Source of the DNA: Acaryochloris thomasi RCC1774
GTDB taxonomy: Bacteria > Cyanobacteriota > Cyanobacteriia > Thermosynechococcales > Thermosynechococcaceae
Length of the DNA stretch: 32,000 nucleotides
Reading direction: 5' to 3'
Assembly (NCBI RefSeq): GCF_003231495.1
Contig: NZ_PQWO01000032.1
Location: 7,300 to 39,299 of the forward strand
Shown: positions 1 to 32,000 of the stretch, piece by piece
How the letters are laid out: every line of letters begins with the position of its first letter
Position numbering within the stretch: position 1 is the stretch's first letter
Notes under the pieces: model-generated
What the model saw: only the letters and a program-made list of their open reading frames with translations
Told to the model about the DNA's origin: nothing
The model's database searches: none
Made by a program: the position numbers and the translations under genes

Positions 1-1
1 A

Positions 2-121
2 CCACCTGCCGTGAAGCCCATTGCTAAGCCCGCAGCTCAACCCAAGGCAAGGACGCCGCGCCCCACATTGGAAGATGTTATGAGACAGGAGGCAGAGCGT
101 CGTCTCGGGGAAGCGTCATAA
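2..121 (+). CDS. 3' end of a gene truncated by the window edge (tail ...EDVMRQEAERRLGEAS*)
   Basis: Frame 2 is open from the window edge to TAA at 119-121. A hairpin plus T-run follows it. No start codon is visible. Confidence 0.3.
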   Translation, partial: PPAVKPIAKPAAQPKARTPRPTLEDVMRQEAERRLGEAS

Positions 122-175
122 CTTCCTTGGCGATGTCGTTTTGTCTTCACTAGCCACACCGTAGATATATCAGCG

Positions 176-207
176 CTCTCAGGGTCATACCTGGGAGCAT
201 TTTTTTT
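176..207 (+). terminator. Intrinsic terminator-like hairpin plus T8 run
   Basis: CTCTCAGG (176-183) pairs with CCTGGGAG (190-197) with one G-U pair and a 6-nt loop. A run of eight T follows at 200-207. Confidence 0.55.
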
Positions 208-210
208 CGC

Positions 211-248
211 TTCGACAGCTTTTTGCCCCACTTGCAATAGATAGATAT
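211..248 (+). promoter_or_regulatory. Copy 1 of the conserved bipartite motif (TTCGACAGCT-N11-TTGCAATAGATAGATA)
   Basis: ACAGCT at 215-220, TTGCAA at 232-237 and TAGATAGATA at 238-247. It is near-identical to six other copies in the window and points into the plus-strand gene block. Confidence 0.6.
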
Positions 249-446
249 CACAACCAACTTGTTTGGCGCATAAGCCCAGCAGATTAGTTTTTGTTGGCAG
301 AGAGTCGGTGCGTAACCCGACTCATATTTTCAAGCCACTTAGAGCAATTGCTCAGCGATCGCTCCGAGTGGGGAGAGAAGGCCGTTGGTCTGCTAAGGCA
401 TAGCCTTCGATTGCTGGAAACACCCAAGTCAGTCGGAGGACGACCA

Positions 447-686
447 ATGGCAATTCCAGCGCACATCTGGAACAAGCACTTTCCTGAGAGTAATGCTGTG
501 GTGCCCGAGCCGCAGTATGCGATCGGCGAGGAGGTTTACCTGAAACTTTGCCCAGAGAGGAGGTTTATCGTGATTCGGAACTACATAGCCTACGAACAAC
601 CGACGTCAGCCGGTGAGCGATGGCTAGAGTTATCGAGCTGCGATCGTCCTGCTTTCTGGAAAGAGAATCAGCTCCAGCGTGTGTAG
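447..686 (+). CDS. Hypothetical small protein (79 aa)
   Basis: ORF track gives 291..686. ATG 447 follows GGAGGA with 6-nt spacing, while the 291 TTG has no RBS and its N-terminal extension does not look protein-like. A hairpin GAGTCGG/CCGACTC lies in the leader at about 301-323. Confidence 0.5.
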   Translation: MAIPAHIWNKHFPESNAVVPEPQYAIGEEVYLKLCPERRFIVIRNYIAYEQPTSAGERWLELSSCDRPAFWKENQLQRV

Positions 687-751
687 ACGATAGGAGCCTG
701 TGGTTATTCCACGGGTTCCTATGACCACCGTAATAAATATTGGAGAATGAA

Positions 752-1285
752 ATGAGTACTCAACTGATTACAGCTTTATCAACTGTCATTAACCAGCTAG
801 AGAATGGTATCCGCTATCAAGTCTCTCGTGGGCTGCTGGATATGAAGAAAATGGACAGCACAAAGTACTGCCTAACCTCCCATTTGGTCAGTGCTCTAAC
901 TGACTTTAGCAATGTCACTCTTGAGCAGAAGCTATCGGATGGCCCCATTGGTCTAATTGCTGGGAACCTGTCATGGAAGACGGCAATGCAGTTTTGGGAC
1001 GAATATCATCATCTATTGCAGCCAGGGATGGGCCTCTATGAGGTGTGGTCGTCTATTCAGTCTGCGGGCTTGACTCCTCAGGATCTAGAGGAGCTGGAGT
1101 TGCTAGGAAATCAACAGGTGAAGGAGCACTTGGGCGTACCTTCTGGGTATTACCTGGATAGCGATCGCTACGAGGTGGTGCTGAGGTACCTGACAGCATG
1201 GCGCGATCTTCTTTCAGAGAGTATTTCTCAGTCTCATGCGATCGATGGTGGCACTCAAAAGCAGCTAGCTGCTACGGCGTCTTGA
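752..1285 (+). CDS. Hypothetical protein (177 aa)
   Basis: ORF track gives 740..1285. ATG 752 follows GGAG at 742-745. No family recognised. Confidence 0.6.
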   Translation: MSTQLITALSTVINQLENGIRYQVSRGLLDMKKMDSTKYCLTSHLVSALTDFSNVTLEQKLSDGPIGLIAGNLSWKTAMQFWDEYHHLLQPGMGLYEVWSSIQSAGLTPQDLEELELLGNQQVKEHLGVPSGYYLDSDRYEVVLRYLTAWRDLLSESISQSHAIDGGTQKQLAATAS

Positions 1286-1380
1286 CTTGGTTGGAGTGAA
1301 CCTGGATAAGGCGAATCGTATTATTGCTTATCGAAAAGGAGTATTCATTCGCCTTCAACAACGTCAGCGGAGTAATTCAC

Positions 1381-1656
1381 ATGCATATTTTATTCATCAC
1401 AGAAGATAGGCAGCAGCTTGAACAATCGTTGTCTCTCGACGATAGATTCACCGATTTATTCGCCCGACACCCGCTGTCTGCTCAGGAAGTACGGTTGATT
1501 GTCAATGGACGCAAGTACAACACCTGTTGTACTTGCGTTGCGACTCCTGTGGAGGCAGCAGCTTTGCCTGAGTTGGCTGTTGCGAATCTGAGAATGAATG
1601 AGGCTGGGGAGACTGCGATCCCAACTTCCTTGGATCTAGGAGGGCTGATCTCATGA
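1381..1656 (+). CDS. Hypothetical small protein (91 aa)
   Basis: ORF track gives 1324..1656. ATG 1381 follows GGAG with 8-nt spacing. Its stop overlaps the next start (ATGA at 1653-1656). Confidence 0.5.
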   Translation: MHILFITEDRQQLEQSLSLDDRFTDLFARHPLSAQEVRLIVNGRKYNTCCTCVATPVEAAALPELAVANLRMNEAGETAIPTSLDLGGLIS

Positions 1657-1841
1657 GGCACTTGGATTTGCTTGGGAGAGTGGGTAGTGGGAAATCTGTA
1701 TGCATCAGTACCCAATTGCAAGACTCACGAAGCGACAACAGCGCACCACTGCCTTTCGGTGGTTCGGCTGCTGTTGAGGCTGCAGACCTGCCTCCGGTGG
1801 CTTTGGACGATCTGCGGGAAAAGGGGACGCTTGATGAGTGA
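1653..1841 (+). CDS. Hypothetical small protein (62 aa), translationally coupled
   Basis: It overlaps the upstream gene by ATGA and the downstream start by 8 nt (ATGAGTGA). It shares the motif VEAAxLPxxAxxxL with the preceding protein. Confidence 0.45.
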   Translation: MRHLDLLGRVGSGKSVCISTQLQDSRSDNSAPLPFGGSAAVEAADLPPVALDDLREKGTLDE

Positions 1842-2151
1842 TTTCTTCGGCATAGCATCAAGGCGATTGTTGGGTCTCGTTGAGCAAATGGCTGATGAGT
1901 CCAGTGAATCTGCTGTGGCTATTCTAAGGTCGCCAGACTTGCGAGATCGCCTTGTTTCTTCTGACGATGGCGTGGTTTTGGAGACCCAGATTAGGCCGGA
2001 TGGCATTCATCGGACTGTACTTGGTTCCGATAAGAATTTTTTCGCGAATATTGCCTCCGGTCCTGGTCGCAACACCTTCGATGGGATCGTGGCTGGTGCA
2101 TTGAGGTTGGTAAGTGAGAGCGATGGAGAAGGAGTGCGACCATGCAGATAG
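1834..2151 (+). CDS. Hypothetical protein (105 aa)
   Basis: ORF track gives 1672..2151. ATG 1834 sits in an overlap with the upstream stop and follows AAGGGGA. Its 3' end overlaps the ATG at 2142. Confidence 0.5.
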   Translation: MSDFFGIASRRLLGLVEQMADESSESAVAILRSPDLRDRLVSSDDGVVLETQIRPDGIHRTVLGSDKNFFANIASGPGRNTFDGIVAGALRLVSESDGEGVRPCR

Positions 2152-3674
2152 TGGTACAGAAAATAGGTGACAGCAGCGTTTTGGTGACACCTGACGGCCA
2201 GCCAATCCCATACGTTGATTGTGACGATTGGACGCTTCATTTGATGCCCCAGATTTTGATAAACAGTCGGGTTTCCTCCGTCTCTCTGATTAGGGCGAAT
2301 CTGAAGTTGAGGAATGATGGCGCAGGTCCATTAGGGTTGCCGCATTTTACCTTTCATAACGTCCTGCCCATCGACGTTCAGATCACTCAGCCCTTCCCTA
2401 ACGAGAGCTTTTATGTCGCTGGGAGTGTTGATCGCAAGATGGGTTGGGAGTTTCCATTGCTAGAGAATCAGACCTGGGCCGAATTGTCTTTAACTTGGGA
2501 AGTTGATCAGAATCAGCCTTGGACGATCCATCACCGCATCAGATTCAATTTGGAGCATACACAGCAGGGTCATCTCTTCTCAATGGCGAGTGCCAACACT
2601 ATGTTTGGCATCAATTCTCAAAATGCGAAGGCGATCGCGCACTTCGATGAATCATCACTGGGTCATACATTCGCGAAAAGCGATGATTCGTTTCACTGCA
2701 GATTTGATAAAAGTCACTTCCGTATTGATTTTGAGCAGACACTTGACCTCCAAAGCCATGCCTGGAGTGACGTGCCCCACCTTGAGTTGCTTGAGAATCA
2801 AACCCAGCTCCACAATATCGAGCCAGCTACAACGTTTTCGACCTATCGCAAAGAGCATCTTTCTTGTGCTTGTTTAGAGATCCCCTCTGACGTTTTGCTT
2901 GAAGCCGTAGAAGATGCGCGACAAGAGACTCATTCATTGTCAGCGGGTCAGTACCACACTTCAAAAGCAGTGCGAAAGATTTGCGACTGGTGGAACCAGA
3001 ATGCCCCGGTCGAATCCTTTCGCCATGCGGGAGGCGTCGAGATTTGGTGTCGGGTCGAAGATGGTCCTGAATATTGGTCGGCTCAGGAGGAACGACCTGA
3101 AACAGATATCAAGTGCCTCTTAAAGCTAGACCCGAACACCTGTGCCCGTTTTGGCGATCACTTTTTGATTTACTTCCTAGAGAAGCCATCGGAGAATCGC
3201 ATCGACGATAACGATACTCGCTATATCAACTATGTCGATGGAACAAGTTGCACGAATATCTGGGATGAAGTCGAATATAGCTACTTCTCTTGGCAGAGCT
3301 TGTCTGTACTTCCTACGATGTTTCCGGTTGCTTATGAGCAAGTGTTGGCTAAGGGATACAGCCTTACTTCGCCAGAGCGTTTAATTTCTCAGTACCAGAG
3401 TGGAGAGCGTCGTTTTCCGATCCTCGCGCTAAGAGGCGCTAACTTTTCTGGGATGGATTTACGAGGCATCGATTTATGGGAGAGCGATCTGCGGGGTGCC
3501 AATTTTAGTGGTGCGAACCTTGAAGGTGCATGTCTGGTGGGTTGTGATTTGCGAGGGGTAGATTTCTCGTATGCCAATCTATCGCGCACTGATCTTCGTA
3601 ATGTGTGGATTAAAGCCACGAATCTCTATGGGGCCAATCTAGAGGGGGCAGATCCTTGGCCTCCAGGTGCTTAA
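2142..3674 (+). CDS. Large protein with an unknown ~420-aa N-terminal region and a C-terminal pentapeptide-repeat domain
   Basis: The C-terminus reads ANFSGMDLRGIDLWESDLRGANFSGANLEGACLVGCDLRGVDFSYANLSRTDLRN, a classic A(D/N)LXX tandem repeat. GAAGGAG lies 7 nt before the ATG. Confidence 0.85.
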   Translation: MQIVVQKIGDSSVLVTPDGQPIPYVDCDDWTLHLMPQILINSRVSSVSLIRANLKLRNDGAGPLGLPHFTFHNVLPIDVQITQPFPNESFYVAGSVDRKMGWEFPLLENQTWAELSLTWEVDQNQPWTIHHRIRFNLEHTQQGHLFSMASANTMFGINSQNAKAIAHFDESSLGHTFAKSDDSFHCRFDKSHFRIDFEQTLDLQSHAWSDVPHLELLENQTQLHNIEPATTFSTYRKEHLSCACLEIPSDVLLEAVEDARQETHSLSAGQYHTSKAVRKICDWWNQNAPVESFRHAGGVEIWCRVEDGPEYWSAQEERPETDIKCLLKLDPNTCARFGDHFLIYFLEKPSENRIDDNDTRYINYVDGTSCTNIWDEVEYSYFSWQSLSVLPTMFPVAYEQVLAKGYSLTSPERLISQYQSGERRFPILALRGANFSGMDLRGIDLWESDLRGANFSGANLEGACLVGCDLRGVDFSYANLSRTDLRNVWIKATNLYGANLEGADPWPPGA

Positions 3675-3727
3675 GAACCATGTATTGAGATATTTGTGTC
3701 AACAACAAGTTTGGAGAATGTGAACGT

Positions 3728-4345
3728 ATGCAATCAACTAATGCCAAAGCCTCTACGCCAGTTGACGAGATCCTTCTGCCAGCTCAGGCTGCGGCGTTCC
3801 TGGGTGTGACGGAGGAGCAGTTGCACAATGCTGTGTGCCAGGGTTATCTACCTGGGGCTTGCATTGATGGTCAGTGGCGGTTTAGCAAGCGCGGGCTGAG
3901 TAAGTTCTGCTGGCAAAGAAACAATCACAACGGTTCCGCGCCCTGGCTTGAGAACTCCTGTGGTCCCTACTGGTTGGGCGATTGGGCTGAACAAAAGGCA
4001 AAAGGTGTGATCGAGGCTTATGAGGCAGGGGAAAGATACTTCCCTGGACTCTCCATAAAAGGTGGACGTTTTGATGGTCAGGATCTTAGTGGTATTGATT
4101 TTTGGGAGTCCGGCTTGAAGGGTGCAAGCTTTTCTGGATGTATTCTCAAGCAGGCCATTTTTGTTGGTGCGGATCTTACCTCAGCCGTATTCAGGAATGC
4201 AGATCTATCCGATGCAAACCTTGAGGGAGCTGTGGTTGAGGATGCTGACTTCAGTGGAGCTATCCTGAATCGGACTAACTTTGCGGTCAGCTTGATGAGT
4301 GGAGCAAAGCTAGATGGAGTCAGTATCAGCATGGTCTCCTTCTGA
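3728..4345 (+). CDS. HTH (excisionase/MerR-like) fused to a pentapeptide-repeat domain
   Basis: The N-terminus LLPAQAAAFLGVTEEQLHNAVCQGYLPGACIDGQWRFSKRGL resembles excisionase-type HTH domains. The C-terminus has GQDLSGIDFWESGLKGASFSG...ADLSDANLEGAVVEDADFSGAIL repeats. Confidence 0.8.
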   Translation: MQSTNAKASTPVDEILLPAQAAAFLGVTEEQLHNAVCQGYLPGACIDGQWRFSKRGLSKFCWQRNNHNGSAPWLENSCGPYWLGDWAEQKAKGVIEAYEAGERYFPGLSIKGGRFDGQDLSGIDFWESGLKGASFSGCILKQAIFVGADLTSAVFRNADLSDANLEGAVVEDADFSGAILNRTNFAVSLMSGAKLDGVSISMVSF

Positions 4346-4417
4346 CGGTTCGACTCTTGTGAGCAACAGTATTCACCCCGGTTCATTTTCGTTCTTTGTG
4401 TCTGGAACTGAGTTTAT

Positions 4418-5089
4418 TTGTGTAATGTAGTTGGAGCATGGCAGCTAGTGGAGTTAATCGACAGAAGCATTGCTGTGTCAGGGTCGAGTGAGATAAACCT
4501 TGAAGATGCTATATCCCTAATTAGTCTGGACAAAGAGCATATCCTCTCTGATGTAGGTAGGGGGAGGATAAAGGCAACTCGTGTGAATGGTGAATGGATG
4601 TTCGATCGTCAGGATTTATGTGTCTATCAGTACTACTACTATCCAGATTGTGATCAGTTAGAGCCATCAACTCTCTCTTTCCCGACGCCTTTGACCCCGG
4701 AGTCTGTATGGCGTGAGTACCAGCGAGGAGCGAGAGATTTCTCTTGCAGAGCAGTGAGCAACAATGCTGATTTTTCGTGTAAGTCATTGCCAGAAATTGA
4801 CTTTAATTATTCAAAGCTTGCGGGTGTTAACTTTGAAGGCTCAGACCTGAGGCAAGCCAACTTTCGCGATGCCAATATGTTTAGGGTCAACATGAGAAAT
4901 ACAAAGCTGGCTGGGGCTAGCTTTGAGGGCGCTGAACTGCGAATCGTAGACTTCTCTGGTGCAGACCTAACCAATGTTAATTTCGGTGGTTCAAAAATCG
5001 GAAAGATTCAGCTCCAAGACGCAATCATTCGGAACACCCAGTTTTTCGAGGGAATTCTGTTGACAACAGTAAAGCCAGATTATCGGTAG
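4418..5089 (+). CDS. Second HTH plus pentapeptide-repeat protein, a paralogue of 3728..4345
   Basis: ISLISLDKEHILSDVGRGRIKATRVNGEWMFDRQDL parallels the HTH segment of the neighbouring protein. The C-terminus has VNFEGSDLRQANFRDANMFRVNMRNTKLAGASFEGAELRIVDFSGADLTNVNF repeats. The start is uncertain (TTG 4418 or GTG 4448). Confidence 0.75.
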   Translation: MCNVVGAWQLVELIDRSIAVSGSSEINLEDAISLISLDKEHILSDVGRGRIKATRVNGEWMFDRQDLCVYQYYYYPDCDQLEPSTLSFPTPLTPESVWREYQRGARDFSCRAVSNNADFSCKSLPEIDFNYSKLAGVNFEGSDLRQANFRDANMFRVNMRNTKLAGASFEGAELRIVDFSGADLTNVNFGGSKIGKIQLQDAIIRNTQFFEGILLTTVKPDYR

Positions 5090-5109
5090 ATCGGTAGAGA
5101 GGAAATTCG

Positions 5110-5493
5110 ATGATTCAAGTTCCATCAGTAGAGCGGCAGATACCTCGGTACTGGTCTTCCAGTAAGCCAAAGTACCCTCTCCATGTGAGAACGGTGACTA
5201 TAACAGGGCACAGTGGTTTCATAACGGGCGTGGAGCAGTGTTTCTCAAGTGAGGGGATTGTATGGCGATACCAAATAACTTCCATTGAAGGCAGCGAAGT
5301 CATTGTTTGGGATGACAATGGAGAGAAGGTGATAGATATTGCCCCAGATTCCAATCGTGATATCTACCAGCCCTCTTCAGAATTGGTAGCTCATCTCACG
5401 TCATTTGCCGATGAGCTTGAGCAACAAGAATTTAAGCGGGAACAGGAATCAGAACAAAAGGTTGATGAGGGTTTTGGTATTGATGATGACTGA
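5110..5493 (+). CDS. Hypothetical protein with an acidic C-terminus (127 aa)
   Basis: GAGAGGAAA precedes the ATG. It is the last gene of the plus-strand block. Confidence 0.6.
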   Translation: MIQVPSVERQIPRYWSSSKPKYPLHVRTVTITGHSGFITGVEQCFSSEGIVWRYQITSIEGSEVIVWDDNGEKVIDIAPDSNRDIYQPSSELVAHLTSFADELEQQEFKREQESEQKVDEGFGIDDD

Positions 5494-5497
5494 GAGG

Positions 5498-5806
5498 TTA
5501 ACCCCCCAACCCCCAGCACACCCCCAGCATCAGCCGACACCAGAGGTGCGCCAGCCGCTGCAGCAGGTTTGGGTACTTCCCCAGTCGTTGGGTACGGACG
5601 CGATCGCCCCAGCCGAGCCAGCGATGGATGAAGCGGTGGGAGCCGGGAGCCAGCGGGAGTAGGTCGATTCCGATCAGCTCGTGGCCGTATCTACGGTAGT
5701 TCGTATGGTGGACATGCGCGTACTTATAGGTGCGTTTCCAGGGGCACAGAGCGCAGCGGTAGTTCCAGCGCTTGAGCGTTCGTTTTCTCAGTTCAACTGC
5801 CGTCAT
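5498..5806 (-). CDS. Degenerate HNH-type nuclease-like protein
   Basis: It has the first CxxC and the His-His of an HNH motif (CALCP...HVHHTNYRRYGHE...DLLPLAPGSHRFIH). The second Cys pair is replaced by Ala and Ser. Confidence 0.5.
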   Translation of the reverse strand: MTAVELRKRTLKRWNYRCALCPWKRTYKYAHVHHTNYRRYGHELIGIDLLPLAPGSHRFIHRWLGWGDRVRTQRLGKYPNLLQRLAHLWCRLMLGVCWGLGG

Positions 5807-5842
5807 AGTCTCTGTGTATCTTCTTCTTGGTACCCTGTCAGC

Positions 5843-6211
5843 ATGAGGCGAAAGATACCGCTAATGGATAAGGCGATCGCAAGTCTGTCGCTGCTGGGCG
5901 TTGTTCTGATTTTGGTTGCGGCATATCGTAATTTCTTGATCAATGGGACGCTTGCCACAATCGGCTTCCCGAGTCTGATGATGGTGGGCGTATTTTTCAC
6001 CCTGCCAACAGTTGAGCTATATCGATACCGGCAGATAAAACCACTGGGTATGTCCTTTCGGGCTGTCATGGTTCTGATCGCAGATCGTTTGTTTTCCGGT
6101 GATCAGCAGTTCGCTTCGATCTACTGGGAGATAGCCGCCGTTGCGATCGCCCTGCTGTTTGTCTTTTATTTCCCTCGGTTGTGGGGAATGGTAGCTCGTA
6201 AAGTTTATTGA
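5843..6211 (+). CDS. Small integral membrane protein (122 aa, 3-4 hydrophobic helices)
   Basis: ORF track gives 5681..6211. ATG 5843 avoids overlapping the opposite-strand HNH ORF. Hydrophobic stretches include LLGVVLILVAAY, LMMVGVFFTL and IAAVAIALLFVFYF. Confidence 0.55.
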   Translation: MRRKIPLMDKAIASLSLLGVVLILVAAYRNFLINGTLATIGFPSLMMVGVFFTLPTVELYRYRQIKPLGMSFRAVMVLIADRLFSGDQQFASIYWEIAAVAIALLFVFYFPRLWGMVARKVY

Positions 6212-6459
6212 AATTCACTGATTAACCAGGACTTGTAGCGCTCAACTAAGGCCCGGATAAAGGCCCATTCTTCATCACTGGGATCTGAGAGAACGCCCAG
6301 GTTTTGCCAGCCCCTTTCATAGCAGCGCAACATATCAAAGGGTTCCAAGGACTTCAGCTTTTCCTTATCCGCTTGCCAGCTAATAGCTTCAAGGAAAGGG
6401 AGCTGTTCTGGAATATCGATTGCGTCCATTCGTTTGATCATTTCGTGCTTTTGCTCCAT
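6205..6459 (-). CDS. Hypothetical protein (84 aa) downstream of the relaxase
   Basis: ORF track gives 6205..6567. The internal ATG 6459 lies 20 nt after the relaxase stop and avoids an 89-nt overlap with it. Confidence 0.45.
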   Translation of the reverse strand: MEQKHEMIKRMDAIDIPEQLPFLEAISWQADKEKLKSLEPFDMLRCYERGWQNLGVLSDPSDEEWAFIRALVERYKSWLISEFQ

Positions 6460-6478
6460 CTTGGCAAATTTCCTCGCA

Positions 6479-9400
6479 TCAATACTCAAACCCTTCCTCT
6501 TGCTCCATTTCATACTCATGAGCCGCAAGCTCCTTCTCCAGCCAGGGACTTTCCTGCGCCCATTCATCCAGTGTCGAATAGCTCAAGTCGCTCAACTGAT
6601 TACCCCGCGCCAGCCAGTCGTCGATCCCCAGCTTGCCCTGGTCATTCCCTGGCATCTCGGCCACCTCCACCTTGGCTCCCTGTTGCTCTAGCAGCCGACC
6701 GAACCGATGCATTGCGATGGCAACATTCCGTAGTGTCTTGGTCTTCTCCGGTGGATCTTTGTCGAAGCACAGCACCACCGTCCGGCTCTGCCAGTTGTAT
6801 TGCTTGAGATGTCCATCGAGATACCGCTGCTCATTGTCATCTTTGCTGTAGCCCCCATTGACGCCATTGAGAGCAATCGCATCAATACCCCTGGTATAGA
6901 TTGCAGCGCCCTTCTTGGCCCCTTCAGTAATCCAGACTTCCTTGGTTTCGTTCTTGATGTCATCGAGATCCTTGGCAAAGGCAAAGTGACTGCGGTGTGA
7001 GGGCAGGTTTTGTGACGCCTTTGGAATAGACTCGTACTTGCGTTCTTTCAGCTCTGGCTTGTAGTTTGCAGGCTTTTCCAGGTTCTGCACCTGACCATTT
7101 TTCAGGTAGATGGTGAAGCGATCCTTGTCCTTCTCCTCAGTGACGGGTGTATTAGGCTTGAGTTGCCCCCACGGTTCGCCATTGAACGGCCTGCCTTCAC
7201 ACCAGAGTCCGCCCGCTTCAAGATGCTCGTATCGAGCTAAGAACTTTTCTACCTGAGCTGTGGTGTATTGGGTGCCGTGGCCTGCGAATTGCCCCATCGC
7301 GTAGTTGAGTAAATGTTCCTTGGCCCCTGGCCCATCGAGAGACCAGAAATACTTCGCAGCCACTTGGGGATGGATTGATGAATCTTTGACCAGCTCCACC
7401 CACCGCTCTTTCTCGATGTAAGTGGGTCTCAGGTATTCCAGCGCTTGCAATCTCTGTGTTGTCCACACTCGTCCTGTCTTTTCTGTTGACTGCTGTGGAG
7501 CTTCGTTAGCTACTTGAGCTTCAGCCTCCAGCCTGTCCTTCTTCAGTACCGGCTTTTCAACTTGTGGCTGAGTCGGTGGCTGGGTGGGTTGCCTATCCTT
7601 CTTCAGTACTGGCTTCTCCACCACAGGTTTTGCCTTCTTCTGAGGTTTGGGTGTGACATCAATGCCCATATTCCGCATCTGCTCCGTTAATCTCTGCAGC
7701 TCCTCTCTCGACACCTCAGGATTGGACCTGAGTGTCTGAACGAGCAGAGCCAATCGCTGTACATCGGCCTGCTGCTCAATCCAGTTTTCAACGTGATCGC
7801 CTAGGCCCACAAAGACCTGCATGTGTTCGGCTATGGCATCCTGTTGCTGGGTCTCGTGAATCGCCTTAGCTAGCTCCTGCACCCCTTCAAGAGAAGGCTG
7901 CTGCCTCGTCATCTGCTCTAGGCTATGGCCCACATGGTTGAGCTTATCGGTGAGGCCCGACTCTAGCAGTGTCCCCACGTCGGCCTGCTGTTGAATTAGC
8001 TCAGCCAACTCAGCCATCTGTGGGTACTGCATCCACTGTTCCAACCTGCCGCTGACTTCAGTGATGACCTCAGCCACCTGCTCCATTGCTTGCTGTTTGG
8101 TGATGACCTCTGCCAACTGTTCGATGCCATGTTGTCCTCTGAGACGATCCATCACGCCCGAGAACTCAGCGGCCACCTCAGCAATGAGCTGTTGCTCCTG
8201 CCAGCCGTGTAATGCCTCCGCTAACTCCTGCACCTGTGGCCTGACGGTTGACGGTCCCGTGAACTCCCGAAGTAGCTCCATCACCTGAGCTTGATCGCCT
8301 GCAGCCATCGCCTCCACCATGCGCTGTTCGTTGGTCCACTGCCCCACAGCGTTAGTGATGTGATCTGCCACCCCTTTTGTGAGGCTCTGGTCAATCTGTA
8401 GCTGCAGAGCATCAAGCGTCTCTGAGATGAGGGGCAACGACTCAGCAAAGGTTTGTTCGATGTCACCTGAATGAATCACTTCAGCTAGTTCTTCTATACC
8501 CTCGAAAGTGATTCCTGATGGTCTTTGGTTCTCAACGACGCTAGCTAGCTCCTGCAGCTTTTCACCTAAGCCAGATTCAGCGATTACCTGCAGGTCCGCA
8601 TTCGTCTGAATCGCATCGGCGAGTTCAACGAGATTGTGATTCTGGCTTAGGTGCTGCAAGCGTTCTCCAAGTGCGGCACCCACCTCCAGCATGACCGCTT
8701 CAGCTTGGTTGTGTGAGATCGCATCTGCGAGTGAATCAATGGAGCTTGAGAGATCAGGTTGATGAACCTTCTCTTGAGCCAGCTCCAGTGATTTGTCGAT
8801 GGTCAGTCCTAACTTTTCTAGCGCCTGATTGATGCCCGGTAGCGTTTCCGCCAATACTTCCTGAGCATTAAAAGTATTGATGTCGTTGGCTAGTTCGTTG
8901 ATGGAGCGTTTGAGGGCTGCATCTGATTGGTCTCTAGAGACGTTGGCAGGCTCGCCGTATCCGGTAGATCGATCGTCAGTGATGAGCGACCCGTTAGCCC
9001 GTGCCGCTTCAACTCTCCCACTAAGTCTTGCAACTGCTCCATCCAGTCTTGATTGGTGCCCAGCATCGAGACGTTGTTGAGCTGCGCGTCGTTGATTTGG
9101 GTCATCAAAGCGTCGAGCCTTCCGTAAAGCTGCTTGATGCTCTGGGCTAGGTCGTCGTTCTTCTTGCCCTTCAGCGCTTCGCTCAGTGCTTCGGTGAACT
9201 CCATCAGATGCCCGTTGAGAACCACTGGCATTGTATTCATCGACTGATTGACCAATTGATGCACCTTCTTGTGTCTGGCTTCGTTGTTCTCGTTGAGCTG
9301 TTGATTGTGCTGGATCAAGAGCCGATTCTGTTGCTCGACTGACATCAACCGTCCGTTGGCTGTCTCCAACTGCCTGCTTATGGTTTGGTTCTGCTTCTCG

Positions 9401-10462
9401 ACTGCCGTCAGCCTCTCGCTCATGACTTGGTTCTGCTGCTTGATCTCGTTCACGAGTGTTAGTAGTTCTTCCATGATTGATGTCCTCTGGTTTTGTGGGT
9501 TGAACGGTTGAAGCCTTTTCTGCCGTAGTCCTTTCTATGCCCTGCTGTTCTTCACGCACAGGGATAGAGACCACGTTTTCTTGAACGATATGCAGCCTGG
9601 GATTTTGCAGGTCCACCCCCTGCGCTCTGTCGTGCCACTGCTGCTTTAATTTCTGGGGTTCTTCGAGTTCCTTGACGGGGCGGTTTTGCAGGCTAATGTG
9701 CTTTAGCTCTCGCCAGCCTGTAACGCCCTTGGCTTGGGCAATCGCTTCTATTTCCACGGTGCGCTGGGAGAAGGCCCGTAGCTGTTCTTTTGTATACCCA
9801 GTGATATCGAAGGTATCGTTTGGCTTCCAGACAATCCCGTAGCCAATCTGTTGTAGGTTGGCGGCGAGTTCATGTTGATACCGAACGCCTAAGTCACGTC
9901 GGCTATCTCGAAAGAAGCTTTCGTTCCGCAGTGCTCTCCATTTGCCATCACTGCAGTAGCTGGTGTTCATGATGATGGCGTGGGTATGGAGCTGCGGATC
10001 CATCTTGCGACTGGTGGCATGGGTGAAGGTGGCAATCGCTAACTTGCCGGTGATCTCCTTCTGGCGTTTACCTCCGGTGCGGATCTCAACGAGGGAGTGA
10101 TTCAGTTCAATTTCCTTGAGGACCGCATCAACGGCTTCTCGATGAGCCTTAATCACTCGCGTGTCATTCCAGACCAGTGCTTGCAGGCTAACTGACTTGG
10201 GCGCAGAGAACGTGAGGTCGTAACCTCCCCTGGTTTTATTCCCGGCATTGCTGACGCCGCGTAGTCTGACGCCGTTGGGCGCTCTGCCGTGGATGAACCT
10301 TCGGAAGTCTTCTGCCTCCACTGCACCCTCAAGGCAAACCTGCGCGGCAAGGTTTCCATACCAGCGTGACCCACAGGCATTTTCTTCCTGCGCGTAGTAG
10401 GAATCTTCTTGTTCGTAGTAGGAGGCTGCTGCCTCTGGTCTGACGTTGTGGGCGGTGAGCAT
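6479..10462 (-). CDS. MOBF (TrwC-type) relaxase fused to a helical repeat array and a Toprim-like C-terminal domain
   Basis: The N-terminus parallels R388 TrwC as I recall it: MLTAHNV, paired Tyr AASYYEQEDSYY, LTFSAPKSVS and the His triad FTHATSRKMDPQLHTHAIIMN (nt 9980-10021). The C-terminus EVWITEGAKKGAAIYTRGIDAIALNGVNGGY...VVLCFDKD...GIDDW resembles Toprim (DUF3854-type, from memory). No Walker A motif is recognisable. Confidence 0.9.
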   Translation of the reverse strand: MLTAHNVRPEAAASYYEQEDSYYAQEENACGSRWYGNLAAQVCLEGAVEAEDFRRFIHGRAPNGVRLRGVSNAGNKTRGGYDLTFSAPKSVSLQALVWNDTRVIKAHREAVDAVLKEIELNHSLVEIRTGGKRQKEITGKLAIATFTHATSRKMDPQLHTHAIIMNTSYCSDGKWRALRNESFFRDSRRDLGVRYQHELAANLQQIGYGIVWKPNDTFDITGYTKEQLRAFSQRTVEIEAIAQAKGVTGWRELKHISLQNRPVKELEEPQKLKQQWHDRAQGVDLQNPRLHIVQENVVSIPVREEQQGIERTTAEKASTVQPTKPEDINHGRTTNTRERDQAAEPSHEREADGSREAEPNHKQAVGDSQRTVDVSRATESALDPAQSTAQREQRSQTQEGASIGQSVDEYNASGSQRASDGVHRSTERSAEGQEERRPSPEHQAALRKARRFDDPNQRRAAQQRLDAGHQSRLDGAVARLSGRVEAARANGSLITDDRSTGYGEPANVSRDQSDAALKRSINELANDINTFNAQEVLAETLPGINQALEKLGLTIDKSLELAQEKVHQPDLSSSIDSLADAISHNQAEAVMLEVGAALGERLQHLSQNHNLVELADAIQTNADLQVIAESGLGEKLQELASVVENQRPSGITFEGIEELAEVIHSGDIEQTFAESLPLISETLDALQLQIDQSLTKGVADHITNAVGQWTNEQRMVEAMAAGDQAQVMELLREFTGPSTVRPQVQELAEALHGWQEQQLIAEVAAEFSGVMDRLRGQHGIEQLAEVITKQQAMEQVAEVITEVSGRLEQWMQYPQMAELAELIQQQADVGTLLESGLTDKLNHVGHSLEQMTRQQPSLEGVQELAKAIHETQQQDAIAEHMQVFVGLGDHVENWIEQQADVQRLALLVQTLRSNPEVSREELQRLTEQMRNMGIDVTPKPQKKAKPVVEKPVLKKDRQPTQPPTQPQVEKPVLKKDRLEAEAQVANEAPQQSTEKTGRVWTTQRLQALEYLRPTYIEKERWVELVKDSSIHPQVAAKYFWSLDGPGAKEHLLNYAMGQFAGHGTQYTTAQVEKFLARYEHLEAGGLWCEGRPFNGEPWGQLKPNTPVTEEKDKDRFTIYLKNGQVQNLEKPANYKPELKERKYESIPKASQNLPSHRSHFAFAKDLDDIKNETKEVWITEGAKKGAAIYTRGIDAIALNGVNGGYSKDDNEQRYLDGHLKQYNWQSRTVVLCFDKDPPEKTKTLRNVAIAMHRFGRLLEQQGAKVEVAEMPGNDQGKLGIDDWLARGNQLSDLSYSTLDEWAQESPWLEKELAAHEYEMEQEEGFEY
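8890..9474 (-). CDS. Embedded +1-frame ORF (194 aa, coiled-coil-like) inside the relaxase linker
   Basis: ATG 9474 follows GAGGA (9487-9483) with 8-nt spacing. The product MEELLTLVNEIKQQNQVMSERLTAVEKQNQ... looks protein-like. Third codon positions are G/C-rich in this frame and A/T-skewed in the relaxase frame. Confidence 0.4.
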   Translation of the reverse strand: MEELLTLVNEIKQQNQVMSERLTAVEKQNQTISRQLETANGRLMSVEQQNRLLIQHNQQLNENNEARHKKVHQLVNQSMNTMPVVLNGHLMEFTEALSEALKGKKNDDLAQSIKQLYGRLDALMTQINDAQLNNVSMLGTNQDWMEQLQDLVGELKRHGLTGRSSLTIDLPDTASLPTSLETNQMQPSNAPSTN

Positions 10463-10478
10463 TGAGATGAACTTTGCG

Positions 10479-10517
10479 TCTATTCATCTATTGCAAGTGG
10501 CCGAAAAAGCTGTCGAA
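10479..10517 (-). promoter_or_regulatory. Copy 2 of the bipartite motif, 28 nt upstream of the relaxase ATG
   Basis: The minus strand reads TTCGACAGCTTTTTCGGCCACTTGCAATAGATGAATAGA. TTGCAA is at 10496-10491. Confidence 0.6.
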
Positions 10518-10601
10518 GCCCCAGTTTTTTCTAACGTGCTCTGGGGCGTAATCCTTATGCAGTCTTTGTCTTACCGCCTTCCTTTCTTTTTCCGTGTTTT
10601 G

Positions 10602-10624
10602 GGCGCGGGAGCGCCGTACTGTCT
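10602..10624 (+). other. Candidate oriT nic region: hairpin GGCGC-GGGA-GCGCC followed by GTACTGTCT
   Basis: A 5-bp stem with a 4-nt loop (10602-10615) is followed directly by GTACTGTCT (10616-10624). I recall the R388 nic region as GCACC-GAAA-GGTGC-GTATTGTCT/AT. It lies next to the start of a TrwC-type relaxase gene. Confidence 0.55.
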
Positions 10625-10644
10625 GAATCCTCCGGGAAATTAAG

Positions 10645-10654
10645 TTACGCGTAA
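10645..10654. repeat. Perfect 10-bp palindrome TTACGCGTAA next to the candidate nic site
   Basis: Read directly from the sequence. It could be an accessory-protein binding site. Confidence 0.4.
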
Positions 10655-10799
10655 GTACTTCTTCCGCTCCAGGCTGCCTCCCGAATAAGCGAGAGCATTA
10701 CTCTTAGGGCTAGGGTTCCGGCCAGAGTTGACGAAAGGATACGGCTGACGAACTGTAGCCTGATCGCATAGGCCCCAGAACGTCCATGAGTTCAGCTTG

Positions 10800-11225
10800 G
10801 CGAAAGTCTTGGGTTGAGAGATGTGGCAAGGGAGCGGTAAGTCTGGGGCTGACGAATGGTGCTAACTCCCAGTAGCTCTCCTGTTGTCCTGTTCGCAAGT
10901 CTCAAGGTTAGGGCAAGGGGGCAAGACGGTTTGCGGATGTAGCCACCTCTAGAAAAGCTCTATCTCTCCGGTATGAAGTATCTGAGCGTAAGTCCTGGGG
11001 TGAGAGTTGTAGTGCTAGGGCGGGTTGGATTGGGGCGTCTGACTACTGCAGGCTCTCGTGAGTCTTGTGACACTGGCAAGAGAGTCTATCTGAAAGCGCT
11101 GAGGTTAAGGGTGTGCTTTGGAGCCGAATCAAGAGCTGTACAGCAGCTCCGTAGCCGCGATCTCCCTGTTTTGAACGGTCTGATTGTAGGTCTTGGGATT
11201 GGGGCTGTGGTAAGTGGTCTGTATC
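10800..11225. repeat. Non-coding region with at least six degenerate direct repeats (core AAGTCYTGGGG..TGAGAG..TGT)
   Basis: Units start near 10803, 10837, 10897, 10988, 11060 and 11187. CTGACGAA also recurs at about 10745 and 10849. ORFs here lack RBS and protein-like composition. Confidence 0.5.
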
Positions 11226-11418
11226 GAAAGACCTAAACAATTGCAATTTCACCCCGTAACGCCGACTTCTTCTCCTGAAACTTCTCTTTCGTGAGTCTTG
11301 GAGGTGCTGTTGCGATAAAGGACTCGTAACGATAGTGATGAAGTAATGTAAACAGCTTTGTAACCCATGAGGCGTAGTAGATAGGAAGCCTTTCAATGGC
11401 ACCAGATTTCACCTTAAT

Positions 11419-11452
11419 AACAGCTATTTTTGCGACTTGCAATAGATATATA
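11419..11452 (+). promoter_or_regulatory. Copy 3 of the bipartite motif
   Basis: AACAGCTATTTTTGCGACTTGCAATAGATATATA. TTGCAA is at 11437-11442, 33 nt before ATG 11476, which has an AGGAG RBS. Confidence 0.6.
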
Positions 11453-11475
11453 ACCGCGTAAATAGGAGTAGCTCG

Positions 11476-11742
11476 ATGACAGAGTTAAGACCTCACACAA
11501 CCCTCTTATTGTTAGAGCTTATATGGGAAGGAACCTACATACGACCATCCGCTCAACGTGATTGGGTAGAGCAGAACTTTGAACGTCTTCAACTGCTGCT
11601 TGAGAAGCAGGCTTACACCAAGGTCTGTGAACAATTTGCTGATGAGATTCAAATCAGTCCCGCAACGCTGTCCAAGCATTACAAAGCAACGAAGAAAAAT
11701 AAACGCTGGCAGCGAGGAAAACCTCGTCGCCAGGATAGATAG
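11476..11742 (+). CDS. Small basic protein with an HTH-like segment (88 aa), paralogue of 11814..12233
   Basis: It shares WVE(Q/K)xF..LQ...EKQ.....EI..SP.TL.KHY.A.KK with the next gene. AGGAG RBS present. Confidence 0.65.
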   Translation: MTELRPHTTLLLLELIWEGTYIRPSAQRDWVEQNFERLQLLLEKQAYTKVCEQFADEIQISPATLSKHYKATKKNKRWQRGKPRRQDR

Positions 11743-11813
11743 CTCGGCACGCTCAACAGTACTTGTTCGCCTATATCTAGGCAAAGGGTCATATCGTTAT
11801 CTGGAGTAATACC

Positions 11814-12233
11814 GTGACTGATTTCAAGAAAATACAAGACCTCCTAGAAGAACTGCATGACGAAGGGGATCATATCCCTGAGCGTTCATCGATTCATCAT
11901 CAGTGGGTAGAGAAGCACTTCGCTCTCCTTCAAGACATGATTGAGAAGCAGAGACACCCGCTCAAAAAAATAACGGAAAAATTAAAGGCAGAGATCACTC
12001 TAAGCCCTCAAACACTGCAGAAACATTACCAAGCCGTTAAGAAGCTCAAGCTTGCGGAAGCCAGACGTGCAAAGAAAAATCAGACTACTGAAGCTGCCAC
12101 CTCTGCTGCCGTTTGCGATCGCAGAGGTGGCAGCACTAAACAATCTCGGGCAAGGGTAAAACCTCCAGAGGTGGACTTGTCGAAGATCAGTCCACCGCCT
12201 CAATTAGTACATGCAGAAATTGTAGAGGATTAA
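11814..12233 (+). CDS. Paralogous HTH-like protein with a basic C-terminal extension (139 aa)
   Basis: GTG start follows GGAG with 7-nt spacing. It shows paralogy to 11476..11742. Confidence 0.65.
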   Translation: MTDFKKIQDLLEELHDEGDHIPERSSIHHQWVEKHFALLQDMIEKQRHPLKKITEKLKAEITLSPQTLQKHYQAVKKLKLAEARRAKKNQTTEAATSAAVCDRRGGSTKQSRARVKPPEVDLSKISPPPQLVHAEIVED

Positions 12234-12237
12234 TCCA

Positions 12238-12825
12238 ATGGCAAAAAACAAAAAGGTCAATAGTTCAGAGTTAGAGGCTGCACTCAAAGAGCGTTTTGGC
12301 GATCTTAGTGTTGAAGAACTAAGCAGCCAAACAACTGCTTTGTACACATGCTTGGGTCTTGAGCCTCAAGCTACAGAAATGACTACCGATCAGTATCACC
12401 TCGGCGTTCAAATACTGGACGCTTTCGTCAACGGTCACGCTCAAGATTATCAGCAAGCAAAGGAATGGGTTGAATCGCAGGGTAGCGGACAGCCTGAGTC
12501 ACAACCGTCGCAGTCGGAAGAAATATCTCCGGTTCACCCATCAGGGGACTTACCGGCAGCGATCTCGGAGCAAGGGGGCAAGCTGTATAAAAAAGTGCCA
12601 GATACCTTTGCCCGACAGGATGAGCTTTTTGGAACTGCATTAGACCAAGCAGTCTTAGCAGATCTCAATGAACGGATACGTACGGGTGACCTGGAGGCTG
12701 ATATTCAGGAAGCTATGGGAAAGCGCCAAAGAGAAGGTCGAGAAAGAGCACCCACCTTCATCGAGATGCTGGGGCTTCCCGCAGTTCCCTCGGCTCCGAA
12801 ATTGCCCGAATCGTCAGCGGAATAA
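12238..12825 (+). CDS. Hypothetical acidic protein (195 aa)
   Basis: GAGGA lies 8 nt before the ATG. No family recognised. See the finding on a possible frame switch near its 3' end. Confidence 0.6.
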   Translation: MAKNKKVNSSELEAALKERFGDLSVEELSSQTTALYTCLGLEPQATEMTTDQYHLGVQILDAFVNGHAQDYQQAKEWVESQGSGQPESQPSQSEEISPVHPSGDLPAAISEQGGKLYKKVPDTFARQDELFGTALDQAVLADLNERIRTGDLEADIQEAMGKRQREGRERAPTFIEMLGLPAVPSAPKLPESSAE

Positions 12826-12917
12826 TTGACGATCAGATACAGGGGCAGCTTAGAGAAAATTCCCAGATCCAGGCCCAGCGGCAAAAACATATTTCTCAGC
12901 AAAAGAAGCAACTGCGG

Positions 12918-13094
12918 TTGTTTCGGGACTGGATGTACAGATCGCTGCAATTTGTCGTCGTCGTGGGGATCTGCGTCACCTTCGGGATTGTGCTGGGCTT
13001 CAACCTGCCGAAGGATTTTTTGTGTCCTTCGGAAGAAGACGGCTACTGCCTGCAAGTCAATCTATTGGATAAATTTACGAAAGATGAGCAATAA
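12918..13094 (+). CDS. Unlisted small ORF with one transmembrane segment (58 aa from TTG 12918, 53 aa from ATG 12933)
   Basis: My translation reads (M)FRDWMYRSLQFVVVVGICVTFGIVLGFNLPKDFLCPSEEDGYCLQVNLLDKFTKDEQ*. Its stop TAA (13092-13094) overlaps ATG 13084 of the next gene. The frame is open back to 12702. Confidence 0.4.
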   Translation: MFRDWMYRSLQFVVVVGICVTFGIVLGFNLPKDFLCPSEEDGYCLQVNLLDKFTKDEQ

Positions 13095-13554
13095 ACCTGA
13101 CCCTTGGAATCCAAAAGACGATTCCCGAAAGGGAACGCAACTGGACGAAATCTTTTGCTTGTATGTCGAGGCGTATACGGCAGCTTTTAGCGAATCAATC
13201 ATTGCCAAGATTGATGAATCCATCCGCGACGGCGAATTGGATGCAGCAGTGGAGGCCAGGATCAAAGCGGAGCTGGAAAGGCGTTATGAAGCATCAGAGG
13301 CCGAGATCGAAGTACCAGCGTCAGCGCTTGAAGCTGACGACTGGGACGAGGAGCTAGACGAGATCCCTCGACATCCGCTCCAATCTGTCTGGGCCAAAAC
13401 CTTTGTAGTCATGGTCGGTACTGCGCTCGTTTTTTCCTTTTTGATGCTCTGGTACAACTCAGCACGCTCAACCCGAGAGCATACTTGCGATCGCGAATGT
13501 CTTCGAGAGCAGGCGGCGATACGGGAGATATTGAGGGAGCAGAATGGTGACTGA
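13084..13554 (+). CDS. Hypothetical protein with a C-terminal transmembrane helix (156 aa)
   Basis: ORF track gives 12826..13554. The part upstream of ATG 13084 looks like out-of-frame sequence. TM segment: FVVMVGTALVFSFLMLWY. Confidence 0.55.
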   Translation: MSNKPDPWNPKDDSRKGTQLDEIFCLYVEAYTAAFSESIIAKIDESIRDGELDAAVEARIKAELERRYEASEAEIEVPASALEADDWDEELDEIPRHPLQSVWAKTFVVMVGTALVFSFLMLWYNSARSTREHTCDRECLREQAAIREILREQNGD

Positions 13555-13571
13555 AAAGTAGAGCCAAGATA

Positions 13572-13615
13572 AACAGAGCCAGCCCTTCGGTTTATATCGA
13601 AGGGCTGGCTCTGTT
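13572..13615. terminator. Perfect 18-bp stem hairpin between convergent genes, a likely bidirectional terminator
   Basis: AACAGAGCCAGCCCTTCG (13572-13589) pairs perfectly with CGAAGGGCTGGCTCTGTT (13598-13615). The loop is 8 nt. Confidence 0.7.
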
Positions 13616-13633
13616 GGGTTAAGTTGATTTGTG

Positions 13634-14494
13634 CTAGGCCGCTACAGCAACCGGCTGCAGTGCTGCAGCTTCCACTGCTGCGATGATTTCCTTCGCCGCC
13701 TTCTGAATGCGAGAGCCGGATTCCTTGAGCTGTGCGATCGCATCGTCGGTTCCGCTCATCCAGTCGCTAACGTAGGCAAAACTATAGTCACCGGAATCGA
13801 GGTCCAGGGCATTGAGGACCACGAAGGCGACTGATTCAGCCTCTAGCTCTAGAACAGACCGCTCGTTATGCATCCGGTAGTCTTGGGCAGAATGCATCAA
13901 CGCATGACCTAGCTCGTGGGCCATTGTTTTCGCTTGGTGCAACGGCGATAGCAGGGGGTTAATGGTGATTTCAATGCCTCCTGGTGCAAAGTAGCACTGA
14001 CCGTTAGGACCAGTAGAGTTAAACTGAGTCTTGAAGACCTTGCTATGAGCAAAGTCTCGGAGGGCGTTAAACAGTCCCTGATCGTCTCCTTGTATTGGGT
14101 TGCAGATATCGGGTAACTCTTCCCCATCTGTTTGGGAGATATCGAAGACCGTTGCCGTCTTAAATCCTGAGATGATCCGCTTTGAGTCGCCGCTCTCTTG
14201 GTCTTCAATCTTTCGGGTTACTGGAGCAAATATGGTGATGCCCTTCTCTCCCTTGCGGACCTGTCGGCCCATCTTCTGCCAGACGCGATAGCCTGCCACT
14301 CTAGACGCTTCAGGCATTTGCTCACGGATCATGACGATATTTCGGAACGAGTACTGATTAAAGCGGCTCTGGAAGGATAGATACTCCTGCCAGTCGCCGG
14401 ACGTTGCTAGGGCTGCAATACCGGCTTCGAGCTTGGCGAGGGCTTCGGTCTGCTTTTGCTCGGCGGCCGCTTTGTTGGCTTTGAATTTTGTCAT
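13634..14494 (-). CDS. ardC: ArdC-like antirestriction protein (ssDNA-binding N-domain plus HExxH metalloprotease domain)
   Basis: YSFRNIVMI...GYRVWQKMGRQVRKGEKGITIF is the typical ArdC/DUF1738 N-domain signature. MAHELGHALMH is a zincin HExxH motif. A GGAG RBS lies inside the conserved intercistronic module. Confidence 0.8.
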   Translation of the reverse strand: MTKFKANKAAAEQKQTEALAKLEAGIAALATSGDWQEYLSFQSRFNQYSFRNIVMIREQMPEASRVAGYRVWQKMGRQVRKGEKGITIFAPVTRKIEDQESGDSKRIISGFKTATVFDISQTDGEELPDICNPIQGDDQGLFNALRDFAHSKVFKTQFNSTGPNGQCYFAPGGIEITINPLLSPLHQAKTMAHELGHALMHSAQDYRMHNERSVLELEAESVAFVVLNALDLDSGDYSFAYVSDWMSGTDDAIAQLKESGSRIQKAAKEIIAAVEAAALQPVAVAA

Positions 14495-14567
14495 GGTATT
14501 TCTCCTTTTTCCCTGTAGCGGTTGGGTTTACGGAAGTGCGGCGGTGGGGGCGCTTGGCCCCCTTGCG
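14495..14567 (-). repeat. Intercistronic module copy A1
   Basis: Gene-direction order is stop, GGGGGC-loop-GCCCCC hairpin (14546-14562), CGTAAACCCAACCGCTACAGGGAAAAAGGAGAAA, then ATG. Confidence 0.7.
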
Positions 14568-14762
14568 TTAGTCCTGAAGGAATCGAGCGAACTCTAGTGA
14601 CTCGTTCGCATAATCTGGGTCAATCTCTAGGCAGTTCTCGAAGTAAGTCGAGACTGCATCGCCTTGAGAGCTGCCAGTCCCTACTGGGAAGCGCTCGGCG
14701 TCGTCGGCTGTGTCGTAAGCAATCCAGGTTCTAGGAATTGGGACGGTTTCGGTCTGAATCAT
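14568..14762 (-). CDS. Small acidic protein (64 aa), paralogue of 27781..27978
   Basis: It shares PIPxTW.A.D..DD.E.F.V.TG.S...A...YF(E/D)NCLEIDP.Y.N.S.EF.RF with the second copy. Confidence 0.65.
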   Translation of the reverse strand: MIQTETVPIPRTWIAYDTADDAERFPVGTGSSQGDAVSTYFENCLEIDPDYANESLEFARFLQD

Positions 14763-14838
14763 ATGTATTTCTCCTGTAGTCCCTTCGTGGCGTTGGGGGG
14801 CAGTAGTGGGTTGAGGGGGCGCGGTGCCCCCCTAGTCT
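14763..14838 (-). repeat. Intercistronic module copy A2 (degenerate)
   Basis: GGGGGC/GCCCCC hairpin at 14815-14831. CTACAGGAGAAA precedes the ATG. Confidence 0.55.
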
Positions 14839-15099
14839 TTAAGCTTTCAAGTCAGTACCGTAGAGTCTTGTGATCGAGTAGAACTGGCGACTTAGCTCTT
14901 GAAAGCGGTTTGCAAGGTCGTCTTGCTCATCCCGTCCGCCATCAGCGATATCGAGATAGTTGTTCATGGCTGAGGCAAGGTCGCTAAGGTCGGCAACAAA
15001 AGCCTTGGTATCGGCCTCAATCTCCATCGCCTGAAGCATCGCAACAGGATAGGACTGCTCAGGATGAAAGTTGACGATTGGCGTTAGAGTAGTAGTCAT
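14839..15099 (-). CDS. Hypothetical acidic protein (86 aa), first gene of operon A
   Basis: AAGGAA RBS present. It is preceded by a conserved leader and a consensus-like promoter. Confidence 0.6.
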   Translation of the reverse strand: MTTTLTPIVNFHPEQSYPVAMLQAMEIEADTKAFVADLSDLASAMNNYLDIADGGRDEQDDLANRFQELSRQFYSITRLYGTDLKA

Positions 15100-15129
15100 A
15101 AGTTATTCCTTGTTGGGTTTAACTGCATC

Positions 15130-15164
15130 GGCATCGCTTACTTCTTGGTCGGAGGGGCGATGCC
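15130..15164 (-). other. Conserved 5'-leader hairpin of operon A
   Basis: GGCATCGC (15130-15137) pairs with GCGATGCC (15157-15164). The leader is homologous in sequence to 28371-28406 ahead of operon B. Confidence 0.5.
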
Positions 15165-15186
15165 TTTGCTTTGTTTGTATATGAAT

Positions 15187-15238
15187 ATTATAAACTATCA
15201 GTTTATAGTTTGTCAATCATAAGCTTATGGTTTATGAT
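15187..15238. promoter_or_regulatory. Back-to-back divergent promoters with overlapping -35 boxes and palindromic operators
   Basis: Minus strand: TTGACA (15216-15211), 18 nt, TATAAT (15192-15187), with the palindrome TATAAAC-TATCA-GTTTATA (15189-15207) overlapping the -10 and covering most of the spacer. Plus strand: TTGTCA (15210-15215), 17 nt, TATGAT (15233-15238), with the palindrome CATAAGCTTATG (15218-15229) in the spacer. Confidence 0.7.
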
Positions 15239-15275
15239 AAGTTCACAGCTTAGAGTTTATAACTAAGGAGTAGAG

Positions 15276-15530
15276 ATGAAGCTAATTGGGATGAAGGTAA
15301 GAAAAGTAATTGATGTTGAAGTTCCTGGGTTGGGACTCCAAATCAAAGAGGCTAGGGAAAGAGACCCGCGTTCTCTGGCTAGTATCTGTCGAGAGATTGA
15401 TATGACACCTATGAATTGGTACAAGATTGAGGCAGAGGGCACTAAGGCTTTGCCTGAAGAAACGTTGCGAGATATTGAGAAGGTGCTTGGTGTCGATCTT
15501 GGGGTCAGCTTTGAAGTGGCTGCTGCTTAG
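15276..15530 (+). CDS. XRE/Cro-type HTH transcriptional regulator (84 aa)
   Basis: LGLQIKEARERDPRSLASICREIDMTPMNWYKIEAEGTKALPEETLRDIEKVLGVDLG fits the HTH_3 pattern. AAGGAG RBS present. It is divergent from operon A. Confidence 0.8.
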   Translation: MKLIGMKVRKVIDVEVPGLGLQIKEARERDPRSLASICREIDMTPMNWYKIEAEGTKALPEETLRDIEKVLGVDLGVSFEVAAA

Positions 15531-15603
15531 TCATCCTTTCGCTTCGGGAATTGAAAGAGTCTAGTTTTGAACATCATTTGTATAGATTGAGGAATCAAGG
15601 GAT

Positions 15604-15867
15604 ATGACGGCAGCAACACCAGACCGACTGGATCGCATAGAGGCGATGATTGAAAGCCTTGCGAATACGTCAGCGAACCTACTGCAGGCCACCAGTAACC
15701 AGGATGCCCGGATGACTCGGATTGAGCAGGCTCACGAATCTAGGCTTGAGAAGATTGAAACCTCTCTCCTGGGGCTGACTGAGATTGCTGGGATAATGGC
15801 GAAGGAGACTCGGCAGCTCAAGCGAACAATGGACTATTTGCTCAGTCATGATGGCGAAAGGAGCTAA
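15604..15867 (+). CDS. Small coiled-coil protein (87 aa)
   Basis: GAGGAA RBS present. It holds the same position after the regulator as 28724..28984 in module B, and both begin MTA(A/S)TP. Confidence 0.55.
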   Translation: MTAATPDRLDRIEAMIESLANTSANLLQATSNQDARMTRIEQAHESRLEKIETSLLGLTEIAGIMAKETRQLKRTMDYLLSHDGERS

Positions 15868-15963
15868 TACAGCTCTGGCTGCAGATTCCCTGTTGGTGGC
15901 AGGTACCCCACTATCTATGCAGCACCTGTGTTGCTGCATCATGACTTTGCCCCGAAAATACCT

Positions 15964-16000
15964 TTCGACAGCTTTTCGCACGTTTTGCAATAGATAGATA
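15964..16000 (+). promoter_or_regulatory. Copy 4 of the bipartite motif
   Basis: TTCGACAGCTTTTCGCACGTTTTGCAATAGATAGATA. TTGCAA is at 15985-15990, 34 nt before GTG 16025. Confidence 0.6.
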
Positions 16001-16024
16001 GCGCTCTACTTAGGTCTGTCCATT

Positions 16025-16372
16025 GTGAAACTGCCAAAACTGTTGCCATTCGGTGCAACCGTATTCCTGATCACCACTCGCACATCCTGGGCAGACAACA
16101 GCCTGGGTAGTTGCATCGTATCGGTGCTGTGTAGCGGGATCGCTTTCCTATATCTCGTATCAGCCTTTCAGCCCAAAGCTCTCTACTTCAATACCCGGTT
16201 TTTCGCGTTCTATTTCATCTCGCTAGCGTATCTGCTGGTGGAAGTTGCGATCGCACAATTTGATTCAGACCCCTATCAGGTGTTGTTTGCTGCCGCTGTC
16301 ACAGGGGTAGCGATGGTATCAGCGCTATTGGTTGAGCTGTTTTTCTTCATGAGGCAAAAGAAATGGATTTGA
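16025..16372 (+). CDS. Small integral membrane protein (115 aa)
   Basis: There are about four hydrophobic segments. The start is GTG with no clear RBS. Its stop overlaps the AAA+ gene start by 10 nt (ATGGATTTGA). Confidence 0.5.
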   Translation: MKLPKLLPFGATVFLITTRTSWADNSLGSCIVSVLCSGIAFLYLVSAFQPKALYFNTRFFAFYFISLAYLLVEVAIAQFDSDPYQVLFAAAVTGVAMVSALLVELFFFMRQKKWI

Positions 16373-17826
16373 TTAACAGACTGCAGCAGGGCTATAGCGT
16401 ATTGGCCCTAGAATCCCCCTTCAGTGAACGGATGCGAGTGCTGGCGGATTTAGAGCAATGGTCAGAGCAGCCGATCTACTTTTGGAGTCCTGGCTATTCC
16501 AAAGTGCTGCAGTACAAGAATAACCGTCTGGTCAGCATCGGACAGATAGATCGCTCAGGCAGCATCAATAGTCCTATGGATTTACTCAATGAGGCAGGGA
16601 TCTACTTACTCGAAGGGGGGCTAGATAAATTCAACCATTTTGTCTGGGTGGATCTGTACCACCGACTCAGGGAAGGCTATACCGTCATTGCCTTGGATCC
16701 TGCTCCAGAGCTGCACGATGATTTACGCGCCATCATTCCCCTAGTGATTGATGCAGTACCTGAATATCGGACTGTAGAGCTATGGCTGTGCGAATATCTC
16801 AATAGATCGCCGTCGCCGCGACTGGTAAGAGCATGTCTGGGCTTGCATCTTGGCGCACTAGAGCAAATATTGGATCGGGTGGACCACGGTGATGAAGATG
16901 CGATGGCCGAAGGCCGGTCGGAGACCATCGCAAATTACGTCATTGGTCAGAAAACCGCTCAGCTCAGCGCGGTCGGTCTAGAGTCGATGGGTCAGCCCGA
17001 TGTCGAGATTGGTGGCCTCGACCAACTCAAAGAAATGCTGCACAAAACCACCAAGCTGTTCAGCCCAGAGGCAAGAGAAGCGGGCCTCAACTATCCCAAA
17101 GGGCTTATTCTCTGGGGTCTCCCCGGTACAGGTAAATCTTTAACAACCAAGACCGCCGCGCATTTGTTGGGTATGCCGCTGCTGGCAACTGACTGGAGCC
17201 AGATTATAGACGACAACAATCCAGCCAAAGCAGCAGCTAACTTGAGAGCCATCATTCAAATTGCGGAAGTTCTCTCGCCCTGCGTCCTGGCCTGGGATGA
17301 CTTTGAGAAGATGCCCCTTGGCGCACTGCACGGCATTTTGCTCACCTGGATGCAGGAGCGGACTAAGCCTGTGTATATCATCAGCAGCGTCAACCGTCTT
17401 GAGAAGCTGCCGCCCGAGATGATCCGGGCCGGTCGCTTTGACCAGATCGTATTTGTCGATCTGCCGAAAGAAGGAGAGCGGCAGGAGATCATCGCGCTTC
17501 ACCTGGCGCGATACACCGAGAGTGTTGAGTTCTCAAAGCTGGACTGGCACAACCTAATTAGTGCCTTCCGCAACTGCACGGCGGCTGAAATAGCTGGTGC
17601 TGTCAAGCAAGCTGCTGAAGAAGCTTTTTGTCAGGATAGGGCGGGGCAGATCACCGTGCAGGATTTGGTGCATCAGCGCAGCTTGTTTGTGCCCTCGATG
17701 ATTCGAGATGAGGATAGTATGTTAGCCATCCGCAAGCTGGCGCACTTGGCTCGCCCTGCCAGCGGTCCCGACAACTCTCAATGGCGAGTACCGCCGAGCG
17801 AGATGTTTGAGTTTATGGAGGATTAA
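16363..17826 (+). CDS. AAA+ ATPase with an N-terminal domain, Ycf46-like in layout
   Basis: Walker A GLPGTGKS. Walker B region CVLAWDDFEK, with DD where AAA proteins usually have DE. Second region of homology SSVNRLEKLPPEMIRAGRFDQIVFVDLP. The resemblance to cyanobacterial Ycf46 is from memory. Confidence 0.8.
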   Translation: MDLINRLQQGYSVLALESPFSERMRVLADLEQWSEQPIYFWSPGYSKVLQYKNNRLVSIGQIDRSGSINSPMDLLNEAGIYLLEGGLDKFNHFVWVDLYHRLREGYTVIALDPAPELHDDLRAIIPLVIDAVPEYRTVELWLCEYLNRSPSPRLVRACLGLHLGALEQILDRVDHGDEDAMAEGRSETIANYVIGQKTAQLSAVGLESMGQPDVEIGGLDQLKEMLHKTTKLFSPEAREAGLNYPKGLILWGLPGTGKSLTTKTAAHLLGMPLLATDWSQIIDDNNPAKAAANLRAIIQIAEVLSPCVLAWDDFEKMPLGALHGILLTWMQERTKPVYIISSVNRLEKLPPEMIRAGRFDQIVFVDLPKEGERQEIIALHLARYTESVEFSKLDWHNLISAFRNCTAAEIAGAVKQAAEEAFCQDRAGQITVQDLVHQRSLFVPSMIRDEDSMLAIRKLAHLARPASGPDNSQWRVPPSEMFEFMED

Positions 17827-17857
17827 CAGGATTTTTGGCTTTTGCAATAGCTAGGTA
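17825..17857 (+). promoter_or_regulatory. Copy 5 of the bipartite motif (variant AACAGG...TTGCAATAGCTAGGTA)
   Basis: TTGCAA is at 17842-17847. The motif starts inside the stop codon context GATTAACAG of the AAA+ gene. Confidence 0.5.
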
Positions 17858-17904
17858 AGCGTTTGACAGGATTTTGGAATTTTTACTAATTGAGGAATTT
17901 CCCT

Positions 17905-18288
17905 ATGAGACCTGAAATGATTTTTTTGAGTGTCGCCATCATGTTTTCGGGTTACTTGGGTTTCCCGCCAGGCGTTTGGTGGGCCTGGACTGTATCTGTC
18001 TTTTCAACGTTCGCTGCGGCTGCGATCGTGTTGTTGTTGTTGCTTGCCGATAAGTCAAAGCTGATGGAGCACCCGCAGCCTGAAATCAGAGCAGCGGTAA
18101 TAGGTGTGATGACTTCAATTGCCCAAACAAACTACTGGTTTATTGGCATTGTGAATCTTGCCTTTGTTTTCGGTTTCACAGCTAAAGGCCGCATATGGCT
18201 TGCGATCGCCATCGCAATATCCACGTTTTCTATGTTTGTTTTGCGCGAGATTGTTTCACGGCAGCTCCAGAGTGCTGCCGTGGATTAA
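17905..18288 (+). CDS. Small integral membrane protein (127 aa)
   Basis: ORF track gives 17890..18288. ATG 17905 follows GAGGA with 8-nt spacing. It has four hydrophobic segments. Confidence 0.6.
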   Translation: MRPEMIFLSVAIMFSGYLGFPPGVWWAWTVSVFSTFAAAAIVLLLLLADKSKLMEHPQPEIRAAVIGVMTSIAQTNYWFIGIVNLAFVFGFTAKGRIWLAIAIAISTFSMFVLREIVSRQLQSAAVD

Positions 18289-18319
18289 CAGCTTTTTTGG
18301 CTTTTGCAATAGATAGCTA
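18287..18319 (+). promoter_or_regulatory. Copy 6 of the bipartite motif
   Basis: AACAGCTTTTTTGGCTTTTGCAATAGATAGCTA. TTGCAA is at 18304-18309. It again begins in a GATTAACAG stop context. Confidence 0.6.
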
Positions 18320-18355
18320 GGGGAACTCCCTAAAGCCGAACTCAATCCATAAGCT

Positions 18356-20509
18356 ATGAACCGATTTTTCTTCACCACCTTACTCCTCACCTCTGTTGGT
18401 CTAACGACCCCGCTATCTGCCTTGCGGGTGAATGCTCAGCAGTCTTCAGGTCTGCCCTTAACCATTGAGGGCGGTCACGGTACGAAAAAGACGATGACCG
18501 TCTCATTAGAGCAGAAGCCAACGAAGAACCTAGGCTTGAACTTGAAGGTCAAGGGTGCTGAAGGTGCCCAGGAAGGCTGGCTCTATGTCAACGGTCAGGT
18601 CGTTGCTCCGCTTTTCTCTTGGTACGCCAATCCATCCAACCGCAACCAGATTGCATCCGTTCGGCTGGTGACGCCTGGGGCAGTTTGGCGGGCCGGTCTC
18701 AACGATGTCACCTTTGTCGCCCGCAACAACAATACGTTTAAGGTACTCACCGCTAATACTTACGAAACCGAGCGTAAGACCCATTTCACAAACATAGCGA
18801 ATCGCAATCGAACATCAACGATCTCAGCCCGAAGGCCAGTCAGACGCAGCTCGTCCTACACCTTGACCCAAGCGCCGCAAGCGATCGCCACCGCATCGGT
18901 GGGCAGAAAGACACTGACGTTAACGGACTTGATCGCCACTGTTACCCAGCCTCACGACGTTCCTGCTCCGGGAGTTCCACAAAGTTTTGATTTCCAGCAA
19001 TACCCCAGACCTAGTGTTGCGTCACGGCCTGAGCGATTGGATCAGCCACTTCCAGCCGGTTCTGGCTACGTCAATACCTGGAATCATATCGATTCCCTGC
19101 AGAGGGATGCAGCCCCGAACGTCAAAGTAGAGATGGGCAGCATGTTCTTATCTTTCTTCAAGGATGGCAAGTGGCATACAACAGAGATGGGACCGCCGTG
19201 CCGTGCCTATACCTATGAATATCCAACGATAGGCACGGGTAAAGATACCGATGTTGCTGCTTGCGAGAACGGGGCTGCTTTTGCGGGGCTAGGTCTAAAG
19301 GGCTGGAATAAGCCAAATCGCCATACCCACGGCTGGGTTCAAAACGGCAGAGTTGGCGTGAATTCTGAAGATGTTGAGCACTTTATGGTTTGGGCCTCTG
19401 CTCGGACTCAACCGATTGACCCGGGTAAGCCTGCAAATCTTGATGGGCAGAACTACCAGTATGGGATTGGCGGGGATTACTTCAATTCTGATGAAGGTCG
19501 GGGTCGCAAGGCAGCGGTTCACTCCAGACGCCAGATCGTAGGCAGTCAATGGAAAACGCTGGTGGGTCACAACATGACGCCGCAAACCATCAAAACGATG
19601 TGCGCTCAGGGTAATTTGCCGTCAGAGCTGCCGCTGGTCGGTGGATGCAGCAGTTCTTCGGGGGCGTTTCGTGCCGGTACGAGCAGTACCCCGAATCCAT
19701 CGCCGAAATCCCTTGCTAAAGCCACGGGTCAAAGCTCTCGAACTCAGACGGCTTCAGTACCTTTCAAGCGCACAGGAACCGGAGTGCTGACGCTCACTCA
19801 ATTAAGAGATGCGGTGACTAAGCCCCACGAGCAAGCTCCGGCACCGACTGTCCCTAGCAGCTACTGCCAAGCCTATAACGGCAAACCAAGCACCCTCAAT
19901 CATCCCAGCAACTCAAGCTGTAAGAATGAATTTGGTGATGATCAGTTCAAAAAGTACCGAACGATAAACCCTTGGTTTGTGGCCTACAGCCGCACAAAAA
20001 CACCGGACACCATTGAAATGGGGGATATGTACATTTCAGTTCTCAAGCGGGGCGTGTGGACAACTCACAACTTTGGCCCACCGGGTCAGGCTTATTTATT
20101 TAAGACAGAATCCCTCAACAAGCGGGAGGCGAAAGATGTTGCCACCCTCGGTAACGGTGTCTCGAAGCTGGGATACGGGTTAGATAAATGGCAGAATCCT
20201 GCGCTCAGCGCCCACGGCTGGCCGGGTCCACATTGGGATATCGCGCTCAATGATGCTGAGCACATGATGGTGTGGGTCGATGCTAGAACCCAGAAGGAAG
20301 GCACTCATGCTGTCGGTGCCGGTCTGGACCTGCGGGACAATGTGCTCAAAACAGGTCTGCCAGCGGCCATCAGAACCCGCCAACGTTTCCTTGGTCCCCA
20401 GTGGACAACGATTGTGGGTCACAATATCCACCCTGACCAGCTCGCAACTATCTGTCAGAAGTATGGGTATCCCAGTGCCTTGAAGGTTGAGGGTTGTCCC
20501 CAGCAGTAG
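18356..20509 (+). CDS. Secreted protein (717 aa) with a signal peptide and an internally duplicated ~250-aa domain
   Basis: Signal-like N-terminus MNRFFFTTLLLTSVGLTTPLSALRVNAQQ. Two homologous halves share LTLT.L...VT.PH, EMG.M(F/Y).S..K.G.W.T...GPP..AY, HGW, EH.MVW..ARTQ and W.T.VGHN..P....T.C. Confidence 0.75.
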   Translation: MNRFFFTTLLLTSVGLTTPLSALRVNAQQSSGLPLTIEGGHGTKKTMTVSLEQKPTKNLGLNLKVKGAEGAQEGWLYVNGQVVAPLFSWYANPSNRNQIASVRLVTPGAVWRAGLNDVTFVARNNNTFKVLTANTYETERKTHFTNIANRNRTSTISARRPVRRSSSYTLTQAPQAIATASVGRKTLTLTDLIATVTQPHDVPAPGVPQSFDFQQYPRPSVASRPERLDQPLPAGSGYVNTWNHIDSLQRDAAPNVKVEMGSMFLSFFKDGKWHTTEMGPPCRAYTYEYPTIGTGKDTDVAACENGAAFAGLGLKGWNKPNRHTHGWVQNGRVGVNSEDVEHFMVWASARTQPIDPGKPANLDGQNYQYGIGGDYFNSDEGRGRKAAVHSRRQIVGSQWKTLVGHNMTPQTIKTMCAQGNLPSELPLVGGCSSSSGAFRAGTSSTPNPSPKSLAKATGQSSRTQTASVPFKRTGTGVLTLTQLRDAVTKPHEQAPAPTVPSSYCQAYNGKPSTLNHPSNSSCKNEFGDDQFKKYRTINPWFVAYSRTKTPDTIEMGDMYISVLKRGVWTTHNFGPPGQAYLFKTESLNKREAKDVATLGNGVSKLGYGLDKWQNPALSAHGWPGPHWDIALNDAEHMMVWVDARTQKEGTHAVGAGLDLRDNVLKTGLPAAIRTRQRFLGPQWTTIVGHNIHPDQLATICQKYGYPSALKVEGCPQQ

Positions 20510-20510
20510 T

Positions 20511-21698
20511 TCAGTCAATTTCCCAGCCGTCGTCTTCGACCTCGATCTCCGGGTCGATCTCTGAGTAGCGTTCTGGGAAAAGCTCCTGTTCATAGGACTC
20601 GAACATTCTGATATCTTCAGAGGTCACCGCATATTGAACTCTGTCGTTTGTCTCAGTGAAAATAACGCCCCGTTCATCTGTGGCTGAGATAGTGAGCTTA
20701 TCGTCTGAGAACTCAAGCACATAGTCGTCGTTAACCAGTCGATTGACTCCCTTGTCTTTGGCCTCTTCCCGATAGAAGTTTGCGACATCTGAGAAGGTTT
20801 CAATCGTGCTTTGATCTAGCTCATTGTCCTTATCGAGTGCTGGCTCTGGTGCTGGGTAAACCCACGGCTCGATTTCCCTGCCGCTTACCTGTGAGACCAG
20901 TCGTTCGAGTAATGTTGCCATCTGGAAGGGGCCAACGCCACCCGGTACCGGCGTCAAATGCTGGGGAATGTCGTAGGCAGAGCGACTGACATCACCGCGA
21001 GGTTTTCCTTCGCCGGGAATGAAGCCTGCATCGACGACTAGGCGGTGTTCGGGGATGATGTGTTGCTCATCCAAAAGCTCGGGTGTACCTGTGGCTGAAA
21101 CGACGATATTCGCTTTACGGGTTTGGGTTTCGTCATCTCCGATTTCGATTTCTATGGTGTCGATACCAGCTTCTTTGAGGAGTTTGACGACTCCTTCGCC
21201 CACGTAGCCGCCAGCGCCAACGACAGCTACGGTATCTCCTTCCTGAGCGAAGGATTCGACTAAGCGGTAAATTGTCTCAGAAGTAGCCGAGGTAGGGAAG
21301 TAGGGATTATCGCTGCGCATCCCATCGATGTCTTTCTCGAAAGAGATTTGCGGTAGTAGCTTCTTTAAGTCGTCAGGAATTGGATTCTGGACAATCAAAC
21401 CAACAGAGTTTGCATTGGCCTCTATCAATAGATTCCTAAAGACATCCGGCGTAGTGAGAGAATCAAGTATAGGTTGTTTAACTTGACAGCCAAGTGCTGA
21501 AAATGTTTTCGCTTTATGCTCTGTCGAAAATCGAGCGGCTTCGTATTTTGCAAGTTCAATGGGGTCTTGTTCTGTTTCAGGCGGTAGGAAGCGAATAATT
21601 GTTACCTGTTCCTGGTTGCAGATGTTTTGAAACTCAGCCAGCCTGGATTTAACTTGTTTGAGGATAGAACTACCGTTGACTTTAGATGTCACGGGCAA
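20511..21698 (-). CDS. FolD-like (methylene-THF dehydrogenase/cyclohydrolase fold) protein with a ~110-aa acidic C-terminal extension
   Basis: LTPVPGGVGPFQMATLLERLV matches the FolD signature TPVPGGVGPMT. DIDGM and VAVVGAGGYVGEGV match the DVDG and NAD(P)-binding segments. The start is TTG 21698 or GTG 21692. The canonical PCTP segment reads PTSA here. Confidence 0.7.
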   Translation of the reverse strand: MPVTSKVNGSSILKQVKSRLAEFQNICNQEQVTIIRFLPPETEQDPIELAKYEAARFSTEHKAKTFSALGCQVKQPILDSLTTPDVFRNLLIEANANSVGLIVQNPIPDDLKKLLPQISFEKDIDGMRSDNPYFPTSATSETIYRLVESFAQEGDTVAVVGAGGYVGEGVVKLLKEAGIDTIEIEIGDDETQTRKANIVVSATGTPELLDEQHIIPEHRLVVDAGFIPGEGKPRGDVSRSAYDIPQHLTPVPGGVGPFQMATLLERLVSQVSGREIEPWVYPAPEPALDKDNELDQSTIETFSDVANFYREEAKDKGVNRLVNDDYVLEFSDDKLTISATDERGVIFTETNDRVQYAVTSEDIRMFESYEQELFPERYSEIDPEIEVEDDGWEID

Positions 21699-22170
21699 GA
21701 ACTTCCAAAATATCTGCTACAGGAGAGAGTCTAATTTTGGTGTTCAGCTCTTCCACTTCATTGGGCCTGAGAACCCACCATTCAGCGCTCCAGGGTTCTA
21801 TATGCTCAGGTAGAGGCCACGGTAACGTAACCCGCAGCCATCGCTCTGGCGTGGTCTGGTTCTCGTAGGTATTGGCCTGTGAAAATCTTCCGTAGTGACA
21901 GATCCATGTCACCTTCTGAGTGTTCGCCTCATTTAAGTAGATAGGGTATTGTTCTCGGACGGCGAGGGCTAAAGCTTCAAAGTCGATTGAGACATCATGC
22001 TCCATCGATTTGTTGCTGTGCAGGCCAGAAGCAACAACAATGACTTCTTCTTTCTGTTCGTCCCTATAAATTCTCAAGAGACAGTGACACGAAGCATCTT
22101 CTTCCCGCCAGTGAAAGAGGGTCTCCACCACTGGCGCTAGCTTGTCTGTCTTGACGACTTGATTAACCAT
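21682..22170 (-). CDS. Hypothetical protein (162 aa)
   Basis: ORF track gives 21682..22344. ATG 22170 follows GGAGG with 7-nt spacing. It overlaps both neighbours (8 nt and 17 nt), suggesting translational coupling. Confidence 0.6.
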   Translation of the reverse strand: MVNQVVKTDKLAPVVETLFHWREEDASCHCLLRIYRDEQKEEVIVVASGLHSNKSMEHDVSIDFEALALAVREQYPIYLNEANTQKVTWICHYGRFSQANTYENQTTPERWLRVTLPWPLPEHIEPWSAEWWVLRPNEVEELNTKIRLSPVADILEVLARDI

Positions 22171-22999
22171 TGGCTGACCTCCGAAATCCGGGTATCGATA
22201 CTTGAGCCTTGTCCTGATACTTGCAGATGGCCTCGGGCATCCAGTCTGCCCAGCCTTGCGCCATTCCATCATACCCGTGACGCCCCTTGTAGAGCTGCTG
22301 TAGCTCCTGCGCCCACTGCCCATAGTTTGAGCGACCGATTTCACCTTCAGAGGTCTGCACGTAATCTACCAGCACTTGAGCGTTAAGTCCTATCTCCCGG
22401 CCACCGGCCACGCACTGAACAAAGTACTCATAATCGCAGAATACCCGGTAGTCAGGGTTCCAGTGGGGTGCCCCCTGGCGTCGGTGGGTGAACCCGTTGC
22501 TATCGAACAGCGATCGCTGAGCAATCAGGTCCGCGATTGTGTCATCTGCCTGGGGTGAGATAAAAGGCTTTCCTGTTTTGACCACTTGCCCTTCGCTGAT
22601 CACGTCTCGCCGTCGCCACTGCTGCGGCAAACAGCCGAAGTGCTTAGGGTGTTGCTCAAACCATTGGAGCGTATTGGCGACAAACTCAGGTCTTAGCTCG
22701 TTGTCATCATCGAGGTAGCAGACGAGATCGCCCTGAGCGTTATCAATACCGAGGTTACGAGCAATGCATAGGCCGAAGCCATCTTGAGGGTGATCGATTT
22801 CGATGTAGTGGGTGTGGAAGGGAAATCTTGAGTTTTGCAGTAGGTCTCGGGTGGTGAGGTCTTTGCCGTCATTGATGACGACCCACTCAAAATCGAGACA
22901 GGTCTGATGGAGCAGGCTGGGGAGTGCGATCGCTCGAAGCAGATCGGGGCGGTGGTGGGTAGCAGTGATGATGGATAGAGTGAATGGCTGTTCTCCTGT
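22163..22999 (-). CDS. Family-2 (GT-A) glycosyltransferase with no canonical start codon
   Basis: My translation upstream of the listed ORF (22163..22630) reads FTLSIITATHHRPDLLRAIALPSLLHQTCLDFEWVVINDGKD...ARNLGIDNAQGDLVCYLDDDNEL, a typical GT2 N-terminus with a DxD motif. The frame is open from 22999 with AGGAG at 22997-22993. The first in-frame ATG, GTG or TTG is at 22630. Confidence 0.65.
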   Translation of the reverse strand, partial: TGEQPFTLSIITATHHRPDLLRAIALPSLLHQTCLDFEWVVINDGKDLTTRDLLQNSRFPFHTHYIEIDHPQDGFGLCIARNLGIDNAQGDLVCYLDDDNELRPEFVANTLQWFEQHPKHFGCLPQQWRRRDVISEGQVVKTGKPFISPQADDTIADLIAQRSLFDSNGFTHRRQGAPHWNPDYRVFCDYEYFVQCVAGGREIGLNAQVLVDYVQTSEGEIGRSNYGQWAQELQQLYKGRHGYDGMAQGWADWMPEAICKYQDKAQVSIPGFRRSANG

Positions 23000-23105
23000 T
23001 TAGATGTAGAAACTTTCCAGTCTCTTCAGCATAAGCATTCATGCATTGTCAGGCTCTATAAATTGACCCGTCCGTTTTGTTCGTGAATCTGTATGACAAA
23101 TGTAG

Positions 23106-23294
23106 ATGTCAATATTGGTGAACCAAATGAAACAAGATCAAGACCATAGCCAGAGCAAGTCTAAAGTTCAGCAGATAACCGACTTTATCGTAATCGCGAT
23201 GCTTGTCTTTCCAATTGCAGGCTGGTTGGGTAACTTGCTTCAGCCAGCGCCACCCGATAATCAAGTTCCGGCTGCATGGAGTGACGAGCGCTAG
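23106..23294 (+). CDS. Possible small membrane protein (62 aa)
   Basis: One hydrophobic segment (FIVIAMLVFPIAGWLGNLL). No clear RBS. It is an isolated plus-strand ORF between minus-strand operons. Confidence 0.25.
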   Translation: MSILVNQMKQDQDHSQSKSKVQQITDFIVIAMLVFPIAGWLGNLLQPAPPDNQVPAAWSDER

Positions 23295-23332
23295 CAATAA
23301 TCAAGTCTGAAGCCTGTCCTACTGTGGTTGTG

Positions 23333-23497
23333 TCAAGCTTCAGGTTTTCCCCTCTCCTGTGCCCTCTCCTGCGCTGCCACAGCCCTCGCCTCAGCATTCC
23401 TCTGGTTCCACTGCTGTCGGGTTTCGTCGGGGTTGGTGGACTTGGGTGGTGCAAATGTTCGGTGGCTGTAGTTGCCTCTGCCTTCTTTAGCTTTCAT
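23333..23497 (-). CDS. Possible small basic protein (54 aa) coupled to the kinase stop
   Basis: ATG 23497 overlaps the kinase stop codon region (ATGAAAGCTAA). No family recognised. Confidence 0.3.
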   Translation of the reverse strand: MKAKEGRGNYSHRTFAPPKSTNPDETRQQWNQRNAEARAVAAQERAQERGKPEA

Positions 23498-24599
23498 GGT
23501 GTTCATTCGTAGGTTGTCTTGATGTGAAGGCTCTAACGGCACTGATTAAAAACAGTCCAATGAAGAGCCATTGAGAGGTATTCATTGCGGTTGAAGTGAT
23601 CTTTGAGAACCCAGGAATATCAAAGACATCTGATGTATTCAAAACTATTGGGCGCATGATGATTACTGTCCCTACACCGCAAGCCGCTGCTGCAGGGGTA
23701 GCAAATCTTGCGAGAGTGGTTTGCTCATCTTGTCTTGCGAGGGCGCTGATTTCCTCGTCCCGCGCTAATTGACTCTCCTCTTTCTTTGTGATGTCTGCAG
23801 GATCAGCCTCCTTAAGCGCTTGGAGTGCAGCATCTGCCGACTGAAAACGTCGTCCTAGAACATCATCGATCATCTTATCGAGGACATCTGCGAACTCTTC
23901 GCGGACTGGTTTCCCGGCCAGCTCAAGCCGCCACTGCAGAGCGCCGGTCATTGGGTCTGCTGCAATGCTCATTGGGCTGGTGCCAGTAAGCAGATGAATG
24001 CAAGTCATTCCCAGGCTATAGATATCACTAGCAAAGGTTGTTTTACCTCGCATCTGCTCAGTTGAGGCATAGCCCACTGAACCGATCATGGTGCCGGTTT
24101 TAGCTAGCACCGTCTCTGAAACTCGCTTTGCAGCTCCGAAGTCCACCAATACCAGCGCACCGTCGCTCTGTCGTCGAATGATGTTGGCGGGCTTGATATC
24201 GCGGTGAATGACCCCGCTGCCGTGCAAGTAGCGCAGTAGCGGCAAGATGCCCTTTAGTAGGCTGTCGATCTCCTCTTCAGTAAAAGTTTGACCTTTCTGG
24301 AGGCTTTGCTGCAGGCTTTCTCCAGCGATGTACTCTTGAACGATAAATAACCTGCTACCTTCCTCGAAGAAGTCGTAAAACTCGGGAATCTGGGGATGTG
24401 TGCCCACTTCTTTGAGTCGTTCGGCTTCTTGACGGAATAGCTGGGTGGCCTGCTCTGAAGCATTTTCCTGAGACGGCGCGAATTCTTTGATAACACAGCG
24501 CTTTCGGTTGCTGGACTCGGCCAGATACGTTTTTCCGAACCCGCCTTTGCCTAGCTCTCTGATGATTCGATAGTTGTTGAGCAAAATTGTTGAGTTCAT
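23487..24599 (-). CDS. Hanks-type Ser/Thr protein kinase with a C-terminal hydrophobic anchor (370 aa)
   Basis: LGKGGFGKTYLA (Gly loop), VIKEF (catalytic Lys), HRDIKPANII, DFGAAK and GSVGYASTEQ. ORF track gives 23487..24719. ATG 24599 lies 8 nt after the upstream stop. The C-terminus has the hydrophobic segments VGTVIIM and WLFIGLFLISAV. Confidence 0.85.
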   Translation of the reverse strand: MNSTILLNNYRIIRELGKGGFGKTYLAESSNRKRCVIKEFAPSQENASEQATQLFRQEAERLKEVGTHPQIPEFYDFFEEGSRLFIVQEYIAGESLQQSLQKGQTFTEEEIDSLLKGILPLLRYLHGSGVIHRDIKPANIIRRQSDGALVLVDFGAAKRVSETVLAKTGTMIGSVGYASTEQMRGKTTFASDIYSLGMTCIHLLTGTSPMSIAADPMTGALQWRLELAGKPVREEFADVLDKMIDDVLGRRFQSADAALQALKEADPADITKKEESQLARDEEISALARQDEQTTLARFATPAAAACGVGTVIIMRPIVLNTSDVFDIPGFSKITSTAMNTSQWLFIGLFLISAVRAFTSRQPTNEHHES

Positions 24600-24606
24600 G
24601 CTTTTT

Positions 24607-24903
24607 TTACTCGCTCTTTTGGGCTTGATGCTTCTTGACTTTTCCGGCCAGTGTCTTGAGTTGAGAGCGCAGCTCCTCAATACTTTGACACAGCCTTCGC
24701 TCCTCTCCTCGAAGCGCACTGAGAACAGTTGTCCGCGACATTTCCTTTACGGCTTTCCAGAGTAGTTCGTTGGCCTGCTGTGGCTTTGCTTGGGCGGCAT
24801 TTGTAAGCAAGCCAGAGATTAGGAGGCTTTGAGTTTCTGGCAGCAGCTCTAGATTGATATCAGCTTGCGTATGAGTAGCGGGGCTGTGCTTAATAGCCTG
24901 CAT
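24607..24903 (-). CDS. Hypothetical protein (98 aa) with a coiled-coil C-terminus
   Basis: ORF track gives 24607..24984. ATG 24903 gives a 14-nt overlap with the upstream gene. Confidence 0.45.
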   Translation of the reverse strand: MQAIKHSPATHTQADINLELLPETQSLLISGLLTNAAQAKPQQANELLWKAVKEMSRTTVLSALRGEERRLCQSIEELRSQLKTLAGKVKKHQAQKSE

Positions 24904-25117
24904 AATCAACCTCGCATGGCCTGATCTTGATTGGAATATCTTTGACTTGCAGGTGAGCGGAGTAATATCTCCAGGCATCATCACAGGCTCGAAGCTCAGC
25001 TCCTGGCTGCACTAGGTTTTCGTTGAGTGCTTGAGCGTTATTTGAAAGCTTTTCCAGTACGCTATCGAAAGGGACCGGAGCTTTTTTGACCTGATCGTTG
25101 ATTCGGAATTGCGCCAT
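24890..25117 (-). CDS. Small protein (75 aa) homologous to the N-terminus of 25176..25688
   Basis: ORF track gives 24890..25222. ATG 25117 follows AAGGAAAG and lies 31 nt after the TTGCAA of motif copy 7. ALNENLVQPGAELRA...AW..Y parallels ALNESLLAPDAHHRA...GW..Y. Confidence 0.55.
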   Translation of the reverse strand: MAQFRINDQVKKAPVPFDSVLEKLSNNAQALNENLVQPGAELRACDDAWRYYSAHLQVKDIPIKIRPCEVDYAGY

Positions 25118-25136
25118 TTGTCTTTCCTTGGGTCTT

Positions 25137-25172
25137 TCTACTTGTCTATTGCAACTGCGGCAAAAAGCTGTT
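25137..25172 (-). promoter_or_regulatory. Copy 7 of the bipartite motif, heading the kinase operon
   Basis: The minus strand reads AACAGCTTTTTGCCGCAGTTGCAATAGACAAGTAGA. TTGCAA is at 25154-25149. It starts 4 nt after the stop of the upstream gene. Confidence 0.6.
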
Positions 25173-25175
25173 GAT

Positions 25176-25688
25176 TCACGCTGTAGCCTGTCCATAAAAA
25201 CGGCTGGCTTGACCTGCGGCATTCCCCTGGCAAACGCTAGCCCACTCCTCGAACAGCTTCCGCTCTGCCACAGTCCACGGCAGCATCCGCCGCAGGTCCG
25301 CTAGCGCTTCCCTGGCTTGCCAGTGCTCAGAGAAGTAGCCCTCGACCATTGCCCAGTTGCAGAGCACTACGTCTCTGAACGTCCGGGCTTCGTGAGGCGT
25401 GAGCTTCCCCGAAATCGGCGGTAAACCTTCGTCTAAACAAAAGCCGATCAGGTCATCGCGAGTATAGCCAGTGAACCCCTTCAGCAATCGCCAGTCAACT
25501 ACAGCCGTCTTGGGCTGACTTGGGTTCAACTGCTGCTGGTACTGCTGCCAGCCTGCAGCCGTAGCGCGGTGGTGGGCATCGGGGGCCAGAAGTGATTCGT
25601 TAAGAGCGATCGCATCTTGCTTGAGCGGCACGATCACTTGTGAGAAGGCTCTGGAATACTTTGGTACCTTTTCGTCGAGGAAGCTCAT
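25176..25688 (-). CDS. Hypothetical protein (170 aa), last gene of operon B
   Basis: ATGA overlap with the upstream gene. No family recognised. Confidence 0.6.
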   Translation of the reverse strand: MSFLDEKVPKYSRAFSQVIVPLKQDAIALNESLLAPDAHHRATAAGWQQYQQQLNPSQPKTAVVDWRLLKGFTGYTRDDLIGFCLDEGLPPISGKLTPHEARTFRDVVLCNWAMVEGYFSEHWQAREALADLRRMLPWTVAERKLFEEWASVCQGNAAGQASRFYGQATA

Positions 25689-26173
25689 GCCCTCACCCCC
25701 TGAGCTGCCCGAACGTTAGCGATCGCCTGCCCAGCGACGGCTCTCCAGTCGGTGTTCTCGTCCCACTCCAGAAAGATGCGCTTGTACCCTAACCAGACAT
25801 TGCAGAACAAGACAGATTCATCCTGCGTTCCTGGCTGCGCTTCCAGGGTGACGGGCTGCTGCAGTTGAGCCGGTGTTAGACTTGCGATCGCAACTAGAAA
25901 GCTTTTGGCGAACGTAGAATCATGGCCGCATTCAATGACGACGGGGCGGTGCGCGGCAAGGGTGATATTGAGTTTGCAGCACTCCTTGCCTCGCCGCTCA
26001 ACCTTCGGAAACTCGATGGCCTTTAGATAGCCGGTGAGGGACGGTCGAAGCTCTTGTGGCTCACTATCAACGAGCTGGAACCAGAGCTTATTGCCATTGG
26101 CTCTGTGGGCATAGAGATAGAGGGTACGGAGTGATTCTCCAAATCCTAGGGGTCTGTGATGGAGCGTCTGCAT
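25685..26173 (-). CDS. Hypothetical protein (162 aa)
   Basis: It starts 3 nt after the upstream stop and is tightly packed in the operon. Confidence 0.6.
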   Translation of the reverse strand: MQTLHHRPLGFGESLRTLYLYAHRANGNKLWFQLVDSEPQELRPSLTGYLKAIEFPKVERRGKECCKLNITLAAHRPVVIECGHDSTFAKSFLVAIASLTPAQLQQPVTLEAQPGTQDESVLFCNVWLGYKRIFLEWDENTDWRAVAGQAIANVRAAQGVRA

Positions 26174-26176
26174 TGT

Positions 26177-26398
26177 TCAAATCTCCTTTGCTTCGATAGT
26201 GATGAGTTGCTGTCTGGCTCCCTGCATAAGAGCTGGGATTTCTAGCAGGTGTAGAGCAGACGACGGGCACAGGAGCGCTGCACCCCTGGCCGTGATATGA
26301 CCGCTTTCGAGTAGGCTATTAAGCTGGCCCACGGTGACGAGCGAAACAACATTTTCGGGGTCGCTCTGTAGCTGTGGCGGTAGGTTTAATGAATGCAT
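26177..26398 (-). CDS. Hypothetical small protein (73 aa)
   Basis: ORF track gives 26177..26518. ATG 26398 follows GAAGGA and avoids overlapping the upstream gene. Confidence 0.45.
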   Translation of the reverse strand: MHSLNLPPQLQSDPENVVSLVTVGQLNSLLESGHITARGAALLCPSSALHLLEIPALMQGARQQLITIEAKEI

Positions 26399-26481
26399 GT
26401 CAGTGAGTCCTTCTGATTGGATAAATATTTCTGTGCTGGGTGGCCGCGAGAGAGTTGAGATCGCAAGTAAAACCCCAGCAA

Positions 26482-26856
26482 TCACGAGCCTTCGTATTCC
26501 GAGGGCAGCATCAGACAACCCTCGACAACGAATAGCTCTAGTTCAGGTAGGGGGAAGGCTGTAGCCCGGACTTGACGGCCAAACTCTGGAGATGTGTTGA
26601 GCCTATCCCTGTAGCAAAACAGGACAGGAGTGCTGCCATTGTGGAATTTCCAGCATTGGAACTGCTGTAGTTCTTTGCTCTCTGTAATGCTGGTGCCTTT
26701 TTGGTGAGATGAGATCGCAAGTACTAACCACTCAATTTCAAGCTTTTCAATGGTGTATAGAATTCCATCTGTGTATAAAAGGCCAGTGAAATGTCGATGG
26801 CGGGTTGGGCTAGGCTGAAACTGCCTGAGCCGTTGCTCAAGTTCTTTCGGTTTCAT
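26482..26856 (-). CDS. Hypothetical protein (124 aa), tandem paralogue of 26933..27310
   Basis: It shares LYT(D/E)G, W(L/V)..AI.SHQK, LQ.FQ.W and L.L(F/Y)...G.L(M/L)LPSE(Y/H) with its neighbour. AGGAG RBS present. Confidence 0.7.
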   Translation of the reverse strand: MKPKELEQRLRQFQPSPTRHRHFTGLLYTDGILYTIEKLEIEWLVLAISSHQKGTSITESKELQQFQCWKFHNGSTPVLFCYRDRLNTSPEFGRQVRATAFPLPELELFVVEGCLMLPSEYEGS

Positions 26857-26932
26857 GTGTCTTACTCCTGTATGGCCCTTGCAGTGGTCGGGCGTTTGTA
26901 TTGCTGCGGGGGCGCTATGGCCCCCAATAGCT
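26857..26932 (-). repeat. Intercistronic module copy B3
   Basis: GGGGGC/GCCCCC hairpin at 26908-26925. ATACAGGAGTAAGACAC precedes the ATG. Confidence 0.6.
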
Positions 26933-27310
26933 TTAGTGTTCGGAGGGAAGCAGTAGCGTTCCTTGCTCCAGATAGAGCTTGATGCTCTCTAGAGGAAAGT
27001 TCGTCATCGGTATGAGTTGTGTGATCGCAGGTTCGCAGGTGCTGGGGCTGTCTTCGTAGCAGGCTAGGACTGCGCTTTTGTCCTTATTGACTGTGAGTGT
27101 CCAGAGCTGGAACTCTTGTAAATCAGGGTTGTATATGATCTGATAGCTTTTCTGGTGAGATGCGATCGCATCGATGAGCCAATGTGCTCCAGCCTCGTCA
27201 GCCAGCGTTTTGACGCCTTCTGTGTATAAGATTTTCAGCCAATGCTTATACAGCGTTTCGCTGCCAATGCATTGCGCGAGTTCTGCCTGTAGCTTTTCTG
27301 CTGTAATCAT
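26933..27310 (-). CDS. Hypothetical protein (125 aa), tandem paralogue of 26482..26856
   Basis: See the paralogue entry. An AAGGAA RBS lies in the conserved module. Confidence 0.7.
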   Translation of the reverse strand: MITAEKLQAELAQCIGSETLYKHWLKILYTEGVKTLADEAGAHWLIDAIASHQKSYQIIYNPDLQEFQLWTLTVNKDKSAVLACYEDSPSTCEPAITQLIPMTNFPLESIKLYLEQGTLLLPSEH

Positions 27311-27373
27311 TTGTATTCCTTTCCCTGTAGCGATGGGTTTACGGTCTGGACGCGACTCATATCCGACCTGTGC
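27311..27373 (-). repeat. Intercistronic module copy B2 (different hairpin)
   Basis: It keeps CCGTAAACCCATCGCTACAGGGAAAGGAA. The GC hairpin is replaced by GGTCGGA...TCCAGACC. Confidence 0.6.
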
Positions 27374-27703
27374 TTAGCCTTGGTCTTGTTGAGCCGCGCA
27401 ATAGTATTCGTCTATCGTCTGCATCTTGCCGATGTACAGCCCGAGTGCTCTTTCCCATTGCGGAATGAGGTATTGCTGTTGCCACTGTGTTGGTTGCTTA
27501 ATGCCCTTCTCGAAGCTTAAAAGGTTGTCGATAACCCGCTGGCAGTTTTCAACAATGCCGTATGCACCATGAGCTATCCAGTGCTTGTCACCGTTGGCGG
27601 AGAGCTTTGTCTCAAGTTCAGAGCCAGTATCGTCTTCGCTTGTTAGAGCCAAAAGCTCGTCAATTGAGTGGGAGAGGGTGTTGATAAAATCCGTGGCTTT
27701 CAT
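27374..27703 (-). CDS. Hypothetical protein (109 aa)
   Basis: GGAG RBS in the conserved module. No family recognised. Confidence 0.6.
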   Translation of the reverse strand: MKATDFINTLSHSIDELLALTSEDDTGSELETKLSANGDKHWIAHGAYGIVENCQRVIDNLLSFEKGIKQPTQWQQQYLIPQWERALGLYIGKMQTIDEYYCAAQQDQG

Positions 27704-27780
27704 GGGTCTTTCTCCTTTTCCCTGTAGCGATGGGTTTACGGAAGTGATGCGGCGGGGCGCTATGGCCCCTGTTGTTTGCG
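27704..27780 (-). repeat. Intercistronic module copy B1
   Basis: GGGGC/GCCCC hairpin at 27754-27769, then CACTTCCGTAAACCCATCGCTACAGGGAAAAGGAGAAA. It is nearly identical to copy A1. Confidence 0.7.
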
Positions 27781-27978
27781 TTAGTAGGTCCGCATGAAGC
27801 GAACGAATTCAGACGAATCGTTCATGTAATGGGGATCTATCTCCAGGCAATTGTCGAAGTAGTTTGCGATAGCTTGGTCTGGTGATTTGCCCGTGCTGAC
27901 TGCGAATATCTCAGGGTCATCGTTGGAATCTGAGGCAGTCCAGGTGCATGGTATTGGTGCGGCTGCAACGTTAAGCAT
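27781..27978 (-). CDS. Small acidic protein (65 aa), paralogue of 14568..14762
   Basis: ORF track gives 27781..28158. ATG 27978 follows GGAGAA, and the alignment with the 64-aa paralogue starts there. Confidence 0.65.
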   Translation of the reverse strand: MLNVAAAPIPCTWTASDSNDDPEIFAVSTGKSPDQAIANYFDNCLEIDPHYMNDSSEFVRFMRTY

Positions 27979-28055
27979 TAGTATTCTCCGGTTGTACCCC
28001 TGTAGCGCTGGGGTTTGCAATAGTGAGGCGATGGGGGCGCTGCGGCCCCCTTTGG
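27979..28055 (-). repeat. Intercistronic module copy B4
   Basis: GGGGGC/GCCCCC hairpin at 28033-28050. CAGCGCTACAGGGGTACAACCGGAGAA precedes the ATG. Confidence 0.6.
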
Positions 28056-28334
28056 CTAAAACTGATCGTCGATGGCTGCGATACGGTCGTCGGCTGCGGT
28101 TTCCCACTCGGGGCAGTAGAGTTCGATAAGGTTGGGGGAAACGCTGCCTATAGTGCAATTGGCTTCAACCCAGGCTTTGATGCGTTGGACGTAACCACCT
28201 TTGCGCTCACAGGCGAAGAGATAATCTTCGCGGACCATACGCCCGTGGTCGCGGTCGAACTGCTCGACGCAGGCAGTGACGGAGAAGAGTTGCGACTGCT
28301 GGGCTGTTGCAGGGGCGAGAGTTATTAATGACAT
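28056..28334 (-). CDS. Hypothetical protein (92 aa), first gene of operon B
   Basis: ORF track gives 28056..28439. ATG 28334 follows AGGAG. The upstream part overlaps the conserved leader. Confidence 0.55.
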   Translation of the reverse strand: MSLITLAPATAQQSQLFSVTACVEQFDRDHGRMVREDYLFACERKGGYVQRIKAWVEANCTIGSVSPNLIELYCPEWETAADDRIAAIDDQF

Positions 28335-28370
28335 AATGAAAATCTCCTGATTTGTCGTTGGGAGTGCATT

Positions 28371-28406
28371 GGCATCGCTTGTTTCTTGGTGGGAGTAGGC
28401 GATGTC
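28371..28406 (-). other. Conserved 5'-leader element of operon B, homologous to 15130-15164
   Basis: GGCATCGC...TTTCTTGGTGGGAG...GCGATGTC aligns with GGCATCGC...CTTCTTGGTCGGAG...GCGATGCC in operon A. Confidence 0.5.
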
Positions 28407-28427
28407 TTTGCCGTATGTATGTATAAT

Positions 28428-28456
28428 AGCATAAAGCACTGTGTACAGTGAATCAA
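28428..28456 (-). promoter_or_regulatory. Candidate operon B promoter with an inverted-repeat operator in the spacer
   Basis: The minus strand reads TTGATT (28456-28451), 17 nt, TATGCT (28433-28428). The spacer carries CACTGT-xx-ACAGTG (28437-28450). This is the same layout as operon A. Confidence 0.5.
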
Positions 28457-28515
28457 TCTGTGTTTTGTTTCGTTTGTTTACATAGGCCGATAGTGTTAGG
28501 CTATAGCTGTCGAAT

Positions 28516-28525
28516 CACTGTGTAC
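28516..28525 (+). promoter_or_regulatory. Second copy of the operator half-site (CACTGTGTAC) just before the RHH gene start
   Basis: It is identical to the first 10 nt of the operator at 28437-28450 and ends 4 nt before ATG 28530. Confidence 0.4.
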
Positions 28526-28529
28526 GGCA

Positions 28530-28727
28530 ATGCCGAACCCGAAAGGAAATACTGAAAGCCTCAAGCATTTTGCTCGGGGGGATGATTCTAAGGAGCCGCT
28601 TGCGGATCAGCCTGTGCAGGTTCGCTTACCTGTTTCCCTTGATGCCAAGGTGCGTGCGCTTCAAAATCGAACGGCCTGGATGCGTAAGGTGTTAATTGAA
28701 GCTGCAGAGCGTGAGGGGCTGATATGA
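28530..28727 (+). CDS. Ribbon-helix-helix-like small regulator (65 aa)
   Basis: VQVRLPVSLDAKVRAL...RTAWMRKVLIEAAEREG has the strand-helix-helix pattern of CopG/Arc-type proteins. It is divergent from operon B. No clear RBS. Confidence 0.55.
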   Translation: MPNPKGNTESLKHFARGDDSKEPLADQPVQVRLPVSLDAKVRALQNRTAWMRKVLIEAAEREGLI

Positions 28728-28984
28728 CAGCATCAACACCGAACGATAACTCCACCGAACAGCAGTTGCTTGCCAAGCTTGAGGTTATCTCTAAGCAGCT
28801 TGAGCAAAATAAGAAGCAGCTCAAGCAAAATCAACAGCAGTTTGAGTTATTTGAGCAGCGCAGTAAGTGGGATGATCGGGCGTGGCGCGTGATTCAGTTT
28901 GCTGGCGGTGCGTCGATTACTCTCTCTGTTGCTGCATCCTTAGGGCTTTTGTTCCTGATTGCGCGTGTTGCTTTTGGCGGCTAA
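28724..28984 (+). CDS. Small coiled-coil protein with a C-terminal transmembrane helix (86 aa)
   Basis: ATGA overlap with the regulator gene. TM segment: ITLSVAASLGLLFLIARVAF. Confidence 0.55.
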   Translation: MTASTPNDNSTEQQLLAKLEVISKQLEQNKKQLKQNQQQFELFEQRSKWDDRAWRVIQFAGGASITLSVAASLGLLFLIARVAFGG

Positions 28985-28988
28985 CACC

Positions 28989-29228
28989 ATGACCCCTCAG
29001 GATTTTATTCAGGCCGAAGGTATCGAAAACGTACTCACCGCCGCCATAGAACACGCTGAGATCAAAGCCATGCTCTACGGCTCATTGGGCGATACGGATA
29101 ACTACCGTTACTGGGTAAAGGTTTGGTGGTCGTTAGCCTCAGCTTGTGATCGCATGATCACAGATTTTGATACAGATGAGGCGCTGTCGGCGTGGCAAGA
29201 ACATCAGGGGTTGCGCTCGGAGATCTGA
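28989..29228 (+). CDS. Hypothetical small protein (79 aa) whose 3' end is repeated downstream
   Basis: ORF track gives 28959..29228. ATG 28989 lies 4 nt after the upstream stop. Its last ~26 codons recur at 30871-30952 and 30959-31042. Confidence 0.5.
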   Translation: MTPQDFIQAEGIENVLTAAIEHAEIKAMLYGSLGDTDNYRYWVKVWWSLASACDRMITDFDTDEALSAWQEHQGLRSEI

Positions 29229-29266
29229 GGAGTTGTGATCGCAAAGTTAGAGGGGATGCCTTTGGC

Positions 29267-29803
29267 CTATAGTTCGTCAAAAGCATTTAATAGTTGTTGT
29301 ACTCGCTCAACTCGCTCTGTTGATTTATCGATCATTAATGAAGAGCTGGAGAGGCTGTAATCGAGCTGTAGAAAATCACTCTCAGTAATTGTCCTTTGAT
29401 AGAGGCGAGAAAGAGTCTGTTTACACTCCGAAATTTGCTGGTCAATTTCAGAGGCTTGATTCTCCAAACTTTTCTCAGGGTAGGCTCTCCCTGCTAGAAC
29501 CCATCTGTTTGCTTTCCTGGATACGTATTCAAGCTCTTCCTTTTGTTCTTGTAATGAAATCACTGATTCTACAATAGGTTTGCCTGCTAATAAGATGATT
29601 CTGGCAATATTTTGAGAGCATTTTTTGATATCAAAATACTCATCGATTATGTCGCGGTATCGGTAAACATCTGTGTCGCCAGTGTTATATTTTCCAACGA
29701 ATCCAACCTTATTACTCCAATCTAATTCAAAAATGAATCCGTGTTCGTTTGGATTGCTTCTGCAAACAATCTCCCAAGAGATGTATCGTTTCTTCCAGAA
29801 CAT
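29267..29803 (-). CDS. Hypothetical protein (178 aa) in an AT-rich cassette
   Basis: It is a long ORF in a visibly AT-richer segment. No family recognised. Confidence 0.55.
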   Translation of the reverse strand: MFWKKRYISWEIVCRSNPNEHGFIFELDWSNKVGFVGKYNTGDTDVYRYRDIIDEYFDIKKCSQNIARIILLAGKPIVESVISLQEQKEELEYVSRKANRWVLAGRAYPEKSLENQASEIDQQISECKQTLSRLYQRTITESDFLQLDYSLSSSSLMIDKSTERVERVQQLLNAFDEL

Positions 29804-29839
29804 AGTTTTGCCTCAGAAAATTAGTAATAAATACAGGTC

Positions 29840-30178
29840 TTACTCAATTTCTTTGACCACCGTTACTTTTCGTCCTTCGACTGACTTATACCCTCGCCGT
29901 TGTAAAAATGCTTGGTACCATTCGTTTGGAATTTCTAAATCCCGATTATAGGTGTAGATCTTCTTCACGCCCTGGCTTTTCAGGAAATCTTCGCAACATC
30001 CCCAGAGCTGATTCATCAAGACTTCGTGGCCGATGCGTCCTTTGATCTCGCCCTCAAAAAATGCCTCCCACAACACCCCGACCTCTCCGCCCCACCAGAG
30101 CTGAGCGCAGCCGCAGTCTTTTAAGATCACTGGGATACTATGGACGCCGGTAACTTTCCCTGGTCCACTGTGAGGCAT
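29840..30178 (-). CDS. Short GNAT-like acetyltransferase (112 aa)
   Basis: GEIKGRIGHEVLMNQL resembles the acetyl-CoA-binding Q/RxxGxG/A segment. The C-terminus WYQAFLQRRGYKSV resembles the typical GNAT end. It is shorter than usual GNATs, so it may be N-terminally truncated. Confidence 0.45.
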   Translation of the reverse strand: MPHSGPGKVTGVHSIPVILKDCGCAQLWWGGEVGVLWEAFFEGEIKGRIGHEVLMNQLWGCCEDFLKSQGVKKIYTYNRDLEIPNEWYQAFLQRRGYKSVEGRKVTVVKEIE

Positions 30179-30219
30179 AGCTACCCCGATGATGGGCTGC
30201 GGCCAGGGCAGGACCGGCT

Positions 30220-30450
30220 TCAGTCATCTTCTGAGCTGATGCTGTATTGGATTCCTGAAACTGCAGCTACAACTGCCATGATGCTTGAAAAGGCCACGGT
30301 AAACGCTTTCGTGTGCGGGACGACTGAATCTGCTAGGTCGAATGTTCTTCCGATACTGGAATCTGGGACAAGAACCAATCCTACTAAAAGTATGGAGCTA
30401 GGAATAGCGATTCCGAGTATCTCGCTTGGAGTCGAAGGCAAAGTCTTCAT
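30220..30450 (-). CDS. Possible small membrane protein (76 aa)
   Basis: Two hydrophobic segments. An opposite-strand ORF (30140..30466) overlaps it, so the strand choice is uncertain. Confidence 0.3.
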   Translation of the reverse strand: MKTLPSTPSEILGIAIPSSILLVGLVLVPDSSIGRTFDLADSVVPHTKAFTVAFSSIMAVVAAVSGIQYSISSEDD

Positions 30451-30481
30451 AAAATTACTGTTGTGATTTGGTACTTATTCG

Positions 30482-30545
30482 AGTTGCGATGGTCTCCGAC
30501 CGGCCTGCCTCCAGAGGAGGAGCTTCGCTAACGGCCATCGCAACT
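30482..30545. repeat. 11-bp perfect inverted repeat AGTTGCGATGG / CCATCGCAACT with a 42-nt loop
   Basis: Arms at 30482-30492 and 30535-30545. The loop contains a nested CCTCC-aga-GGAGG hairpin. The arm sequence resembles the junctions of the remnant array (AGTTGTGATCGCA at 29231, AGTTGCGATCTCA at 30956). Confidence 0.6.
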
Positions 30546-30870
30546 TGATAGAAGTCTATTGGAAGAGCGAGAGCTGAGCATCAGCTTCGGATGTATCTTG
30601 TTTGGGTTTGCTCTTTTGGCTGGGGCAAGGCTGGTTGATGCCCCCAAAAGCTTAGCTCCCGCTCTCGCCATTGACTCCAGCGTTCATCGGCCTCTGAATA
30701 GCTATGCAGAGACTGCAGTAGAGCAGCATCAATACGCTTCTGTAAGGGGTCTAACGGCTCAGCCAAGAGCGACAACTGAAGATGACATTTCATGGTTATT
30801 ATCGAATTTAAGTGGGTTAAGGTCTGGTGGTCACTCACTTCAGCTTGCGATTGCCGAAGGCAGGCTTACG

Positions 30871-30952
30871 CCATCGCATGATCACCGATCTTGATGTAGA
30901 TGAGGCGCTGTCGGCATGGCAGGAATACCAGGGGTTGCGATCGCAGATTTGA
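30871..30952 (+). pseudogene. Remnant copy 2 of the 3' end of gene 28989..29228
   Basis: It translates as RMITDLDVDEALSAWQEYQGLRSQI*, against CDRMITDFDTDEALSAWQEHQGLRSEI* in the intact gene. There is no upstream coding continuation. Confidence 0.6.
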
Positions 30953-30958
30953 GGGAGT

Positions 30959-31042
30959 TGCGATCTCATGATTACAGTTTTTGTGGGCGATGAAGCGCTG
31001 GCGGCGTGGAAAGAGTGCCAGGGGATGCGATCTGAGATTTGA
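30959..31042 (+). pseudogene. Remnant copy 3 of the same gene end
   Basis: It translates as CDLMITVFVGDEALAAWKECQGMRSEI*. It lies directly in tandem with copy 2. Confidence 0.55.
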
Positions 31043-31119
31043 TGGGTCTATCGAGGGTTGCTTCCCATAAAGCCCCTACAGTCGAAAAAGTGTTAAACCT
31101 ATATTCGGGAAAATGAAGT

Positions 31120-31668
31120 TTAACTAAGATCTGCTTCAAGAGTCATTGTCGATCGTGCTATCGACTCCAGCTCACTATCATTAAAGTACAAGGGGTTTAT
31201 TTTCCATGAATTGCTGCCTGAGTCCCAGAGAATAGCACCTCTGGCGGTCAGCATGACTAGATTCTCTGGGTTTGCCGTTCCATCTAAAACTGTCATTCTC
31301 TCTGTCCGAAAAAGCTCAGTTGTCGATTCCTGGTAATCGTGGATGGCTTCTAGTGTTTGACCTTTTGAGATTTGCTCTGACCCAGCGGAAGTAAATAGGA
31401 GGACTATATTGTTTACTATTGACCAAAAATAGAAGTTGTTGAGAATATAGTGCCGCAGCAACTCGATACTCTCATATGAAAAAACGGCAGGCAGGACTTG
31501 ATTTTTAGTTAACTCACAATTGCTTAATTGATTAGCTAACGAGTGTAGGGATAAAGGCACATATCTTTCCCAAGGTTCCACATAGGACCTCCGATCGCAA
31601 TATGTCCTGCACGCTAATGTCGCTAAATTGAGAAGCTCAGCTCTACTTTTTGTTGCAGTCATAGCCAA
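31120..31668 (-). CDS. Hypothetical protein (182 aa) in an AT-rich segment
   Basis: A long ORF with no family recognised. Its composition differs from the bulk of the window. Confidence 0.55.
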   Translation of the reverse strand: MAMTATKSRAELLNLATLACRTYCDRRSYVEPWERYVPLSLHSLANQLSNCELTKNQVLPAVFSYESIELLRHYILNNFYFWSIVNNIVLLFTSAGSEQISKGQTLEAIHDYQESTTELFRTERMTVLDGTANPENLVMLTARGAILWDSGSNSWKINPLYFNDSELESIARSTMTLEADLS

Positions 31669-32000
31669 TTACCTTTTATCCACTTAGCGTTATCTTTATT
31701 TAATCTTTCGTTTGATGATTTGCGATCGCATCAGGTTTACCTCGTTGCTTTGGAAAGTTTCAGTTCTCAGTGATTACAGGTTGTACTCTTTGCTCAGAGT
31801 AATCCTCACCAGCTCCGGGTTGTCAGCCGCTGAATAGGGCGTCCCCTGAGCGGCCAGTAGCGCTCGTGTGCCCGCTGCTGTTCTGGGGTCTTACGAAAGT
31901 GCGTGTTTCCGGGGACGGCCAGGGTAGGGCTAGTTGGGTGGTCATGGCAATGTGTCTCTAAAATGCTTGTGCTGTTCTCCGACCACCTCTATCTCGTGAG

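Follow-up and report, generated by a model that had tools for sequence, protein, structure and literature searches.

Seven copies of one bipartite motif head blocks of co-directional genes on a small plasmid-like element, a contig of Acaryochloris thomasi RCC1774 that carries a MOBF (TrwC) relaxase, and the same motif precedes orthologous genes in related elements. The window, meaning the whole stretch of DNA analysed, covers 32 kb of this 39.3-kb contig. The consensus of the seven window copies is (G/A)ACAGCT with a T-run, a gap of 10-11 nt and then TTGCAATAG(AT)nnnTA. Judged from sequence, the motif very probably functions as a promoter. We give about an even chance to the fuller reading, in which it is a family-specific unit promoter of co-regulated operons, read with a dedicated factor that is likeliest an alternative sigma.

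To define the copies, we searched the whole window for TTGCAATAGATAGATA with up to three mismatches. Exactly seven matches were obtained, at +232-247, -10481-10496, +11437-11452, +15985-16000, +17842-17857, +18304-18319 and -25139-25154, and these are the seven copies that the first-pass annotation had listed. Shuffled sequences gave 0.23 matches per shuffle, and none of 100 shuffles gave seven or more. A weight-matrix scan with 44 columns, of the kind that the annotation had proposed for the whole replicon, was bimodal: the seven copies scored 39-51 bits and the next-best site in the window 8 bits, and weak extra copies are therefore absent from the window. The upstream half, (G/A)ACAG(C/G)(T/A) plus T-run, was found in all seven copies. 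The T-rich gap between it and TTGCAA measures 11 nt except in copies 5 and 6, where it is 10 nt; both values are within the range first described. Every copy lies between genes, with ~86% of the window coding (0.14^7 ~ 1e-6), and points toward the gene that follows. The start codons lie 34-63 nt past the first T of TTGCAA (28-57 nt past its end), with Shine-Dalgarno sequences before the downstream starts where visible. On placement, orientation and distance the earlier description was thus accurate.

Similarity between the copies ends at the motif edges. Outside the motif, pairwise identity is at the random level (0.14-0.39), and the 7-nt spacer is also close to random between copies, except for copies 5 and 6, whereas the two motif blocks are 80-100% identical among the window copies. 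This conservation of blocks amid random flanks and spacers points to selection and not to recent duplication. Copies 5 and 6 are clear duplicates, but a recent duplication without shared function, or a chance pattern, has virtually no probability as an account of the whole set and is refuted: chance is excluded by the shuffles and the weight matrix, and the motif has been kept although the AAA ATPases (and the relaxase of a related element, L041) have diverged by 14-26% in protein sequence.

Copy 1 (212..248, + strand; TCGACA, 17 nt, CAATAG, with block TTGCAATAGATAGATA at 232-247) has a terminator-like hairpin with T8 directly upstream (175-198). Behind it lies unit 1 (291..5493, +), with eight co-directional ORFs. 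Three of these encode pentapeptide-repeat proteins, one of which is an HTH_17 fusion. Copy 2 (10480..10516, - strand; TCGACA-17-CAATAG, block TTGCAATAGATGAATA) heads unit 2 (5498..10462, -), which encodes a TrwC/MOBF relaxase with DUF3854 and three small ORFs, one of 102 aa with an HNH-like Cys/His pattern recognised by eye; the relaxase starts with an ATG at 10462, 34 nt past T1 of the copy. Copy 3 (11417..11453, +; ATAACA-17-CAATAG, block TTGCAATAGATATATA) heads unit 3 (11476..13554, +), composed of the HTH-like gene A paralogues (88 aa and 139 aa) in a StbA-like position, gene B (195 aa) and a 242-aa ORF. Units 4-6 span 16025..20509 (+). Their heads are copy 4 (15965..16001, +; TCGACA-17-CAATAG, block TTGCAATAGATAGATA), before a 115-aa membrane protein and the AAA ATPase; copy 5 (17823..17858, +; TTAACA-16-CAATAG, block TTGCAATAGCTAGGTA), before a 132-aa membrane protein; and copy 6 (18285..18320, +; TTAACA-16-CAATAG, block TTGCAATAGATAGCTA), before a 717-aa protein with a signal-peptide-like N-terminus. 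The -35 slot of copy 5 overlaps the AAA stop codon. In both copy 5 and copy 6, GGATTAACAG contains the stop of the preceding gene, at 17824-17826 for the AAA gene and at 18286-18288 for the 132-aa gene. These two copies are 89% identical over 38 nt, spacer and stop context included, which bears out the proposal that gene end and motif were duplicated jointly. Copy 7 (25138..25174, -; TCAACA-17-CAATAG, block TTGCAATAGACAAGTA) lies directly against the stop of the gene before it and heads unit 7 (20511..25117, -), in which a 75-aa ORF, a Ser/Thr kinase and several further ORFs run co-directionally to a gene for a FolD-like protein.

Four related elements (L035, L036/L041, L042/L043 and L044), known from partial contigs, contribute seven more copies, again before orthologous genes. 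This supports the view that the copies are heads of transcription units. The AAA ATPases are 74-86% identical between the window and the related elements, and the relaxase of L041, the one relative relaxase sampled, is 77% identical. The relaxase promoters, as we read them, are the most diverged pair: the orthologue of copy 2 in L041 has no more in common with it than RACA, a spacing of 17 nt, TTGCAATAGAT and the YR step. The orthologues of copy 3 in L042, L043 and L044 have diverged flanks and a conserved Shine-Dalgarno sequence. In L035, the closest relative, copy 4 has its orthologue at +217 and copy 6 a diverged one at +2407 (TCGCAATAGGTAGCTA), while copy 5 and the 132-aa gene are both absent and constitute an insertion in the window relative to L035.

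This indel would be compatible with a site that has no part in transcription, such as a relaxase/nic-like site, a recombination site bounding cassettes, a partition site or a three-frame stop, TAGnTAGnTAG. Copy 4 has TAG in all three frames and copy 1 the first two TAGs, and TTG..ATAG of the block loosely resembles the R388 nic region (TTGTCT/ATAG). We nevertheless regard such a site as very improbable, as neither the strict co-orientation nor the fixed distance to the start codon would be expected of it. Neither the second nor the third TAG is conserved, the second being a stop (TAG or TGA) in 6/14 copies from the window and its relatives and the third (TAG or TAA) in 10/14, and the centromere-like direct repeats GTRAGTCTTGGGR, six copies in the gap between relaxase and gene A, are a different sequence from the motif. 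A MOBF oriT nic site, with a GTATTGTCT/ATAG core and an inverted repeat in one copy near the relaxase, was also considered and rejected: there was no R388-like match beyond chance, and the block is present as seven oriented copies before genes with no hairpin beside it.

A more distant relative, L001 (relaxase 51% identical), has the same layout. Its cassette, TTGTCA-17/18-TATACT, is a textbook sigma-70 promoter sequence that occurs in five copies with an invariant 16-nt block, ACCCCTATACTTCATT. It stands at the positions of the window motif, upstream of the relaxase and of the gene A operon, and its -35/T-run half resembles that of the window motif. The same layout served by a sigma-70 cassette in this sister lineage strengthens the unit-head role and argues that the motif is a family-specific unit promoter.

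We compared the 14 copies, seven from the window and seven from the partial contigs of the four related elements. Invariant among them are RACA in the -35 slot and, at a spacing of 17 (16) nt, GCAATAG as the occupant of the -10 slot, followed six bases on by a pyrimidine-purine step. The spacer to CAATAG is 17 nt in 12/14 copies and 16 nt in 2/14, within the 16-18 nt of sigma-70 promoters. The likeness to a -35 box with CAATAG at 17 nt, as first described for TCGACA and TTAACA, therefore holds as geometry, except that the spacing is 16 nt in copies 5 and 6 and that ATAACA and TCAACA also occur. TCGACA, a 5/6 match to TTGACA, is found in 5/14 copies, three of them in the window, and the remaining copies match at 3-5 of 6 positions; the conserved part of the slot is ACA, compared to TTG in typical sigma-70 sets. 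We infer that nnRACA, often TCGACA, would serve as a -35-like element, followed by a free-sequence spacer of 17 nt (16 in two copies). The invariant block TTGCAATAGAT would fill the extended -10, the -10 (CAATAG) and the discriminator, and transcription would likely start at the pyrimidine-purine step at block positions 15-16.

The over-conserved block in the -10 slot is real, and so is the lack of a TAnnnT hexamer noted before. From -24 to +40 of the block's first T, a conserved TAnnnT is found in 0/14 copies, and TAnnnT of any kind is absent from 10/14. CAATAG, AATAGA and TAGATA are each without T(-7), and a sigma-70 consensus scan called none of the motif copies. Because TAnnnT is missing and a G is invariant at the place of T(-7), the primary sigma alone is unlikely to open this -10 slot. 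A sigma-54 promoter (TGGCAC-N5-TTGCA, with its GG and GC elements 10 nt apart) was rejected: TTGCA is present, but there is no GG at the required distance and the spacer is variable. Cyanobacteria are generally held to lack sigma-54.

The main rival reading, to which we assign a distinctly lower but appreciable probability, is that each copy is an ordinary sigma-70 (SigA) promoter on which the operator of an element-encoded repressor overlies the -10, discriminator and start region. The invariant block would then be the operator, RNA polymerase would use TCGACA and a TG-extended AATAGA, and the copies would form a negative-feedback plasmid-wide regulon like that of R388 or RK2. The TG is correctly spaced upstream of AATAGA, and the 5/6 matches in the -35 slot are also in its favour. 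Most known plasmid-wide regulons are repressor-based. Known plasmid backbones depend on strong promoters held down by plasmid repressors (PMC3937220; for StbA, bioRxiv 10.1101/2022.04.29.490116). The L001 cassette has a canonical -10 and yet is invariant over 16 nt (ACCCC TATACT TCATT), more than RNA polymerase needs, which suggests an overlapping operator in that lineage. However, if SigA read the window motif, A(-11) and T(-7) should persist, in contrast to what the 14 copies show, and at G9 of the block, where one would expect T(-7) or an unconstrained base, no copy varies. The block also lacks the dyad (KorA/KorB or Xre type) or direct repeats typical of repressor operators. It is asymmetric, with TTGCAA as its sole palindromic part, and the bases that would extend a dyad (CTA before TTGCAA) are missing in all copies. 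There is one block per promoter and no second repeat 11 nt from it, unlike the StbA-type operator of R388 stbDR, which has two or more 9-bp direct repeats with an 11-bp period (bioRxiv 10.1101/2022.04.29.490116). Such asymmetry fits a sigma-like reading better than a dimeric operator. Moreover, no repressor gene tracks the block. Gene A is the only family that adjoins the block in all elements, and its L041 homologue is only ~19% identical to that of the window though the block is identical, which speaks against the small HTH paralogues as the binders that the first-pass annotation had put forward. No obvious block-specific operator-binding protein was found in the window.

R388 (IncW, MOBF) has six repressors, including StbA and ArdK, and RK2 (IncP) has KorA/KorB operators (PMC3937220). 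As in these plasmids, one short signal is repeated at many backbone operon promoters, here on a MOBF-relaxase element. A further parallel to R388 is the operon that diverges from the relaxase gene and has a small HTH-like protein at its head. The R388 StbA box, C/TTGCATCAT, slightly resembles TTGCAATAG of the window. However, R388 and RK2 combine ordinary strong sigma-70 promoters with separate operators (palindromes or at least two 9-bp direct repeats), whereas here the repeated unit is the whole putative promoter, with a single asymmetric block and a -10 slot without TAnnnT. The StbA-like protein of the window does not co-vary with the block.

The unusual block is in keeping with a dedicated factor, as had been suggested, but not with a phage-type polymerase as that factor. 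A promoter of a phage-type single-subunit RNA polymerase, or of another element-encoded polymerase outside the window, would explain why a near-invariant block of 11-16 nt ends at the putative start, as in T7-class promoters, and ~7 kb of the source contig is left for a gene. We consider it extremely improbable. One contiguous block of ~20 nt at a fixed register would be expected, whereas the motif has two parts, with free sequence in the spacer and a gap that varies by 1 nt. In addition, its upstream half is exactly at the -35 place, the sister lineage has a sigma-70 cassette at the same places, and no polymerase-like ORF is present in the 32 kb or the related contigs.

Promoter classes with a dedicated sigma of a mobile element or phage include those of SPO1 gp28 and gp33/34, T4 gp55, pBS32 SigN (Bacillus) and the clostridial TcdR/BotR/UviA group. 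The window resembles them in that genes of one element share a bipartite, highly conserved putative promoter, the -10 departs from TATAAT and other genes of the element are on housekeeping promoters. It differs in that no sigma gene was found in the window or related contigs; a sigma that reads the motif may be host-encoded. The sigma-28 (group-3 sigma) promoter consensus is TAAA-N15-GCCGATAA. Written as RACA-N15-TGCAATAG, the motif has the same geometry and a common -10 core, C.ATA, and it is likewise asymmetric with no need for T(-7); however, it has CAA for the critical CGA, and RACA takes the place of TAAA as the -35. The pilA1 promoter (TAGGC / GGTAA), the one cyanobacterial SigF promoter known to be characterised, is unlike the motif, and we take the sigma-28 likeness as a lead only. 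In the master-activator regulons SetCD/AcaCD of integrative and conjugative elements and IncC plasmids, the same activator-dependent promoter heads every transfer operon, so that the element is switched on as a block. The window shares the use of one promoter-like cassette at the heads of operons, but SetCD/AcaCD boxes take the place of the -35 beside a normal -10, whereas in the window motif it is the -10 that is odd and the -35 that looks normal.

The idea of an element-wide regulon was overstated, since other signals serve the switch/ArdC region (13.6-15.9 kb) and the region at 25.2-32 kb. At 15187..15238, and outside the motif family, two canonical sigma-70 promoters overlap, TTGACA-18-TATAAT and TTGTCA-17-TATGAT. 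They come with palindromic operators and are flanked by an 86-aa ORF and an Xre-type HTH_31 gene. Promoters matching the sigma-70 consensus at 12/12 and 10/12 positions were found only there. These promoters of the 15.2-kb Xre-type switch would use the housekeeping sigma.

For the motif itself, host RNA polymerase would most likely be joined by a dedicated specificity factor, likeliest an alternative sigma that is host-encoded or encoded outside the sampled DNA, and less likely an activator. Sigma-type promoters likewise tolerate a gap of either 16 or 17 nt, and the genus offers a precedent in pREB5, an Acaryochloris marina plasmid with an annotated sigma-70-family gene. Among the window ORFs (Pfam, NCBIfam, PHROGs; 32 kb of the 39.3-kb contig), and among the Pfam domains precomputed for the related contigs, there was no hit to a sigma factor, activator or polymerase. 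The housekeeping holoenzyme could nevertheless be what reads the motif, given a -35 slot that is reminiscent of TTGACA and a sigma-70 cassette in the sister lineage; it would then use TG at -15/-14 and a weak -10, AATAGA. As a unit promoter, each copy would launch one plasmid backbone or cargo operon, namely those of the relaxase, StbA-like/gene B, the membrane and AAA module, the 717-aa protein, the pentapeptide proteins and the kinase. With one cassette to launch each operon, the operons would form one co-regulated set, and at least seven operons of the element are probably switched on together by a dedicated factor.

The 16-mer TTGCAATAGATAGATA, allowing up to three mismatches, was matched exactly seven times in the 32-kb window, once at each of the places where the first-pass annotation had put a bipartite motif of ~37 nt (copies 1 to 7, at 212 (+), 10480 (-), 11417 (+), 15965 (+), 17823 (+), 18285 (+) and 25138 (-)). 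Dinucleotide-preserving shuffles gave a mean of 0.23 such matches and never reached seven. Alignment of the seven copies defined an upstream conserved half, (G/A)ACAG(C/G)(T/A) followed by a T-run, separated from TTGCAA by 10 nt in copies 5 and 6 and by 11 nt in the other five. Scored with a weight matrix derived from all seven, the copies reach 39-51 bits and the next-best site on either strand only 8 bits, indicating that the motif family is sharply bounded. Pairwise identity falls to random level beyond the ~37-nt motif and the 7-nt centre of the spacer is essentially random too, except between copies 5 and 6, which suggests that two short blocks stayed constant while their surroundings drifted. 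As had been proposed, all seven copies are intergenic and aimed at the next gene, in a window that is ~86% coding. The putative start codons lie 34-63 nt past the first T of TTGCAA, with a clear Shine-Dalgarno sequence in several cases. The genes that precede copies 5 and 6 have their stop codons within GGATTAACAG, also in agreement with the earlier reading. Directly upstream of copy 1, a terminator-like hairpin of nine pairs followed by T8 (175-198, +) insulates that unit. At 17863-17905, 40 nt past copy 5, the upstream half occurs once more (TTGACAGGATTTTGGAATTTT), followed by TACTAAT and an ATG at 17905; this more canonical -10 suggests a tandem second promoter for the gene of a 132-aa membrane protein.

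The window is a plasmid-like mobile element. Family matches among its ORFs include a TrwC/MOBF relaxase with a DUF3854 domain, ArdC, an AAA ATPase, pentapeptide-repeat proteins, a Ser/Thr kinase, a FolD-like protein, two DUF6876 proteins and an Xre-type HTH_31 protein, and many other ORFs are without any family match. Scans of the window for Rfam families and tRNA genes gave no matches. The relaxase is 100% identical to a protein of Acaryochloris thomasi RCC1774 whose gene is on a contig of 39.3 kb. No near-identical plasmid was found in PLSDB, where relatives of the relaxase are at most 37% identical. The ORF at 3728-4345 (+) has a weak, sub-threshold match to HTH_17 (MerR/excisionase-type; 24.3 bits against a cut-off of 27) followed by pentapeptide repeats, and is in an operon with two more pentapeptide-repeat proteins.

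Using the relaxase, the AAA ATPase and a family of small HTH-like proteins (gene A) as protein queries, we reached related partial contigs, which fell into two groups. The first group (L035, L036/L041, L042/L043 and L044) has AAA ATPases 74-86% identical to that of the window, and its sole sampled relaxase (L041) is 77% identical. These close relatives carry the cassette of the window upstream of orthologous genes: in L035 upstream of a membrane-protein/AAA pair and of a large secreted protein, in L041 upstream of the relaxase and as a tandem pair upstream of gene A, and in L042, L043 and L044 upstream of an 88-aa gene. The tandem duplication of the gene A cassette (L041, 2175-2300), in which two identical blocks lie 77 nt apart, explains why the Logan contig L036, from the same type of element, begins within the motif. 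In the 14 copies from the window and its close relatives, the ACA that ends the -35-like hexamer is invariant or nearly so; the hexamer is TCGACA five times and otherwise TTAACA, ATAACA, ATGACA, GCGACA, GTAACA, TCAACA or TTACCA. The distance from this hexamer to CAATAG is 17 nt, or 16 in two copies. Also invariant or nearly so is the run T-T/C-GCAATAG-A-T, and a pyrimidine-purine step (TA, CA or TG) occupies positions 15-16 of the 16-nt downstream block. The most diverged pair, the relaxase promoters of the window and L041, has nothing conserved beyond this 14-copy core, and the GCT and T-run of the window copies are not retained in L041. As read from these alignments, the phylogenetic footprint is a bipartite signal with promoter geometry: a -35 slot, 17 nt, a -10 slot, 6 nt and a putative start.

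The second group is the outgroup contig L001, whose relaxase is 51% and whose AAA ATPase is 43% identical to those of the window. We looked for TTGCAATAG in L001 and it was absent. L001 has its own cassette instead, in five copies at equivalent places, upstream of the relaxase, the gene A operon and three other units. This cassette is TTTTGTCAG-TTTTTGACCTC-ACCCCTATACTTCATT, that is, TTGTCA, 17 or 18 nt and TATACT. The upstream half and spacer are alike in the two lineages (TTGTCAGTTTTTGACCTCAC in L001 versus TCGACAGCTTTTTGCCCCAC in the window), and the 16-nt downstream block alone differs. Thus, this plasmid family uses a unit promoter copied ahead of each operon; in the L001 lineage the unit is a textbook sigma-70 promoter, and in the window lineage its -10 block has been exchanged. 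Judging by its position, its geometry, its conservation and its canonical homologue in L001, the cassette of the window is very probably a functional promoter, and the core interpretation of the first-pass annotation, a shared promoter-like signal that defines a regulon, describes a real finding. In a separate observation, the window (5498-5806, -; downstream of the relaxase gene) and L001 (8461-8769; immediately after the relaxase gene) share, at ~90% identity, a 102-aa ORF whose Cys/His pattern is HNH-like. With the adjacent relaxases only 51% identical, this suggests recent exchange or very strong constraint.

The exchanged -10 block is unusual. From -24 to +40 nt around its first T, no conserved TAnnnT was found in the 14 copies, and in 10 of them TAnnnT is wholly absent. 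In each of the registers CAATAG (17 nt), AATAGA (18), ATAGAT (19) and TAGATA (20), A(-11) and T(-7) never occur together, and a sigma-70 consensus scan called none of the seven window copies. The G at block position 9 is invariant. TTGCAA is the only self-complementary part of the block, which is otherwise asymmetric, and the distance between the two halves tolerates a 1-nt change. The loss of TAnnnT, the asymmetry and the flexible distance together fit a sigma-type factor better than a dimeric repressor. The block may instead be a repressor operator laid over a weak promoter; such regulation is a common plasmid design (PMC3937220), and an operator would account for the 16-nt invariance in L001, but it leaves the loss of TAnnnT in 14 of 14 copies unexplained, and we consider it rather unlikely. 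We favour over it a dedicated factor that would read the block, an alternative sigma or, less likely, an activator. This explanation, to which we give an even chance, accounts for both the TAnnnT loss and the asymmetry, and comes without a candidate gene. A phage-type polymerase, which had also been suggested, became unlikely on examination, there being no polymerase among the window ORFs. Sigma-54 and MerR-type long-spacer promoters were rejected on sequence grounds, and on the same grounds a nic site and a three-frame stop are unlikely readings of the motif, as, on examination, is a recombination site. Promoters of group-3 (sigma-28-type) sigma factors have the consensus TAAA-N15-GCCGATAA. 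Written as RACA-N15-TGCAATAG, the motif shares this geometry, but the key CGA is unmatched here, and the resemblance is only a lead.

No window ORF matched a sigma factor, an activator family or a polymerase in searches of Pfam (E-value cut-offs of 10 for ten ORFs and 0.01-0.05 for the rest), NCBIfam and PHROGs. Two gene A paralogues of 88 and 139 aa come first after copy 3, and members of the family also open the corresponding operon in L041 and L001. In the AlphaFold model of gene A, a small helical domain modelled with confidence (pLDDT 82-88) leads into a long basic helix. The Foldseek and PDB profile matches of gene A, all non-significant, included homeodomains, sigma region 4, the R388 StbA DNA-binding domain and an SSV1 protein, and many were helix-turn-helix or winged-helix DNA-binding domains. 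The small HTH/RHH proteins of the element had been put forward as possible binders of the motif. The gene A protein of L041 is only ~19% identical to that of the window while the promoter block is identical between them; given this lack of co-variation, we rejected the family as an unlikely reader of TTGCAATAG. Like R388 stbA, gene A is divergent from the relaxase gene and first in its operon, and we keep it as an StbA-like candidate. The relaxase gene and the gene A operon are separated by a gap of 1 kb with six direct repeats, GTRAGTCTTGGGR, that are reminiscent of the R388 stbS repeats (bioRxiv 10.1101/2022.04.29.490116). These repeats, G(T)RAGTCTTGGGR, lie at 10802-11303 (+), with only five weak matches elsewhere on both strands of the window; they may be centromere-like sites, iterons or accessory sites of oriT, perhaps serving the StbA-like product of gene A. 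The same gap holds a stretch of 36-37 nt (10898-10935) that is 97-100% identical to sequences on three Acaryochloris marina plasmids with no other relation to the window at the DNA level; in A. marina S15 it is within a row of small hypothetical genes. The gene for the reader of the block may lie in the host genome, on another replicon or in the ~7 kb of the contig beyond the window. An annotated sigma-70-family gene is present on the A. marina plasmid pREB5.

An exact pattern with 19 specified bases was run on genome and metagenome contig collections and returned 10 and 23 matches, respectively, all singletons. The number of genome matches is about the chance expectation, and we regard both sets as chance: most are on low-GC contigs, with no blastn or tblastn relation to the window. 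A looser pattern was run on viral contigs, and the 80 of 103 matching stretches that were listed were singletons save for one contig with two copies; on copy number and G+C only, these too were judged to be chance matches. The exception, an unrelated low-GC viral contig from IMG/VR (L082), has two identical copies of ...TTCACAAATAATGACTACCTTTGCAATAGATAATTA at ~574 and 7323 on the minus strand, probably its own repeated promoter, with GATAAT as -10, that matches by coincidence. Inspection of k-mers in 40 upstream regions of pREB5 revealed no unit promoter of this kind, the contexts of more distant AAA homologues (L038-L040) were unrelated and uninformative, and a literature search for the motif gave only results that were apparently unrelated by title. 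With the listed pattern matches confined to unrelated singletons and this one two-copy contig, the motif appears private to a small plasmid clade.

The regulon had been thought to be possibly element-wide. This is not strictly so, since the ArdC/switch region and the region from 25.2 to 32 kb use canonical switch promoters and a second repeat family. At 15187-15238, TTGACA-18-TATAAT (12/12, minus strand), the only perfect sigma-70 promoter in the 32 kb, overlaps TTGTCA-17-TATGAT (plus strand). Both overlap two palindromes, TATAAACTATCAGTTTATA and CATAAGCTTATG, in the gap between a gene for an acidic 86-aa protein (-) and the Xre-type HTH_31 gene (+; 14839-15867 in all). This looks like the classical genetic switch of the element, and its canonical promoters indicate that the host plainly uses E. 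coli-like promoters. In the second repeat family, a conserved leader, CTTCCGTAAACCCATCGCTACAGGGAAAAGGAGAAAGACCCATG, comes after a GC hairpin (GGGGCCATAGCGCCCC). Its members, at 14491-14562, 27320-27344, 27700-27770 and 27998-28049 (functional strand -), are directly upstream of ArdC, a DUF6876 gene, a 109-aa gene and one more unit, and pREB5 has a related string, GTCGCTACA, repeated ahead of small genes. The family may be a signal for expression or processing in a leading region. An 82-nt repeat occurs three times (29149-29230, 30873-30954 and 30963-31044; 76-87% identical), in each case next to a HIP1-like GCGATCGC site and at, or close to, the 3' end of a small ORF.

Plasmid backbones with a recurring regulatory signal are already known. 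What is new here is a whole promoter as the repeated unit, with a non-canonical, invariant -10 block and a lineage-specific swap against a canonical cassette. We tentatively suggest, as a possibility on the unlikely side, that this MOBF plasmid lineage replaced the housekeeping promoters of almost its entire backbone by a private class, RACA-N17-CAATAG-N6-YR, read by an undescribed sigma or sigma-like factor of the host, the plasmid or a co-resident plasmid, while the sister lineage keeps TTGTCA-17-TATACT. If true, cyanobacteria would gain their first defined promoter consensus for a factor of this kind, along with an orthogonal promoter/factor pair. A dedicated factor would likewise offer a ready-made orthogonal expression switch for cyanobacteria and an entry point to the timing of plasmid transfer, while a repressor operator over a weak promoter would be one more case of the negative-feedback design of R388 and RK2. 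To our knowledge, hardly any work exists on how cyanobacterial plasmids are regulated. In this plasmid family, the operons of the backbone programme are marked by one compact cassette, which gives precise predicted starts and a testable consensus, and the same cassette architecture with different -10 blocks in two related lineages is a natural experiment on a replicon-wide swap of promoter specificity.

Follow-up and report, generated by a model that had tools for sequence, protein, structure and literature searches.

What do pentapeptide-repeat modules contribute when they are joined to DNA-binding domains and other plasmid-encoded proteins? The question is raised by three consecutive genes in a 32,000-nt stretch of Acaryochloris thomasi RCC1774 DNA (hereafter the window), namely ORF1 (2142-3674, 510 aa), ORF2 (3728-4345, 205 aa) and ORF3 (4418-5089, 223 aa, TTG start). 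The list of open reading frames confirmed all three at these coordinates as co-directional pentapeptide-repeat protein (PRP) genes on the + strand, which also carries every feature of the cluster described below. An initial annotation had read the modules as DNA mimics on a conjugative element and proposed an anti-defence or topoisomerase-modulating function. Our analysis confirmed the observation itself and supported its interpretation in part.

A common C-terminal pentapeptide-repeat module

All three proteins matched the Pfam Pentapeptide profile (PF00805, cut-off 20.2 bits), ORF1 at 99.3 bits (E 7.5e-29), ORF2 at 65.0 bits (E 4.2e-18) and ORF3 at 60.9 bits (E 8.3e-17). Counting as PRPs those proteins with at least 8 contiguous A(D/N)LXX pentapeptides and a score above the Pfam gathering score, each is a member, with an unbroken register of 16 pentapeptides in ORF1, 20 in ORF2 and ~21 in ORF3, or 4, 5 and ~5 coils, respectively. 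The PRP module of ORF1 spans residues 410-510 (3369-3674) and includes a cap helix (ERLISQYQSGERRF) ahead of the repeats. A cap helix at residues 86-99 of ORF2 (3983-4024) leads into repeats that reach the C-terminus (4025-4342), while in ORF3 the cap WREYQRGARDF follows a linker, from about 4703, and the repeats end in a short C-terminal tail.

Immediately ahead of the repeats, the Y, G, R and F of a Y-x-x-G-x-R-x-F motif are invariant in the alignment of ORF1-ORF3, and the module common to the three consecutive genes is as originally described. The motif itself is not specific to the cluster: against HetL and Alr5209 the best NCBIfam alignments of ORF1-ORF3 begin at model positions 2-4, and the motif therefore corresponds to the N-terminal cap that cyanobacterial PRPs ordinarily have. 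Scores against these two models were 46-61 bits for HetL (cut-off 260) and 48-62 bits for Alr5209 (cut-off 125).

[quoted passage not shown] Foldseek gave a probability of 1.00 for Rfr23, HetL and Np275, and the natural proteins ranked top were Rfr23, HetL, Rfr32 and Np275/276. The common module of ORF1-ORF3 would thus be modelled as a short beta-helix of 4-5 coils with an N-terminal helix cap and an open C-terminal end, much like Np275, a four-coil PRP that is likewise capped at its N-terminus and open at its C-terminus (PMC8145042). HetL, Alr5209, Np275, Rfr23 and Rfr32 are stand-alone, mostly chromosomal PRPs, whereas the present module is plasmid-borne and fused either to a winged helix-turn-helix (wHTH) or to a 405-aa plasmid protein. 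Most cyanobacterial PRPs are without known function (PMC8145042).

N-terminal domains

Profile searches and structure prediction applied to the N-terminal domains pointed to a wHTH in ORF2 and to a plasmid family for ORF1 residues 1-405. ORF2 residues 15-66 (3770-3925) matched HTH_17 (Pfam PF12728) at 24.3 bits (E 3.8e-5), slightly below the gathering score of 27, which is reached by two relatives, the pMB03 protein (27.5 bits) and P0007 (27.3 bits). The AlphaFold model of this region comprises a strand (15-16), two helices (18-25 and 29-37), two further strands (44-46 and 49-53) and a helix (54-66), at block-mean pLDDT of 69-81, a predicted winged-helix topology with the beta-hairpin wing included; a disordered linker (residues 67-85) is modelled between it and the PRP cap. 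The HTH of ORF3 had no Pfam match. Its residues 29-72 (4502-4633) were, however, matched at 20.7 bits (E 1.5e-8, single comparison) by an HTH profile of the ORF2 family from which ORF3 had been left out, and we predict a divergent excisionase/MerR-type winged helix at this N-terminus. The HTH domains initially noted on two of the three genes are thus borne out. ORF3 shares 28% identity with ORF2 over 186 aa, and its closest full-length relative is the HTH-PRP protein of pMB03 (30% identity).

The ORF2-type HTH also occurs with other C-terminal partners. In P0007 it precedes a C-terminus that is not a PRP, and it was found at 17 JGI metagenome loci, none of them encoding an HTH-PRP protein, where the tail is alike in all 16 complete cases and matches PTS-EIIA_2 regulatory domains in the two that were scanned (L097 and L107). 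We therefore regard this HTH as a probable DNA-binding head of two-domain regulators. Regulators combining HTH_17 and PTS-EIIA_2 carry, as is predicted for ORF2, an N-terminal HTH_17 with a conserved G-x-W-R-F wing motif followed by a non-DNA-binding domain, and the predicted topology of ORF2 is that of such regulators; unlike theirs, the C-terminal domain of ORF2 and ORF3 is a PRP beta-helix on a disordered linker.

The N-terminal region of ORF1 (2142-3356), initially described as ~420 aa that could not be assigned, is indeed separate from the PRP, but it measures ~405 aa and is recognisable from tblastn, profile searches and alignments as an entire copy of a protein family that is carried by plasmids and has a weak relationship to DUF6012. 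The alignment of residues 1-405 with this family extends over their full length, with 25 invariant columns and conserved motifs that include QPxPN, GW, WW, RV.D...YW...P and F(P).A. Matches by tblastn fell on 104 plasmid records (92 from Pseudomonas, 8 from Acaryochloris, the others from Azonexus, Azospira, Burkholderia and Stutzerimonas), at 96% query coverage and 31-37% identity on Acaryochloris plasmids and 81-94% coverage and 24-26% identity in Pseudomonas. A profile search gathered 24 clusters (E-values 1e-124 to 1e-170), and the hosts of the family include Pseudomonas megaplasmids, Acaryochloris plasmids, Azonexus/Azospira, Ralstonia and Burkholderia. Residues 1-405 matched no Pfam model, DUF6012 included, and P0138 alone in the family passes the DUF6012 model (26.9 bits, cut-off 25). 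The structure model of ORF1 reached a pLDDT of about 70-90 in most blocks of this domain, for which no fold match was found in PDB or BFVD, and modelled the PRP tail poorly.

Within this family, a PRP tail occurs only in ORF1 and its 90%-identical relative P0121. Other members stand alone, as does the 408-aa homologue on pREB3, or carry a Lar-like zinc ribbon (matches below cut-off, the best at 22.7 bits against 28.6), which about half of the family has at the C-terminal position held by the PRP in ORF1; this position therefore seems to take interchangeable add-on modules. The ORF1 PRP module is 45% identical to ORF2 residues 94-180, and its top BLAST matches are HTH-PRP proteins, with alignments starting at their cap helix. 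As its nearest relatives are HTH-PRP proteins, cap included, we conclude that the module was captured from an HTH-PRP gene.

Plasmid context and distribution

Full-length HTH-PRP relatives fell into about six clusters at 90% identity, and all those with a known replicon were on Acaryochloris plasmids, within a conserved gene block that adjoins mobF. HTH-PRP is a rare, plasmid-restricted domain combination; common chromosomal housekeeping paralogues, which the initial annotation had considered as a counter-case, are not what the relatives showed. Orthologues of ORF2 share 54-68% identity with it, and tblastn gave matches to ORF2 on four Acaryochloris plasmid records.

The window encodes a MOBF relaxase (6479-10462, - strand) with a TrwC domain (Pfam, E 4.4e-72), a long low-complexity middle and a C-terminal DUF3854 (E 1.1e-23), whose top tblastn matches carry a MobF relaxase annotation. 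Since this relaxase is present, the element is mobilisable; its description as conjugative holds to that extent, and no mating-pair-formation genes were found in the window. A 127-aa ORF (5110-5493) is the final + strand gene between the PRP cluster and the convergent relaxase gene. Upstream of ORF1 lie four small co-directional ORFs (291-686, 740-1285, 1324-1656 and 1672-2151, + strand), the fourth overlapping the ORF1 start by 10 nt. No convincing terminator was found between them and ORF1, and they are probably part of one transcription unit. Neither the four small ORFs nor the 127-aa ORF belonged to any family in Pfam, NCBIfam, PHROG or PADLOC, homologues of the four were absent from the Acaryochloris loci compared, and no candidate operator repeats were found within or around the PRP cluster. 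As the surroundings of the cluster differ between the window and the Acaryochloris plasmids, we give gene context little weight.

The restriction of the known distribution to plasmids fits an anti-restriction or anti-defence role on entry into a recipient, in which the PRP or the ORF1 N-terminal domain would block a host DNA-targeting defence. Anti-defence genes are enriched in leading regions (PMC11541004), and on pMB03 and S15 unnamed10 the HTH-PRP gene belongs to a unidirectional block diverging from mobF, 6-10 kb from the mobF-divergent intergenic region, an arrangement that resembles a leading region. Besides the Lar-like ribbons in the ORF1 family, an Azonexus member adjoins two genes, one for Lar-family restriction alleviation and one for NinX, and the window also encodes one ArdC-N/M78 protein and two DUF6876 genes. 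However, the PRP cluster of the window is downstream of the relaxase gene and convergent with it, a position that would fall outside the predicted leading region; with the oriT orientation drawn from R388, it would by analogy enter the recipient late. No anti-restriction family of Pfam or NCBIfam matched the cluster, the Lar-like matches remain below cut-off, and PADLOC, whose content is defence families and does not include anti-defence families, returned one weak mad1 HTH match for ORF2 (E 0.0037) and no match for ORF1 or ORF3. The term “pentapeptide repeat” is not mentioned in the leading-region and anti-defence literature listed. ArdA and Ocr are acidic DNA mimics, whereas the net charge of the PRP modules, a sequence-level proxy for a strongly acidic surface, is near neutral (-2 in ORF1, -6 in ORF2 and +1 in ORF3). 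The anti-defence function initially proposed thus found no direct support, and we consider it unlikely.

Comparison with gyrase-directed pentapeptide-repeat proteins

Qnr proteins, which are plasmid-borne, have the PRP fold in common with ORF1-ORF3, as do MfpA, AlbG and EfsQnr. This raises the possibility of gyrase- or topoisomerase-directed proteins of the Qnr/MfpA kind, whose wHTH would tether the PRP to plasmid DNA for local supercoiling modulation or gyrase protection. PRPs with a known biochemical target mostly bind gyrase, MfpA being a T-segment mimic that acts on GyrB (PMC7980463). The Foldseek list for ORF2 also includes MfpA, QnrB1, AlbG and EfsQnr, but these matches reflect a generic beta-helix, the best being designed solenoid proteins and uncharacterised cyanobacterial PRPs. 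On pMB01, an ORF2-type gene lies immediately upstream of a full-length plasmid-borne gyrB. This adjacency is, however, one case: the pMB01 GyrB had no match on other Acaryochloris plasmids at E<=1e-50, the corresponding slot on sister plasmids is empty or filled by other cargo, and gyrB is absent from the window. NCBIfam scores of 17-36 bits, far below the Qnr/MfpA cut-offs of 240-500, place ORF1-ORF3 outside those families. In AlbG the beta-helix comprises eight coils and is followed by a C-terminal helix for dimerisation (PMC8145042), compared with 4-5 coils in ORF1-ORF3 and no such helix in the ORF2 model, which argues against an elongated, DNA-like dimer of the Qnr/MfpA type. Loop insertions are likewise lacking, the near-neutral charge again weighs against this activity, and the DNA-binding domain added in ORF2 and ORF3 has no counterpart in Qnr, MfpA, AlbG or EfsQnr. 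Overall, neither DNA mimicry nor topoisomerase modulation gained direct support, and a gyrase-directed function appears distinctly unlikely.

Conservation and selection

The similarity among ORF1-ORF3 is more than chance, because the ORF1 PRP is nearest to the HTH-PRP family and because the ORF1-ORF2 pair recurs at a second locus (L089), where the proteins are about 90% identical and most codon differences are synonymous. Compared with L089, ORF1 has 93 synonymous-only and 51 amino-acid-changing codons (26 and 13 in its PRP part) and ORF2 has 55 and 17; both genes, the PRP part of ORF1 included, are under purifying selection. Tandem HTH-PRP pairing also recurs elsewhere, a frameshifted pMB03-type HTH-PRP gene lying directly upstream of an ORF2-type one at L090. 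We reasoned that the cluster could instead be a neutral by-product, in which PRP genes on a plasmid were duplicated and their domains shuffled without any specific joint role, since cyanobacteria have PRP genes in great number, PRPs as a whole are abundant (the Pentapeptide profile matches 157,134 representative proteins), the ORF1 fusion is young (only two clusters at 90% identity) and the L090 copy is frameshifted. This is nevertheless very unlikely given the purifying selection, the 54-68% identity that the ORF2 family retains on several plasmids, and the recurrent pairing. Excisionases or recombination directionality factors, in which the HTH_17 domain would partner a site-specific recombinase and the PRP would be an accessory tail, are suggested by the resemblance to HTH_17, a family that includes many excisionases, by one weak PHROGs match of the ORF2 HTH (excisionase, E 5.9e-4) and by a marginal one to mycobacteriophage Xis Gp37 (E 1.2), but are highly improbable, as no integrase or recombinase domain was found in the scanned window ORFs (the window covers all but ~7 kb of the 39.3-kb source contig), four Acaryochloris HTH-PRP loci have no annotated recombinase and only IS transposases, the element is a plasmid that encodes a relaxase and not an integrated one, and relatives of the HTH head two-domain regulators.

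Pentapeptide repeats as candidate docking modules

Multidomain PRPs offer the nearest parallels. SopA, NleL and HglK, like the present proteins, fuse a PRP to another functional domain; in SopA and NleL the PRP comprises 4-5.5 coils and neighbours a catalytic domain, and the SopA PRP has a suggested role in substrate recognition (PMC8145042). Their partner domains differ from those found here (HECT-like E3 ligase, membrane domain), the PRP of SopA and NleL is N-terminal, and each of the three is either a secreted effector or a membrane protein, and none binds DNA. As in the few characterised proteins of this kind, such as HetL, SopA/NleL and other PRPs that do not target gyrase, the PRP helix may by analogy be a docking or oligomerisation surface for proteins. 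In ORF2 and ORF3 a flexible linker of ~20 residues connects the PRP to a predicted excisionase/MerR-type wHTH, and the two proteins may accordingly be regulators or adaptors that bind DNA at specific sites, much as one-component systems do, with the wHTH reading plasmid DNA and the PRP binding a partner or pairing the two paralogues. ORF1 could be recruited through the common PRP module to the same partner or complex.

Our tentative reading, which we hold at somewhat under an even chance, is that in this lineage-restricted cluster of modular proteins from Acaryochloris-type plasmids the pentapeptide repeats would provide protein docking on DNA-binding regulators or adaptors. The likely role of ORF1-ORF3 would accordingly lie in plasmid gene regulation, establishment or maintenance.

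Three consecutive genes with a generic repeat cap

Three neighbouring genes on the forward strand of the window encode pentapeptide-repeat proteins (PRPs): ORF1 (positions 2142-3674, 510 aa), ORF2 (3728-4345, 205 aa) and ORF3 (4418-5089, 223 aa, with a TTG start). The consecutive trio at these coordinates, as given in the initial annotation, is confirmed by the ORF list and by Pfam scores to the Pentapeptide family (PF00805) of 99.3, 65.0 and 60.9 bits, respectively, against a gathering score of 20.2. The pentapeptide register is unbroken for 16 repeats in ORF1, 20 in ORF2 and ~21 in ORF3, corresponding to 4, 5 and ~5 coils. The ORF1 tail shares 45% identity with ORF2 over 87 residues, while ORF2 and ORF3 share 28% over 186 residues, in an alignment that begins within the N-terminal domain.

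Directly before the repeats, the Y, G, R, and F of a Y-x-x-G-x-R-x-F motif are invariant in a three-way alignment. The shared motif first reported for these genes is present but not distinctive. For all three proteins the top NCBIfam alignments are to HetL and Alr5209 and start at model positions 2-4, i.e. at the motif, which in the ORF2 structural model lies within the helix capping the N-terminal end of the beta-helix. We therefore consider that it marks where a PRP domain starts rather than a special function, and rejected it as a signature special to this cluster. Np275 has an N-terminal capping helix and an open C-terminal end (PMC8145042). Within window positions 1-6600, a search for operator-like repeats returned only short matches at chance level. 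A scan for promoters and terminators gave counts equal to or under shuffled expectation.

Putative DNA-binding heads of ORF2 and ORF3

Two of the genes had been proposed to carry excisionase-like helix-turn-helix (HTH) domains, which is correct, more firmly for ORF2 (Pfam and model) than for ORF3 (profile match). ORF2 matches Pfam HTH_17 (PF12728) at 24.3 bits (E 3.8e-5), slightly below the cut-off of 27, which is passed by the related pMB03 protein (27.5 bits) and by P0007 (27.3 bits), and it weakly matches a PHROG excisionase family (E 5.9e-4) and a MADS HTH protein. In its AlphaFold model (mean pLDDT 81.6), residues 15-66 fold into a strand and two helices, then a beta-hairpin wing and one more helix. 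After a disordered linker (67-85, pLDDT <50 at 75-84), the cap helix (86-99) leads into a beta-helix (pLDDT >90) that extends to the last residue without a C-terminal cap. Pfam saw no HTH in ORF3, and a profile of the ORF2-family HTH, constructed without ORF3, matched its residues 29-72 at 20.7 bits (E 1.5e-8 in this single comparison). A search of PDB sequences with the HTH profile gave no significant match.

The HTH subtype also occurs with other partners. An HTH-only profile scan of metagenomes yielded 17 relatives, none with a PRP tail; the tail is alike in 16 of them, which are all the complete ones (L103 is incomplete), and those of the two relatives scanned, L097 and L107, match PTS-EIIA_2. 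P0007 (185 aa, on a 601-nt ENA contig) carries an HTH 88% identical to that of ORF2 followed by a non-PRP C-terminus, which is the result of domain shuffling or else of a chimera or frameshift in this short contig.

ORF1 joins a plasmid-family protein to a PRP tail

The ~420-aa N-terminus of ORF1, initially considered unassignable, belongs as a complete copy to a family found on plasmids and recovered by tblastn and profile searches; its candidacy as a novel orphan was rejected, the family being known by sequence. ORF1 residues 1-419 matched 104 PLSDB plasmid records by tblastn, including 92 from Pseudomonas (large megaplasmids and P. syringae plasmids) and 8 from Acaryochloris, the rest from Azonexus, Azospira, Burkholderia, and Stutzerimonas, and all plasmid homologues are annotated “hypothetical protein”. 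The homologue on A. marina pREB3 is a stand-alone protein of 408 aa; the gene after it encodes a 697-aa protein with sigma-70 region 2. A profile search recovered 24 clusters, whose alignments hold 25 invariant columns and the motifs QPxPN, GW, WW, RV.D...YW...P, and F(P).A, and homology stops at ORF1 residue ~400. One relative passes the Pfam DUF6012 threshold (26.9 bits vs 25) and five others match weakly, with no match for ORF1 itself. The N-domain model is of fair quality, with many blocks at pLDDT 80-95, the poor PRP tail of the ORF1 model resulting from unrelated C-terminal extensions aligned beneath it. A fold search of this model against PDB and BFVD returned nothing below E 0.01, and the N-domain profile had no significant match to PDB sequences.

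In roughly half of the relatives, the position of the ORF1 PRP is taken by a Cys-rich tail, 60-100 residues long (CxxCG...CGDH; more fully PEGFKPCxxCGG...TEDPTG...LLKCGDH), the relatives concerned being P0123, P0124, P0126, P0132, P0134-P0137, P0139, P0141, P0143, and the protein encoded at 8001-9578 of locus L005. This tail weakly resembles the zinc ribbon of the restriction-alleviation protein Lar (best 22.7 bits vs a cut-off of 28.6), and in Azonexus a NinX gene and a genuine Lar-family member (38.5 bits) adjoin the family gene. Because the ORF1 PRP and the Cys-rich tail share the same position, the family C-terminus is a slot for interchangeable add-on modules.

The source of the ORF1 module could be traced by BLAST of residues 405-510 against all proteins gathered in this analysis. 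Proteins with an N-terminal winged-helix HTH and a C-terminal PRP module (hereafter HTH-PRP) rank first at 42-45% identity, above generic PRPs, and align from the cap helix on. Only one further cluster, P0121 (90% identity), has the PRP fusion, and the next relative, P0122 (46%), is without it. On these grounds, ORF1 is a young fusion between a plasmid-family gene and the PRP half of an HTH-PRP gene.

The arrangement is conserved on L089, a 2.2-kb contig on which the ORF1 fusion and, after it, an ORF2 homologue are arranged as in the window, at ~90% amino-acid identity. Codons with synonymous-only vs amino-acid-changing differences number 93:51 for ORF1 (26:13 in its PRP part) and 55:17 for ORF2, a comparison that indicates purifying selection on both genes. 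The incomplete gene upstream of the ORF1 homologue (L089 2-127) ends in ...AAQRLLEAYAGGARDFSGGDHDSE, a PRP cap motif with a stop codon nearly at once, which may be the relic of another PRP fusion; the ORF upstream of ORF1 in the window (1672-2151) ends differently. On contig L090, a pMB03-type HTH-PRP gene lies directly upstream of an ORF2-type one (P0002). This pMB03-type copy (75-648) is 76-89% identical to the pMB03 protein, itself the nearest full-length relative of ORF3, and is frameshifted into an HTH ORF and a PRP ORF; the split could mean that the copy is a pseudogene or that the short Logan contig was misassembled. The two HTH-PRP subtypes thus recur as tandem pairs, in either order.

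A small family on Acaryochloris plasmids

A word-indexed search of 5.8 billion proteins with ORF2 returned 144 matches, of which, the window's own protein aside, only P0002-P0006 cover 84-100% of the query; two of these are source-named, both from Acaryochloris, and one is labelled as plasmid. Likewise, near-full-length tblastn matches in PLSDB were confined to four records, all Acaryochloris plasmids (pMB01, pMB03, S15 unnamed8, and S15 unnamed10). PRPs as such are extremely common, with 157,134 representative proteins matching the PRP profile, and an exhaustive search of representative proteins was dominated by giant multi-repeat PRPs, with one family representative (P0171) in the top 150. 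A GTDB scan with full-length alignment, in which one of the two patterns was a generic PRP peptide, kept 80 loci that all match mainly or only the repeat region and are uninformative on chromosomal HTH-PRP copies. As far as relatives are known, this sequence distribution points to HTH-PRP as a small, plasmid-restricted family.

On the Acaryochloris plasmids, HTH-PRP belongs to a conserved unidirectional block, in which it is preceded, in order, by a YlqD-family gene, several hypothetical genes and a gene for a ~1000-aa protein. On pMB03 and S15 unnamed10 this block begins at the intergenic region divergent from mobF, with HTH-PRP 6-10 kb away. A convergent sigma-70-family gene (~275 aa) lies 0.2-2.8 kb downstream of HTH-PRP in all four Acaryochloris plasmid loci (L002 12689-13513, L006 12369-13193, L007 11449-12273, and L008 9785-10618, all on the reverse strand), and is often followed by HU and AbrB genes. 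No sigma-factor family match was found among the window ORFs scanned.

The element carrying the cluster

The window encodes a MOBF relaxase (6479-10462, reverse strand) with a TrwC domain (residues 11-281) and a C-terminal DUF3854 (1173-1286), separated by ~850 repetitive residues rich in Q, E, and A; a 194-aa ORF (8890-9474, reverse strand) lies in another frame inside its gene. The element, initially described as conjugative, is thus mobilisable, but no mating-pair-formation genes were found in the window. Relaxase tblastn matches were best to Xanthomonas and Moraxella (37-41%) and are uninformative on taxonomy. Megablast of window positions 1-12000 against PLSDB gave no nucleotide match, and exact-sequence look-ups of ORF1 and ORF2 returned no record. 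What the window has in common with the Acaryochloris loci is limited to the PRP genes, the ORF1 N-domain gene and a weak relaxase match to L007. The host is probably related to Acaryochloris and not itself one of the sequenced strains.

Upstream of the relaxase gene, a 38-nt inverted repeat (10476-10513 and 11420-11457, 79% complementary, arms 906 nt apart) flanks a small reverse-strand ORF (11043-11402), and a 34-nt direct repeat occurs three times (10806, 10992, and 11190), making this region a candidate oriT or regulatory region. An anti-restriction-type gene fusing an ArdC N-terminal domain to an IrrE/M78 peptidase domain (13634-14494, reverse strand) lies ~3 kb from the relaxase-upstream intergenic region. 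Further along, an IetA-like AAA ATPase (16363-17826, forward strand; PADLOC IetA models, E 2.6e-16) is followed by a 717-aa ORF (18356-20509, forward strand) without family match, which could be its IetS-like partner; the two may form a plasmid-carried defence system. Cargo includes a Ser/Thr protein kinase (23487-24719, reverse strand) and a FolD-like gene (tetrahydrofolate dehydrogenase/cyclohydrolase; 20511-21698, reverse strand) whose catalytic domain is matched weakly. Two adjacent DUF6876 paralogues (26482-26856 and 26933-27310, both reverse strand; E 5e-27 and 3.4e-41) sit within a long reverse-strand run of small ORFs (~24.9-28.2 kb), the others without family.

A putative docking module and its alternatives

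In the literature searched we found no description of the HTH-PRP fusion, including a study of Acaryochloris plasmids that does not mention pentapeptide repeats (PMC9324425), and public annotations read only “pentapeptide repeat-containing protein”. PRPs with several domains are a known kind, as are two-domain regulators with HTH_17, and cyanobacteria commonly have PRPs in many architectures. Judged from sequence, the HTH-PRP set is nevertheless real, conserved and plasmid-restricted, and its modular swapping is instructive, with a role that is putative.

We tentatively favour, just short of calling it probable, a reading in which the PRP helix is a portable protein-docking or oligomerisation module and ORF2 and ORF3 are DNA-binding regulators or adaptors, with DNA binding, partner and role being what we infer. 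This reading draws on the movement of the PRP between unrelated N-terminal partners (a winged-helix HTH and a plasmid-family protein), on the other small add-on domains held by the ORF1 slot in relatives, on the two-domain regulators headed elsewhere by the same HTH subtype, and on PRP domains of similar size in the multidomain proteins SopA and NleL. ORF2 and ORF3 would then act on plasmid DNA, possibly pairing via the open C-terminal ends of their beta-helices, and ORF1 would be recruited to a partner shared with them. HetL binds HetR directly. Like the proposed module, HetL works with protein partners, HetR and PatS, with which it is described as forming a system (PMC7476756). The PRP domain of SopA has been suggested to serve substrate recognition (PMC8145042).

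Three features would also fit an anti-defence factor, namely that the family is plasmid-restricted, that relatives occupy a position resembling a leading region, and that the ORF1 N-domain family is associated with Lar. We consider this reading unlikely: no anti-restriction family in Pfam or NCBIfam was matched, the Lar scores are sub-threshold, and the window cluster, unlike its relatives, lies downstream of the relaxase gene and convergent to it. In R388, the genes that lie across oriT from the relaxase operon and diverge from it are the first to reach the recipient, and by analogy the window cluster would enter late.

For gyrase-directed PRPs of the Qnr/MfpA type, the one positive hint comes from pMB01, where a full-length plasmid gyrB lies directly after an ORF2-type gene. 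This gene (L006 9846-11786) encodes HATPase_c, DNA_gyraseB, Toprim, and GyrB_C domains, and among plasmid sequences it is best matched by Firmicutes-type GyrB (~58-60% identity). However, such a gyrB is unique to pMB01 among Acaryochloris plasmids, the slot on sister plasmids being empty or filled by a 455-aa hypothetical. Eight coils and a C-terminal helix that forms the functional dimer are described for AlbG, a gyrase-directed PRP of known structure (PMC8145042), whereas the modules here have 4-5 coils only and the ORF2 model is predicted to lack such a helix. Qnr and MfpA models score 17-36 bits against cut-offs of 240-500, module net charges are -2, -6, and +1, and Foldseek places designed solenoids and functionally uncharacterised cyanobacterial PRPs above MfpA, QnrB1, and AlbG, whose matches reflect the common fold. 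We thus regard gyrase targeting as quite unlikely.

Equally doubtful is a broader proposal, in which HTH-PRP proteins would define a new class of plasmid establishment factors: the winged helix would anchor the short PRP helix at specific plasmid sites to recruit or shield either gyrase, at which the pMB01 gyrB hints, or a restriction or defence nuclease, and ORF1 would add a Lar-associated, anti-restriction-like domain there. If true, this would be the first case of a PRP tethered to DNA and would give a cyanobacterial plasmid PRP its first function, and either the gyrase or the anti-defence reading would likewise imply a new mechanism of plasmid establishment. That the fusions are a neutral by-product is improbable, and an excisionase role very improbable.

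If the docking-module reading holds, the practical gain would be modest. PRPs are among the most abundant cyanobacterial protein families, with functions nearly all unknown (PMC8145042), and HTH-PRP offers a route to PRP function, since its DNA-binding head would be locatable and the partner of its module findable. The ORF1 N-domain ties cyanobacterial plasmids to large Pseudomonas megaplasmids through a conserved protein, and the Lar-like zinc ribbon on its relatives offers a clue to this uncharacterised gene of the plasmid backbone. With its PRP joined in one case to a putative DNA-binding domain and in another to a plasmid protein of a different family, the set would amount to a natural experiment, in which the module behaves as a portable interaction surface.

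Follow-up and report, generated by a model that had tools for sequence, protein, structure and literature searches.

The relaxase gene and its nested open reading frame

The DNA examined is a window of 32,000 nucleotides from a plasmid-like contig of Acaryochloris thomasi RCC1774. The locus lies within a relaxase gene, the reading frame of which is called frame A hereafter (Table 1). The protein has the same sequence as the NCBI entry "TraI [Acaryochloris thomasi RCC1774]" and starts with a MobF/TrwC domain, which is followed by a linker, acidic repeats, and a DUF3854 domain. The first of these is matched by the TrwC family of Pfam (PF08751, residues 11-281, E 4e-72) and by the MobF family of NCBIfam (E 1e-76; 258 bits for a cut-off of 100). 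By its N-terminal domain, the host protein is therefore a member of the MOBF (TrwC/TraI) class, an atypical one having a DUF3854 domain and devoid of helicase. Indeed, the Pfam scan of the 1327 residues detected no helicase or AAA_30 domain, which is present in relatives. No relative of the DUF3854 domain was found among PDB sequences. The acidic repeats are degenerate units with the motif [EQ]LA[EDK]xI...AE. A regular expression scan gave five matches, some of them about 36-45 residues apart, and self-BLAST detected no repeats. Further copies were spotted by eye only.

A second ORF, named B, is carried by the linker region. It lies wholly within the relaxase ORF and shares its strand; the two starts are offset by 988 nt, which defines a +1 frame. 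An initial annotation of this DNA had reported an ORF of this length in the relaxase linker with both frames open, as well as a GAGGA motif 8 nt before its ATG; the ORF listing and the sequence bear out both statements.

Table 1. Features of the relaxase locus, with positions counted from the first letter of the window.
Feature	Position	Strand	Description and basis
Host relaxase gene, frame A	6479..10462	-	1327 codons; ORF listing
TrwC/MobF catalytic domain, frame A	9614..10462	-	Residues 1-283; Pfam and NCBIfam
Shine-Dalgarno-like motif GAGGA	9483..9487	-	8-nt spacer to the ATG of B; Glu-Asp codons in frame A; sequence read
Start codon ATG of B	9474-9472	-	
Nested gene B	8890..9474	-	194 codons and TAG stop, +1 frame relative to the relaxase; ORF listing
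Frame-A translation of B DNA	8891..9475	-	Linker, relaxase residues 330-524; R/A/S/E/Q/D/G-rich
Stop codon TAG of B	8890..8892	-	Inside the frame-A "E-L-A" motif opening the first acidic repeat; sequence
Acidic repeat region, frame A	7583..8890	-	About residues 525-960, bounds approximate; repeat motif
DUF3854 domain, relaxase C-terminus	6605..6946	-	Residues 1173-1286; Pfam PF12965, E 1e-23

The two frames differ in composition. Third codon positions of B are 72% G+C with T at just 8%, and those of frame A within the span are 42% A and 28% T. When codon usage is scored frame by frame, B reaches 0.379 bits per codon, close to the 0.360 of the relaxase outside the span, vs. 0.227 for frame A within the span and -0.02 for the third frame. 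Hence, the G/C-rich third positions attributed earlier to B and the low-complexity R/S/A/E/Q-rich character and A/T-skewed third positions attributed to frame A are all upheld. The B protein is hydrophilic (34% hydrophobic residues). AlphaFold2 (AF2) predicts an all-helical fold for it: residues 2-78 form a long helix at the N-terminus, three shorter ones extend to residue 157, and the tail is disordered.

Conservation of frame B in related loci

When codons were shuffled over the whole relaxase gene, the +1 frame stayed open over 214 codons or more with P = 0.011, and shuffling within the span left the +1 frame free of stops with P = 0.12. In a single sequence, the length and openness of B are thus weak evidence and are not statistically compelling. 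ORF length is only marginally unusual, and the case for B is carried by its relatives. The comparison included seven fetched Acaryochloris plasmid mobF genes, a metagenome contig from JGI, and five short, near-identical contigs from Logan. The orthologue on the JGI contig (L009), 51% identical, served as the reference for comparisons with the window.

In all related loci whose relaxase frame is intact (the window, L009, L001, L002, L010, L011, L012, L013, and L018-L022), a +1 ORF of 150-194 codons occupies the same place, past the relaxase (or relaxase/helicase) part and ahead of the acidic repeats. The reverse situation, with B broken and frame A conserved, had been named at the outset as fatal to a second gene; it is absent from all these loci. 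In L017 and in L016 (CCMEE 5410 draft), which are of low quality or degenerate, neither frame is intact. In loci where the upstream sequence was read, an SD-like motif (GAGGA, GAGGG, AAGGA, or AAGGAG) stands 5-8 nt before the conserved ATG. The stop codon of B is TAG in the eight fully analysed loci and falls in each at the equivalent frame-A "xLA", where the next conserved relaxase module starts.

The orthologue comparison recommended in the initial annotation places the constraint on B. Between the window and L009, B is 76% identical, without gaps and with the same start and stop, and frame A (55%) fares no better over the span than the stop-ridden, non-coding third frame (55%). Differences at B codon positions 1/2/3 number 33/22/72, corresponding to an omega of about 0.14, a value that, like the other omega values given here, is semi-quantitative since standard dN/dS is biased within overlapping regions (PMC4316641). 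The same phasing is seen in pairs of A. marina loci (14/5/34 and 4/1/15) and in the pREB6 type (42/21/71), where identity within the clade is 64% for B and 36% for frame A. When the window is aligned with L009, the peak of substitutions falls on the third positions of frame A except at residues ~330-520, where it moves to frame-A position 1, that is, to frame-B position 3. On one side of this region, the catalytic domain has its peak at frame-A third positions (pN 0.34, pS saturated); on the other, the phase is normal again in the acidic repeats (pN 0.27, omega 0.14). For B, pN is only 0.127, vs. 0.27-0.34 in the relaxase's own domains. In the L010/L011 pair, dN of B is 0.015 vs. a flanking dS of 0.31.

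Within each clade, the divergence of B roughly tracks that of the host relaxase. Across clades, B retains 21-28% protein identity while the DNA and frame A have diverged, and matches are recovered with E 3e-5 by tblastn against the whole plasmid database and 2e-13 by BLASTP. These substitution patterns show strong purifying selection on frame B in three clades. They also make it very improbable that frame B is untranslated, its conservation arising from a nucleotide-level constraint (RNA structure or DNA site) or from the composition bias of a low-complexity linker. In favour of this explanation, the length of the ORF is marginal once the codon composition of frame A is fixed (the P of 0.12 above). 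Against it, period-3 substitutions are phased on B and switch exactly at the ORF boundaries, repeatedly in three clades; homology across clades is seen at the protein level; start and stop are conserved; and the antisense frames over the span are closed.

Frame A is kept open across the overlap

Sixteen codons of B end in T and 61 start with AA, AG, or GA, and none of the 16 precedes one of the 61, as had been counted earlier. Given the B protein and the codon usage of the window, about 12 stops would be expected in frame A, which was open in none of 20,000 simulations; the corresponding P is <1e-4 in each of four loci. Under synonymous permutation, P is 6e-4 for the window and ranges from 6e-4 to 0.027 across the four loci. 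In all eight fully analysed loci, only frames A and B are free of stops, the other four having 2-19 stops each. The apparent omega of frame A relative to L009 (1.96) is an artefact of the overlap. The AF2 prediction of the frame-A linker opens with ~120 residues of coil at pLDDT <50. From these comparisons, the amino acids of frame A in the span are at most weakly constrained, while the frame itself is kept open. Selection on frame A consists mainly of stop avoidance, with few T-ending B codons and no T|AA, T|AG, or T|GA junctions. Frame A is read through the B DNA as a linker joining the N-terminal relaxase domain to the C-terminal part that carries the acidic repeats and DUF3854.

Two readings had been left side by side at first. 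According to the second, the relaxase polypeptide itself crosses frame B, by a +1 switch near 9480 and a return near 8900, either programmed or due to sequencing errors. That B is the conserved frame of the span and that frame A resembles low-complexity filler could suggest such a path. However, the layout repeats in seven PLSDB plasmid records, the JGI contig, and the Logan contigs; because these records are independent, sequencing error is excluded. A double switch would not require frame A to be open, as it is in each locus tested. Frame B also has its own conserved SD motif and ATG, an upstream in-frame stop only 3-7 codons away in A. marina-type loci, and a conserved TAG. A slippery motif shared upstream of B is not visible by eye, so that, together with the openness of frame A and the separate SD and ATG of B, the features of a programmed frameshift site are lacking at this locus. 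Moreover, no protein with a B-like sequence in the relaxase frame was found in searches of 5.8 billion and 1.84 billion sequences. The double switch was consequently abandoned as the least probable of the readings considered here. The first reading, in which the gene is overprinted and the host frame survives as a tether, agrees with the selection on B, with its conserved SD, ATG, and stop, and with the openness of frame A. Region 8890-9474 of the minus strand thus very probably encodes two same-strand proteins, B being a true overprinted gene.

Distribution and homology searches

A tblastn search of 72,556 plasmids with B matched Acaryochloris plasmids only, always within genes annotated as mobF, and every match that was fetched and checked is in the +1 frame. 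The known range of the family comprises eight Acaryochloris plasmids in PLSDB, the contig of the window, and one metagenome contig; in addition, fragments occur in Logan contigs and in a single draft genome. A B-like ORF is absent from related Nostocales MobF-DUF3854 relaxases and from at least one further mobF of Acaryochloris, that of pREB5. No annotated main-frame protein with a B-like sequence was retrieved by a word-indexed search of 5.8 billion sequences or by a full scan of 1.84 billion representatives, and no standalone B was found, the ORF occurring inside relaxase genes only.

Comparison of B with Pfam, NCBIfam, and PDB gave only coiled-coil noise. In Pfam scans of eight B proteins, this noise stayed under the curated cut-offs and neither MbeB_N nor MbeD was matched. 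The profile of B (A2) was aligned by hhalign with a probability of 1.3% to MobB of an RSF1010-like plasmid (L015), of 0.5% to MbeB, and of 0.6% to MbeD; the NCBIfam model "IncQ-type MobB" gave no match. By sequence, B is accordingly placed outside the IncQ-type MobB and MbeB/MbeD families.

Expression of the nested gene

No promoter-like site for B was found inside the relaxase gene, and ribosomes are therefore presumed to initiate B internally, on the mRNA of the relaxase. Such initiation would tie the expression of B to that of the relaxase. Another route is a +1 ribosomal frameshift, through which some or all of the B-frame sequence would be produced as part of a fusion, namely a truncated relaxase-B chimera ending at the B stop. 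Nothing direct speaks for it, apart from the common strand and, in the window and L009, the 20-32 open codons of frame B ahead of its ATG. This open stretch varies in sequence and length and is reduced to 3-7 codons in A. marina-type loci, inspection by eye reveals no common shift site, and the conserved SD and ATG favour independent initiation. A fusion product is thus improbable, though a little less so than the readings in which no separate B protein is involved.

Comparison with known nested genes and possible function

To our knowledge, the only other genes nested in relaxase genes are mobB within mobA/repB of RSF1010/R1162 and mbeB/mbeD within mbeA of ColE1. Gene B is conserved and had not been annotated before; the layout itself is known from these two systems. 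Here, however, the nested +1 frame encodes a protein unrelated to theirs, and the relaxase belongs to another class.

RSF1010 carries mobB within mobA/repB, in a frame different from that of the host gene (PMC2200642). We checked that the frame of mobB is +1 and that the gene falls in the relaxase-primase linker; in the RSF1010-like plasmid L015, mobB spans 4306-4719 and mobA 3338-5506, both on the minus strand, and RepB' starts at 4309. Like B, mobB is wholly nested on the same strand and in the +1 frame of a relaxase linker, and its ORF ends where the next module begins. However, the RSF1010/R1162 relaxase-primase is of the MOBQ (IncQ) class whereas the host here is MOBF, the C-terminal part is the RepB' primase vs. 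acidic repeats and DUF3854, and MobB has 137 residues vs. 153-194 for B. In addition, unlike for RSF1010 RepB', no in-frame start of its own was identified for the C-terminal part of the window relaxase. According to the title of Parker and Meyer (2007), as cited in PMC3297438, the relaxase's type IV transport signals require MobB.

In ColE1-type plasmids, mobB and mobD are located wholly inside mobA (PMC5935869). In ColE1 itself (L014), mbeA spans 2132-3733, mbeB 2868-3386, and mbeD 3393-3626, both nested genes being in the +1 frame. ColE1 thus shares with the present locus accessory genes, two in its case, contained in the relaxase ORF. In contrast to the window, its relaxase is of the MOB-HEN/MOBP type without a second enzymatic domain, and the plasmids are small, mobilisable, and enterobacterial.

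By analogy with these systems, B may be an accessory protein of the relaxosome or of type IV transfer that partners its host relaxase, a proposal made tentatively and given somewhat less than even chances. It is drawn from gene topology alone, since B has no detectable similarity to MobB, MbeB, or MbeD, and none beyond coiled-coil noise to entries of Pfam, NCBIfam, and PDB. Taken as a whole, a nested gene B with an accessory role is probably the best explanation of the locus. A real nested gene with another role, as a transfer-gene regulator, an exclusion or fertility factor, a plasmid-maintenance protein, or an anti-defence protein that merely exploits the transcript of the relaxase, is rather unlikely. 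Such a role would fit the lack of homology to known mobilisation accessory proteins and the generic helical, coiled-coil nature of B, and the nested mbeD of ColE1 is itself a putative entry-exclusion protein, not a relaxosome component (PMC5935869). On the other hand, B is never standalone, and its divergence within clades roughly parallels that of the host relaxase. For an exclusion role in particular, no membrane segment is apparent from reading the hydrophilic B sequence.

The locus also resembles overprinted genes of the viral type, in which one frame is strongly constrained and the other is low-complexity or disordered. The general picture of overprinting includes a narrow taxonomic range for young genes (PMC8227390; bioRxiv 10.1101/229690), and the range of B, which is narrow too, matches this expectation. 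Unlike in viral cases, B belongs to a bacterial plasmid, and the weakly constrained frame is that of the host gene.

Finally, the cyanobacterial MobF-helicase-DUF3854 relaxases (pCC7120gamma, pNPUN03, and Tolypothrix and Nostoc plasmids) have TrwC/MobF and DUF3854 in common with the host relaxase, at 30-35% identity. They possess the helicase domain and are devoid of a +1 ORF at the equivalent place, whereas the opposite holds in the window. In Nostoc UHCC 0302, mobF and the DUF3854 protein are encoded by separate genes.

A nested open reading frame in the relaxase linker

The host gene codes for a relaxase of the MobF/TrwC family, and an NCBI protein identical to its product is named [quoted passage not shown]. 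In its linker region (residues 330-524), the same strand carries a second open frame, called here frame B, which starts with ATG and ends with TAG; the relaxase frame is called frame A. The features that the initial annotation had attributed to this span are all borne out by the window sequence. The GAGGA motif preceding the ATG at 9474 can be read directly. Third positions of frame B are mostly G or C (72% G+C, T accounting for just 8%), and frame A has 70% A+T at its third positions in the span and a composition rich in R, A, S, E, and Q. Finally, frame B contains 16 codons ending in T and 61 codons starting with AA, AG, or GA, and 0 of the 16 precede any of the 61, so that stop codons are avoided at the junctions.

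Features of the window around the nested frame
Feature	Position	Strand	Remarks
Frame-B ORF, 194 codons, ATG-initiated	8890-9474	-	wholly within the 1327-codon ORF; offset of 988 nt, i.e., +1 frame
Host relaxase ORF (frame A), 1327 codons	6479-10462	-	MobF/TrwC; Pfam TrwC aa 11-281, E 4e-72; NCBIfam MobF 258 bits
Shine-Dalgarno-like GAGGA	9487-9483	-	8 nt before the frame-B ATG
DUF3854, C-terminal in the relaxase	aa 1173-1286	-	family scan
Acidic repeat units of the relaxase	7583-8890	-	about aa 525-960; degenerate
Candidate 120-aa ORF	6205-6567	-	overlaps the relaxase 3' end by 89 nt in another frame
Three consecutive pentapeptide-repeat proteins	2142-5089	+	context genes
Small ORF	11476-11742	+	upstream of the relaxase gene, divergent from it
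Small ORF	11814-12233	+	in tandem with the preceding ORF
ArdC-N/M78 peptidase-like anti-restriction protein	13634-14494	-	context gene
Ser/Thr protein kinase	23487-24719	-	context gene

The Pfam and NCBIfam scans detected no helicase domain in the window relaxase; the A. marina and Nostocales relatives have one. The C-terminal third gave no match against PDB sequences. Downstream of the linker, degenerate acidic units follow the motif [EQ]LA[EDK]xI...AE, with five regular-expression matches, some about 36-45 aa apart, and extra copies visible by eye. No DNA tandem repeats of note were seen within the gene.

Chance occurrence of the two open frames

On its own, the +1 ORF is only mildly unusual. 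When the relaxase codons are shuffled, 1.1% of trials leave the +1 frame open over 214 codons or more, and when the codon content of the span itself is shuffled, 12% of the shuffles have no +1 stop at all. The reality of frame B was therefore judged on its relatives. The reverse test, in which the B protein is given, is strong. With synonymous codons drawn from window usage, about 12 stops are expected in frame A, which was open in 0 of 20,000 trials; even permuting B's own synonymous codons leaves frame A open with P = 6e-4. Hence, frame A is actively kept open.

Occurrence of the nested frame among Acaryochloris plasmids

A tblastn search of 72,556 plasmids with the B protein gave matches confined to Acaryochloris plasmids, each inside an annotated mobF gene, and in the +1 frame for every match that was fetched. 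The nested ORF occurs in five fetched A. marina-type loci (L001, L002, L010 on pREB3, L011 on pREB1, and L013), in the pREB6-type locus L012, and in the short Logan contigs L017-L022. pREC2 (match H72), a twin of the pREB6-type locus, was matched by tblastn alone and is not among the fetched loci. The closest full-length relaxase relative (P0002, 51% identity) is encoded on a 12-kb JGI metagenome contig, L009, where the +1 ORF has exactly 194 codons and starts and stops as in the window. Scanning a genome-contig collection with the B alignment returned two A. marina plasmids and nothing else; two scans of a metagenome-contig collection and a megablast of the relaxase gene against plasmids returned no match. 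The nested ORF is absent from the Nostocales MobF-helicase-DUF3854 relaxases and from pREB5.

In all eight fully analysed loci, frames A and B are the only stop-free frames, the third sense frame and the three antisense frames having 2-19 stops each. In none of them is frame B interrupted by a stop or a frameshift with frame A intact. The conserved ATG is preceded, at 5-8 nt, by an SD-like GAGGA, GAGGG, AAGGA, or AAGGAG, and the TAG stop sits in a frame-A "xLA" motif, with which the next conserved module of the relaxase begins.

The nested genes have 153-194 codons, and a lineage represented by L018 stops earlier (150 aa; L018:595-1047). The Q/N-rich N-terminus of B and its C-terminal tail vary by indels and both frames stay open; for instance, B in L010 (5833-6336) has a 14-aa QQNVNNQQQIINN-type insertion compared with L011 (5875-6336). 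The relaxases of L002 (Acaryochloris "Moss Beach" pMB03) and L013 (an A. marina S15 plasmid) are 94% identical 5' of the nested gene and 61% identical 3' of it, with flanking dS values of 0.32 upstream and 1.12 downstream. These two genes are mosaic, and the recombination junction falls at the nested gene or close to it. Two loci are broken. In the Acaryochloris sp. CCMEE 5410 draft (L016, AFEJ02000004.1, 136-4675), the mobF region is broken up, with roughly a dozen small ORFs called, and the B-like product (P0123) is a frame chimera as well; in L017 (Logan SRR11470442), a 1-nt indel near B codon 140 breaks both frames. Both are either pseudogenes or assembly errors.

Which frame is under selection

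The window and the L009 contig can be compared over 585 ungapped nucleotides of the span. Protein identity is 76% in frame B and 55% in both frame A and the third frame. Substitutions at B codon positions 1/2/3 number 33/22/72, and Nei-Gojobori omega is 0.14 for frame B, 1.18 for the third frame, and 1.96 for frame A, the last value being the expected overlap artefact. Indeed, standard omega is distorted in overlapping genes (PMC4316641). Positive selection on frame A was thus rejected, and constraint on this frame was gauged against flanking dS instead. Antisense coding as the source of the 3-periodicity was also rejected, all three antisense frames carrying stops in all loci.

When a sliding window is moved along the whole gene, the excess of substitutions falls at frame-A third positions outside relaxase residues ~330-520. 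Within these residues it shifts to the first position of frame-A codons, which is the third in frame B (for example, counts of 14, 2, 2 vs. 12, 8, 30 elsewhere). No other protein-coding part of the locus is as well conserved as B, whose pN of 0.127 compares with 0.27 in the repeats, 0.32 in the C-terminus, and 0.34 in the relaxase domain. The same pattern by B codon position is found in A. marina pairs (14/5/34 and 4/1/15) and between L012 and L017 (42/21/71), the latter with 64% identity in B and 36% in A.

Where pairs are not saturated, positions at which a change is silent in B and alters A evolve at about 55-100% of the rate of synonymous sites in the flanks; dS in B vs. flanks is, for example, 0.17 vs. 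0.31 for L010/L011 and 0.46 vs. 0.66 for L002/L010. Hence, frame A is at most weakly constrained in amino acids beyond staying open. The comparison of synonymous sites among orthologues proposed in the initial annotation thus gives purifying selection on B in three clades and at most weak amino-acid constraint on A. Frame-specific codon scoring, also proposed there, agrees with B being coding: at 0.379 bits per codon, B is on a par with the rest of the relaxase gene (0.360), vs. 0.227 for frame A in the span and -0.02 for the third frame. Sequence comparison shows both same-strand frames to be upheld, frame B by purifying selection on its protein and frame A essentially by stop avoidance.

Two readings had been put forward, an overprinted gene whose host frame is retained as a tether and a pair of frame switches by which the relaxase itself would pass through frame B. 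The selection on the B protein and the stop avoidance in frame A support the former. The double switch is very improbable, because it would leave no need for an open frame A, because the layout is seen again in many independent assemblies, and because the B-frame sequence 5' of the ATG is short and unconserved. B is therefore, with high probability, a real, conserved, and unannotated nested gene. It would be translated from its own SD sequence and ATG on the relaxase mRNA; a scan for a sigma-70-like promoter within the gene, which is uninformative for cyanobacteria, found none. The relaxase would be made as a single polypeptide in which residues 330-524 form a tolerant tether.

The B protein

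A single-sequence AlphaFold2 model of B (mean pLDDT 65) predicts one long helix with a pLDDT of about 85-94 (residues 2-78), then three shorter ones that extend to residue 157, and finally a disordered tail (residues 161-194). In the frame-A translation of the span, the first ~120 residues are predicted as coil (pLDDT below 50), followed by one helical stretch. Across the alignment of eight B proteins, the N-terminal helix is variable and Q/N-rich, and the conserved core comprises T81-x-P83, L90, F93, A100, S112-I113, L116, L123, and E146. Predicted tryptic peptides of the window protein include LDALMTQINDAQLNNVSMLGTNQDWMEQLQDLVGELK.

Searches of Pfam, NCBIfam, and PDB sequences gave only sub-threshold coiled-coil noise (such as CENP-H, ZapB, and vimentin), and Foldseek with the model found nothing in the PDB with E below 0.4. 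B had no match among 5.8e9 proteins (word-indexed search) or 1.84e9 representatives (full phmmer search). The B profile, run against 5.8 billion predicted proteins, recovered no standalone homologue; its three matches are the nested ORF itself, called by accident at loci that are fragmentary or degraded. A B product is annotated in none of the records examined. Annotation pipelines disallow long same-strand nested genes.

Relationships with known nested genes

Genes nested in relaxase genes are known from two other systems. The mobB gene of RSF1010/R1162 is contained in mobA/repB and read in another frame (PMC2200642). An RSF1010-like IncQ1 plasmid retrieved via an oriV sequence (L015, NC_016859.1) has mobB (4306-4719) in the +1 frame of the mobA ORF (3338-5506); the gene fills the linker between relaxase and primase, and its end overlaps the RepB' start by 4 nt. 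In ColE1-type plasmids, mobB and mobD are wholly inside mobA (PMC5935869); in ColE1 (L014, relaxase gene 2132-3733), both nested genes are in +1. All the known nested accessory genes checked (mobB, mbeB, mbeD) share with B the +1 position relative to the relaxase.

The layout of B, nested +1 in a relaxase linker, matches that of RSF1010/R1162 mobB. However, hhalign gave no homology between B and MobB, MbeB, or MbeD (probabilities at most 1.3%), and the host relaxase of B is of the MOBF class, that of RSF1010 being MOBQ and that of the ColE1 type MOB-HEN. Hence, B has a known architecture and stands outside the MobB/MbeB/MbeD protein families. A literature search turned up no account of genes nested in cyanobacterial mobF, and in an Acaryochloris plasmid paper mobF serves only for plasmid classification (PMC9324425).

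By its title, Parker and Meyer (2007), cited in PMC3297438, reports that the R1162 relaxase transport signals require MobB, which is the functional precedent for the analogy. It is conceivable, if somewhat short of an even chance, that B acts as an accessory protein in conjugation. A wider and rather doubtful proposal is that accessory proteins repeatedly arise in, or are captured by, relaxase inter-domain linkers, unrelated proteins having been overprinted in +1 in the linkers of MOBQ (mobB), MOB-HEN (mbeB/mbeD), and MOBF (B) relaxases. In Acaryochloris, the linker sequence as such would be without function, being the out-of-frame read-through of gene B, and would stay open solely so that the relaxase remains physically joined to its DUF3854 module. 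B would either have been born de novo in the linker or be an older gene across which two genes fused.

Few long same-strand nested genes are known in bacteria, and B is a well-supported addition to them. Its locus shows a clean division of labour, the information residing in one frame and the other serving only as an open tether, which makes it a useful natural test case for dual-coding detection methods. For conjugation, it points to a probable unrecognised protein from the relaxase gene of large Acaryochloris plasmids and extends the layout of an accessory gene in a relaxase linker from MOBQ and MOB-HEN to MOBF. Its recurrence in the three classes suggests that selection favours it, for instance because the relaxase and its partner are expressed together or cannot be separated.

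Neighbourhood of the relaxase gene

The context genes, which also include an AAA ATPase gene, fit a plasmid or another mobile element. The candidate ORF overlapping the relaxase 3' end has no conserved counterpart at that place in L009. The two tandem small ORFs upstream of the relaxase gene are paralogous (47% identity over 70 aa, E 2e-15) and could encode relaxosome or regulatory proteins.

Follow-up and report, generated by a model that had tools for sequence, protein, structure and literature searches.

Does an operon in which two small, very acidic proteins precede an ArdC-like protein serve anti-defence in the leading region of a plasmid, and how would it be expressed on entry into a recipient? 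We analysed a stretch of 32,000 nucleotides (the window) from Acaryochloris thomasi RCC1774. It makes up most of a mobilisable MobF-type plasmid of the cyanobacterial kind, and its 32 kb contain no genes for type IV secretion. Taken as a whole, the account given here (a MobF plasmid, a leading ArdC establishment operon, a repressor-free burst of expression and an anti-defence function) is in our judgement probable, although far from certain. New are only the small proteins and a repeated intergenic spacer; the overall layout is already known.

The ArdC operon and its small acidic proteins

The following features are concerned (L012 is a related locus used for comparison):

13634-14494, minus strand: ArdC-family protein, 286 aa (Pfam ArdcN 2.6e-13, Peptidase_M78 3.9e-10)
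14492-14571, minus strand: spacer copy at the junction of the 64-aa gene and ArdC (sequence comparison)
14568-14762, minus strand: 64-aa protein, pI 4.05, net charge -10 (ORF, dN/dS 0.15 against L012)
14760-14841, minus strand: spacer copy at the junction of the 86-aa and 64-aa genes (sequence comparison)
14839-15099, minus strand: 86-aa protein, first gene of the operon, pI 4.21, net charge -8 (ORF, dN/dS 0.165)
25176-28334, minus strand: second small-gene operon, including further ORFs (ORFs, pI)
27976-28059, 27697-27779, 27304-27376 and 26854-26934, minus strand: spacer copies in the second operon (sequence comparison)
28530-28727, plus strand: divergent 65-aa gene (upstream of the L012 ArdC operon is a copy with 85% identity)

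The ArdC operon consists of three minus-strand genes (15099-13634), each with a strong GGAG ribosome-binding site. Its last product shares 46-50% identity with the ArdC-like genes of plasmids from cyanobacteria. An ssDNA-binding domain forms its N-terminal part, and the metalloprotease domain at the C-terminus contains HELGH and a glutamate helix that is conserved. Its alignment with the R388 ArdC structures (6i89, 6sna; E 2.4e-11) spans residues 19-268 and brings HExxH and E229 into register. Judged by this alignment, the product is a typical, full-length ArdC homologue, and its earlier identification is upheld by both domains, the HExxH motif and the Glu of the glutamate helix.

Both small ORFs have a dN/dS of about 0.16, indicating purifying selection, and are therefore real genes. 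The 86-aa protein has a single relative (83% identical), in L012, where the order of both genes is unchanged. A paralogue of the 64-aa protein (51% identical) is encoded at 27781-27978; among 1.8 billion representative proteins the 64-aa protein has three relatives only, the remaining matches being TPR repeat proteins. Neither protein has a match in Pfam, PHROG, PDB or BFVD. The 86-aa protein is predicted to form a two-helix hairpin (model pLDDT 63.8), and the 64-aa protein three strands followed by helices, with a TPR-repeat-like C-terminal half (pLDDT 72.8). Neither in sequence nor in fold do the two proteins resemble any known anti-defence protein; the models are of modest confidence (pLDDT 64-73).

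In the window, 4 of 52 ORFs have a pI of at most 4.4. The gene directly before ArdC encodes a product of pI 4.05-4.38 in six of the seven cyanobacterial ArdC loci examined, and the acidic proteins at this place belong to at least four unrelated families. In cyanobacterial plasmids, the place before ArdC is usually taken by small proteins of high acidity that are unrelated to one another. Since a variable acidic protein precedes ArdC across these plasmids, the anti-defence role, our working hypothesis, is more plausible than from acidity alone, and the two proteins most likely act as additional factors for establishment or anti-defence at this variable position. They could instead be partners of ArdC, i.e., inhibitors or chaperones restraining the metalloprotease, or adaptors for its targets, rather than independent anti-defence factors. 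Consistent with such a role, they are always co-transcribed directly before ArdC, and a small acidic ORF recurs there in the six loci just mentioned. However, a specific partner of a conserved enzyme would not be expected to come from unrelated families, the paralogue of the 64-aa protein sits in the second operon, which has no ArdC, and R388 ArdC was sufficient alone when supplied in the recipient, according to PMC7213743. An accessory function is, on balance, rather unlikely.

The second operon, 14.6-17.7 kb from the predicted nic, encodes proteins of 92 aa (pI 4.5), 65 aa (27781-27978, pI 4.05) and 109 aa (pI 4.6) and contains two DUF6876 genes (26933-27310 and 26482-26856). As the preliminary description had stated, it shares the minus-strand orientation (28334-25176); however, DUF6876 homologues in two Acaryochloris plasmids lie on the strand opposite to ArdC, so this orientation carries little weight. 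The product of the divergent gene at 28530-28727 has no Pfam match, appears ribbon-helix-helix-like from its residue pattern and is presumed to regulate the second operon. In L012 and in Acaryochloris plasmids, it is the ArdC operon from which its homologues diverge. A palindrome, CACTGTACACAGTG, lies in the promoter region. The intergenic spacer module of approx. 80 nt (a GC hairpin, TAAACCCA..CGCTACAGGG, GGAG) occurs in six copies in the window.

Promoter, regulator and mode of transcription

Upstream of the 86-aa gene, three features bear on expression:

15100-15186, minus strand: 5' leader of the ArdC operon (alignment, fold)
15187-15216, minus strand: sigma-70-type promoter of the ArdC operon, TTGACA-18-TATAAT (consensus match)
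15276-15530, plus strand: divergent gene for an 84-aa HTH protein of Xre type (Pfam HTH_31 9.5e-5, short of the gathering score)

The promoter matches the consensus at 12/12 positions (0.02 expected) and is the sole match of at least 11/12 on either strand of the window. A palindrome with 7-bp arms (AAACTAT-N6-ATAGTTT) occupies its spacer and a 12-bp palindrome, CATAAGCTTATG (15218-15229), adjoins the -35; both are presumed operators. Back-to-back with it stands the promoter of the HTH gene (TTGTCA-17-TATGAT), the product of which is presumably the repressor of the ArdC operon. The leader has a core of approx. 47 nt, including the hairpin GGCATCGC..GCGATGCC, in common with the second-operon leader and L012. 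The perfect sigma-70 promoter, the palindromes and the divergent HTH gene together suggest a burst of expression after entry, while the repressor is transiently absent. PardC of R388 is under repressor control, and its overshoot was measured after conjugation (PMC3937220).

The earlier orientation argument implied another mechanism, in which the operon is read from the incoming plus strand before complementary-strand synthesis, via a folded Frpo-type promoter. The orientation fits, the plus strand being the template, Frpo-like promoters with this orientation occur in many leading regions (PMC11541004), and the small palindromes of the ArdC promoter region do fold (z = -4.2). However, these folds are short operator-type hairpins that leave the -35 unpaired and the -10 partly paired, and a long imperfect duplex bearing both hexamers is not present. 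Structure upstream of the second operon is not significant (z = -1.5), and the 886 nt around and after the nic fold worse than shuffles. The expectation of mRNA copied from the incoming single strand is therefore not supported, as neither the regions upstream of the two operons nor the 850 nt after the nic contain a Frpo-like fold. With a perfect double-stranded consensus beside a divergent regulator, the ArdC promoter has the appearance of a conventional sigma-70 promoter, double-stranded and under operator control, and transcription from the single strand appears improbable.

The Peptidase_M78 (IrrE-like) match adjoining an Xre-type HTH gene, together with a weak NCBIfam match to a repressor/antitoxin family, would also suit a locus that is a switch rather than an anti-restriction module, the ArdC-like protein acting as an ImmA/IrrE, M78-type protease that cleaves the Xre-type repressor beside it and thereby turns on genes of the element. 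We consider this very unlikely: an ArdC architecture is defined by the ArdcN domain together with the alignment to R388 ArdC over the full length, and IrrE is just the nearest structural relative (PMC7213743), the HTH gene is divergent and not co-transcribed, and the Xre pairing is not conserved, L012 and the Acaryochloris loci using a ribbon-helix-helix-like regulator.

Predicted nic site and order of entry

Whether this operon would enter early depends on the following features:

6479-10462, minus strand: MobF/TrwC-type relaxase, 1327 aa (Pfam TrwC 4.4e-72, DUF3854 1.1e-23)
10602-10615, plus strand: IR2-like hairpin adjoining the nic, GGCGC-GGGA-GCGCC, 5-bp stem and 4-nt loop (sequence; R388 IR2 geometry)
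10616-10625, plus strand: predicted nic core GTACTGTCT/G, the slash marking the cut at 10624/10625 (match to R388 nic)
10626-11475, no strand: non-coding stretch of 850 nt that would enter first (three copies of the direct repeat GTAAGTCTGGGGCTGA)
11476-13554, plus strand: four genes reading away from oriT (ORFs, pI)
11476-11742 and 11814-12233, plus strand: two paralogous small basic proteins (47% over 70 aa)
12238-12825 and 13084-13554 (likely true start), plus strand: two acidic proteins (pI)

The relaxase scores 258 bits against a MobF cut-off of 100 (NCBIfam), with the relaxase domain at its N-terminus and DUF3854 at its C-terminus (Pfam); a helicase domain was not detected by domain search. 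Its gene reads away from oriT and should thus be last to enter. The candidate nic sequence is on the expected strand, at a distance of 160 bp from the start of the relaxase gene, GTACTGTCT spanning 10616-10624 on the plus strand and being followed by G. The R388 nic substrate is GCACC-GAAA-GGTGC-GTATTGTCT/A, on the strand equivalent to the plus strand of the window, and in both sites a stem of 5 bp closes a loop of 4 nt, nine single-stranded nucleotides follow, and the first base beyond the cut is a purine. The sole mismatch between the two 9-mers falls at position 20, which, according to the R388 mutagenesis paper, alone among nucleotides 17-21 tolerates any base. GTAYTGTCTR occurs once in the window (0.17 expected), and so does the composite ‘hairpin abutting GTAnTGTnn’ when both strands are searched; in R388, the single occurrence of this composite is the true nic. 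Upstream of the gene for the closest relative of the relaxase (P0043 of the element L032, 51% identity), the strand opposite to that gene reads GGCGC-GTAA-GCGCC-GTACTGTGT/A, with hairpin arms identical to those of the window.

Sequence comparison shows where the nic lies; that it is cut there is our inference. The plus strand is the predicted transferred strand, with its 5' end at 10625, and after a nick at 10624 the DNA above this position should lead into the recipient. The preliminary description had assumed a plus-strand nick at about 10624 and reasoned likewise, and the R388-like motif and its conservation near the 51%-identical relaxase support this. Alternatively, the true nic might be at another place or on the opposite strand, in which case the ArdC operon would not be leading and its orientation would be meaningless. 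This would accord with a nic placed by sequence and with a motif not universal in the relaxase family (the R388 type was not found by strict search in Burkholderiales relatives or Acaryochloris pMB08), but is extremely unlikely, given that the composite is unique in the window and on the expected strand, 160 bp from the relaxase, that every experimentally critical R388 position is matched, that the motif is kept in L032, that a similar hairpin with GTAATGTGC stands at the equivalent place in Crocosphaera plasmid B, and that ArdC has the same orientation in 7/7 elements.

On the nic as predicted, the ArdC operon lies on the minus strand 3.0-4.5 kb away, within the 5 kb claimed earlier. In the window, R388 and five Acaryochloris plasmids (7/7), ardC reads towards oriT; in the Acaryochloris plasmids, it shares the strand of the relaxase and lies on the leading side, with 11-15 kb between it and the start of the relaxase. 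A survey of plasmid leading regions reports anti-defence genes in this orientation (PMC11541004), so that the claim of a known arrangement is supported. As a rule for the leading region, however, orientation stood in part only: it holds for ArdC and the second operon, whereas the four genes nearest the nic (11476-13554) are on the plus strand, and two of these encode acidic proteins. These four fill the place of stbABC in R388 and have no family matches. To the right of the nic, 15 genes are called on the plus and 18 on the minus strand, hence there is no global strand bias. Further, no ArdC operon lies within 4.4 kb of oriT in L032, where every gene on the leading side reads away from oriT; the arrangement is therefore modular, not fixed. 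The 850-nt stretch, with repeat copies at 10802, 10837 and 10988, has no excess single-strand structure (ssDNA fold z = +2.4 against shuffles).

In the mechanism we propose, the relaxase would nick the plus strand after T10624 and stay on the 5' end at 10625, and the strand would enter 5' to 3', bringing in the non-coding 850 nt, then the four plus-strand genes and then the ArdC operon (86-aa gene, 64-aa gene, ArdC) as an establishment operon. A naive recipient would contain no repressor, and the promoter would fire at full strength once the complementary strand is made, until accumulating repressor shuts it off. The anatomy of the locus suggests such zygotic induction, or transcriptional overshoot, as for R388 PardC. 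By homology to R388 ArdC, the protein would bind the incoming single strand, and its metalloprotease domain may defeat type I restriction.

Comparison with known systems

The leading region of the IncW plasmid R388 has the same relaxase family and nic architecture, the order trwC (minus), nic on the plus strand, stbABC (plus), then ssb and ardC (minus), an ArdC with both domains, and a strong repressor-controlled promoter. However, identity is only approx. 40% for the relaxase and 29% for ArdC. In contrast to R388, the window has neither trwA/trwB between relaxase and oriT nor a type IV secretion system, its relaxase ends in DUF3854 without helicase domains, and its genes in the stb position show no similarity to StbA. 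Its ArdC is the last of a three-gene operon, after two orphan acidic proteins, and its regulator is an Xre-type HTH protein, whereas in R388 ArdK controls the ssb/ardC establishment genes.

In the anti-defence islands of Samuel et al. (2024; PMC11541004), a known anti-restriction gene is likewise among the first ORFs to follow oriT, is read with the transferred strand as template, and has small uncharacterised genes at its flanks. The window differs in having no Frpo or ssi-like single-strand promoter, no detected SSB, PsiB, ArdA, methyltransferase or anti-CRISPR genes, and mixed strand use after the nic (15 plus, 18 minus). No mention of cyanobacteria, the lineage of the window's host, turned up in a search of the main text of that study.

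The cyanobacterial ArdC loci compared were those of Acaryochloris pMB04, pMB06, pMB08 and S15 plasmids and of the Gloeothece PCC 7822 plasmid Cy782202, which shares some features of the Acaryochloris loci. In all six loci, ArdC is directly preceded by a small ORF for a very acidic product. In the five Acaryochloris plasmids, ArdC is on the leading side and directed towards oriT, and the same hairpin and TAAACCCAnTCGCTACA spacer as in the window separates the two genes; a divergent small regulator related to 28530-28727 is present in the four of these loci examined for it. Nevertheless, the acidic proteins are not homologous to those of the window, each locus has one acidic gene instead of two, the spacer module is essentially single-copy instead of present in six copies, and ArdC of the Acaryochloris plasmids is 11-15 kb from the relaxase start, compared to 3-4.5 kb from the nic.

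The locus can also be likened to acr-aca operons, where a small, conserved DNA-binding regulator, together with a strong promoter, marks a position at which diverse, small, acidic, fast-evolving inhibitor genes accumulate. In the window, by contrast, the regulator is divergent rather than downstream, the inhibitors are only candidates, and the conserved marker is ArdC together with the nucleotide module.

The predicted transfer origin and the genes around it

The preliminary description had placed a nick in the plus strand at about position 10624, and this is well supported by the geometry of the site in R388 (the IncW reference plasmid), by its uniqueness in the window and by its conservation at a related locus. 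The experimental R388 substrate, GCGCACCGAAAGGTGCGTATTGTCT/ATAGCC (slash, cut), consists of a 5-bp inverted repeat with a 4-nt loop, nine single-stranded bases and then the cut; in mutagenesis, nucleotides 12-25 were critical, within positions 17-21 any base was tolerated at position 20 alone, and a purine was obligatory at position 26 (PMC4176350). We defined nic as a 5-bp inverted repeat with a 4-nt loop, abutted by the 9-nt GTAnTGTCT and then a purine, all on the strand that does not encode the relaxase. The plus strand at 10602-10625 reads GGCGC-GGGA-GCGCC-GTACTGTCT/G, which agrees with this definition throughout and puts the cut between 10624 and 10625, opposite the relaxase gene. Its geometry is identical to that of R388, the nine-base tract differs solely at position 20, and a purine follows the cut. 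GTAYTGTCTR occurs once in the window (0.17 expected), and the composite of a perfect hairpin abutting GTAnTGTnn is found once on both window strands and once in R388, where it is the true nic. Upstream of the gene for P0043, the only close relative of the window relaxase (51% identity), the opposite strand of its locus L032 carries GGCGC-GTAA-GCGCC-GTACTGTGT/A amid otherwise dissimilar sequence; the equivalent place in Crocosphaera plasmid B holds GCCAA-AAC-TTGGC-GTAATGTGC. A strict search for an R388-type nic motif in the genome-scan relatives L001-L009 found none. Overall, we regard the nic prediction for the window as strong. It is established, and stated again in PMC4176350 and PMC11541004, that HUH relaxases remain on the 5' end while the strand moves 5' to 3'. 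The leading DNA would accordingly be the plus strand from 10625 onwards, and the relaxase gene would enter last.

Table. Gene content of the window on both sides of the predicted nick (position, strand, feature).
2142-5089, plus: three pentapeptide-repeat protein genes in a row, left of the relaxase (lagging side)
6479-10462, minus: MobF/TrwC relaxase, 1327 aa (Pfam TrwC 4.4e-72; NCBIfam MobF 258.4 bits, cut-off 100)
right of the relaxase: intergenic region of about 1 kb
11476-13554, plus: four genes nearest nic
15099-13634, minus: ArdC operon, three genes
beyond the ArdC operon and divergent from it: HTH gene
16363-17826, plus: AAA ATPase, within a plus-strand block
farther on, minus: long stretch with a FolD-like gene, a Ser/Thr kinase and the second small-gene operon (28334-25176), which includes two DUF6876 genes

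The relaxase gene starts 162 bp from nic. Family scans placed DUF3854 at the C-terminus of the protein, and no helicase domain was detected in the Pfam and NCBIfam scans; beyond its first 300 residues, the protein has no relative of solved structure. Most of the MobF relatives listed in the search carry helicase domains, and the architecture of TrwC plus DUF3854 is common only to the window relaxase and P0043. We take DUF3854 to be Toprim-like and to be present in cyanobacterial plasmid replication proteins as well; if so, the window relaxase might carry a priming function into the recipient. Scans of genomes and metagenomes returned relaxase relatives at 34-39% only.

No type IV secretion or coupling protein genes were detected in the window by ORF listing and family scans. 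The closest plasmid relatives of individual window genes are cyanobacterial (Acaryochloris, Gloeothece, Chroococcidiopsis and Crocosphaera), and typing has classed several of the plasmids as mobilisable (MOBF). Megablast of the window, which comes from a contig of 39.3 kb, against plasmids gave 36-nt matches only, and no record of the exact window ArdC protein was found.

Several further features were noted. In the non-coding DNA just after nic, a 16-nt direct repeat, GTAAGTCTGGGGCTGA, is present in three copies that are 81-100% alike (10802-10817, 10837-10852 and 10988-11003); these are possible binding sites of relaxosome or partition-type accessory proteins, e.g., the paralogous small basic proteins encoded at 11476-11742 and 11814-12233. 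The mechanically called ORF at 12826-13554 has a TTG start, and its first 86 residues are rich in Cys, Ser and Arg and look non-coding. Its true start is likely the ATG at 13084, giving a protein of 156 aa with a pI of 4.5 and a C-terminal hydrophobic helix, which has the motif RIRxG(D/E)L(D/E)A in common with the preceding acidic protein of 195 aa. One of the three pentapeptide-repeat genes at 2142-5089 codes for an HTH_17 domain at the N-terminus; DNA mimicry is known of pentapeptide-repeat proteins in other settings, yet such proteins are abundant in cyanobacteria. Between the two minus-strand operons lie the genes for the FolD-like protein, which is very acidic (pI 4.36), and for the Ser/Thr protein kinase (20511-21698 and 23487-24719, minus strand). 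The Gloeothece plasmid locus L011 likewise encodes a Ser/Thr kinase (29% identity), at 21443-22669, where an array of ArdC, SSB and DUF6876 genes ends.

Family, orientation and proposed expression of the ArdC operon

The last gene of the operon at 15099-13634 encodes a protein of 286 aa with an N-terminal ArdC-type ssDNA-binding domain (PF08401; ArdcN E 2.6e-13, 50.7 bits, cut-off 22.6, residues 16-117) and a C-terminal M78-type metalloprotease domain with HELGH. By published definition (PMC7213743), ArdC is a gluzincin whose active-site helix bears HExxH and whose next helix contributes a Glu, namely E229 in the R388 protein. Residues 19-268 of the window protein align to the R388 ArdC structures 6i89 and 6sna (E 2.4e-11), such that HELGH lies opposite HEATH, ELEAE opposite EELIAE, and a Glu opposite E229 of the glutamate helix. 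Judged by its sequence, the protein is a bona fide member of the ArdC family, from which we infer its activity. An ImmA/ImmR-type protease-repressor switch was considered and is very unlikely, as the pairing of M78 with an Xre-type repressor was seen only in the window; L012, a metagenomic relative of 1.3 kb, and the Acaryochloris loci have a different regulator.

The R388 record has trwC, trwB and trwA on the minus strand, nic on the plus strand between 16173 and 16174, then stbABC (plus strand) and then minus-strand genes, among them ssb and ardC. The topology of the window is the same; none of its plus-strand genes showed similarity to StbA. Five Acaryochloris plasmids have their ArdC-like gene on the relaxase strand, 11-15 kb upstream of the relaxase start and facing oriT. 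The orientation first proposed for the ArdC operon is thus correct: ArdC is directed towards oriT in seven of seven elements (R388, the window and the five Acaryochloris plasmids, which are mutually related and not independent). This is a recurring feature of MobF plasmids. The operon has the position and orientation described for anti-defence islands of leading regions (PMC11541004): its genes are ORFs 5-7 counted from nic and lie on the minus strand, so that the transferred strand would serve as template. The plus-strand blocks on either side lack this orientation. Nor does the ArdC-type orientation extend to the entire leading region of the window: the first four genes past nic are plus-strand genes, and 15 plus-strand genes stand against 18 minus-strand genes to the right of nic. 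In L032, all leading-side genes are directed away from oriT, and no ArdC operon was found within 4.4 kb.

The second small-gene operon had been credited with the same orientation. It does lie on the minus strand; the idea that this orientation is informative was dropped because DUF6876 homologues in two Acaryochloris plasmids are found on the strand opposite to ArdC. The AAA ATPase gene at 16363-17826 (plus strand, leading side, directed away from oriT) has a 43%-identical counterpart at L032 99-1649, beside the 51%-identical relaxase. Because this gene is kept in L032 without an ArdC operon between, the ArdC operon and the HTH gene look like a module inserted in a conserved backbone.

The ArdC operon has the perfect promoter match TTGACA-18-TATAAT at 15216-15187. 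No other site on the two window strands reaches 11/12, and the expected number of perfect matches is 0.02. A palindrome with 7-bp arms fills the promoter spacer, a 12-bp palindrome abuts the -35 element, and a back-to-back promoter serves the divergent HTH gene. In R388, PardC is repressed by ArdK and StbA and overshoots after conjugation (PMC3937220). For the window, we favour repressor-controlled burst expression: the operon would be transcribed from double-stranded DNA in the ordinary way, with a burst in a naive recipient in which the repressor is not yet present. The burst without repressor is demonstrated for R388 PardC and proposed for the window operon. The preliminary description had implied instead that the mRNA is copied from the incoming plus strand, which is less likely and finds no support in the sequence. 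When the plus strand at 15095-15280 was folded as ssDNA, short palindromic hairpins and a leader hairpin were all that formed, but no duplex like those of Frpo, the single-strand promoters of plasmid leading regions. A long duplex rebuilding -35 and -10 (Frpo/ssi type) was found neither there nor in the folds of 28300-28540 and 10590-11475, and neither the region upstream of the second operon (z = -1.5) nor the 886-nt stretch spanning and following nic (z = +2.4) is structured. The promoter sequence and these folds are the reason why double-stranded transcription with a burst is favoured over single-strand transcription.

Both operons have a homologous 5' leader core of about 47 nt with a hairpin, GCAAAGnCAyCGCC..CTCC..CCAAGAA..AAGCGATGCCrATGCA, located at 15123-15169 and 28362-28411 (minus strand) in the window and at about 585-635 in L012. 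Their promoters, operators and divergent regulators differ, and the ArdC operon of L012 comes with the regulator which serves the second operon in the window. Consequently, promoter and regulator units seem to have been swapped between operons.

Small acidic proteins and the spacer module

The two genes ahead of ArdC encode proteins of 86 aa (pI 4.21, net charge -8) and 64 aa (pI 4.05, net charge -10), the two most acidic of the 52 window ORFs, although strong negative charge is not specific to DNA mimics. Both genes have strong GGAG ribosome-binding sites, their order with ArdC (86-aa, 64-aa, ArdC) is kept in L012, and both are under purifying selection (dN/dS 0.165 and 0.152, respectively). 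Both ORFs are genuine genes. A paralogue of the 64-aa protein, 51% identical to it, is encoded in the second operon (27781-27978). In a word-indexed search, the 64-aa protein retrieved itself only and the 86-aa protein one relative (83%); an exhaustive profile search of 1.8 billion representative proteins added just two further relatives of the 64-aa protein. The same search matched dozens of long TPR proteins via the stretch YFxNCLEIDPxY.., and these were rejected as homologues since the match is limited to the TPR-like C-terminal half. This half of the 64/65-aa proteins (14568-14762 and 27781-27978) resembles one TPR repeat. A protein of 74 aa, the sole distant relative of the 64-aa protein, is encoded at 2199-2423 of the marine metagenome contig L013, in a run of fourteen small same-strand genes and beside a PF22769 (DCD) gene, a setting reminiscent of the variable region of a phage or plasmid.

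The 86-aa and 64-aa proteins matched no family in Pfam, PHROG or NCBIfam. AlphaFold predicted three strands plus helices for the 64-aa protein (pLDDT 72.8) and a two-helix hairpin for the 86-aa protein (pLDDT 63.8). With these models of modest confidence, Foldseek searches of PDB and BFVD gave no match to ArdA/Ocr or any other fold below E 0.4 for either protein, a result that speaks neither for DNA mimicry nor against it. Thus, no direct tie links the two proteins to known anti-restriction proteins or DNA mimics. Nevertheless, an anti-defence role of the small acidic proteins is a reasonable hypothesis. It is strengthened by the variable acidic gene before ArdC across plasmids rather than by similarity to known inhibitors. 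Immediately before ArdC, all Acaryochloris loci examined and the Gloeothece locus have a gene for a protein of 73-136 aa with a pI of 4.05-4.38; Chroococcidiopsis is the exception, with a basic zinc-finger protein. In profile comparisons, these proteins fall into at least four families, unrelated to each other and to the window proteins. As a rule, a small regulator akin to the one encoded at 28530-28727 of the window is transcribed divergently from the ArdC operon. A conserved marker gene with a conserved regulator and a variable acidic small gene is the pattern that has served to find anti-CRISPR genes, and by analogy it makes an anti-defence role more plausible.

The two minus-strand operons of the window also have an unexpected intergenic spacer. 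Perfect GC-only hairpins, GGGGGCGC-N3-4-GCCCCC, are confined to the intergenic spacers of the two minus-strand operons, and alignment of these spacers resolved them into a single module of about 80 nt. In mRNA sense, it runs from the stop codon through the hairpin, ACCGCC..CACT, (C)GTAAACCCA-n-CGCTACAGGG and AAAA-GGAGAAATAC to the ATG, and it carries a GGAG ribosome-binding site. With six copies in the window and two in L012, it lies between almost every gene of both operons.

Table. Copies of the spacer module.
14492-14571, minus: window
14760-14841, minus: window
26854-26934, minus: window
27304-27376, minus: window
27697-27779, minus: window
27976-28059, minus: window
912-995: L012
1187-1267: L012
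18055-18129: L033, Acaryochloris plasmid ArdC locus
11917-11994: L010, likewise
5911-5988: L035, likewise
5934-6016: L036, likewise
5921-5994: L037, likewise

A covariance model was built from the window and L012 copies and searched against about 140 kb of cyanobacterial plasmid DNA. It matched the spacer directly upstream of the ArdC-like gene in all five Acaryochloris loci (E 1.8e-6 to 0.02), and at E <= 0.02 the only other matches were one more spacer of the Acaryochloris plasmid pMB04 and a weaker one in the Gloeothece array. Blastn of the module against plasmids gave chance matches only, and Rfam did not match the window at gathering or permissive thresholds. Viral contigs scanned with the core motif yielded 30 matches, by rough estimate about the chance number, and the whole module in none. 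In RNAalifold, the GC hairpin is invariant and, therefore, offers no covariation as evidence for RNA structure. Conceivable roles of the spacer are mRNA processing or stabilisation, a part in translation, a scaffold on which recombination shuffles genes, or a signal carried by the transferred strand.

A more far-reaching model, which we put forward tentatively and consider rather unlikely as a whole, is that in cyanobacterial MobF plasmids the position before ArdC is an exchange hotspot gathering new families of small acidic anti-defence proteins, bracketed by the conserved divergent regulator and the ~80-nt hairpin/TAAACCCA..CGCTACAGGG spacer. The 86-aa protein and the 64/65-aa family would then be founders of new anti-restriction or anti-defence families, and the spacer would be a cis element for gene shuffling between leading-region operons or for mRNA processing and stabilisation.

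Significance and comparison with known systems

Most work on leading regions has dealt with plasmids of enterobacteria and Firmicutes. We found no mention of cyanobacteria in the main text of a large leading-region survey of 2024 (PMC11541004). The transfer origin of the window is predictable to the nucleotide and, hence, directly testable. ArdC, the conserved small regulator and the conserved spacer together provide a search handle, marking the position of unrelated, very acidic small proteins. Should some of them inhibit restriction or other defences, these would represent new inhibitor families and possibly an aid for DNA entry into cyanobacteria, where restriction is a main barrier to genetic work. 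If they have no such activity, the locus is one more ArdC-bearing plasmid.

In its layout, the window belongs to a known class: it is an R388-type leading region that carries ArdC, from a lineage given little attention. The R388-type arrangement of nic, stability genes and an ArdC gene directed back towards oriT thereby extends to a mobilisable plasmid of cyanobacterial type, and the logic of the proposed exchange hotspot resembles that of acr-aca loci, in which anti-CRISPR genes are combined with a regulator.

Follow-up and report, generated by a model that had tools for sequence, protein, structure and literature searches.

The stretch of DNA analysed here (the window) comprises 32,000 nt of contig NZ_PQWO01000032.1 of Acaryochloris thomasi RCC1774 (GCF_003231495.1, positions 7,300–39,299 of the forward strand). 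It belongs to a conjugative plasmid of this strain and encodes a TrwC relaxase, an ArdC protein, two DUF6876 proteins and a divergently transcribed HTH protein. The features of two operons that share a repeated intercistronic module are compiled in Table 1. Both are anti-restriction/establishment operons (ArdC, DUF6876), they are paralogous, and they are probably under repressor control. Each has one consensus promoter; a palindrome overlapping that of operon 1 is the probable operator. Operon 2 and every A. marina-type operon have a hairpin homologous to the one in the 5' leader of operon 1. Gene A' is unrelated to gene A, and its homologue is the first gene of locus L014. The T-tailed terminator of operon 1 contrasts with the hairpins at the gene junctions, which are short and tail-less. 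At the operon 2 junctions downstream of the second DUF6876 paralogue, which are tight or overlapping, there is no module.

Table 1. Features of the two module-bearing operons (window coordinates; c1–c6, module copies; SD, Shine-Dalgarno sequence)
Feature	Position	Strand	Details
HTH_31 gene, divergent to operon 1	15276-15530	+	domain match
Operon 1 promoter	15187..15216	-	TTGACA-18-TATAAT; 12/12 consensus positions
Operon 1 5'-leader hairpin	15130..15164	-	GGCATCGC...GCGATGCC, then TTAAACCCAAC...AAGGA...ATG
Gene A'	14839..15099	-	86 aa; first cistron of operon 1
c2, junction A'/B'	14763..14838	-	hairpin 14815-14832; degenerate box CCCCCAACGCCACGAAGGG; SD GGAG
Gene B'	14568..14762	-	64 aa; acidic; paralogue of gene B
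c1, junction B'/ArdC	14495..14567	-	hairpin 14546-14562; box 14511-14528; SD AAGGAG
ArdC-like anti-restriction gene	13634..14494	-	ArdcN and Peptidase_M78/IrrE domains
Operon 1 intrinsic terminator	13566..13613	-	16-bp stem, then TTTAT; direct sequence reading
Operon 2 promoter	28423..28452	-	TTCACT-18-TGnTATTAT; 9/12, TG extension
Operon 2 5'-leader hairpin	28371..28406	-	GACATCGC...GCGATGCC; homologous to that of operon 1, 87% over 31 nt
Gene A	28056..28334	-	92 aa; first cistron of operon 2
c6, junction A/B	27979..28055	-	hairpin 28033-28050; box 27998-28015 (CCCCAGCGCTACAGGGG)
Gene B	27781..27978	-	65 aa
c5, junction B/C	27704..27780	-	hairpin 27754-27769; box 27720-27737
Left 25-nt repeat beside gene C	27717-27741		in c5
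Gene C	27374..27703	-	109 aa; no known family
Right 25-nt repeat beside gene C	27320-27344		in c4
c4, junction C/DUF6876	27311..27373	-	no G+C clamp; perfect box 27323-27340
DUF6876 gene	26933..27310	-	125 aa; E = 3.4e-41
c3, junction DUF6876/DUF6876'	26857..26932	-	hairpin 26908-26925; degenerate box GCCCGACCACTGCAAGGGC
Second DUF6876 paralogue	26482..26856	-	124 aa

The module is a composite, non-coding element of about 75 bases between the small genes of the two operons. The six copies that the first-pass annotation had described are present at the positions it gave, with the order stop codon, hairpin, box and ATG, and all read in gene direction on the minus strand. The hairpin, a G+C stem of 5–7 bp, lies 5–11 nt past the stop, and is followed by a spacer of about 30 nt, then by a G-run or Shine-Dalgarno sequence and the ATG. 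The spacer is depleted in G, rich in C and A, and carries the box CCC-N2-3-CGCTACA, which lies 11–25 nt 5' of the start codons of unrelated genes. One copy had been singled out as having a different hairpin, and this is c4, in which a weak hairpin of another kind accompanies a perfect box; the other five have the G+C clamp. The clamp spacing of three or four nucleotides that had been proposed did not hold, as the spacing varies (N2–N3 on the plus strand) and c5 is short by one G-C pair.

The number of copies is far above chance. At up to three mismatches, the box AAACCCNNCGCTACAGGG has four matches in the window, where 0.23 would be expected; all four are on the minus strand, and none of 100 shuffles gave four; the clamp GGGGGC-N6-GCCCCC has seven matches at five sites against 1.07 expected. 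The six copies are pairwise 54–80% identical, whereas random pairs of 76-nt windows are 49 ± 4% identical (95th percentile 54.5%). Copies c1 and c5, previously called nearly identical, share only 80% (64/80 aligned columns). Their flanks had been considered non-homologous, which is correct for the downstream genes (ArdC and the 109-aa gene are unrelated) but not for the upstream 64-aa and 65-aa genes, which have 52% amino acid identity (E = 4e-25). The same applies to the separateness of the operons, which are two in number but paralogues of each other. Compared with a random level of about 51%, they form a mosaic, with 65% identity in the 5' leader, 55% (random) between genes A and A', 69% between c2 and c6, 64.5% in gene B, 80% between c1 and c5 and 53% (random) between ArdC and gene C. 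Because the paralogy extends from the 5' leader onward, part of the reuse of the module is inherited and not independent.

The composition of the spacer is strand-asymmetric, with G at 7.5% and C at 43.6%, whereas the coding sequence next to it has 22–23% G and 27% C. The junction hairpin is predicted to form in every context tried. Predicted unpaired probability in the translation initiation region is 0.63–0.68 for c1–c4 versus 0.43 ± 0.09 for coding windows, and average only for c5 and c6; whole-module folding energies are no better than those of shuffles, except for c3 (z = -2.2). RNAalifold finds no covariation in the window's own hairpin class, since the five core pairs are invariant. Only hairpins at other junctions, which are positional rather than proven homologues of this class, show compensatory changes (GGGTGGT/ACCACCC, GGCGGTT/AACCGCC, GGGTGA/TCATCC), and their core stems contain G.U pairs and zero C.A pairs on the sense strand. 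In five or more loci, the sense strand of the related 5'-leader hairpin carries C.A mismatches, which does not fit a simple sense-RNA reading of that element. Within the modules there is no promoter in gene direction, and no junction hairpin meets sense-strand terminator criteria, so that identification of the module as a sigma-70 promoter or an intrinsic terminator was rejected. The module is also not an Rfam family. Roles in RNA processing, stability or translation, which the first-pass annotation had raised, would be compatible with this anatomy.

Absence of the module from homologous operons of relatives had been named as grounds for discarding it, but it is conserved across the genus, occurring in plasmids of A. 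marina, of 'Moss Beach' and in metagenomic Acaryochloris-like plasmids. In the A. marina and 'Moss Beach' plasmids it occupies equivalent junctions of both operon types. The arrangement TAG-N9-GGGGCA..TGCCCC-spacer-ACCCAnTCGCTACA-GGG-ATG lies upstream of DUF6876 in at least nine A. marina-type loci, and ArdC in the second operon of the same plasmids is likewise preceded by a module. The degenerate box of c3 is kept in L019 and L020. In the ArdC loci of Chroococcidiopsis and Gloeothece plasmids the module is absent.

Gene content between modules differs among related plasmids, as had been anticipated for cassette shuffling. With m denoting a module, the arrangements form a nested series: A-m-DUF6876 in L022, B-m-DUF6876 in L019 and L020, and A-m-B-m-C-m-DUF6876 in the window. 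The gene C cassette, flanked in the window by a box repeat that is perfect over 25 nt, is missing from all three relatives; the joint in L020 is an exact chimera, c5 on the left and c4 on the right, with the switch inside the box. Similarly, a joint of the c6 type is followed by gene B in the window and by DUF6876 in L022. Comparison of the plasmids shows that small genes have been gained, lost or swapped exactly at module joints. The variation in gene content, the repeat around gene C and the chimeric joint sustain the earlier suggestion of a portable junction cassette or recombination joint, but there is no sign of a dedicated recombination site. Recombination is the probable mechanism of these insertions and deletions, and a short conserved patch is enough for such exchanges to occur by ordinary homologous recombination. 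Repeat-bounded indels locate breakpoints; it does not follow from them that the module promotes recombination.

We lean, with little more than even confidence, towards the module being an mRNA-level expression joint that also serves as a homology patch for small genes. As part of this best explanation, it would be specific to the establishment (anti-restriction) operons of one lineage, the Acaryochloris MOBF/MPF_T conjugative plasmids. A single, probably repressor-controlled promoter would give one polycistronic mRNA per operon, in which the short, stable stem-loop past each upstream stop would act as a structural insulator and 3'-end barrier. The unpairable, G-poor spacer RNA with its box, running into the G-run or Shine-Dalgarno sequence and the ATG, may form an accessible leader for ribosome loading, and small anti-defence genes could thereby be expressed regardless of their upstream neighbour. 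Small genes would be inserted, deleted and swapped at the modules by homologous recombination, since the same 25–75 nt recur at several joints of the two operons and also on several plasmids that reside together. Against this reading, a generic accessible leader leaves the tight keeping of CGCTACA unexplained, and a specific binding partner fits that observation better.

Such a partner could be a post-transcriptional regulator, either an RNA-binding protein or an sRNA encoded by plasmid or host, that binds the box (possibly on a weak CCC...GGG stem beside the Shine-Dalgarno sequence) and controls the early establishment genes as a set, switching all of them on or off. T4 RegA and CsrA-type repressors act in this manner at many translation initiation regions. 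We consider this unlikely, even though CGCTACA and the flanking CCC/GGG are kept before unrelated genes and across species beyond the needs of an unstructured leader, the motif occurs twice per module at a distance of 19–23 nt, and the arms have been lengthened independently (GCCC/GGGC in c3, ACCCC/GGGGU in c6). Moreover, CUACAGGGA resembles the CsrA SELEX consensus RUACARGGAUGU, but the GGA motif is lacking from some A. marina joints (for example ..CACAGGGGCTAAAT), and we know of no CsrA in cyanobacteria. A Pfam scan of about 40 window ORFs gave no RNA-binding or CsrA-like domain, and the window contains no antisense copy of the box. An endonucleolytic processing site, at which RNase E or another enzyme would cut the spacer and leave the upstream cistron ending in a protective hairpin, seems somewhat less probable still and would be compatible with the expression joint that we prefer. 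The RNase III sites between the early genes of phage T7 are a functional parallel, and the hairpin directly past each stop, followed by a conserved single-stranded tract, is as expected. Stems of 5–7 bp are, however, far too short for RNase III, and a C-rich rather than A/U-rich spacer is atypical of RNase E, although joints of the H2 type (CGCUAC-AUU) suit its RN↓WUU preference.

We regard as improbable a dedicated site for site-specific recombination or cassette capture, similar to integron attC or a PeSL mini-circle and served by a specific enzyme. All variable genes in the 5' part of the operons are bracketed by module copies, and the perfect direct repeat around gene C is of the kind left by one-crossover integration of a circle. 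The modules, as read, nevertheless have no RYYYAAC...GTTRRRY core pair and no long imperfect palindrome, and domain scans gave no integrase or recombinase in the window. The crossovers also vary in position, that of gene C lying within the box and that of c6/L022 at the ATG or close to it, which fits general homologous recombination. Copies that are functionless leftovers of segmental or tandem duplication of genes plus flanks appear very improbable. The operons are paralogous, the pairs B/B' and DUF6876/DUF6876' are duplicates, and the A. thomasi hairpins are alike even in their loops, suggesting copying rather than convergence; against this, the c1/c5 joint is better conserved (80%) than the adjacent homologous coding sequence (64.5%), the module persists between the lineages of A. 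thomasi and A. marina although their DUF6876 genes share only about 70% identity, and every lineage keeps the extreme depletion of G in the spacer. Least credible to us is action as single-stranded DNA on the transferred strand in conjugation, as an ssi-like priming signal or a miniature promoter for early expression. The hairpin with its adjacent conserved single strand recalls the ssi sites of RSF1010, and the relaxase carries a Toprim-like DUF3854 domain. The G.U-type pairs of related hairpins occur on the sense strand, which would not be the one transferred if transfer involves the template strand, but the sole basis for assigning the transferred strand is a similarity of 10602-10624 to the R388 nic region, which also counts against this possibility. 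The operons do lie a few kb from the relaxase gene, oriented as is usual for leading-region genes (PMC11541004). The module stems of 5–7 bp have no hexamers, however, whereas an Frpo/ssi promoter depends on a long hairpin in which -35 and -10 boxes are re-formed (PMC11541004), and the constant position beside the Shine-Dalgarno sequence and ATG indicates expression.

Several known systems resemble the module in part. Structure defines the intercistronic stem-loops and REP-type stabilisers of the malEFG (REP), puf and pap operons, together with genome-wide dispersal in the case of REPs. Like the module, they place a hairpin lacking a U-tract just past a stop codon inside an operon, with an expected barrier to 3' exonucleases and differential expression of cistrons; the module hairpin is only 5–7 bp, is coupled to a conserved box and G-poor leader and, among the loci seen, occurs only in two operon types of one plasmid family. 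An unstructured, G-poor, pyrimidine- or CA-rich tract immediately 5' of the start region, with stable structure alongside, is shared by the module with ribosome standby sites, such as that of tisB, and with S1-dependent pyrimidine-rich leaders, such as the cyanobacterial rbcS leader, which requires S1. Those leaders serve single genes and have no conserved box, and the likeness is one of sequence features alone that does not imply S1 binding or standby loading. Integron cassettes are likewise small genes without promoters that share one orientation, with a structured repeat after each, and differ in content cassette by cassette, but the module lacks R''/R' core sites and any long imperfect palindrome bearing extrahelical bases, an IntI integrase is absent, and the breakpoints of the module have no fixed position. 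In the leading regions of plasmids, Frpo/ssi single-strand promoters consist of long hairpins whose duplex form reconstitutes -35 and -10 boxes (PMC11541004). They too are structured, non-coding, strand-specific and upstream of leading-region anti-defence genes, whereas the module hairpins are short, pure G+C and free of promoter hexamers. Assignment as an attC site or a Frpo element was thus rejected, for want of core sites and of a long hexamer-rebuilding hairpin, respectively. PeSLs (promoter-early stem-loops) are mobile regulatory cassettes of T4-type phages, defined by a strong sigma-70-like early promoter and an effective terminator (PMC2839356, PMC4122927). Unlike these phage elements, the module resides on a cyanobacterial plasmid, has no promoter and no terminator, and lies inside a polycistronic unit under one upstream promoter. 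Both are short, conserved, composite non-coding motifs with a stem-loop; in variable regions of mobile elements they recur between small genes that are non-essential and for the most part unknown, and in both the insertions, deletions and replacements are bounded by the motif, a patch of homology amid unrelated sequence. By this analogy, the module would be the plasmid counterpart of the PeSL cassettes, minus their promoter and terminator.

The six intergenic segments at which the first-pass annotation had placed a reused gene-junction module (c1 to c6, listed in the table) were found by direct reading of the minus strand, and all six follow the order described for them: a stop codon, a short G+C-rich hairpin (in five of them the clamp), a box, a purine-rich Shine-Dalgarno (SD) sequence and the next ATG. 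The box, AAACCCNNCGCTACAGGG, has 4 matches in the window at up to 3 mismatches, on the minus strand only, where 0.23 would be expected, and the clamp GGGGGC-N6-GCCCCC has 5 sites in the window against about 1 expected. All-against-all identity of the six segments is 54–80%, and that of random 76-nt pairs of the window is 49 ± 4%. The copy c4 has a perfect box and lacks the clamp, and the boxes of c2 and c3 are degenerate. No small leader ORF was found in the six segments, which hold no start codon in any frame. Within the window and about 150 kb of related loci, the module is confined to these operon junctions and always has one orientation; REP/BIME-type extragenic palindromes are scattered over the chromosome in many copies and in both orientations.

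Coordinates of the modules, operon signals, repeats and neighbouring features (window coordinates unless a related locus is named)
Feature	Position	Strand	Remark
Module c1	14495-14567	-	
Module c2	14763-14838	-	
Module c3	26857-26932	-	
Module c4	27311-27373	-	
Module c5	27704-27780	-	
Module c6	27979-28055	-	
Operon 1 promoter	15216-15187	-	perfect TTGACA-18-TATAAT; overlaps a palindrome; divergent HTH gene adjoins
Operon 2 promoter	28452-28423	-	consensus scan
5'-leader hairpin	15130-15164, 28371-28406	-	also in the leaders of related loci L003-L014, L023 and L024
First 14 codons of gene A	28293-28334	-	MSLITLAPATAQQS
Start of first gene of L022	L022 11-52		MPLTLAPATAQQS
Direct repeats of the box around gene C	27717-27741, 27320-27344		perfect, 25 nt
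Relaxase gene	6479-10462	-	TrwC fused to C-terminal Toprim-like DUF3854
Candidate nic site/oriT	10602-10624	+	
FolD-like and Ser/Thr kinase genes	20511-21698, 23487-24719	-	
37-38-nt repeat	211-247, 11416-11452, 15964-16000, 17820-17857, 18282-18319	+	
37-38-nt repeat	10479-10516, 25137-25174	-	
82-nt repeat	29149-29230, 30873-30954, 30963-31044		
Long junction before family F1 gene	L005 4411-4588, L003 4809-4992		also in L008, L010 and L014
Element with its own joint	L016 6360-7064		

The domain scan of the window found a TrwC relaxase of 1327 aa that carries DUF3854 at its C-terminus, an ArdC-like anti-restriction protein and two DUF6876 proteins, together with a Ser/Thr kinase, pentapeptide-repeat proteins and a small HTH_31 protein, and in DNA sequence the window is closest to MOBF/MPF_T conjugative plasmids from A. 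marina and from Acaryochloris sp. 'Moss Beach'. Both operons are on the minus strand. Operon 1 runs from a 5'-leader hairpin through A' (86 aa), c2, B' (64 aa), c1 and ArdC to a long-stem, T-tailed terminator. Operon 2 begins with a leader hairpin homologous to that of operon 1 and continues with A (92 aa), c6, B (65 aa), c5, C (109 aa), c4, DUF6876, c3 and DUF6876', after which the genes are tightly packed and without modules; genes for a FolD-like dehydrogenase/cyclohydrolase and a eukaryotic-type Ser/Thr kinase lie downstream. Plasmid leading regions have been described as anti-defence islands (PMC11541004), and such islands are matched both by the place beside the relaxase and by the genes present, namely ArdC and, in relatives, SSB, an orphan methyltransferase, PAPS reductase and DUF4326. 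At least three A. thomasi contigs carry DUF6876, and A. marina MBIC11017 has the operon on pREB2, pREB5, pREB7 and pREB8. A protein search with gene B returned no homologs beyond its source entry.

Just upstream of the relaxase gene lies a hairpin, GGCGC-GGGA-GCGCC, followed by GTACTGTCT, which we take to resemble IR2 and nic (ATTGTCT/AT) of the R388 oriT and which is a candidate nic site/oriT; if it is an R388-like nic, the plus strand would be the one transferred and also the template of both operons. A blastn search with this region against plasmids (PLSDB) gave no match. The module itself was rejected as a relaxase nic-like site, since its plus-strand tails 3' of the hairpins are stop-codon complements and are not conserved. 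A 37-38-nt repeat distinct from the module (TTCGACAGCTTTTTGC..TTGCAATAGATAGATA) has seven copies in the window at 73–90% identity, every one just upstream of a backbone gene, the relaxase gene included, and has the look of a promoter/operator common to the genes of a plasmid regulon. An 82-nt repeat in three copies (76–87% identity) spans the 3' ends of small plus-strand ORFs with the C-terminus ..DEALSAWQEHQGLRSEI; these look like paralogous small genes and are possibly antitoxin-like.

The paralogous proteins B' and B share 52% of their residues, the two DUF6876 proteins are 34% identical and the two 5' leaders have a 31-nt stretch in common at 87%; A and A' are unrelated. The genes flanking c1 and c5, which had been called non-homologous, are so on the downstream side only, the upstream neighbours being the paralogs B' and B. 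Segment by segment, against a random level of about 51% (maximum 63%), the identity of operon 1 to operon 2 is 65% in the 5' leader, 55% (random) in A/A', 69% in c2/c6, 64.5% in B/B', 80% in c1/c5 and 53% (random) in ArdC/gene C, so that the joints are conserved as well as, or better than, the sole shared gene. To judge from these identities, the pair shows a clear mosaic in which homology starts and ends at the joints. The first 14 codons of gene A are common to the first gene of L022, a thomasi-like metagenome relative, and beyond them the two genes are unrelated, which places one mosaic breakpoint inside coding sequence, just after the start region.

The module is present in the homologous operons of relatives, in both operon types. 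Nine A. marina-type plasmid loci carry the homologous operon, as do four metagenomic/MAG contigs, in the order leader hairpin, first gene, DUF6876, variable slot and conserved backbone. The junction before DUF6876 in these relatives reads TAG-N9-GGGGCA-N4-TGCCCC-TCCC..CAC..ACCCA(A/C)TCGCT(A/T)CA-(N0-2)-GGG(G)..ATG; it is the module again, differing slightly in its clamp. A second operon of A. marina-type plasmids consists of leader hairpin, 73-aa gene, module and ArdC, so that its presence in two operons is ancestral to the genus. The ArdC loci of Chroococcidiopsis and Gloeothece plasmids are without it. Thomasi-specific patterns gave only two chance matches in a scan of genome contigs, in a collection that holds no A. 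thomasi genome, and one chance match, inside a coding region, in a metagenome scan; blastn with a single 77-nt module returned noise only, and a published comparison of Acaryochloris plasmids (PMC9324425) does not mention such elements. In several of the related loci the junction before the family F1 gene is long (176–183 nt) and contains an unannotated, very hydrophobic 33-codon ORF (MNGYTLIWFLFWQFIYFSLFLYFFIPFASEGKP) that has the box within its last codons and a stop overlapping the following start (ATGA). The locus L016 holds a G+C-rich element that is unrelated, includes a DUF6876 gene and has a repeated joint of its own, GCCCCACGGGGC then GAGGAG, which recurs at three consecutive small-gene junctions; hairpin-plus-SD joints may thus be more widespread in the early operons of mobile elements.

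The covariation that had been proposed as a sign of a functional stem was not seen in the window-class hairpin: with a 12-sequence MAFFT alignment, in which thomasi and marina stems stand one column out of register, RNAalifold gave 0 compensatory changes and found only the invariant clamp. The clamp core GGGGC/GCCCC is invariant across 12 of 12 aligned modules and so supplies no covariation evidence. Hairpins that follow DUF6876, ArdC and other genes in analogous positions have stems kept by double changes (GGGTGGT/ACCACCC, GGCGGTT/AACCGCC, GGGTGA/TCATCC and GGGCGG/CCGCCC), and their G.U-type pairs occur on the sense strand only; both observations argue that the junction hairpins of these operons have been selected as sense-strand structures, most simply RNA. 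Pair-type counts were used here in place of the folding energy of sense versus antisense (48 nt), which is uninformative because the G-rich antisense strand folds better on that account alone. The 5'-leader hairpin, AAAGGCAYCGC..GCGATGCC and then TAGTTAAAACCCAA, stands at the head of every operon of this family and recurs inside A. marina operons, at one of their junctions. Its stem covaries (GGCATCGC/GCGATGCC, GGCACCGC/GCGGTGCC and GGCATCCG/CGGATGCC), yet at five or more loci the sense strand has a C.A mismatch, which would be G.T on the opposite strand.

The spacer from hairpin to G-run is 18–39 nt long and has 7.5% G and 43.6% C in every lineage; the neighbouring coding sequence has 22–23% G and 27% C. 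This G-poor composition is a strand-asymmetric constraint of the kind to be expected where a sequence has to remain single-stranded. A motif of a C-run, N2-3 and CGCnnCA occurs twice per spacer, just past the hairpin and then as the box, which lies 11–25 nt before the starts of genes that are unrelated to one another (B, C, ArdC, DUF6876, a DUF4326 gene and family F1) and can be enclosed by a weak CCC...GGG stem that is independently longer in c3 and c6. Folding prediction in 260-nt contexts always forms the clamp. The translation initiation region is predicted to be 63–68% unpaired in c1 to c4, above the 95th percentile of coding windows (0.57), and only 41–47% unpaired in c5 and c6. Accessibility alone does not account for how strongly CGCTACA is conserved, and this sequence may bind a specific partner, whether regulator or nuclease. 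Sites for CsrA/RsmA have a GGA that overlaps the SD or stands in the loop of a hairpin, and they go with a protein of the CsrA family; the thomasi copies contain GGA (CAGGGAA, AAGGAG), some A. marina joints lack it, and no CsrA domain was found among the approximately 40 window ORFs scanned.

A promoter or terminator at the joints was rejected on consensus scans. No sigma-70-like promoter in the gene direction was found inside any module, the only promoters detected being those of the two operons, and there is no sense-strand terminator-like site at the modules. An intrinsic (Rho-independent) terminator has a G+C-rich stem and then a U-tract on the transcribed strand; no T-run follows the module stems, the tails are C-rich (e.g. 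GCCGCATCAC), and two module hairpins score as terminators weakly, on the antisense strand only. An Rfam cmscan of the whole window (E <= 1) returned two chance miRNA-model matches, both outside the modules, which therefore match no known RNA family. RNase III sites of the T7 early-region type consist of about 20 bp of double-stranded RNA, and a processing site of this kind was rejected on a longest module stem of 5–7 bp. The attC sites of integrons have an inverse core RYYYAAC and a core GTTRRRY at the ends of an imperfect palindrome of 57–141 nt. Direct reading found no GTTRRRY on the 3' side of any copy and no pairing beyond the short stem, and no Phage_integrase/recombinase domain was matched among the approximately 40 window ORFs, so that attC, pdif and other site-specific sites were rejected for want of core motifs and of a recombinase in the window. 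In Frpo/ssi promoters a long hairpin folds so that -35 and -10 boxes are restored as duplex (PMC11541004); stems as short as these, and modules free of such hexamers, do not fit a single-strand promoter of this type. The single-stranded DNA, attC and promoter/terminator readings thus all failed on their defining features.

Gene-family maps confirm that gene content between modules varies among related plasmids, as a shuffling of cassettes would predict. In the thomasi-like relatives, which come from ENA metagenomes, L022 has an A-like gene, a c6-type joint and DUF6876, and L019 and L020 have gene B, a joint and DUF6876; with the window (A, c6, B, c5, C, c4, DUF6876) they form a nested series. 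Gene C stands between perfect direct repeats of the box, and the joint of L020 has a pattern identical to c5 as far as the box and to c4 past it, the chimera that would be expected of one crossover between the two boxes, or of its reverse. The c6-type joint, complete to GGAGAA(A)TACTAATG, stands before gene B in the window but before DUF6876 in L022. The related locus L014 has an additional 71-aa gene between the first gene and DUF6876, and the slot after DUF6876 in relatives holds nothing, F10, PAPS reductase, F19 plus the reductase, F21 or a DUF6876 duplicate. On this comparative evidence, genes have been shuffled at the joints. The portable cassette or recombination joint of the first-pass annotation thus holds in that insertions, deletions and swaps are bounded by the module; no dedicated recombinase or core sites were found in the window. 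The operons could also be an integron-like capture platform for anti-defence genes, with the module as an active exchange site and not a place of chance homologous recombination. Cassettes of leader, ORF, hairpin and box would then circularise or be copied between co-resident plasmids by a specific mechanism acting on hairpin and box, for which a relaxase- or ssDNA-based reaction during transfer would be one candidate. We regard this as quite improbable. Crossover positions differ from event to event, and with no integrase or recombinase in the window, general homologous recombination among many co-resident related plasmids is the economical mechanism.

The best-supported reading of the module is a composite mRNA joint, whose function in RNA we infer. 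A stable clamp would lie just past the stop codon, near enough that the terminating ribosome must open it, and an unpairable C/A-rich leader would then feed the next ribosome-binding site. With such a joint, each small cistron would be insulated from those beside it and genes would be expressed wherever they land; protection of processed 3' ends is a further possible effect. Being repeated, the joint is the natural point of crossover. Leading regions of conjugative plasmids are now seen as fast-evolving anti-defence islands. For one plasmid family, the locus gives a concrete answer, defined in sequence, to how new small genes are slotted in and expressed at once: a cistron in any position appears to become expressible through a conserved non-coding joint, and the same joint marks the exact points of gene gain, loss and swap between related plasmids. 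If experiments bear this out, the module would also be a natural part, insulator plus leader, for expressing polycistronic constructs in cyanobacteria.

Among described systems, the PeSL cassettes of T4-type phages come closest: conserved motifs, each a promoter plus a terminator, lie between small ORFs there and bring about modular shuffling (PMC2839356, PMC4122927). As in PeSL cassettes, the module is repeated between small variable ORFs, and the indels and replacements seen in relatives are bounded by the motif. Unlike them, it has neither a sigma-70-like promoter nor a terminator-like stem-loop in our scans, and it lies inside an operon of a plasmid leading region. If our reading is correct, the phage PeSL concept of a mobile regulatory cassette would extend to plasmids and to joints that act within the mRNA.

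Follow-up and report, generated by a model that had tools for sequence, protein, structure and literature searches.

Ycf46 is a AAA protein of the SpoVK/Ycf46/Vps4 type, kept across cyanobacteria and in many plastids, for which we know of no established mechanism or biochemical function. On mobile elements, IetAS/SgiAT systems combine a AAA ATPase with a subtilisin-like protease and act in plasmid addiction and anti-phage defence. Conjugative plasmids also carry exclusion proteins, whose families TraS, TraT, TrbK, and Eex are poorly conserved and whose specificity determinants are often lineage-specific, as well as global regulons, e.g., that of the KorB operators of IncP. A pair formed by an AAA antitoxin and an S8 protease toxin has been described on pTiC58 and SGI1, and ParB sites are spread across the IncC backbone (PMC10954446).

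Here, we analyzed a group of genes within a window (the whole stretch of DNA, 32,000 nt) of Acaryochloris thomasi RCC1774. A TrwC-type cyanobacterial conjugative element hosts the region, so that a Ycf46-like ATPase gene is carried by a relaxase-bearing element, with the gene group on the side facing away from the relaxase gene. Everything that the initial annotation had placed at 15964-20509 was present, that is, three copies of a bipartite motif and, in the list of open reading frames, four co-directional genes, the first two of which do overlap by 10 nt (16363-16372). The features are as follows.

15964-15997, + strand: motif copy 1, TTCGACAG-N15-TTGCAATAGATAG; mem1 starts 28 nt downstream
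16025-16372, + strand: mem1, membrane protein of 115 aa
16363-17826, + strand: Ycf46-like classical AAA ATPase, 487 aa
16906-16929, + strand: 24-nt in-frame insertion in the linker of the ATPase gene, encoding AEGRSETI
17823-17854, + strand: motif copy 2, starting inside the ATPase stop codon
17860-17897: degenerate half-copy of the motif, after copy 2
17905-18288 (alternative start, 17890), + strand: mem2, membrane protein of 127 aa
18285-18316, + strand: motif copy 3, starting inside the mem2 stop codon; the exported-protein gene lies 40 nt downstream
18356-20509, + strand: exported protein, 717 aa
18443-18760, + strand: N-terminal CBM-like beta-sandwich of the exported protein, residues about 30-135
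18881-19648, + strand: domain X copy 1, residues 176-431 of the exported protein
19760-20506, + strand: domain X copy 2, residues 469-717 of the exported protein
215 (+), 10513 (-), 11420 (+), and 25171 (-): other motif copies in the window

The ATPase consists of an N-domain (about residues 1-205) and a classical AAA module that matched PF00004 over residues 248-366 with 62.9 bits (cut-off, 21.2). Its Walker A, GLPGTGKS (252-259), follows the GxxGxGK[ST] pattern, and sensor-1 N344 and the Arg fingers R355 and R358 were invariant among 19 aligned homologues, including Ycf46. The resemblance to Ycf46 that had been suggested turned out to be full-length homology, with conserved columns in the N-domain as well. 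One match, P0106 (Q8DMN5 of Thermosynechococcus vestitus, which carries the UniRef name "AAA domain-containing protein ycf46"), had 31% identity at 91% query coverage (E value, 4.6e-43). Both proteins combine an N-domain with one classical AAA module and share Walker A, sensor 1, and the Arg fingers (RxGRFD).

The two peculiarities first pointed out in this protein were also real. Walker B reads LAWDDFEK (308-316, with D312 and D313), i.e., DDFE rather than DExx, and Asp313 occupies the position of the catalytic Glu (hhhhDE pattern) in Cdc48, p97, and Ycf46. Along similar lines, the divergent segment after Walker A is WSQIIDDNNPAKA, compared with GRLFGGLVGESE in Ycf46. Its counterparts in the alignment are ...MWFGESE in Cdc48 and GLVGESE in Ycf46, and it forms a degenerate pore loop 1, in which the Gly-preceding aromatic or hydrophobic residue of threading-type loops is missing. 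Unlike Ycf46, the ATPase has DD instead of DE in Walker B and DDNNPAK in place of the GLVG pore loop, 11 residues are missing after Walker B, and its gene is located on a mobile element and coupled to a membrane protein gene. Records of AAA_lid_3 (PF17862) exist for the chromosomal Ycf46 group but not for the clade of this ATPase. We also considered a plasmid copy of the housekeeping Ycf46 and rejected this identification, since this is a mobile-element gene with a DD Walker B and no PF17862 record. The 24-nt insertion derives from a small palindromic repeat that is found on Acaryochloris marina plasmids too.

In a wider comparison, the ATPase fell into a clade of cyanobacterial AAA proteins that are Ycf46-like; the clade is large, and plasmids encode many of its members. 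The DD Walker B was present in about 76 of the 118 scorable closest homologues, and it is thus a feature of the clade and not a peculiarity of this protein. Members of the DD type, such as those of pANACY.01, pOSC7112.01, and Nostoc p057_B, share the DDF(D/E)K Walker B and the plasmid location and are 33 to 42% identical to our ATPase over the full length. However, they have about 520-545 aa, lack the deletion, and carry R--RFD, while the small subclade of the ATPase (4 clusters on 5 contigs, not counting the window) retains RxGRFD. On the three plasmids inspected, clade members were single genes with par, rep, or other unrelated neighbours. Given that Asp replaces the catalytic Glu, that the pore-loop-1 motif is missing, and that the 11-residue deletion falls at pore loop 2, a role of the ATPase as a threading unfoldase is less likely than one as a slow switch or remodeller that depends on nucleotide.

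The gene upstream, mem1, encodes a protein with three transmembrane segments according to our hydropathy script, a signal-like N-terminus, a C-terminal tail of basic character (RQKKWI), and three conserved acidic residues (E73, D80, and E104). In the related locus L001, its counterpart is 98% identical over residues 28-115, with a dN/dS ratio of 0.04, indicating strong purifying selection. Searching 5.8 billion sequences, we recovered only 4 clusters of mem1, each directly upstream of a subclade ATPase gene that it overlaps or abuts, and no homologue outside the subclade loci. The two genes form an obligate, translationally coupled pair, in which mem1 probably docks the ATPase hexamer at the cytoplasmic face of the membrane.

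Synteny in related elements, on which the proposal of a functional system had been made to depend, was found for this pair in every subclade locus recovered (the window, L001, L005/L013, L006, and L012), while the upstream neighbours varied. All three loci with downstream DNA (the window, L001, and L006) contain the triad formed by mem1, the ATPase, and the exported protein. The four-gene system of the initial annotation holds only as this triad, kept in both L001 and L006, since mem2 is absent from the two. The L006 ATPase is 47% identical, and a different gene lies upstream; there, the triad is one tight operon, with an intergenic gap of about 50 nt and neither motif nor mem2. The lineages that carry the triad independently number only two (window/L001 and L006), which weighs against a single module. 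Compared with L001, synonymous divergence was 0.26 to 0.53 for mem1 and the ATPase and saturated for the exported-protein gene, indicating different recent histories, and the homology blocks shared by the window and L001 break exactly between the ATPase and the exported-protein gene.

At this break lies mem2, with a likely ATG start at 17905 (GAGGAA is found 7 nt upstream) and flanking 35-nt direct repeats of the motif. Hydropathy gave two broad hydrophobic regions, in which about four helices can be read. No homologue of mem2 was found in L001, L006, or PLSDB, and an unrelated 56-aa ORF occupies its slot in L001. These comparisons mark mem2 as unique to the window, a lineage-specific cassette in a variable slot.

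The exported protein, originally described as a 717-aa secreted product of unknown fold, does have a Sec signal peptide, called by inspection (residues 1-27, MNRFFFTTLLLTSVGLTTPLSALRVNA|QQ), and it is built of a CBM-like sandwich followed by two copies of a domain of ca. 250 aa that we call domain X. Residues 1-175 matched no Pfam family, and their profile similarity was restricted to uncurated modules of apiosidase-like, beta-helix, CBM60, and CBM9 proteins; in its other contexts, the CBM-like module is often repeated, in proteins with apiosidase-like catalytic/DUF5060, beta-helix, CBM60, or CBM9 domains. The two copies of domain X are an internal tandem duplication (33% identity; E value, 5e-40), and copy 2 shares no more than 27% identity with the corresponding copy of L001. 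Among 1.84 billion representatives, the exported protein had 53 remote relatives, with companion domains that are carbohydrate-active or extracellular (apiosidase-like catalytic/DUF5060, beta-helix, CBM60, CBM9, dockerin, GDSL lipase, and alkaline phosphatase). Cysteine pairs are conserved among the closest relatives of domain X and fit an extracytoplasmic location. At the loci inspected, domain X proteins from elsewhere had no ATPase neighbour.

Domain X matched no Pfam family and no PDB structure. The AF2 model of copy 1 (pLDDT, 91.9; pTM, 0.90) showed a beta-rich fold that can be superposed on the phage tail proteins A0A8S5TWL1, A0A8S5T3V6, and A0A8S5NCN9 of BFVD, themselves predicted structures, with query-normalised TM scores of 0.47 to 0.56 (E values, 4e-9 to 7e-5) and sequence identities of 12 to 17%. 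There was no sequence-level match in 50,697 phage records, and, unlike the phage tail proteins, domain X is duplicated here and fused to a CBM-like module in an exported protein of cellular/plasmid origin. It is a rare exported domain, so far undescribed and unannotated, and its fold is predicted with confidence. The most likely role of the protein is to bind or cut a glycan, either of the envelope or extracellular, as suggested by the companion domains and the fold resemblance rather than by a catalytic signature. Since it carries its own Sec signal, the ATPase is not needed for its export, a point against a single module.

The motif has the form TYRACAG, then 15-16 nt, then TTGCAATAGNTAG. 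In the window, ACAG-N12-20-GCAATAG was matched seven times (expected, 0.17), a number reached in none of 100 shuffles, and all seven copies are directly 5' of a co-oriented gene, the relaxase gene among them. The proposal that it marks the module as a shared control signal was thus not borne out, because it also precedes the relaxase and other genes; it is a promoter-like or operator signal of the whole element. Three copies within 4.5 kb point to three transcription units, not one. A sigma-70 consensus scan of 15000-21800 (-35/-10 with 16-18 nt spacing) gave no promoter at the three copies; TCGACA or TTAACA in the motif is -35-like by eye, and no TAnnnT follows 17 ± 1 nt further 3'. As in the global operator or promoter regulons of conjugative plasmids, one short motif precedes many backbone operons, transfer genes included. 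Unlike in those regulons, the motif is not a palindromic operator but asymmetric, points in the direction of the gene in every case, and sits at mosaic junctions. When compared with L001, copy 1 is the left boundary of a shared block with 86% identity and copy 3 that of another with 66%.

The region would hold three separately signalled transcription units, namely, the mem1-ATPase unit, the mem2 cassette, and the unit of the Sec-exported, glycan-directed protein. Since the three genes of the triad have stayed together even in divergent relatives, we tentatively read their products as one functional module, something that we regard as a real possibility, if slightly short of probable. Such a module would alter or read the surface of the carrier cell and so affect mating contact, exclusion, or the interplay with phages.

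A competing explanation is that the ATPase, with mem1, is a gene for plasmid maintenance or establishment and the exported protein an independent accessory, their adjacency being only the shared backbone of a few related elements. The stand-alone ATPase genes of the three inspected plasmids and the domain X proteins without an ATPase neighbour are in line with it and count against one module, as does the presence of a separate motif copy in front of every unit of the window. The discordant synonymous divergence and the broken homology blocks are also expected under it. However, L006 still has the triad with an ATPase of 47% identity, in a tight operon and behind another upstream neighbour, and the changes specific to the subclade ATPases (a deletion, RxGRFD retained) go along with the presence of mem1. 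On balance, we consider unrelated neighbours rather unlikely.

In an arrangement like that of IetAS/SgiAT, the AAA ATPase would restrain a toxic effector, here the exported protein, and thereby stabilise the element or abort phage infection. Both are two-part mobile-element modules in which a classical AAA ATPase gene precedes the effector gene, there is the precedent of the AAA antitoxin with an S8 protease toxin (PMC10954446), the effector has a fast-diverging C-terminal domain, and its gene lies next to one for a variable small membrane protein. IetA models did match the ATPase weakly (PADLOC PDLC02196, 58 bits; NCBIfam NF042959, 49 bits). However, the best PADLOC IetA score was no better than those of generic AAA families, and NF042959 was far below its cut-off of 510, with CDC48, PAN, and FtsH models scoring equally or better. 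None of the neighbouring proteins matched a protease family, S8 included, and the exported partner matched no toxin family either. Its Sec signal takes it out of the compartment of the ATPase, and there is an extra membrane protein. An addiction or defence pair of this kind is therefore very unlikely. Just as unlikely is that mem1 and/or mem2 are inner-membrane entry-exclusion proteins and the exported protein a surface-exclusion factor, the ATPase being incidental; small polytopic membrane proteins on a conjugative element, the lineage-specific mem2, and the rapid divergence of the exported protein would suit it, but no sequence relation to known exclusion proteins was found apart from a sub-threshold match of mem2 to TraX (17.5 bits; cut-off, 25), and mem1, highly conserved and strictly coupled to the ATPase, does not look like a specificity determinant.

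Returning to the single module, a more far-reaching version, which we consider improbable, is an undescribed system of cyanobacterial conjugative elements with three parts (mem1, the ATPase devoid of pore loops, and the CBM-X-X protein), in which a membrane-tethered ATP switch would control or sense a phage-tail-like, glycan-directed surface protein governing mating contact, exclusion, or phage adsorption. The motif would then double as a recombination joint at which units and add-ons (mem2 and a kinase unit) are exchanged.

The practical value of these results today lies in a corrected annotation and three testable hypotheses. The position of the motif at mosaic junctions suggests how such elements swap transcription units. 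A subclade with a fixed membrane partner and no plausible threading loops offers a compact and genetically separable case in which to address the function of Ycf46-type ATPases. Finally, the ligand of domain X could reveal a surface structure targeted by cyanobacterial phages and conjugative elements alike.

The window shows several hallmarks of a cyanobacterial conjugative element. Besides the relaxase and the ArdC/M78 protein listed below, they include pentapeptide-repeat proteins, a Ser/Thr kinase and a DUF6876 protein. The four-gene region, encoded on the plus strand, is separated from the relaxase gene by the relaxase promoter region. The last four rows below were taken from the ORF listing.

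6479-10462, minus strand, TrwC-type relaxase fused to DUF3854
13634-14494, minus strand, ArdC/M78 protein
16025-16372, plus strand, mem1, membrane protein of 115 aa
16363-17826, plus strand, ATPase, Ycf46-like protein of 487 aa
17905-18288, plus strand, mem2, membrane protein of 127 aa (the ORF lister starts it at TTG 17890)
18356-20509, plus strand, exported protein of 717 aa

The initial annotation described this region accurately (four co-directional ORFs, a 10-nt overlap of mem1 with the ATPase gene, an exported 717-aa protein and three copies of a bipartite motif), and its interpretation as one functional system under a shared control signal proved right in part. A hydropathy script placed three transmembrane segments in mem1 and none in the ATPase or the exported protein; for mem2 it showed two broad hydrophobic regions, which would correspond to about four helices. 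By inspection, the exported protein appears to open with a Sec-type signal peptide. For mem1, mem2 and the exported protein, there was no match in Pfam, NCBIfam, PADLOC or PHROGs.

In the relaxase, 1327 aa long in the window, a TrwC domain is followed by DUF3854 as the C-terminal domain. A relaxase with this fusion is also encoded along with mem1 and the ATPase gene in the related locus L012 (relaxase, 3100-5214), pointing to a separate family of conjugative elements in cyanobacteria. Three pentapeptide-repeat proteins, one with an N-terminal HTH_17 domain, are encoded in a row at 2142-5089 on the plus strand. Directly 5' of the four-gene region, 15187-15530 is a switch-like regulatory region, where an XRE-type HTH gene (15276-15530) lies behind two sigma-70 promoters that are close to consensus and point away from each other (minus strand, TTGACA-18-TATAAT; plus strand, TTGTCA-17-TATGAT); the product of the HTH gene is a candidate regulator of the element.

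The closest association within the region is that of mem1 with the ATPase. In a collection of 5.8 billion sequences, mem1 formed only four clusters, every one encoded directly 5' of an ATPase gene of the same subclade, overlapping or abutting it (L001, L005/L013, L006 and L012). The gene 5' of mem1 varies between loci, so the pair moves as a unit. Measured against L001, mem1 had a dN/dS ratio of 0.04, as expected of a real, constrained gene. The L001 homologue (252-476 / 242-607) is split over two reading frames near the N-terminus; the contig name gives a coverage of 2×, and the split may reflect an error in sequencing and not a pseudogene. Because of the strict co-occurrence, the gene overlap and the strong constraint on mem1, we are fairly confident that the two proteins function together.

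The ATPase is a classical AAA protein (PF00004) whose best solved relatives are the D2 domains of Cdc48/p97. It is homologous to Ycf46 (P0106 = Q8DMN5) along its whole length and belongs to a large cyanobacterial clade, with full-length tblastn matches on dozens of cyanobacterial plasmids. Walker B reads DD in the window ATPase and in ca. 76 of the 118 closest scorable homologues, but DE in chromosomal Ycf46 and in the remoter members of the clade. The initial annotation had named a plain plasmid copy of Ycf46 as the alternative. Clade members do stand alone among unrelated neighbors on three plasmids (pOSC7112.01, pANACY.01 and Nostoc p057_B), next to par, primosomal protein, antitoxin and defence-like genes, among others, but in every subclade locus recovered the ATPase comes with mem1. 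This subclade, made up of the window protein and three others that are 86%, 75% and 47% identical to it, has an 11-residue deletion immediately after Walker B and a pore-loop-1 segment lacking an aromatic or hydrophobic-Gly motif, and it retains the RxGRFD arginine-finger motif. Walker A, sensor 1 and both arginine fingers of the ATPase are intact. From these motifs, nucleotide binding and ring assembly were probably kept, while fast hydrolysis and threading seem doubtful. The exact ATPase product had no entry in an encoding-contig look-up. No further subclade ATPases were found in scans of GTDB species representatives, JGI metagenomes and IMG/VR, and our literature searches found no study on plasmid-borne Ycf46-like proteins.

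The linker of the ATPase carries a 24-nt in-frame insertion (AEGRSETI, 16906-16929) that is absent from L001 and has a second, diverged copy at 30488-30511 on the minus strand. With its flanks it makes up a 36-nt unit whose ends are palindromic (TGCGATGG...CCATCGCA). Five Acaryochloris marina plasmids carry repeats 97 to 100% identical to this unit, and a sixth has a 92% match. The unit resembles a small, mobile palindromic repeat whose presence within a coding region is tolerated, and its occurrence on those plasmids hints at a related host lineage.

The exported protein had one homologue (45% identity) in a word-indexed search and 53 relatives in a full HMMER scan of 1.84 billion representatives; a scan of IMG/VR added none. 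Residues ca. 30 to 135 match an uncurated beta-sandwich module that is repeated in proteins with apiosidase-like catalytic/DUF5060, beta-helix, CBM60 or CBM9 domains. A domain of ca. 250 aa, here called domain X and without a Pfam family, is present twice (residues 176-431 and 469-717; 33% identity between the copies, E value of 5e-40). Elsewhere, exported proteins made up of domain X alone are encoded in Acaryochloris thomasi and marine Actinomycetota MAGs, and other proteins combine it with alkaline phosphatase, GDSL lipase, CBM60, dockerin or Cys-rich modules. Two such loci had no ATPase neighbor, and there was no match in PLSDB (tblastn) or the phage collection. One phage- or plasmid-like contig with a domain X protein, L011, also has a pentapeptide gene. 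The model of the first copy, built on 23 sequences, reached a pLDDT of 91.9 and a pTM of 0.90, compared with a pLDDT of only 31 for the full-length 717-aa model on a 2-sequence alignment. Foldseek gave the domain model no meaningful PDB match (best TMq, 0.24), and a profile search of PDB sequences was also without match. Three predicted phage tail proteins, of which one bears the name SH3-domain protein, contain a domain on which the model can be superposed (TM, 0.47 to 0.56). The family alignments show conserved His, Asp, Tyr and Trp positions, and that of the closest relatives shows conserved Cys pairs, a pattern that would agree with an extracytoplasmic ligand site.

The bipartite motif (TYRACAG, 15-16 nt, TTGCAATAGNTAG) was found seven times in the window, versus 0.17 matches expected.

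215, plus strand, precedes the first plus-strand ORF
10513, minus strand, precedes the relaxase gene
11420, precedes an 88-aa ORF
15964-15997, copy 1 of the four-gene region
17823-17854, copy 2
18285-18316, copy 3
25171-25146, minus strand, precedes a kinase-carrying unit

All seven are co-oriented with the downstream gene, and in six the motif ends 23 to 51 nt before the start codon. A promoter consensus scan of 15000-21800 found no canonical sigma-70 promoter at the three copies there. Conservation is limited to ca. 35 nt with unrelated flanks, and we rejected a longer mobile repeat on these grounds; a known RNA element was likewise rejected, the window having no Rfam match. The motif thus cannot be the module-specific signal first proposed, since it also precedes the other four genes or units listed; we read it as a putative general promoter or operator signal of the element. 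The three copies within 4.5 kb argue for three transcription units, namely, mem1-ATPase, mem2 and the exported gene. A degenerate additional half-copy (TTTGACAGGATTTTGG..., 17860-17897), 40 nt past copy 2 and 5' of mem2, contains a perfect TTGACA.

Comparison with L001 by blastn gave an 85.7% block from 15958, 6 nt before copy 1, to 17819, at the end of the ATPase gene, and a separate 66% block that begins at 18282, at copy 3. Synonymous divergence was 0.26 to 0.53 for mem1-ATPase and saturated for the exported gene and the convergent FolD-like gene. These blocks and discordant divergences indicate units with different recent histories, with the motif at the joints. Between them, mem2 has a 35-nt direct repeat of the motif on either side, and both repeats begin within the preceding stop codon; mem2 had no tblastn match in PLSDB, and its slot in L001 seems to hold an unrelated 56-aa two-helix ORF. 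The kinase unit specific to the window starts with a motif copy as well. This stretch (23001-25171) encodes the Ser/Thr kinase (23487-24719, minus strand) and contains a 125-aa ORF; it is missing from the otherwise colinear L001 and looks like a further motif-led unit. The FolD-like (methylene-THF dehydrogenase/cyclohydrolase) gene (20511-21698, minus strand) converges on the exported gene with a gap of 1 nt and is kept in L001 (62% identity). Its product scores far under the family cut-offs and has ca. 120 additional C-terminal residues ending in an acidic stretch, making it an odd passenger on a conjugative element.

Of the proposed four-gene synteny, the order mem1, ATPase, exported protein held in all three loci with downstream sequence, while mem2 was limited to the window among the loci compared. 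L006 has mem1, the ATPase gene and the exported gene in this order behind a homologue of window ORF 1324-1656, packed as one operon with neither motif nor mem2. The nearest outgroup locus, L007 (ATPase 42% identical), has no mem1; the gene directly 5' of its ATPase gene (at 563-1894) codes for a protein of 443 aa that has a signal peptide and is Cys-rich at the C-terminus, rejected as a counterpart of the 717-aa protein because the two are unrelated.

A functional link of mem1-ATPase to the exported protein is the weaker claim. The association is known from two independent lineages. The separate motif copies of the units and their discordant divergence weigh against a link, and favor a first rival reading, in which the genes are mere neighbors. 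An addiction or defence pair like IetAS (PMC10954446) is a second rival; IetA models do match the ATPase, but weakly (49 bits versus a cut-off of 510). The exclusion module considered in the initial annotation is a third. The most economical reading of the sequences is that a membrane-tethered, switch-like ATPase of the Ycf46 type and an exported protein directed at envelope glycan would act together on the surface of the element-carrying cell. Support for the three genes being a system is thin; as such, they would be of a kind so far undescribed. Mem1 and domain X are families without annotation, and the ATPase is a new variant within the Ycf46-like family, which is known yet functionally obscure.
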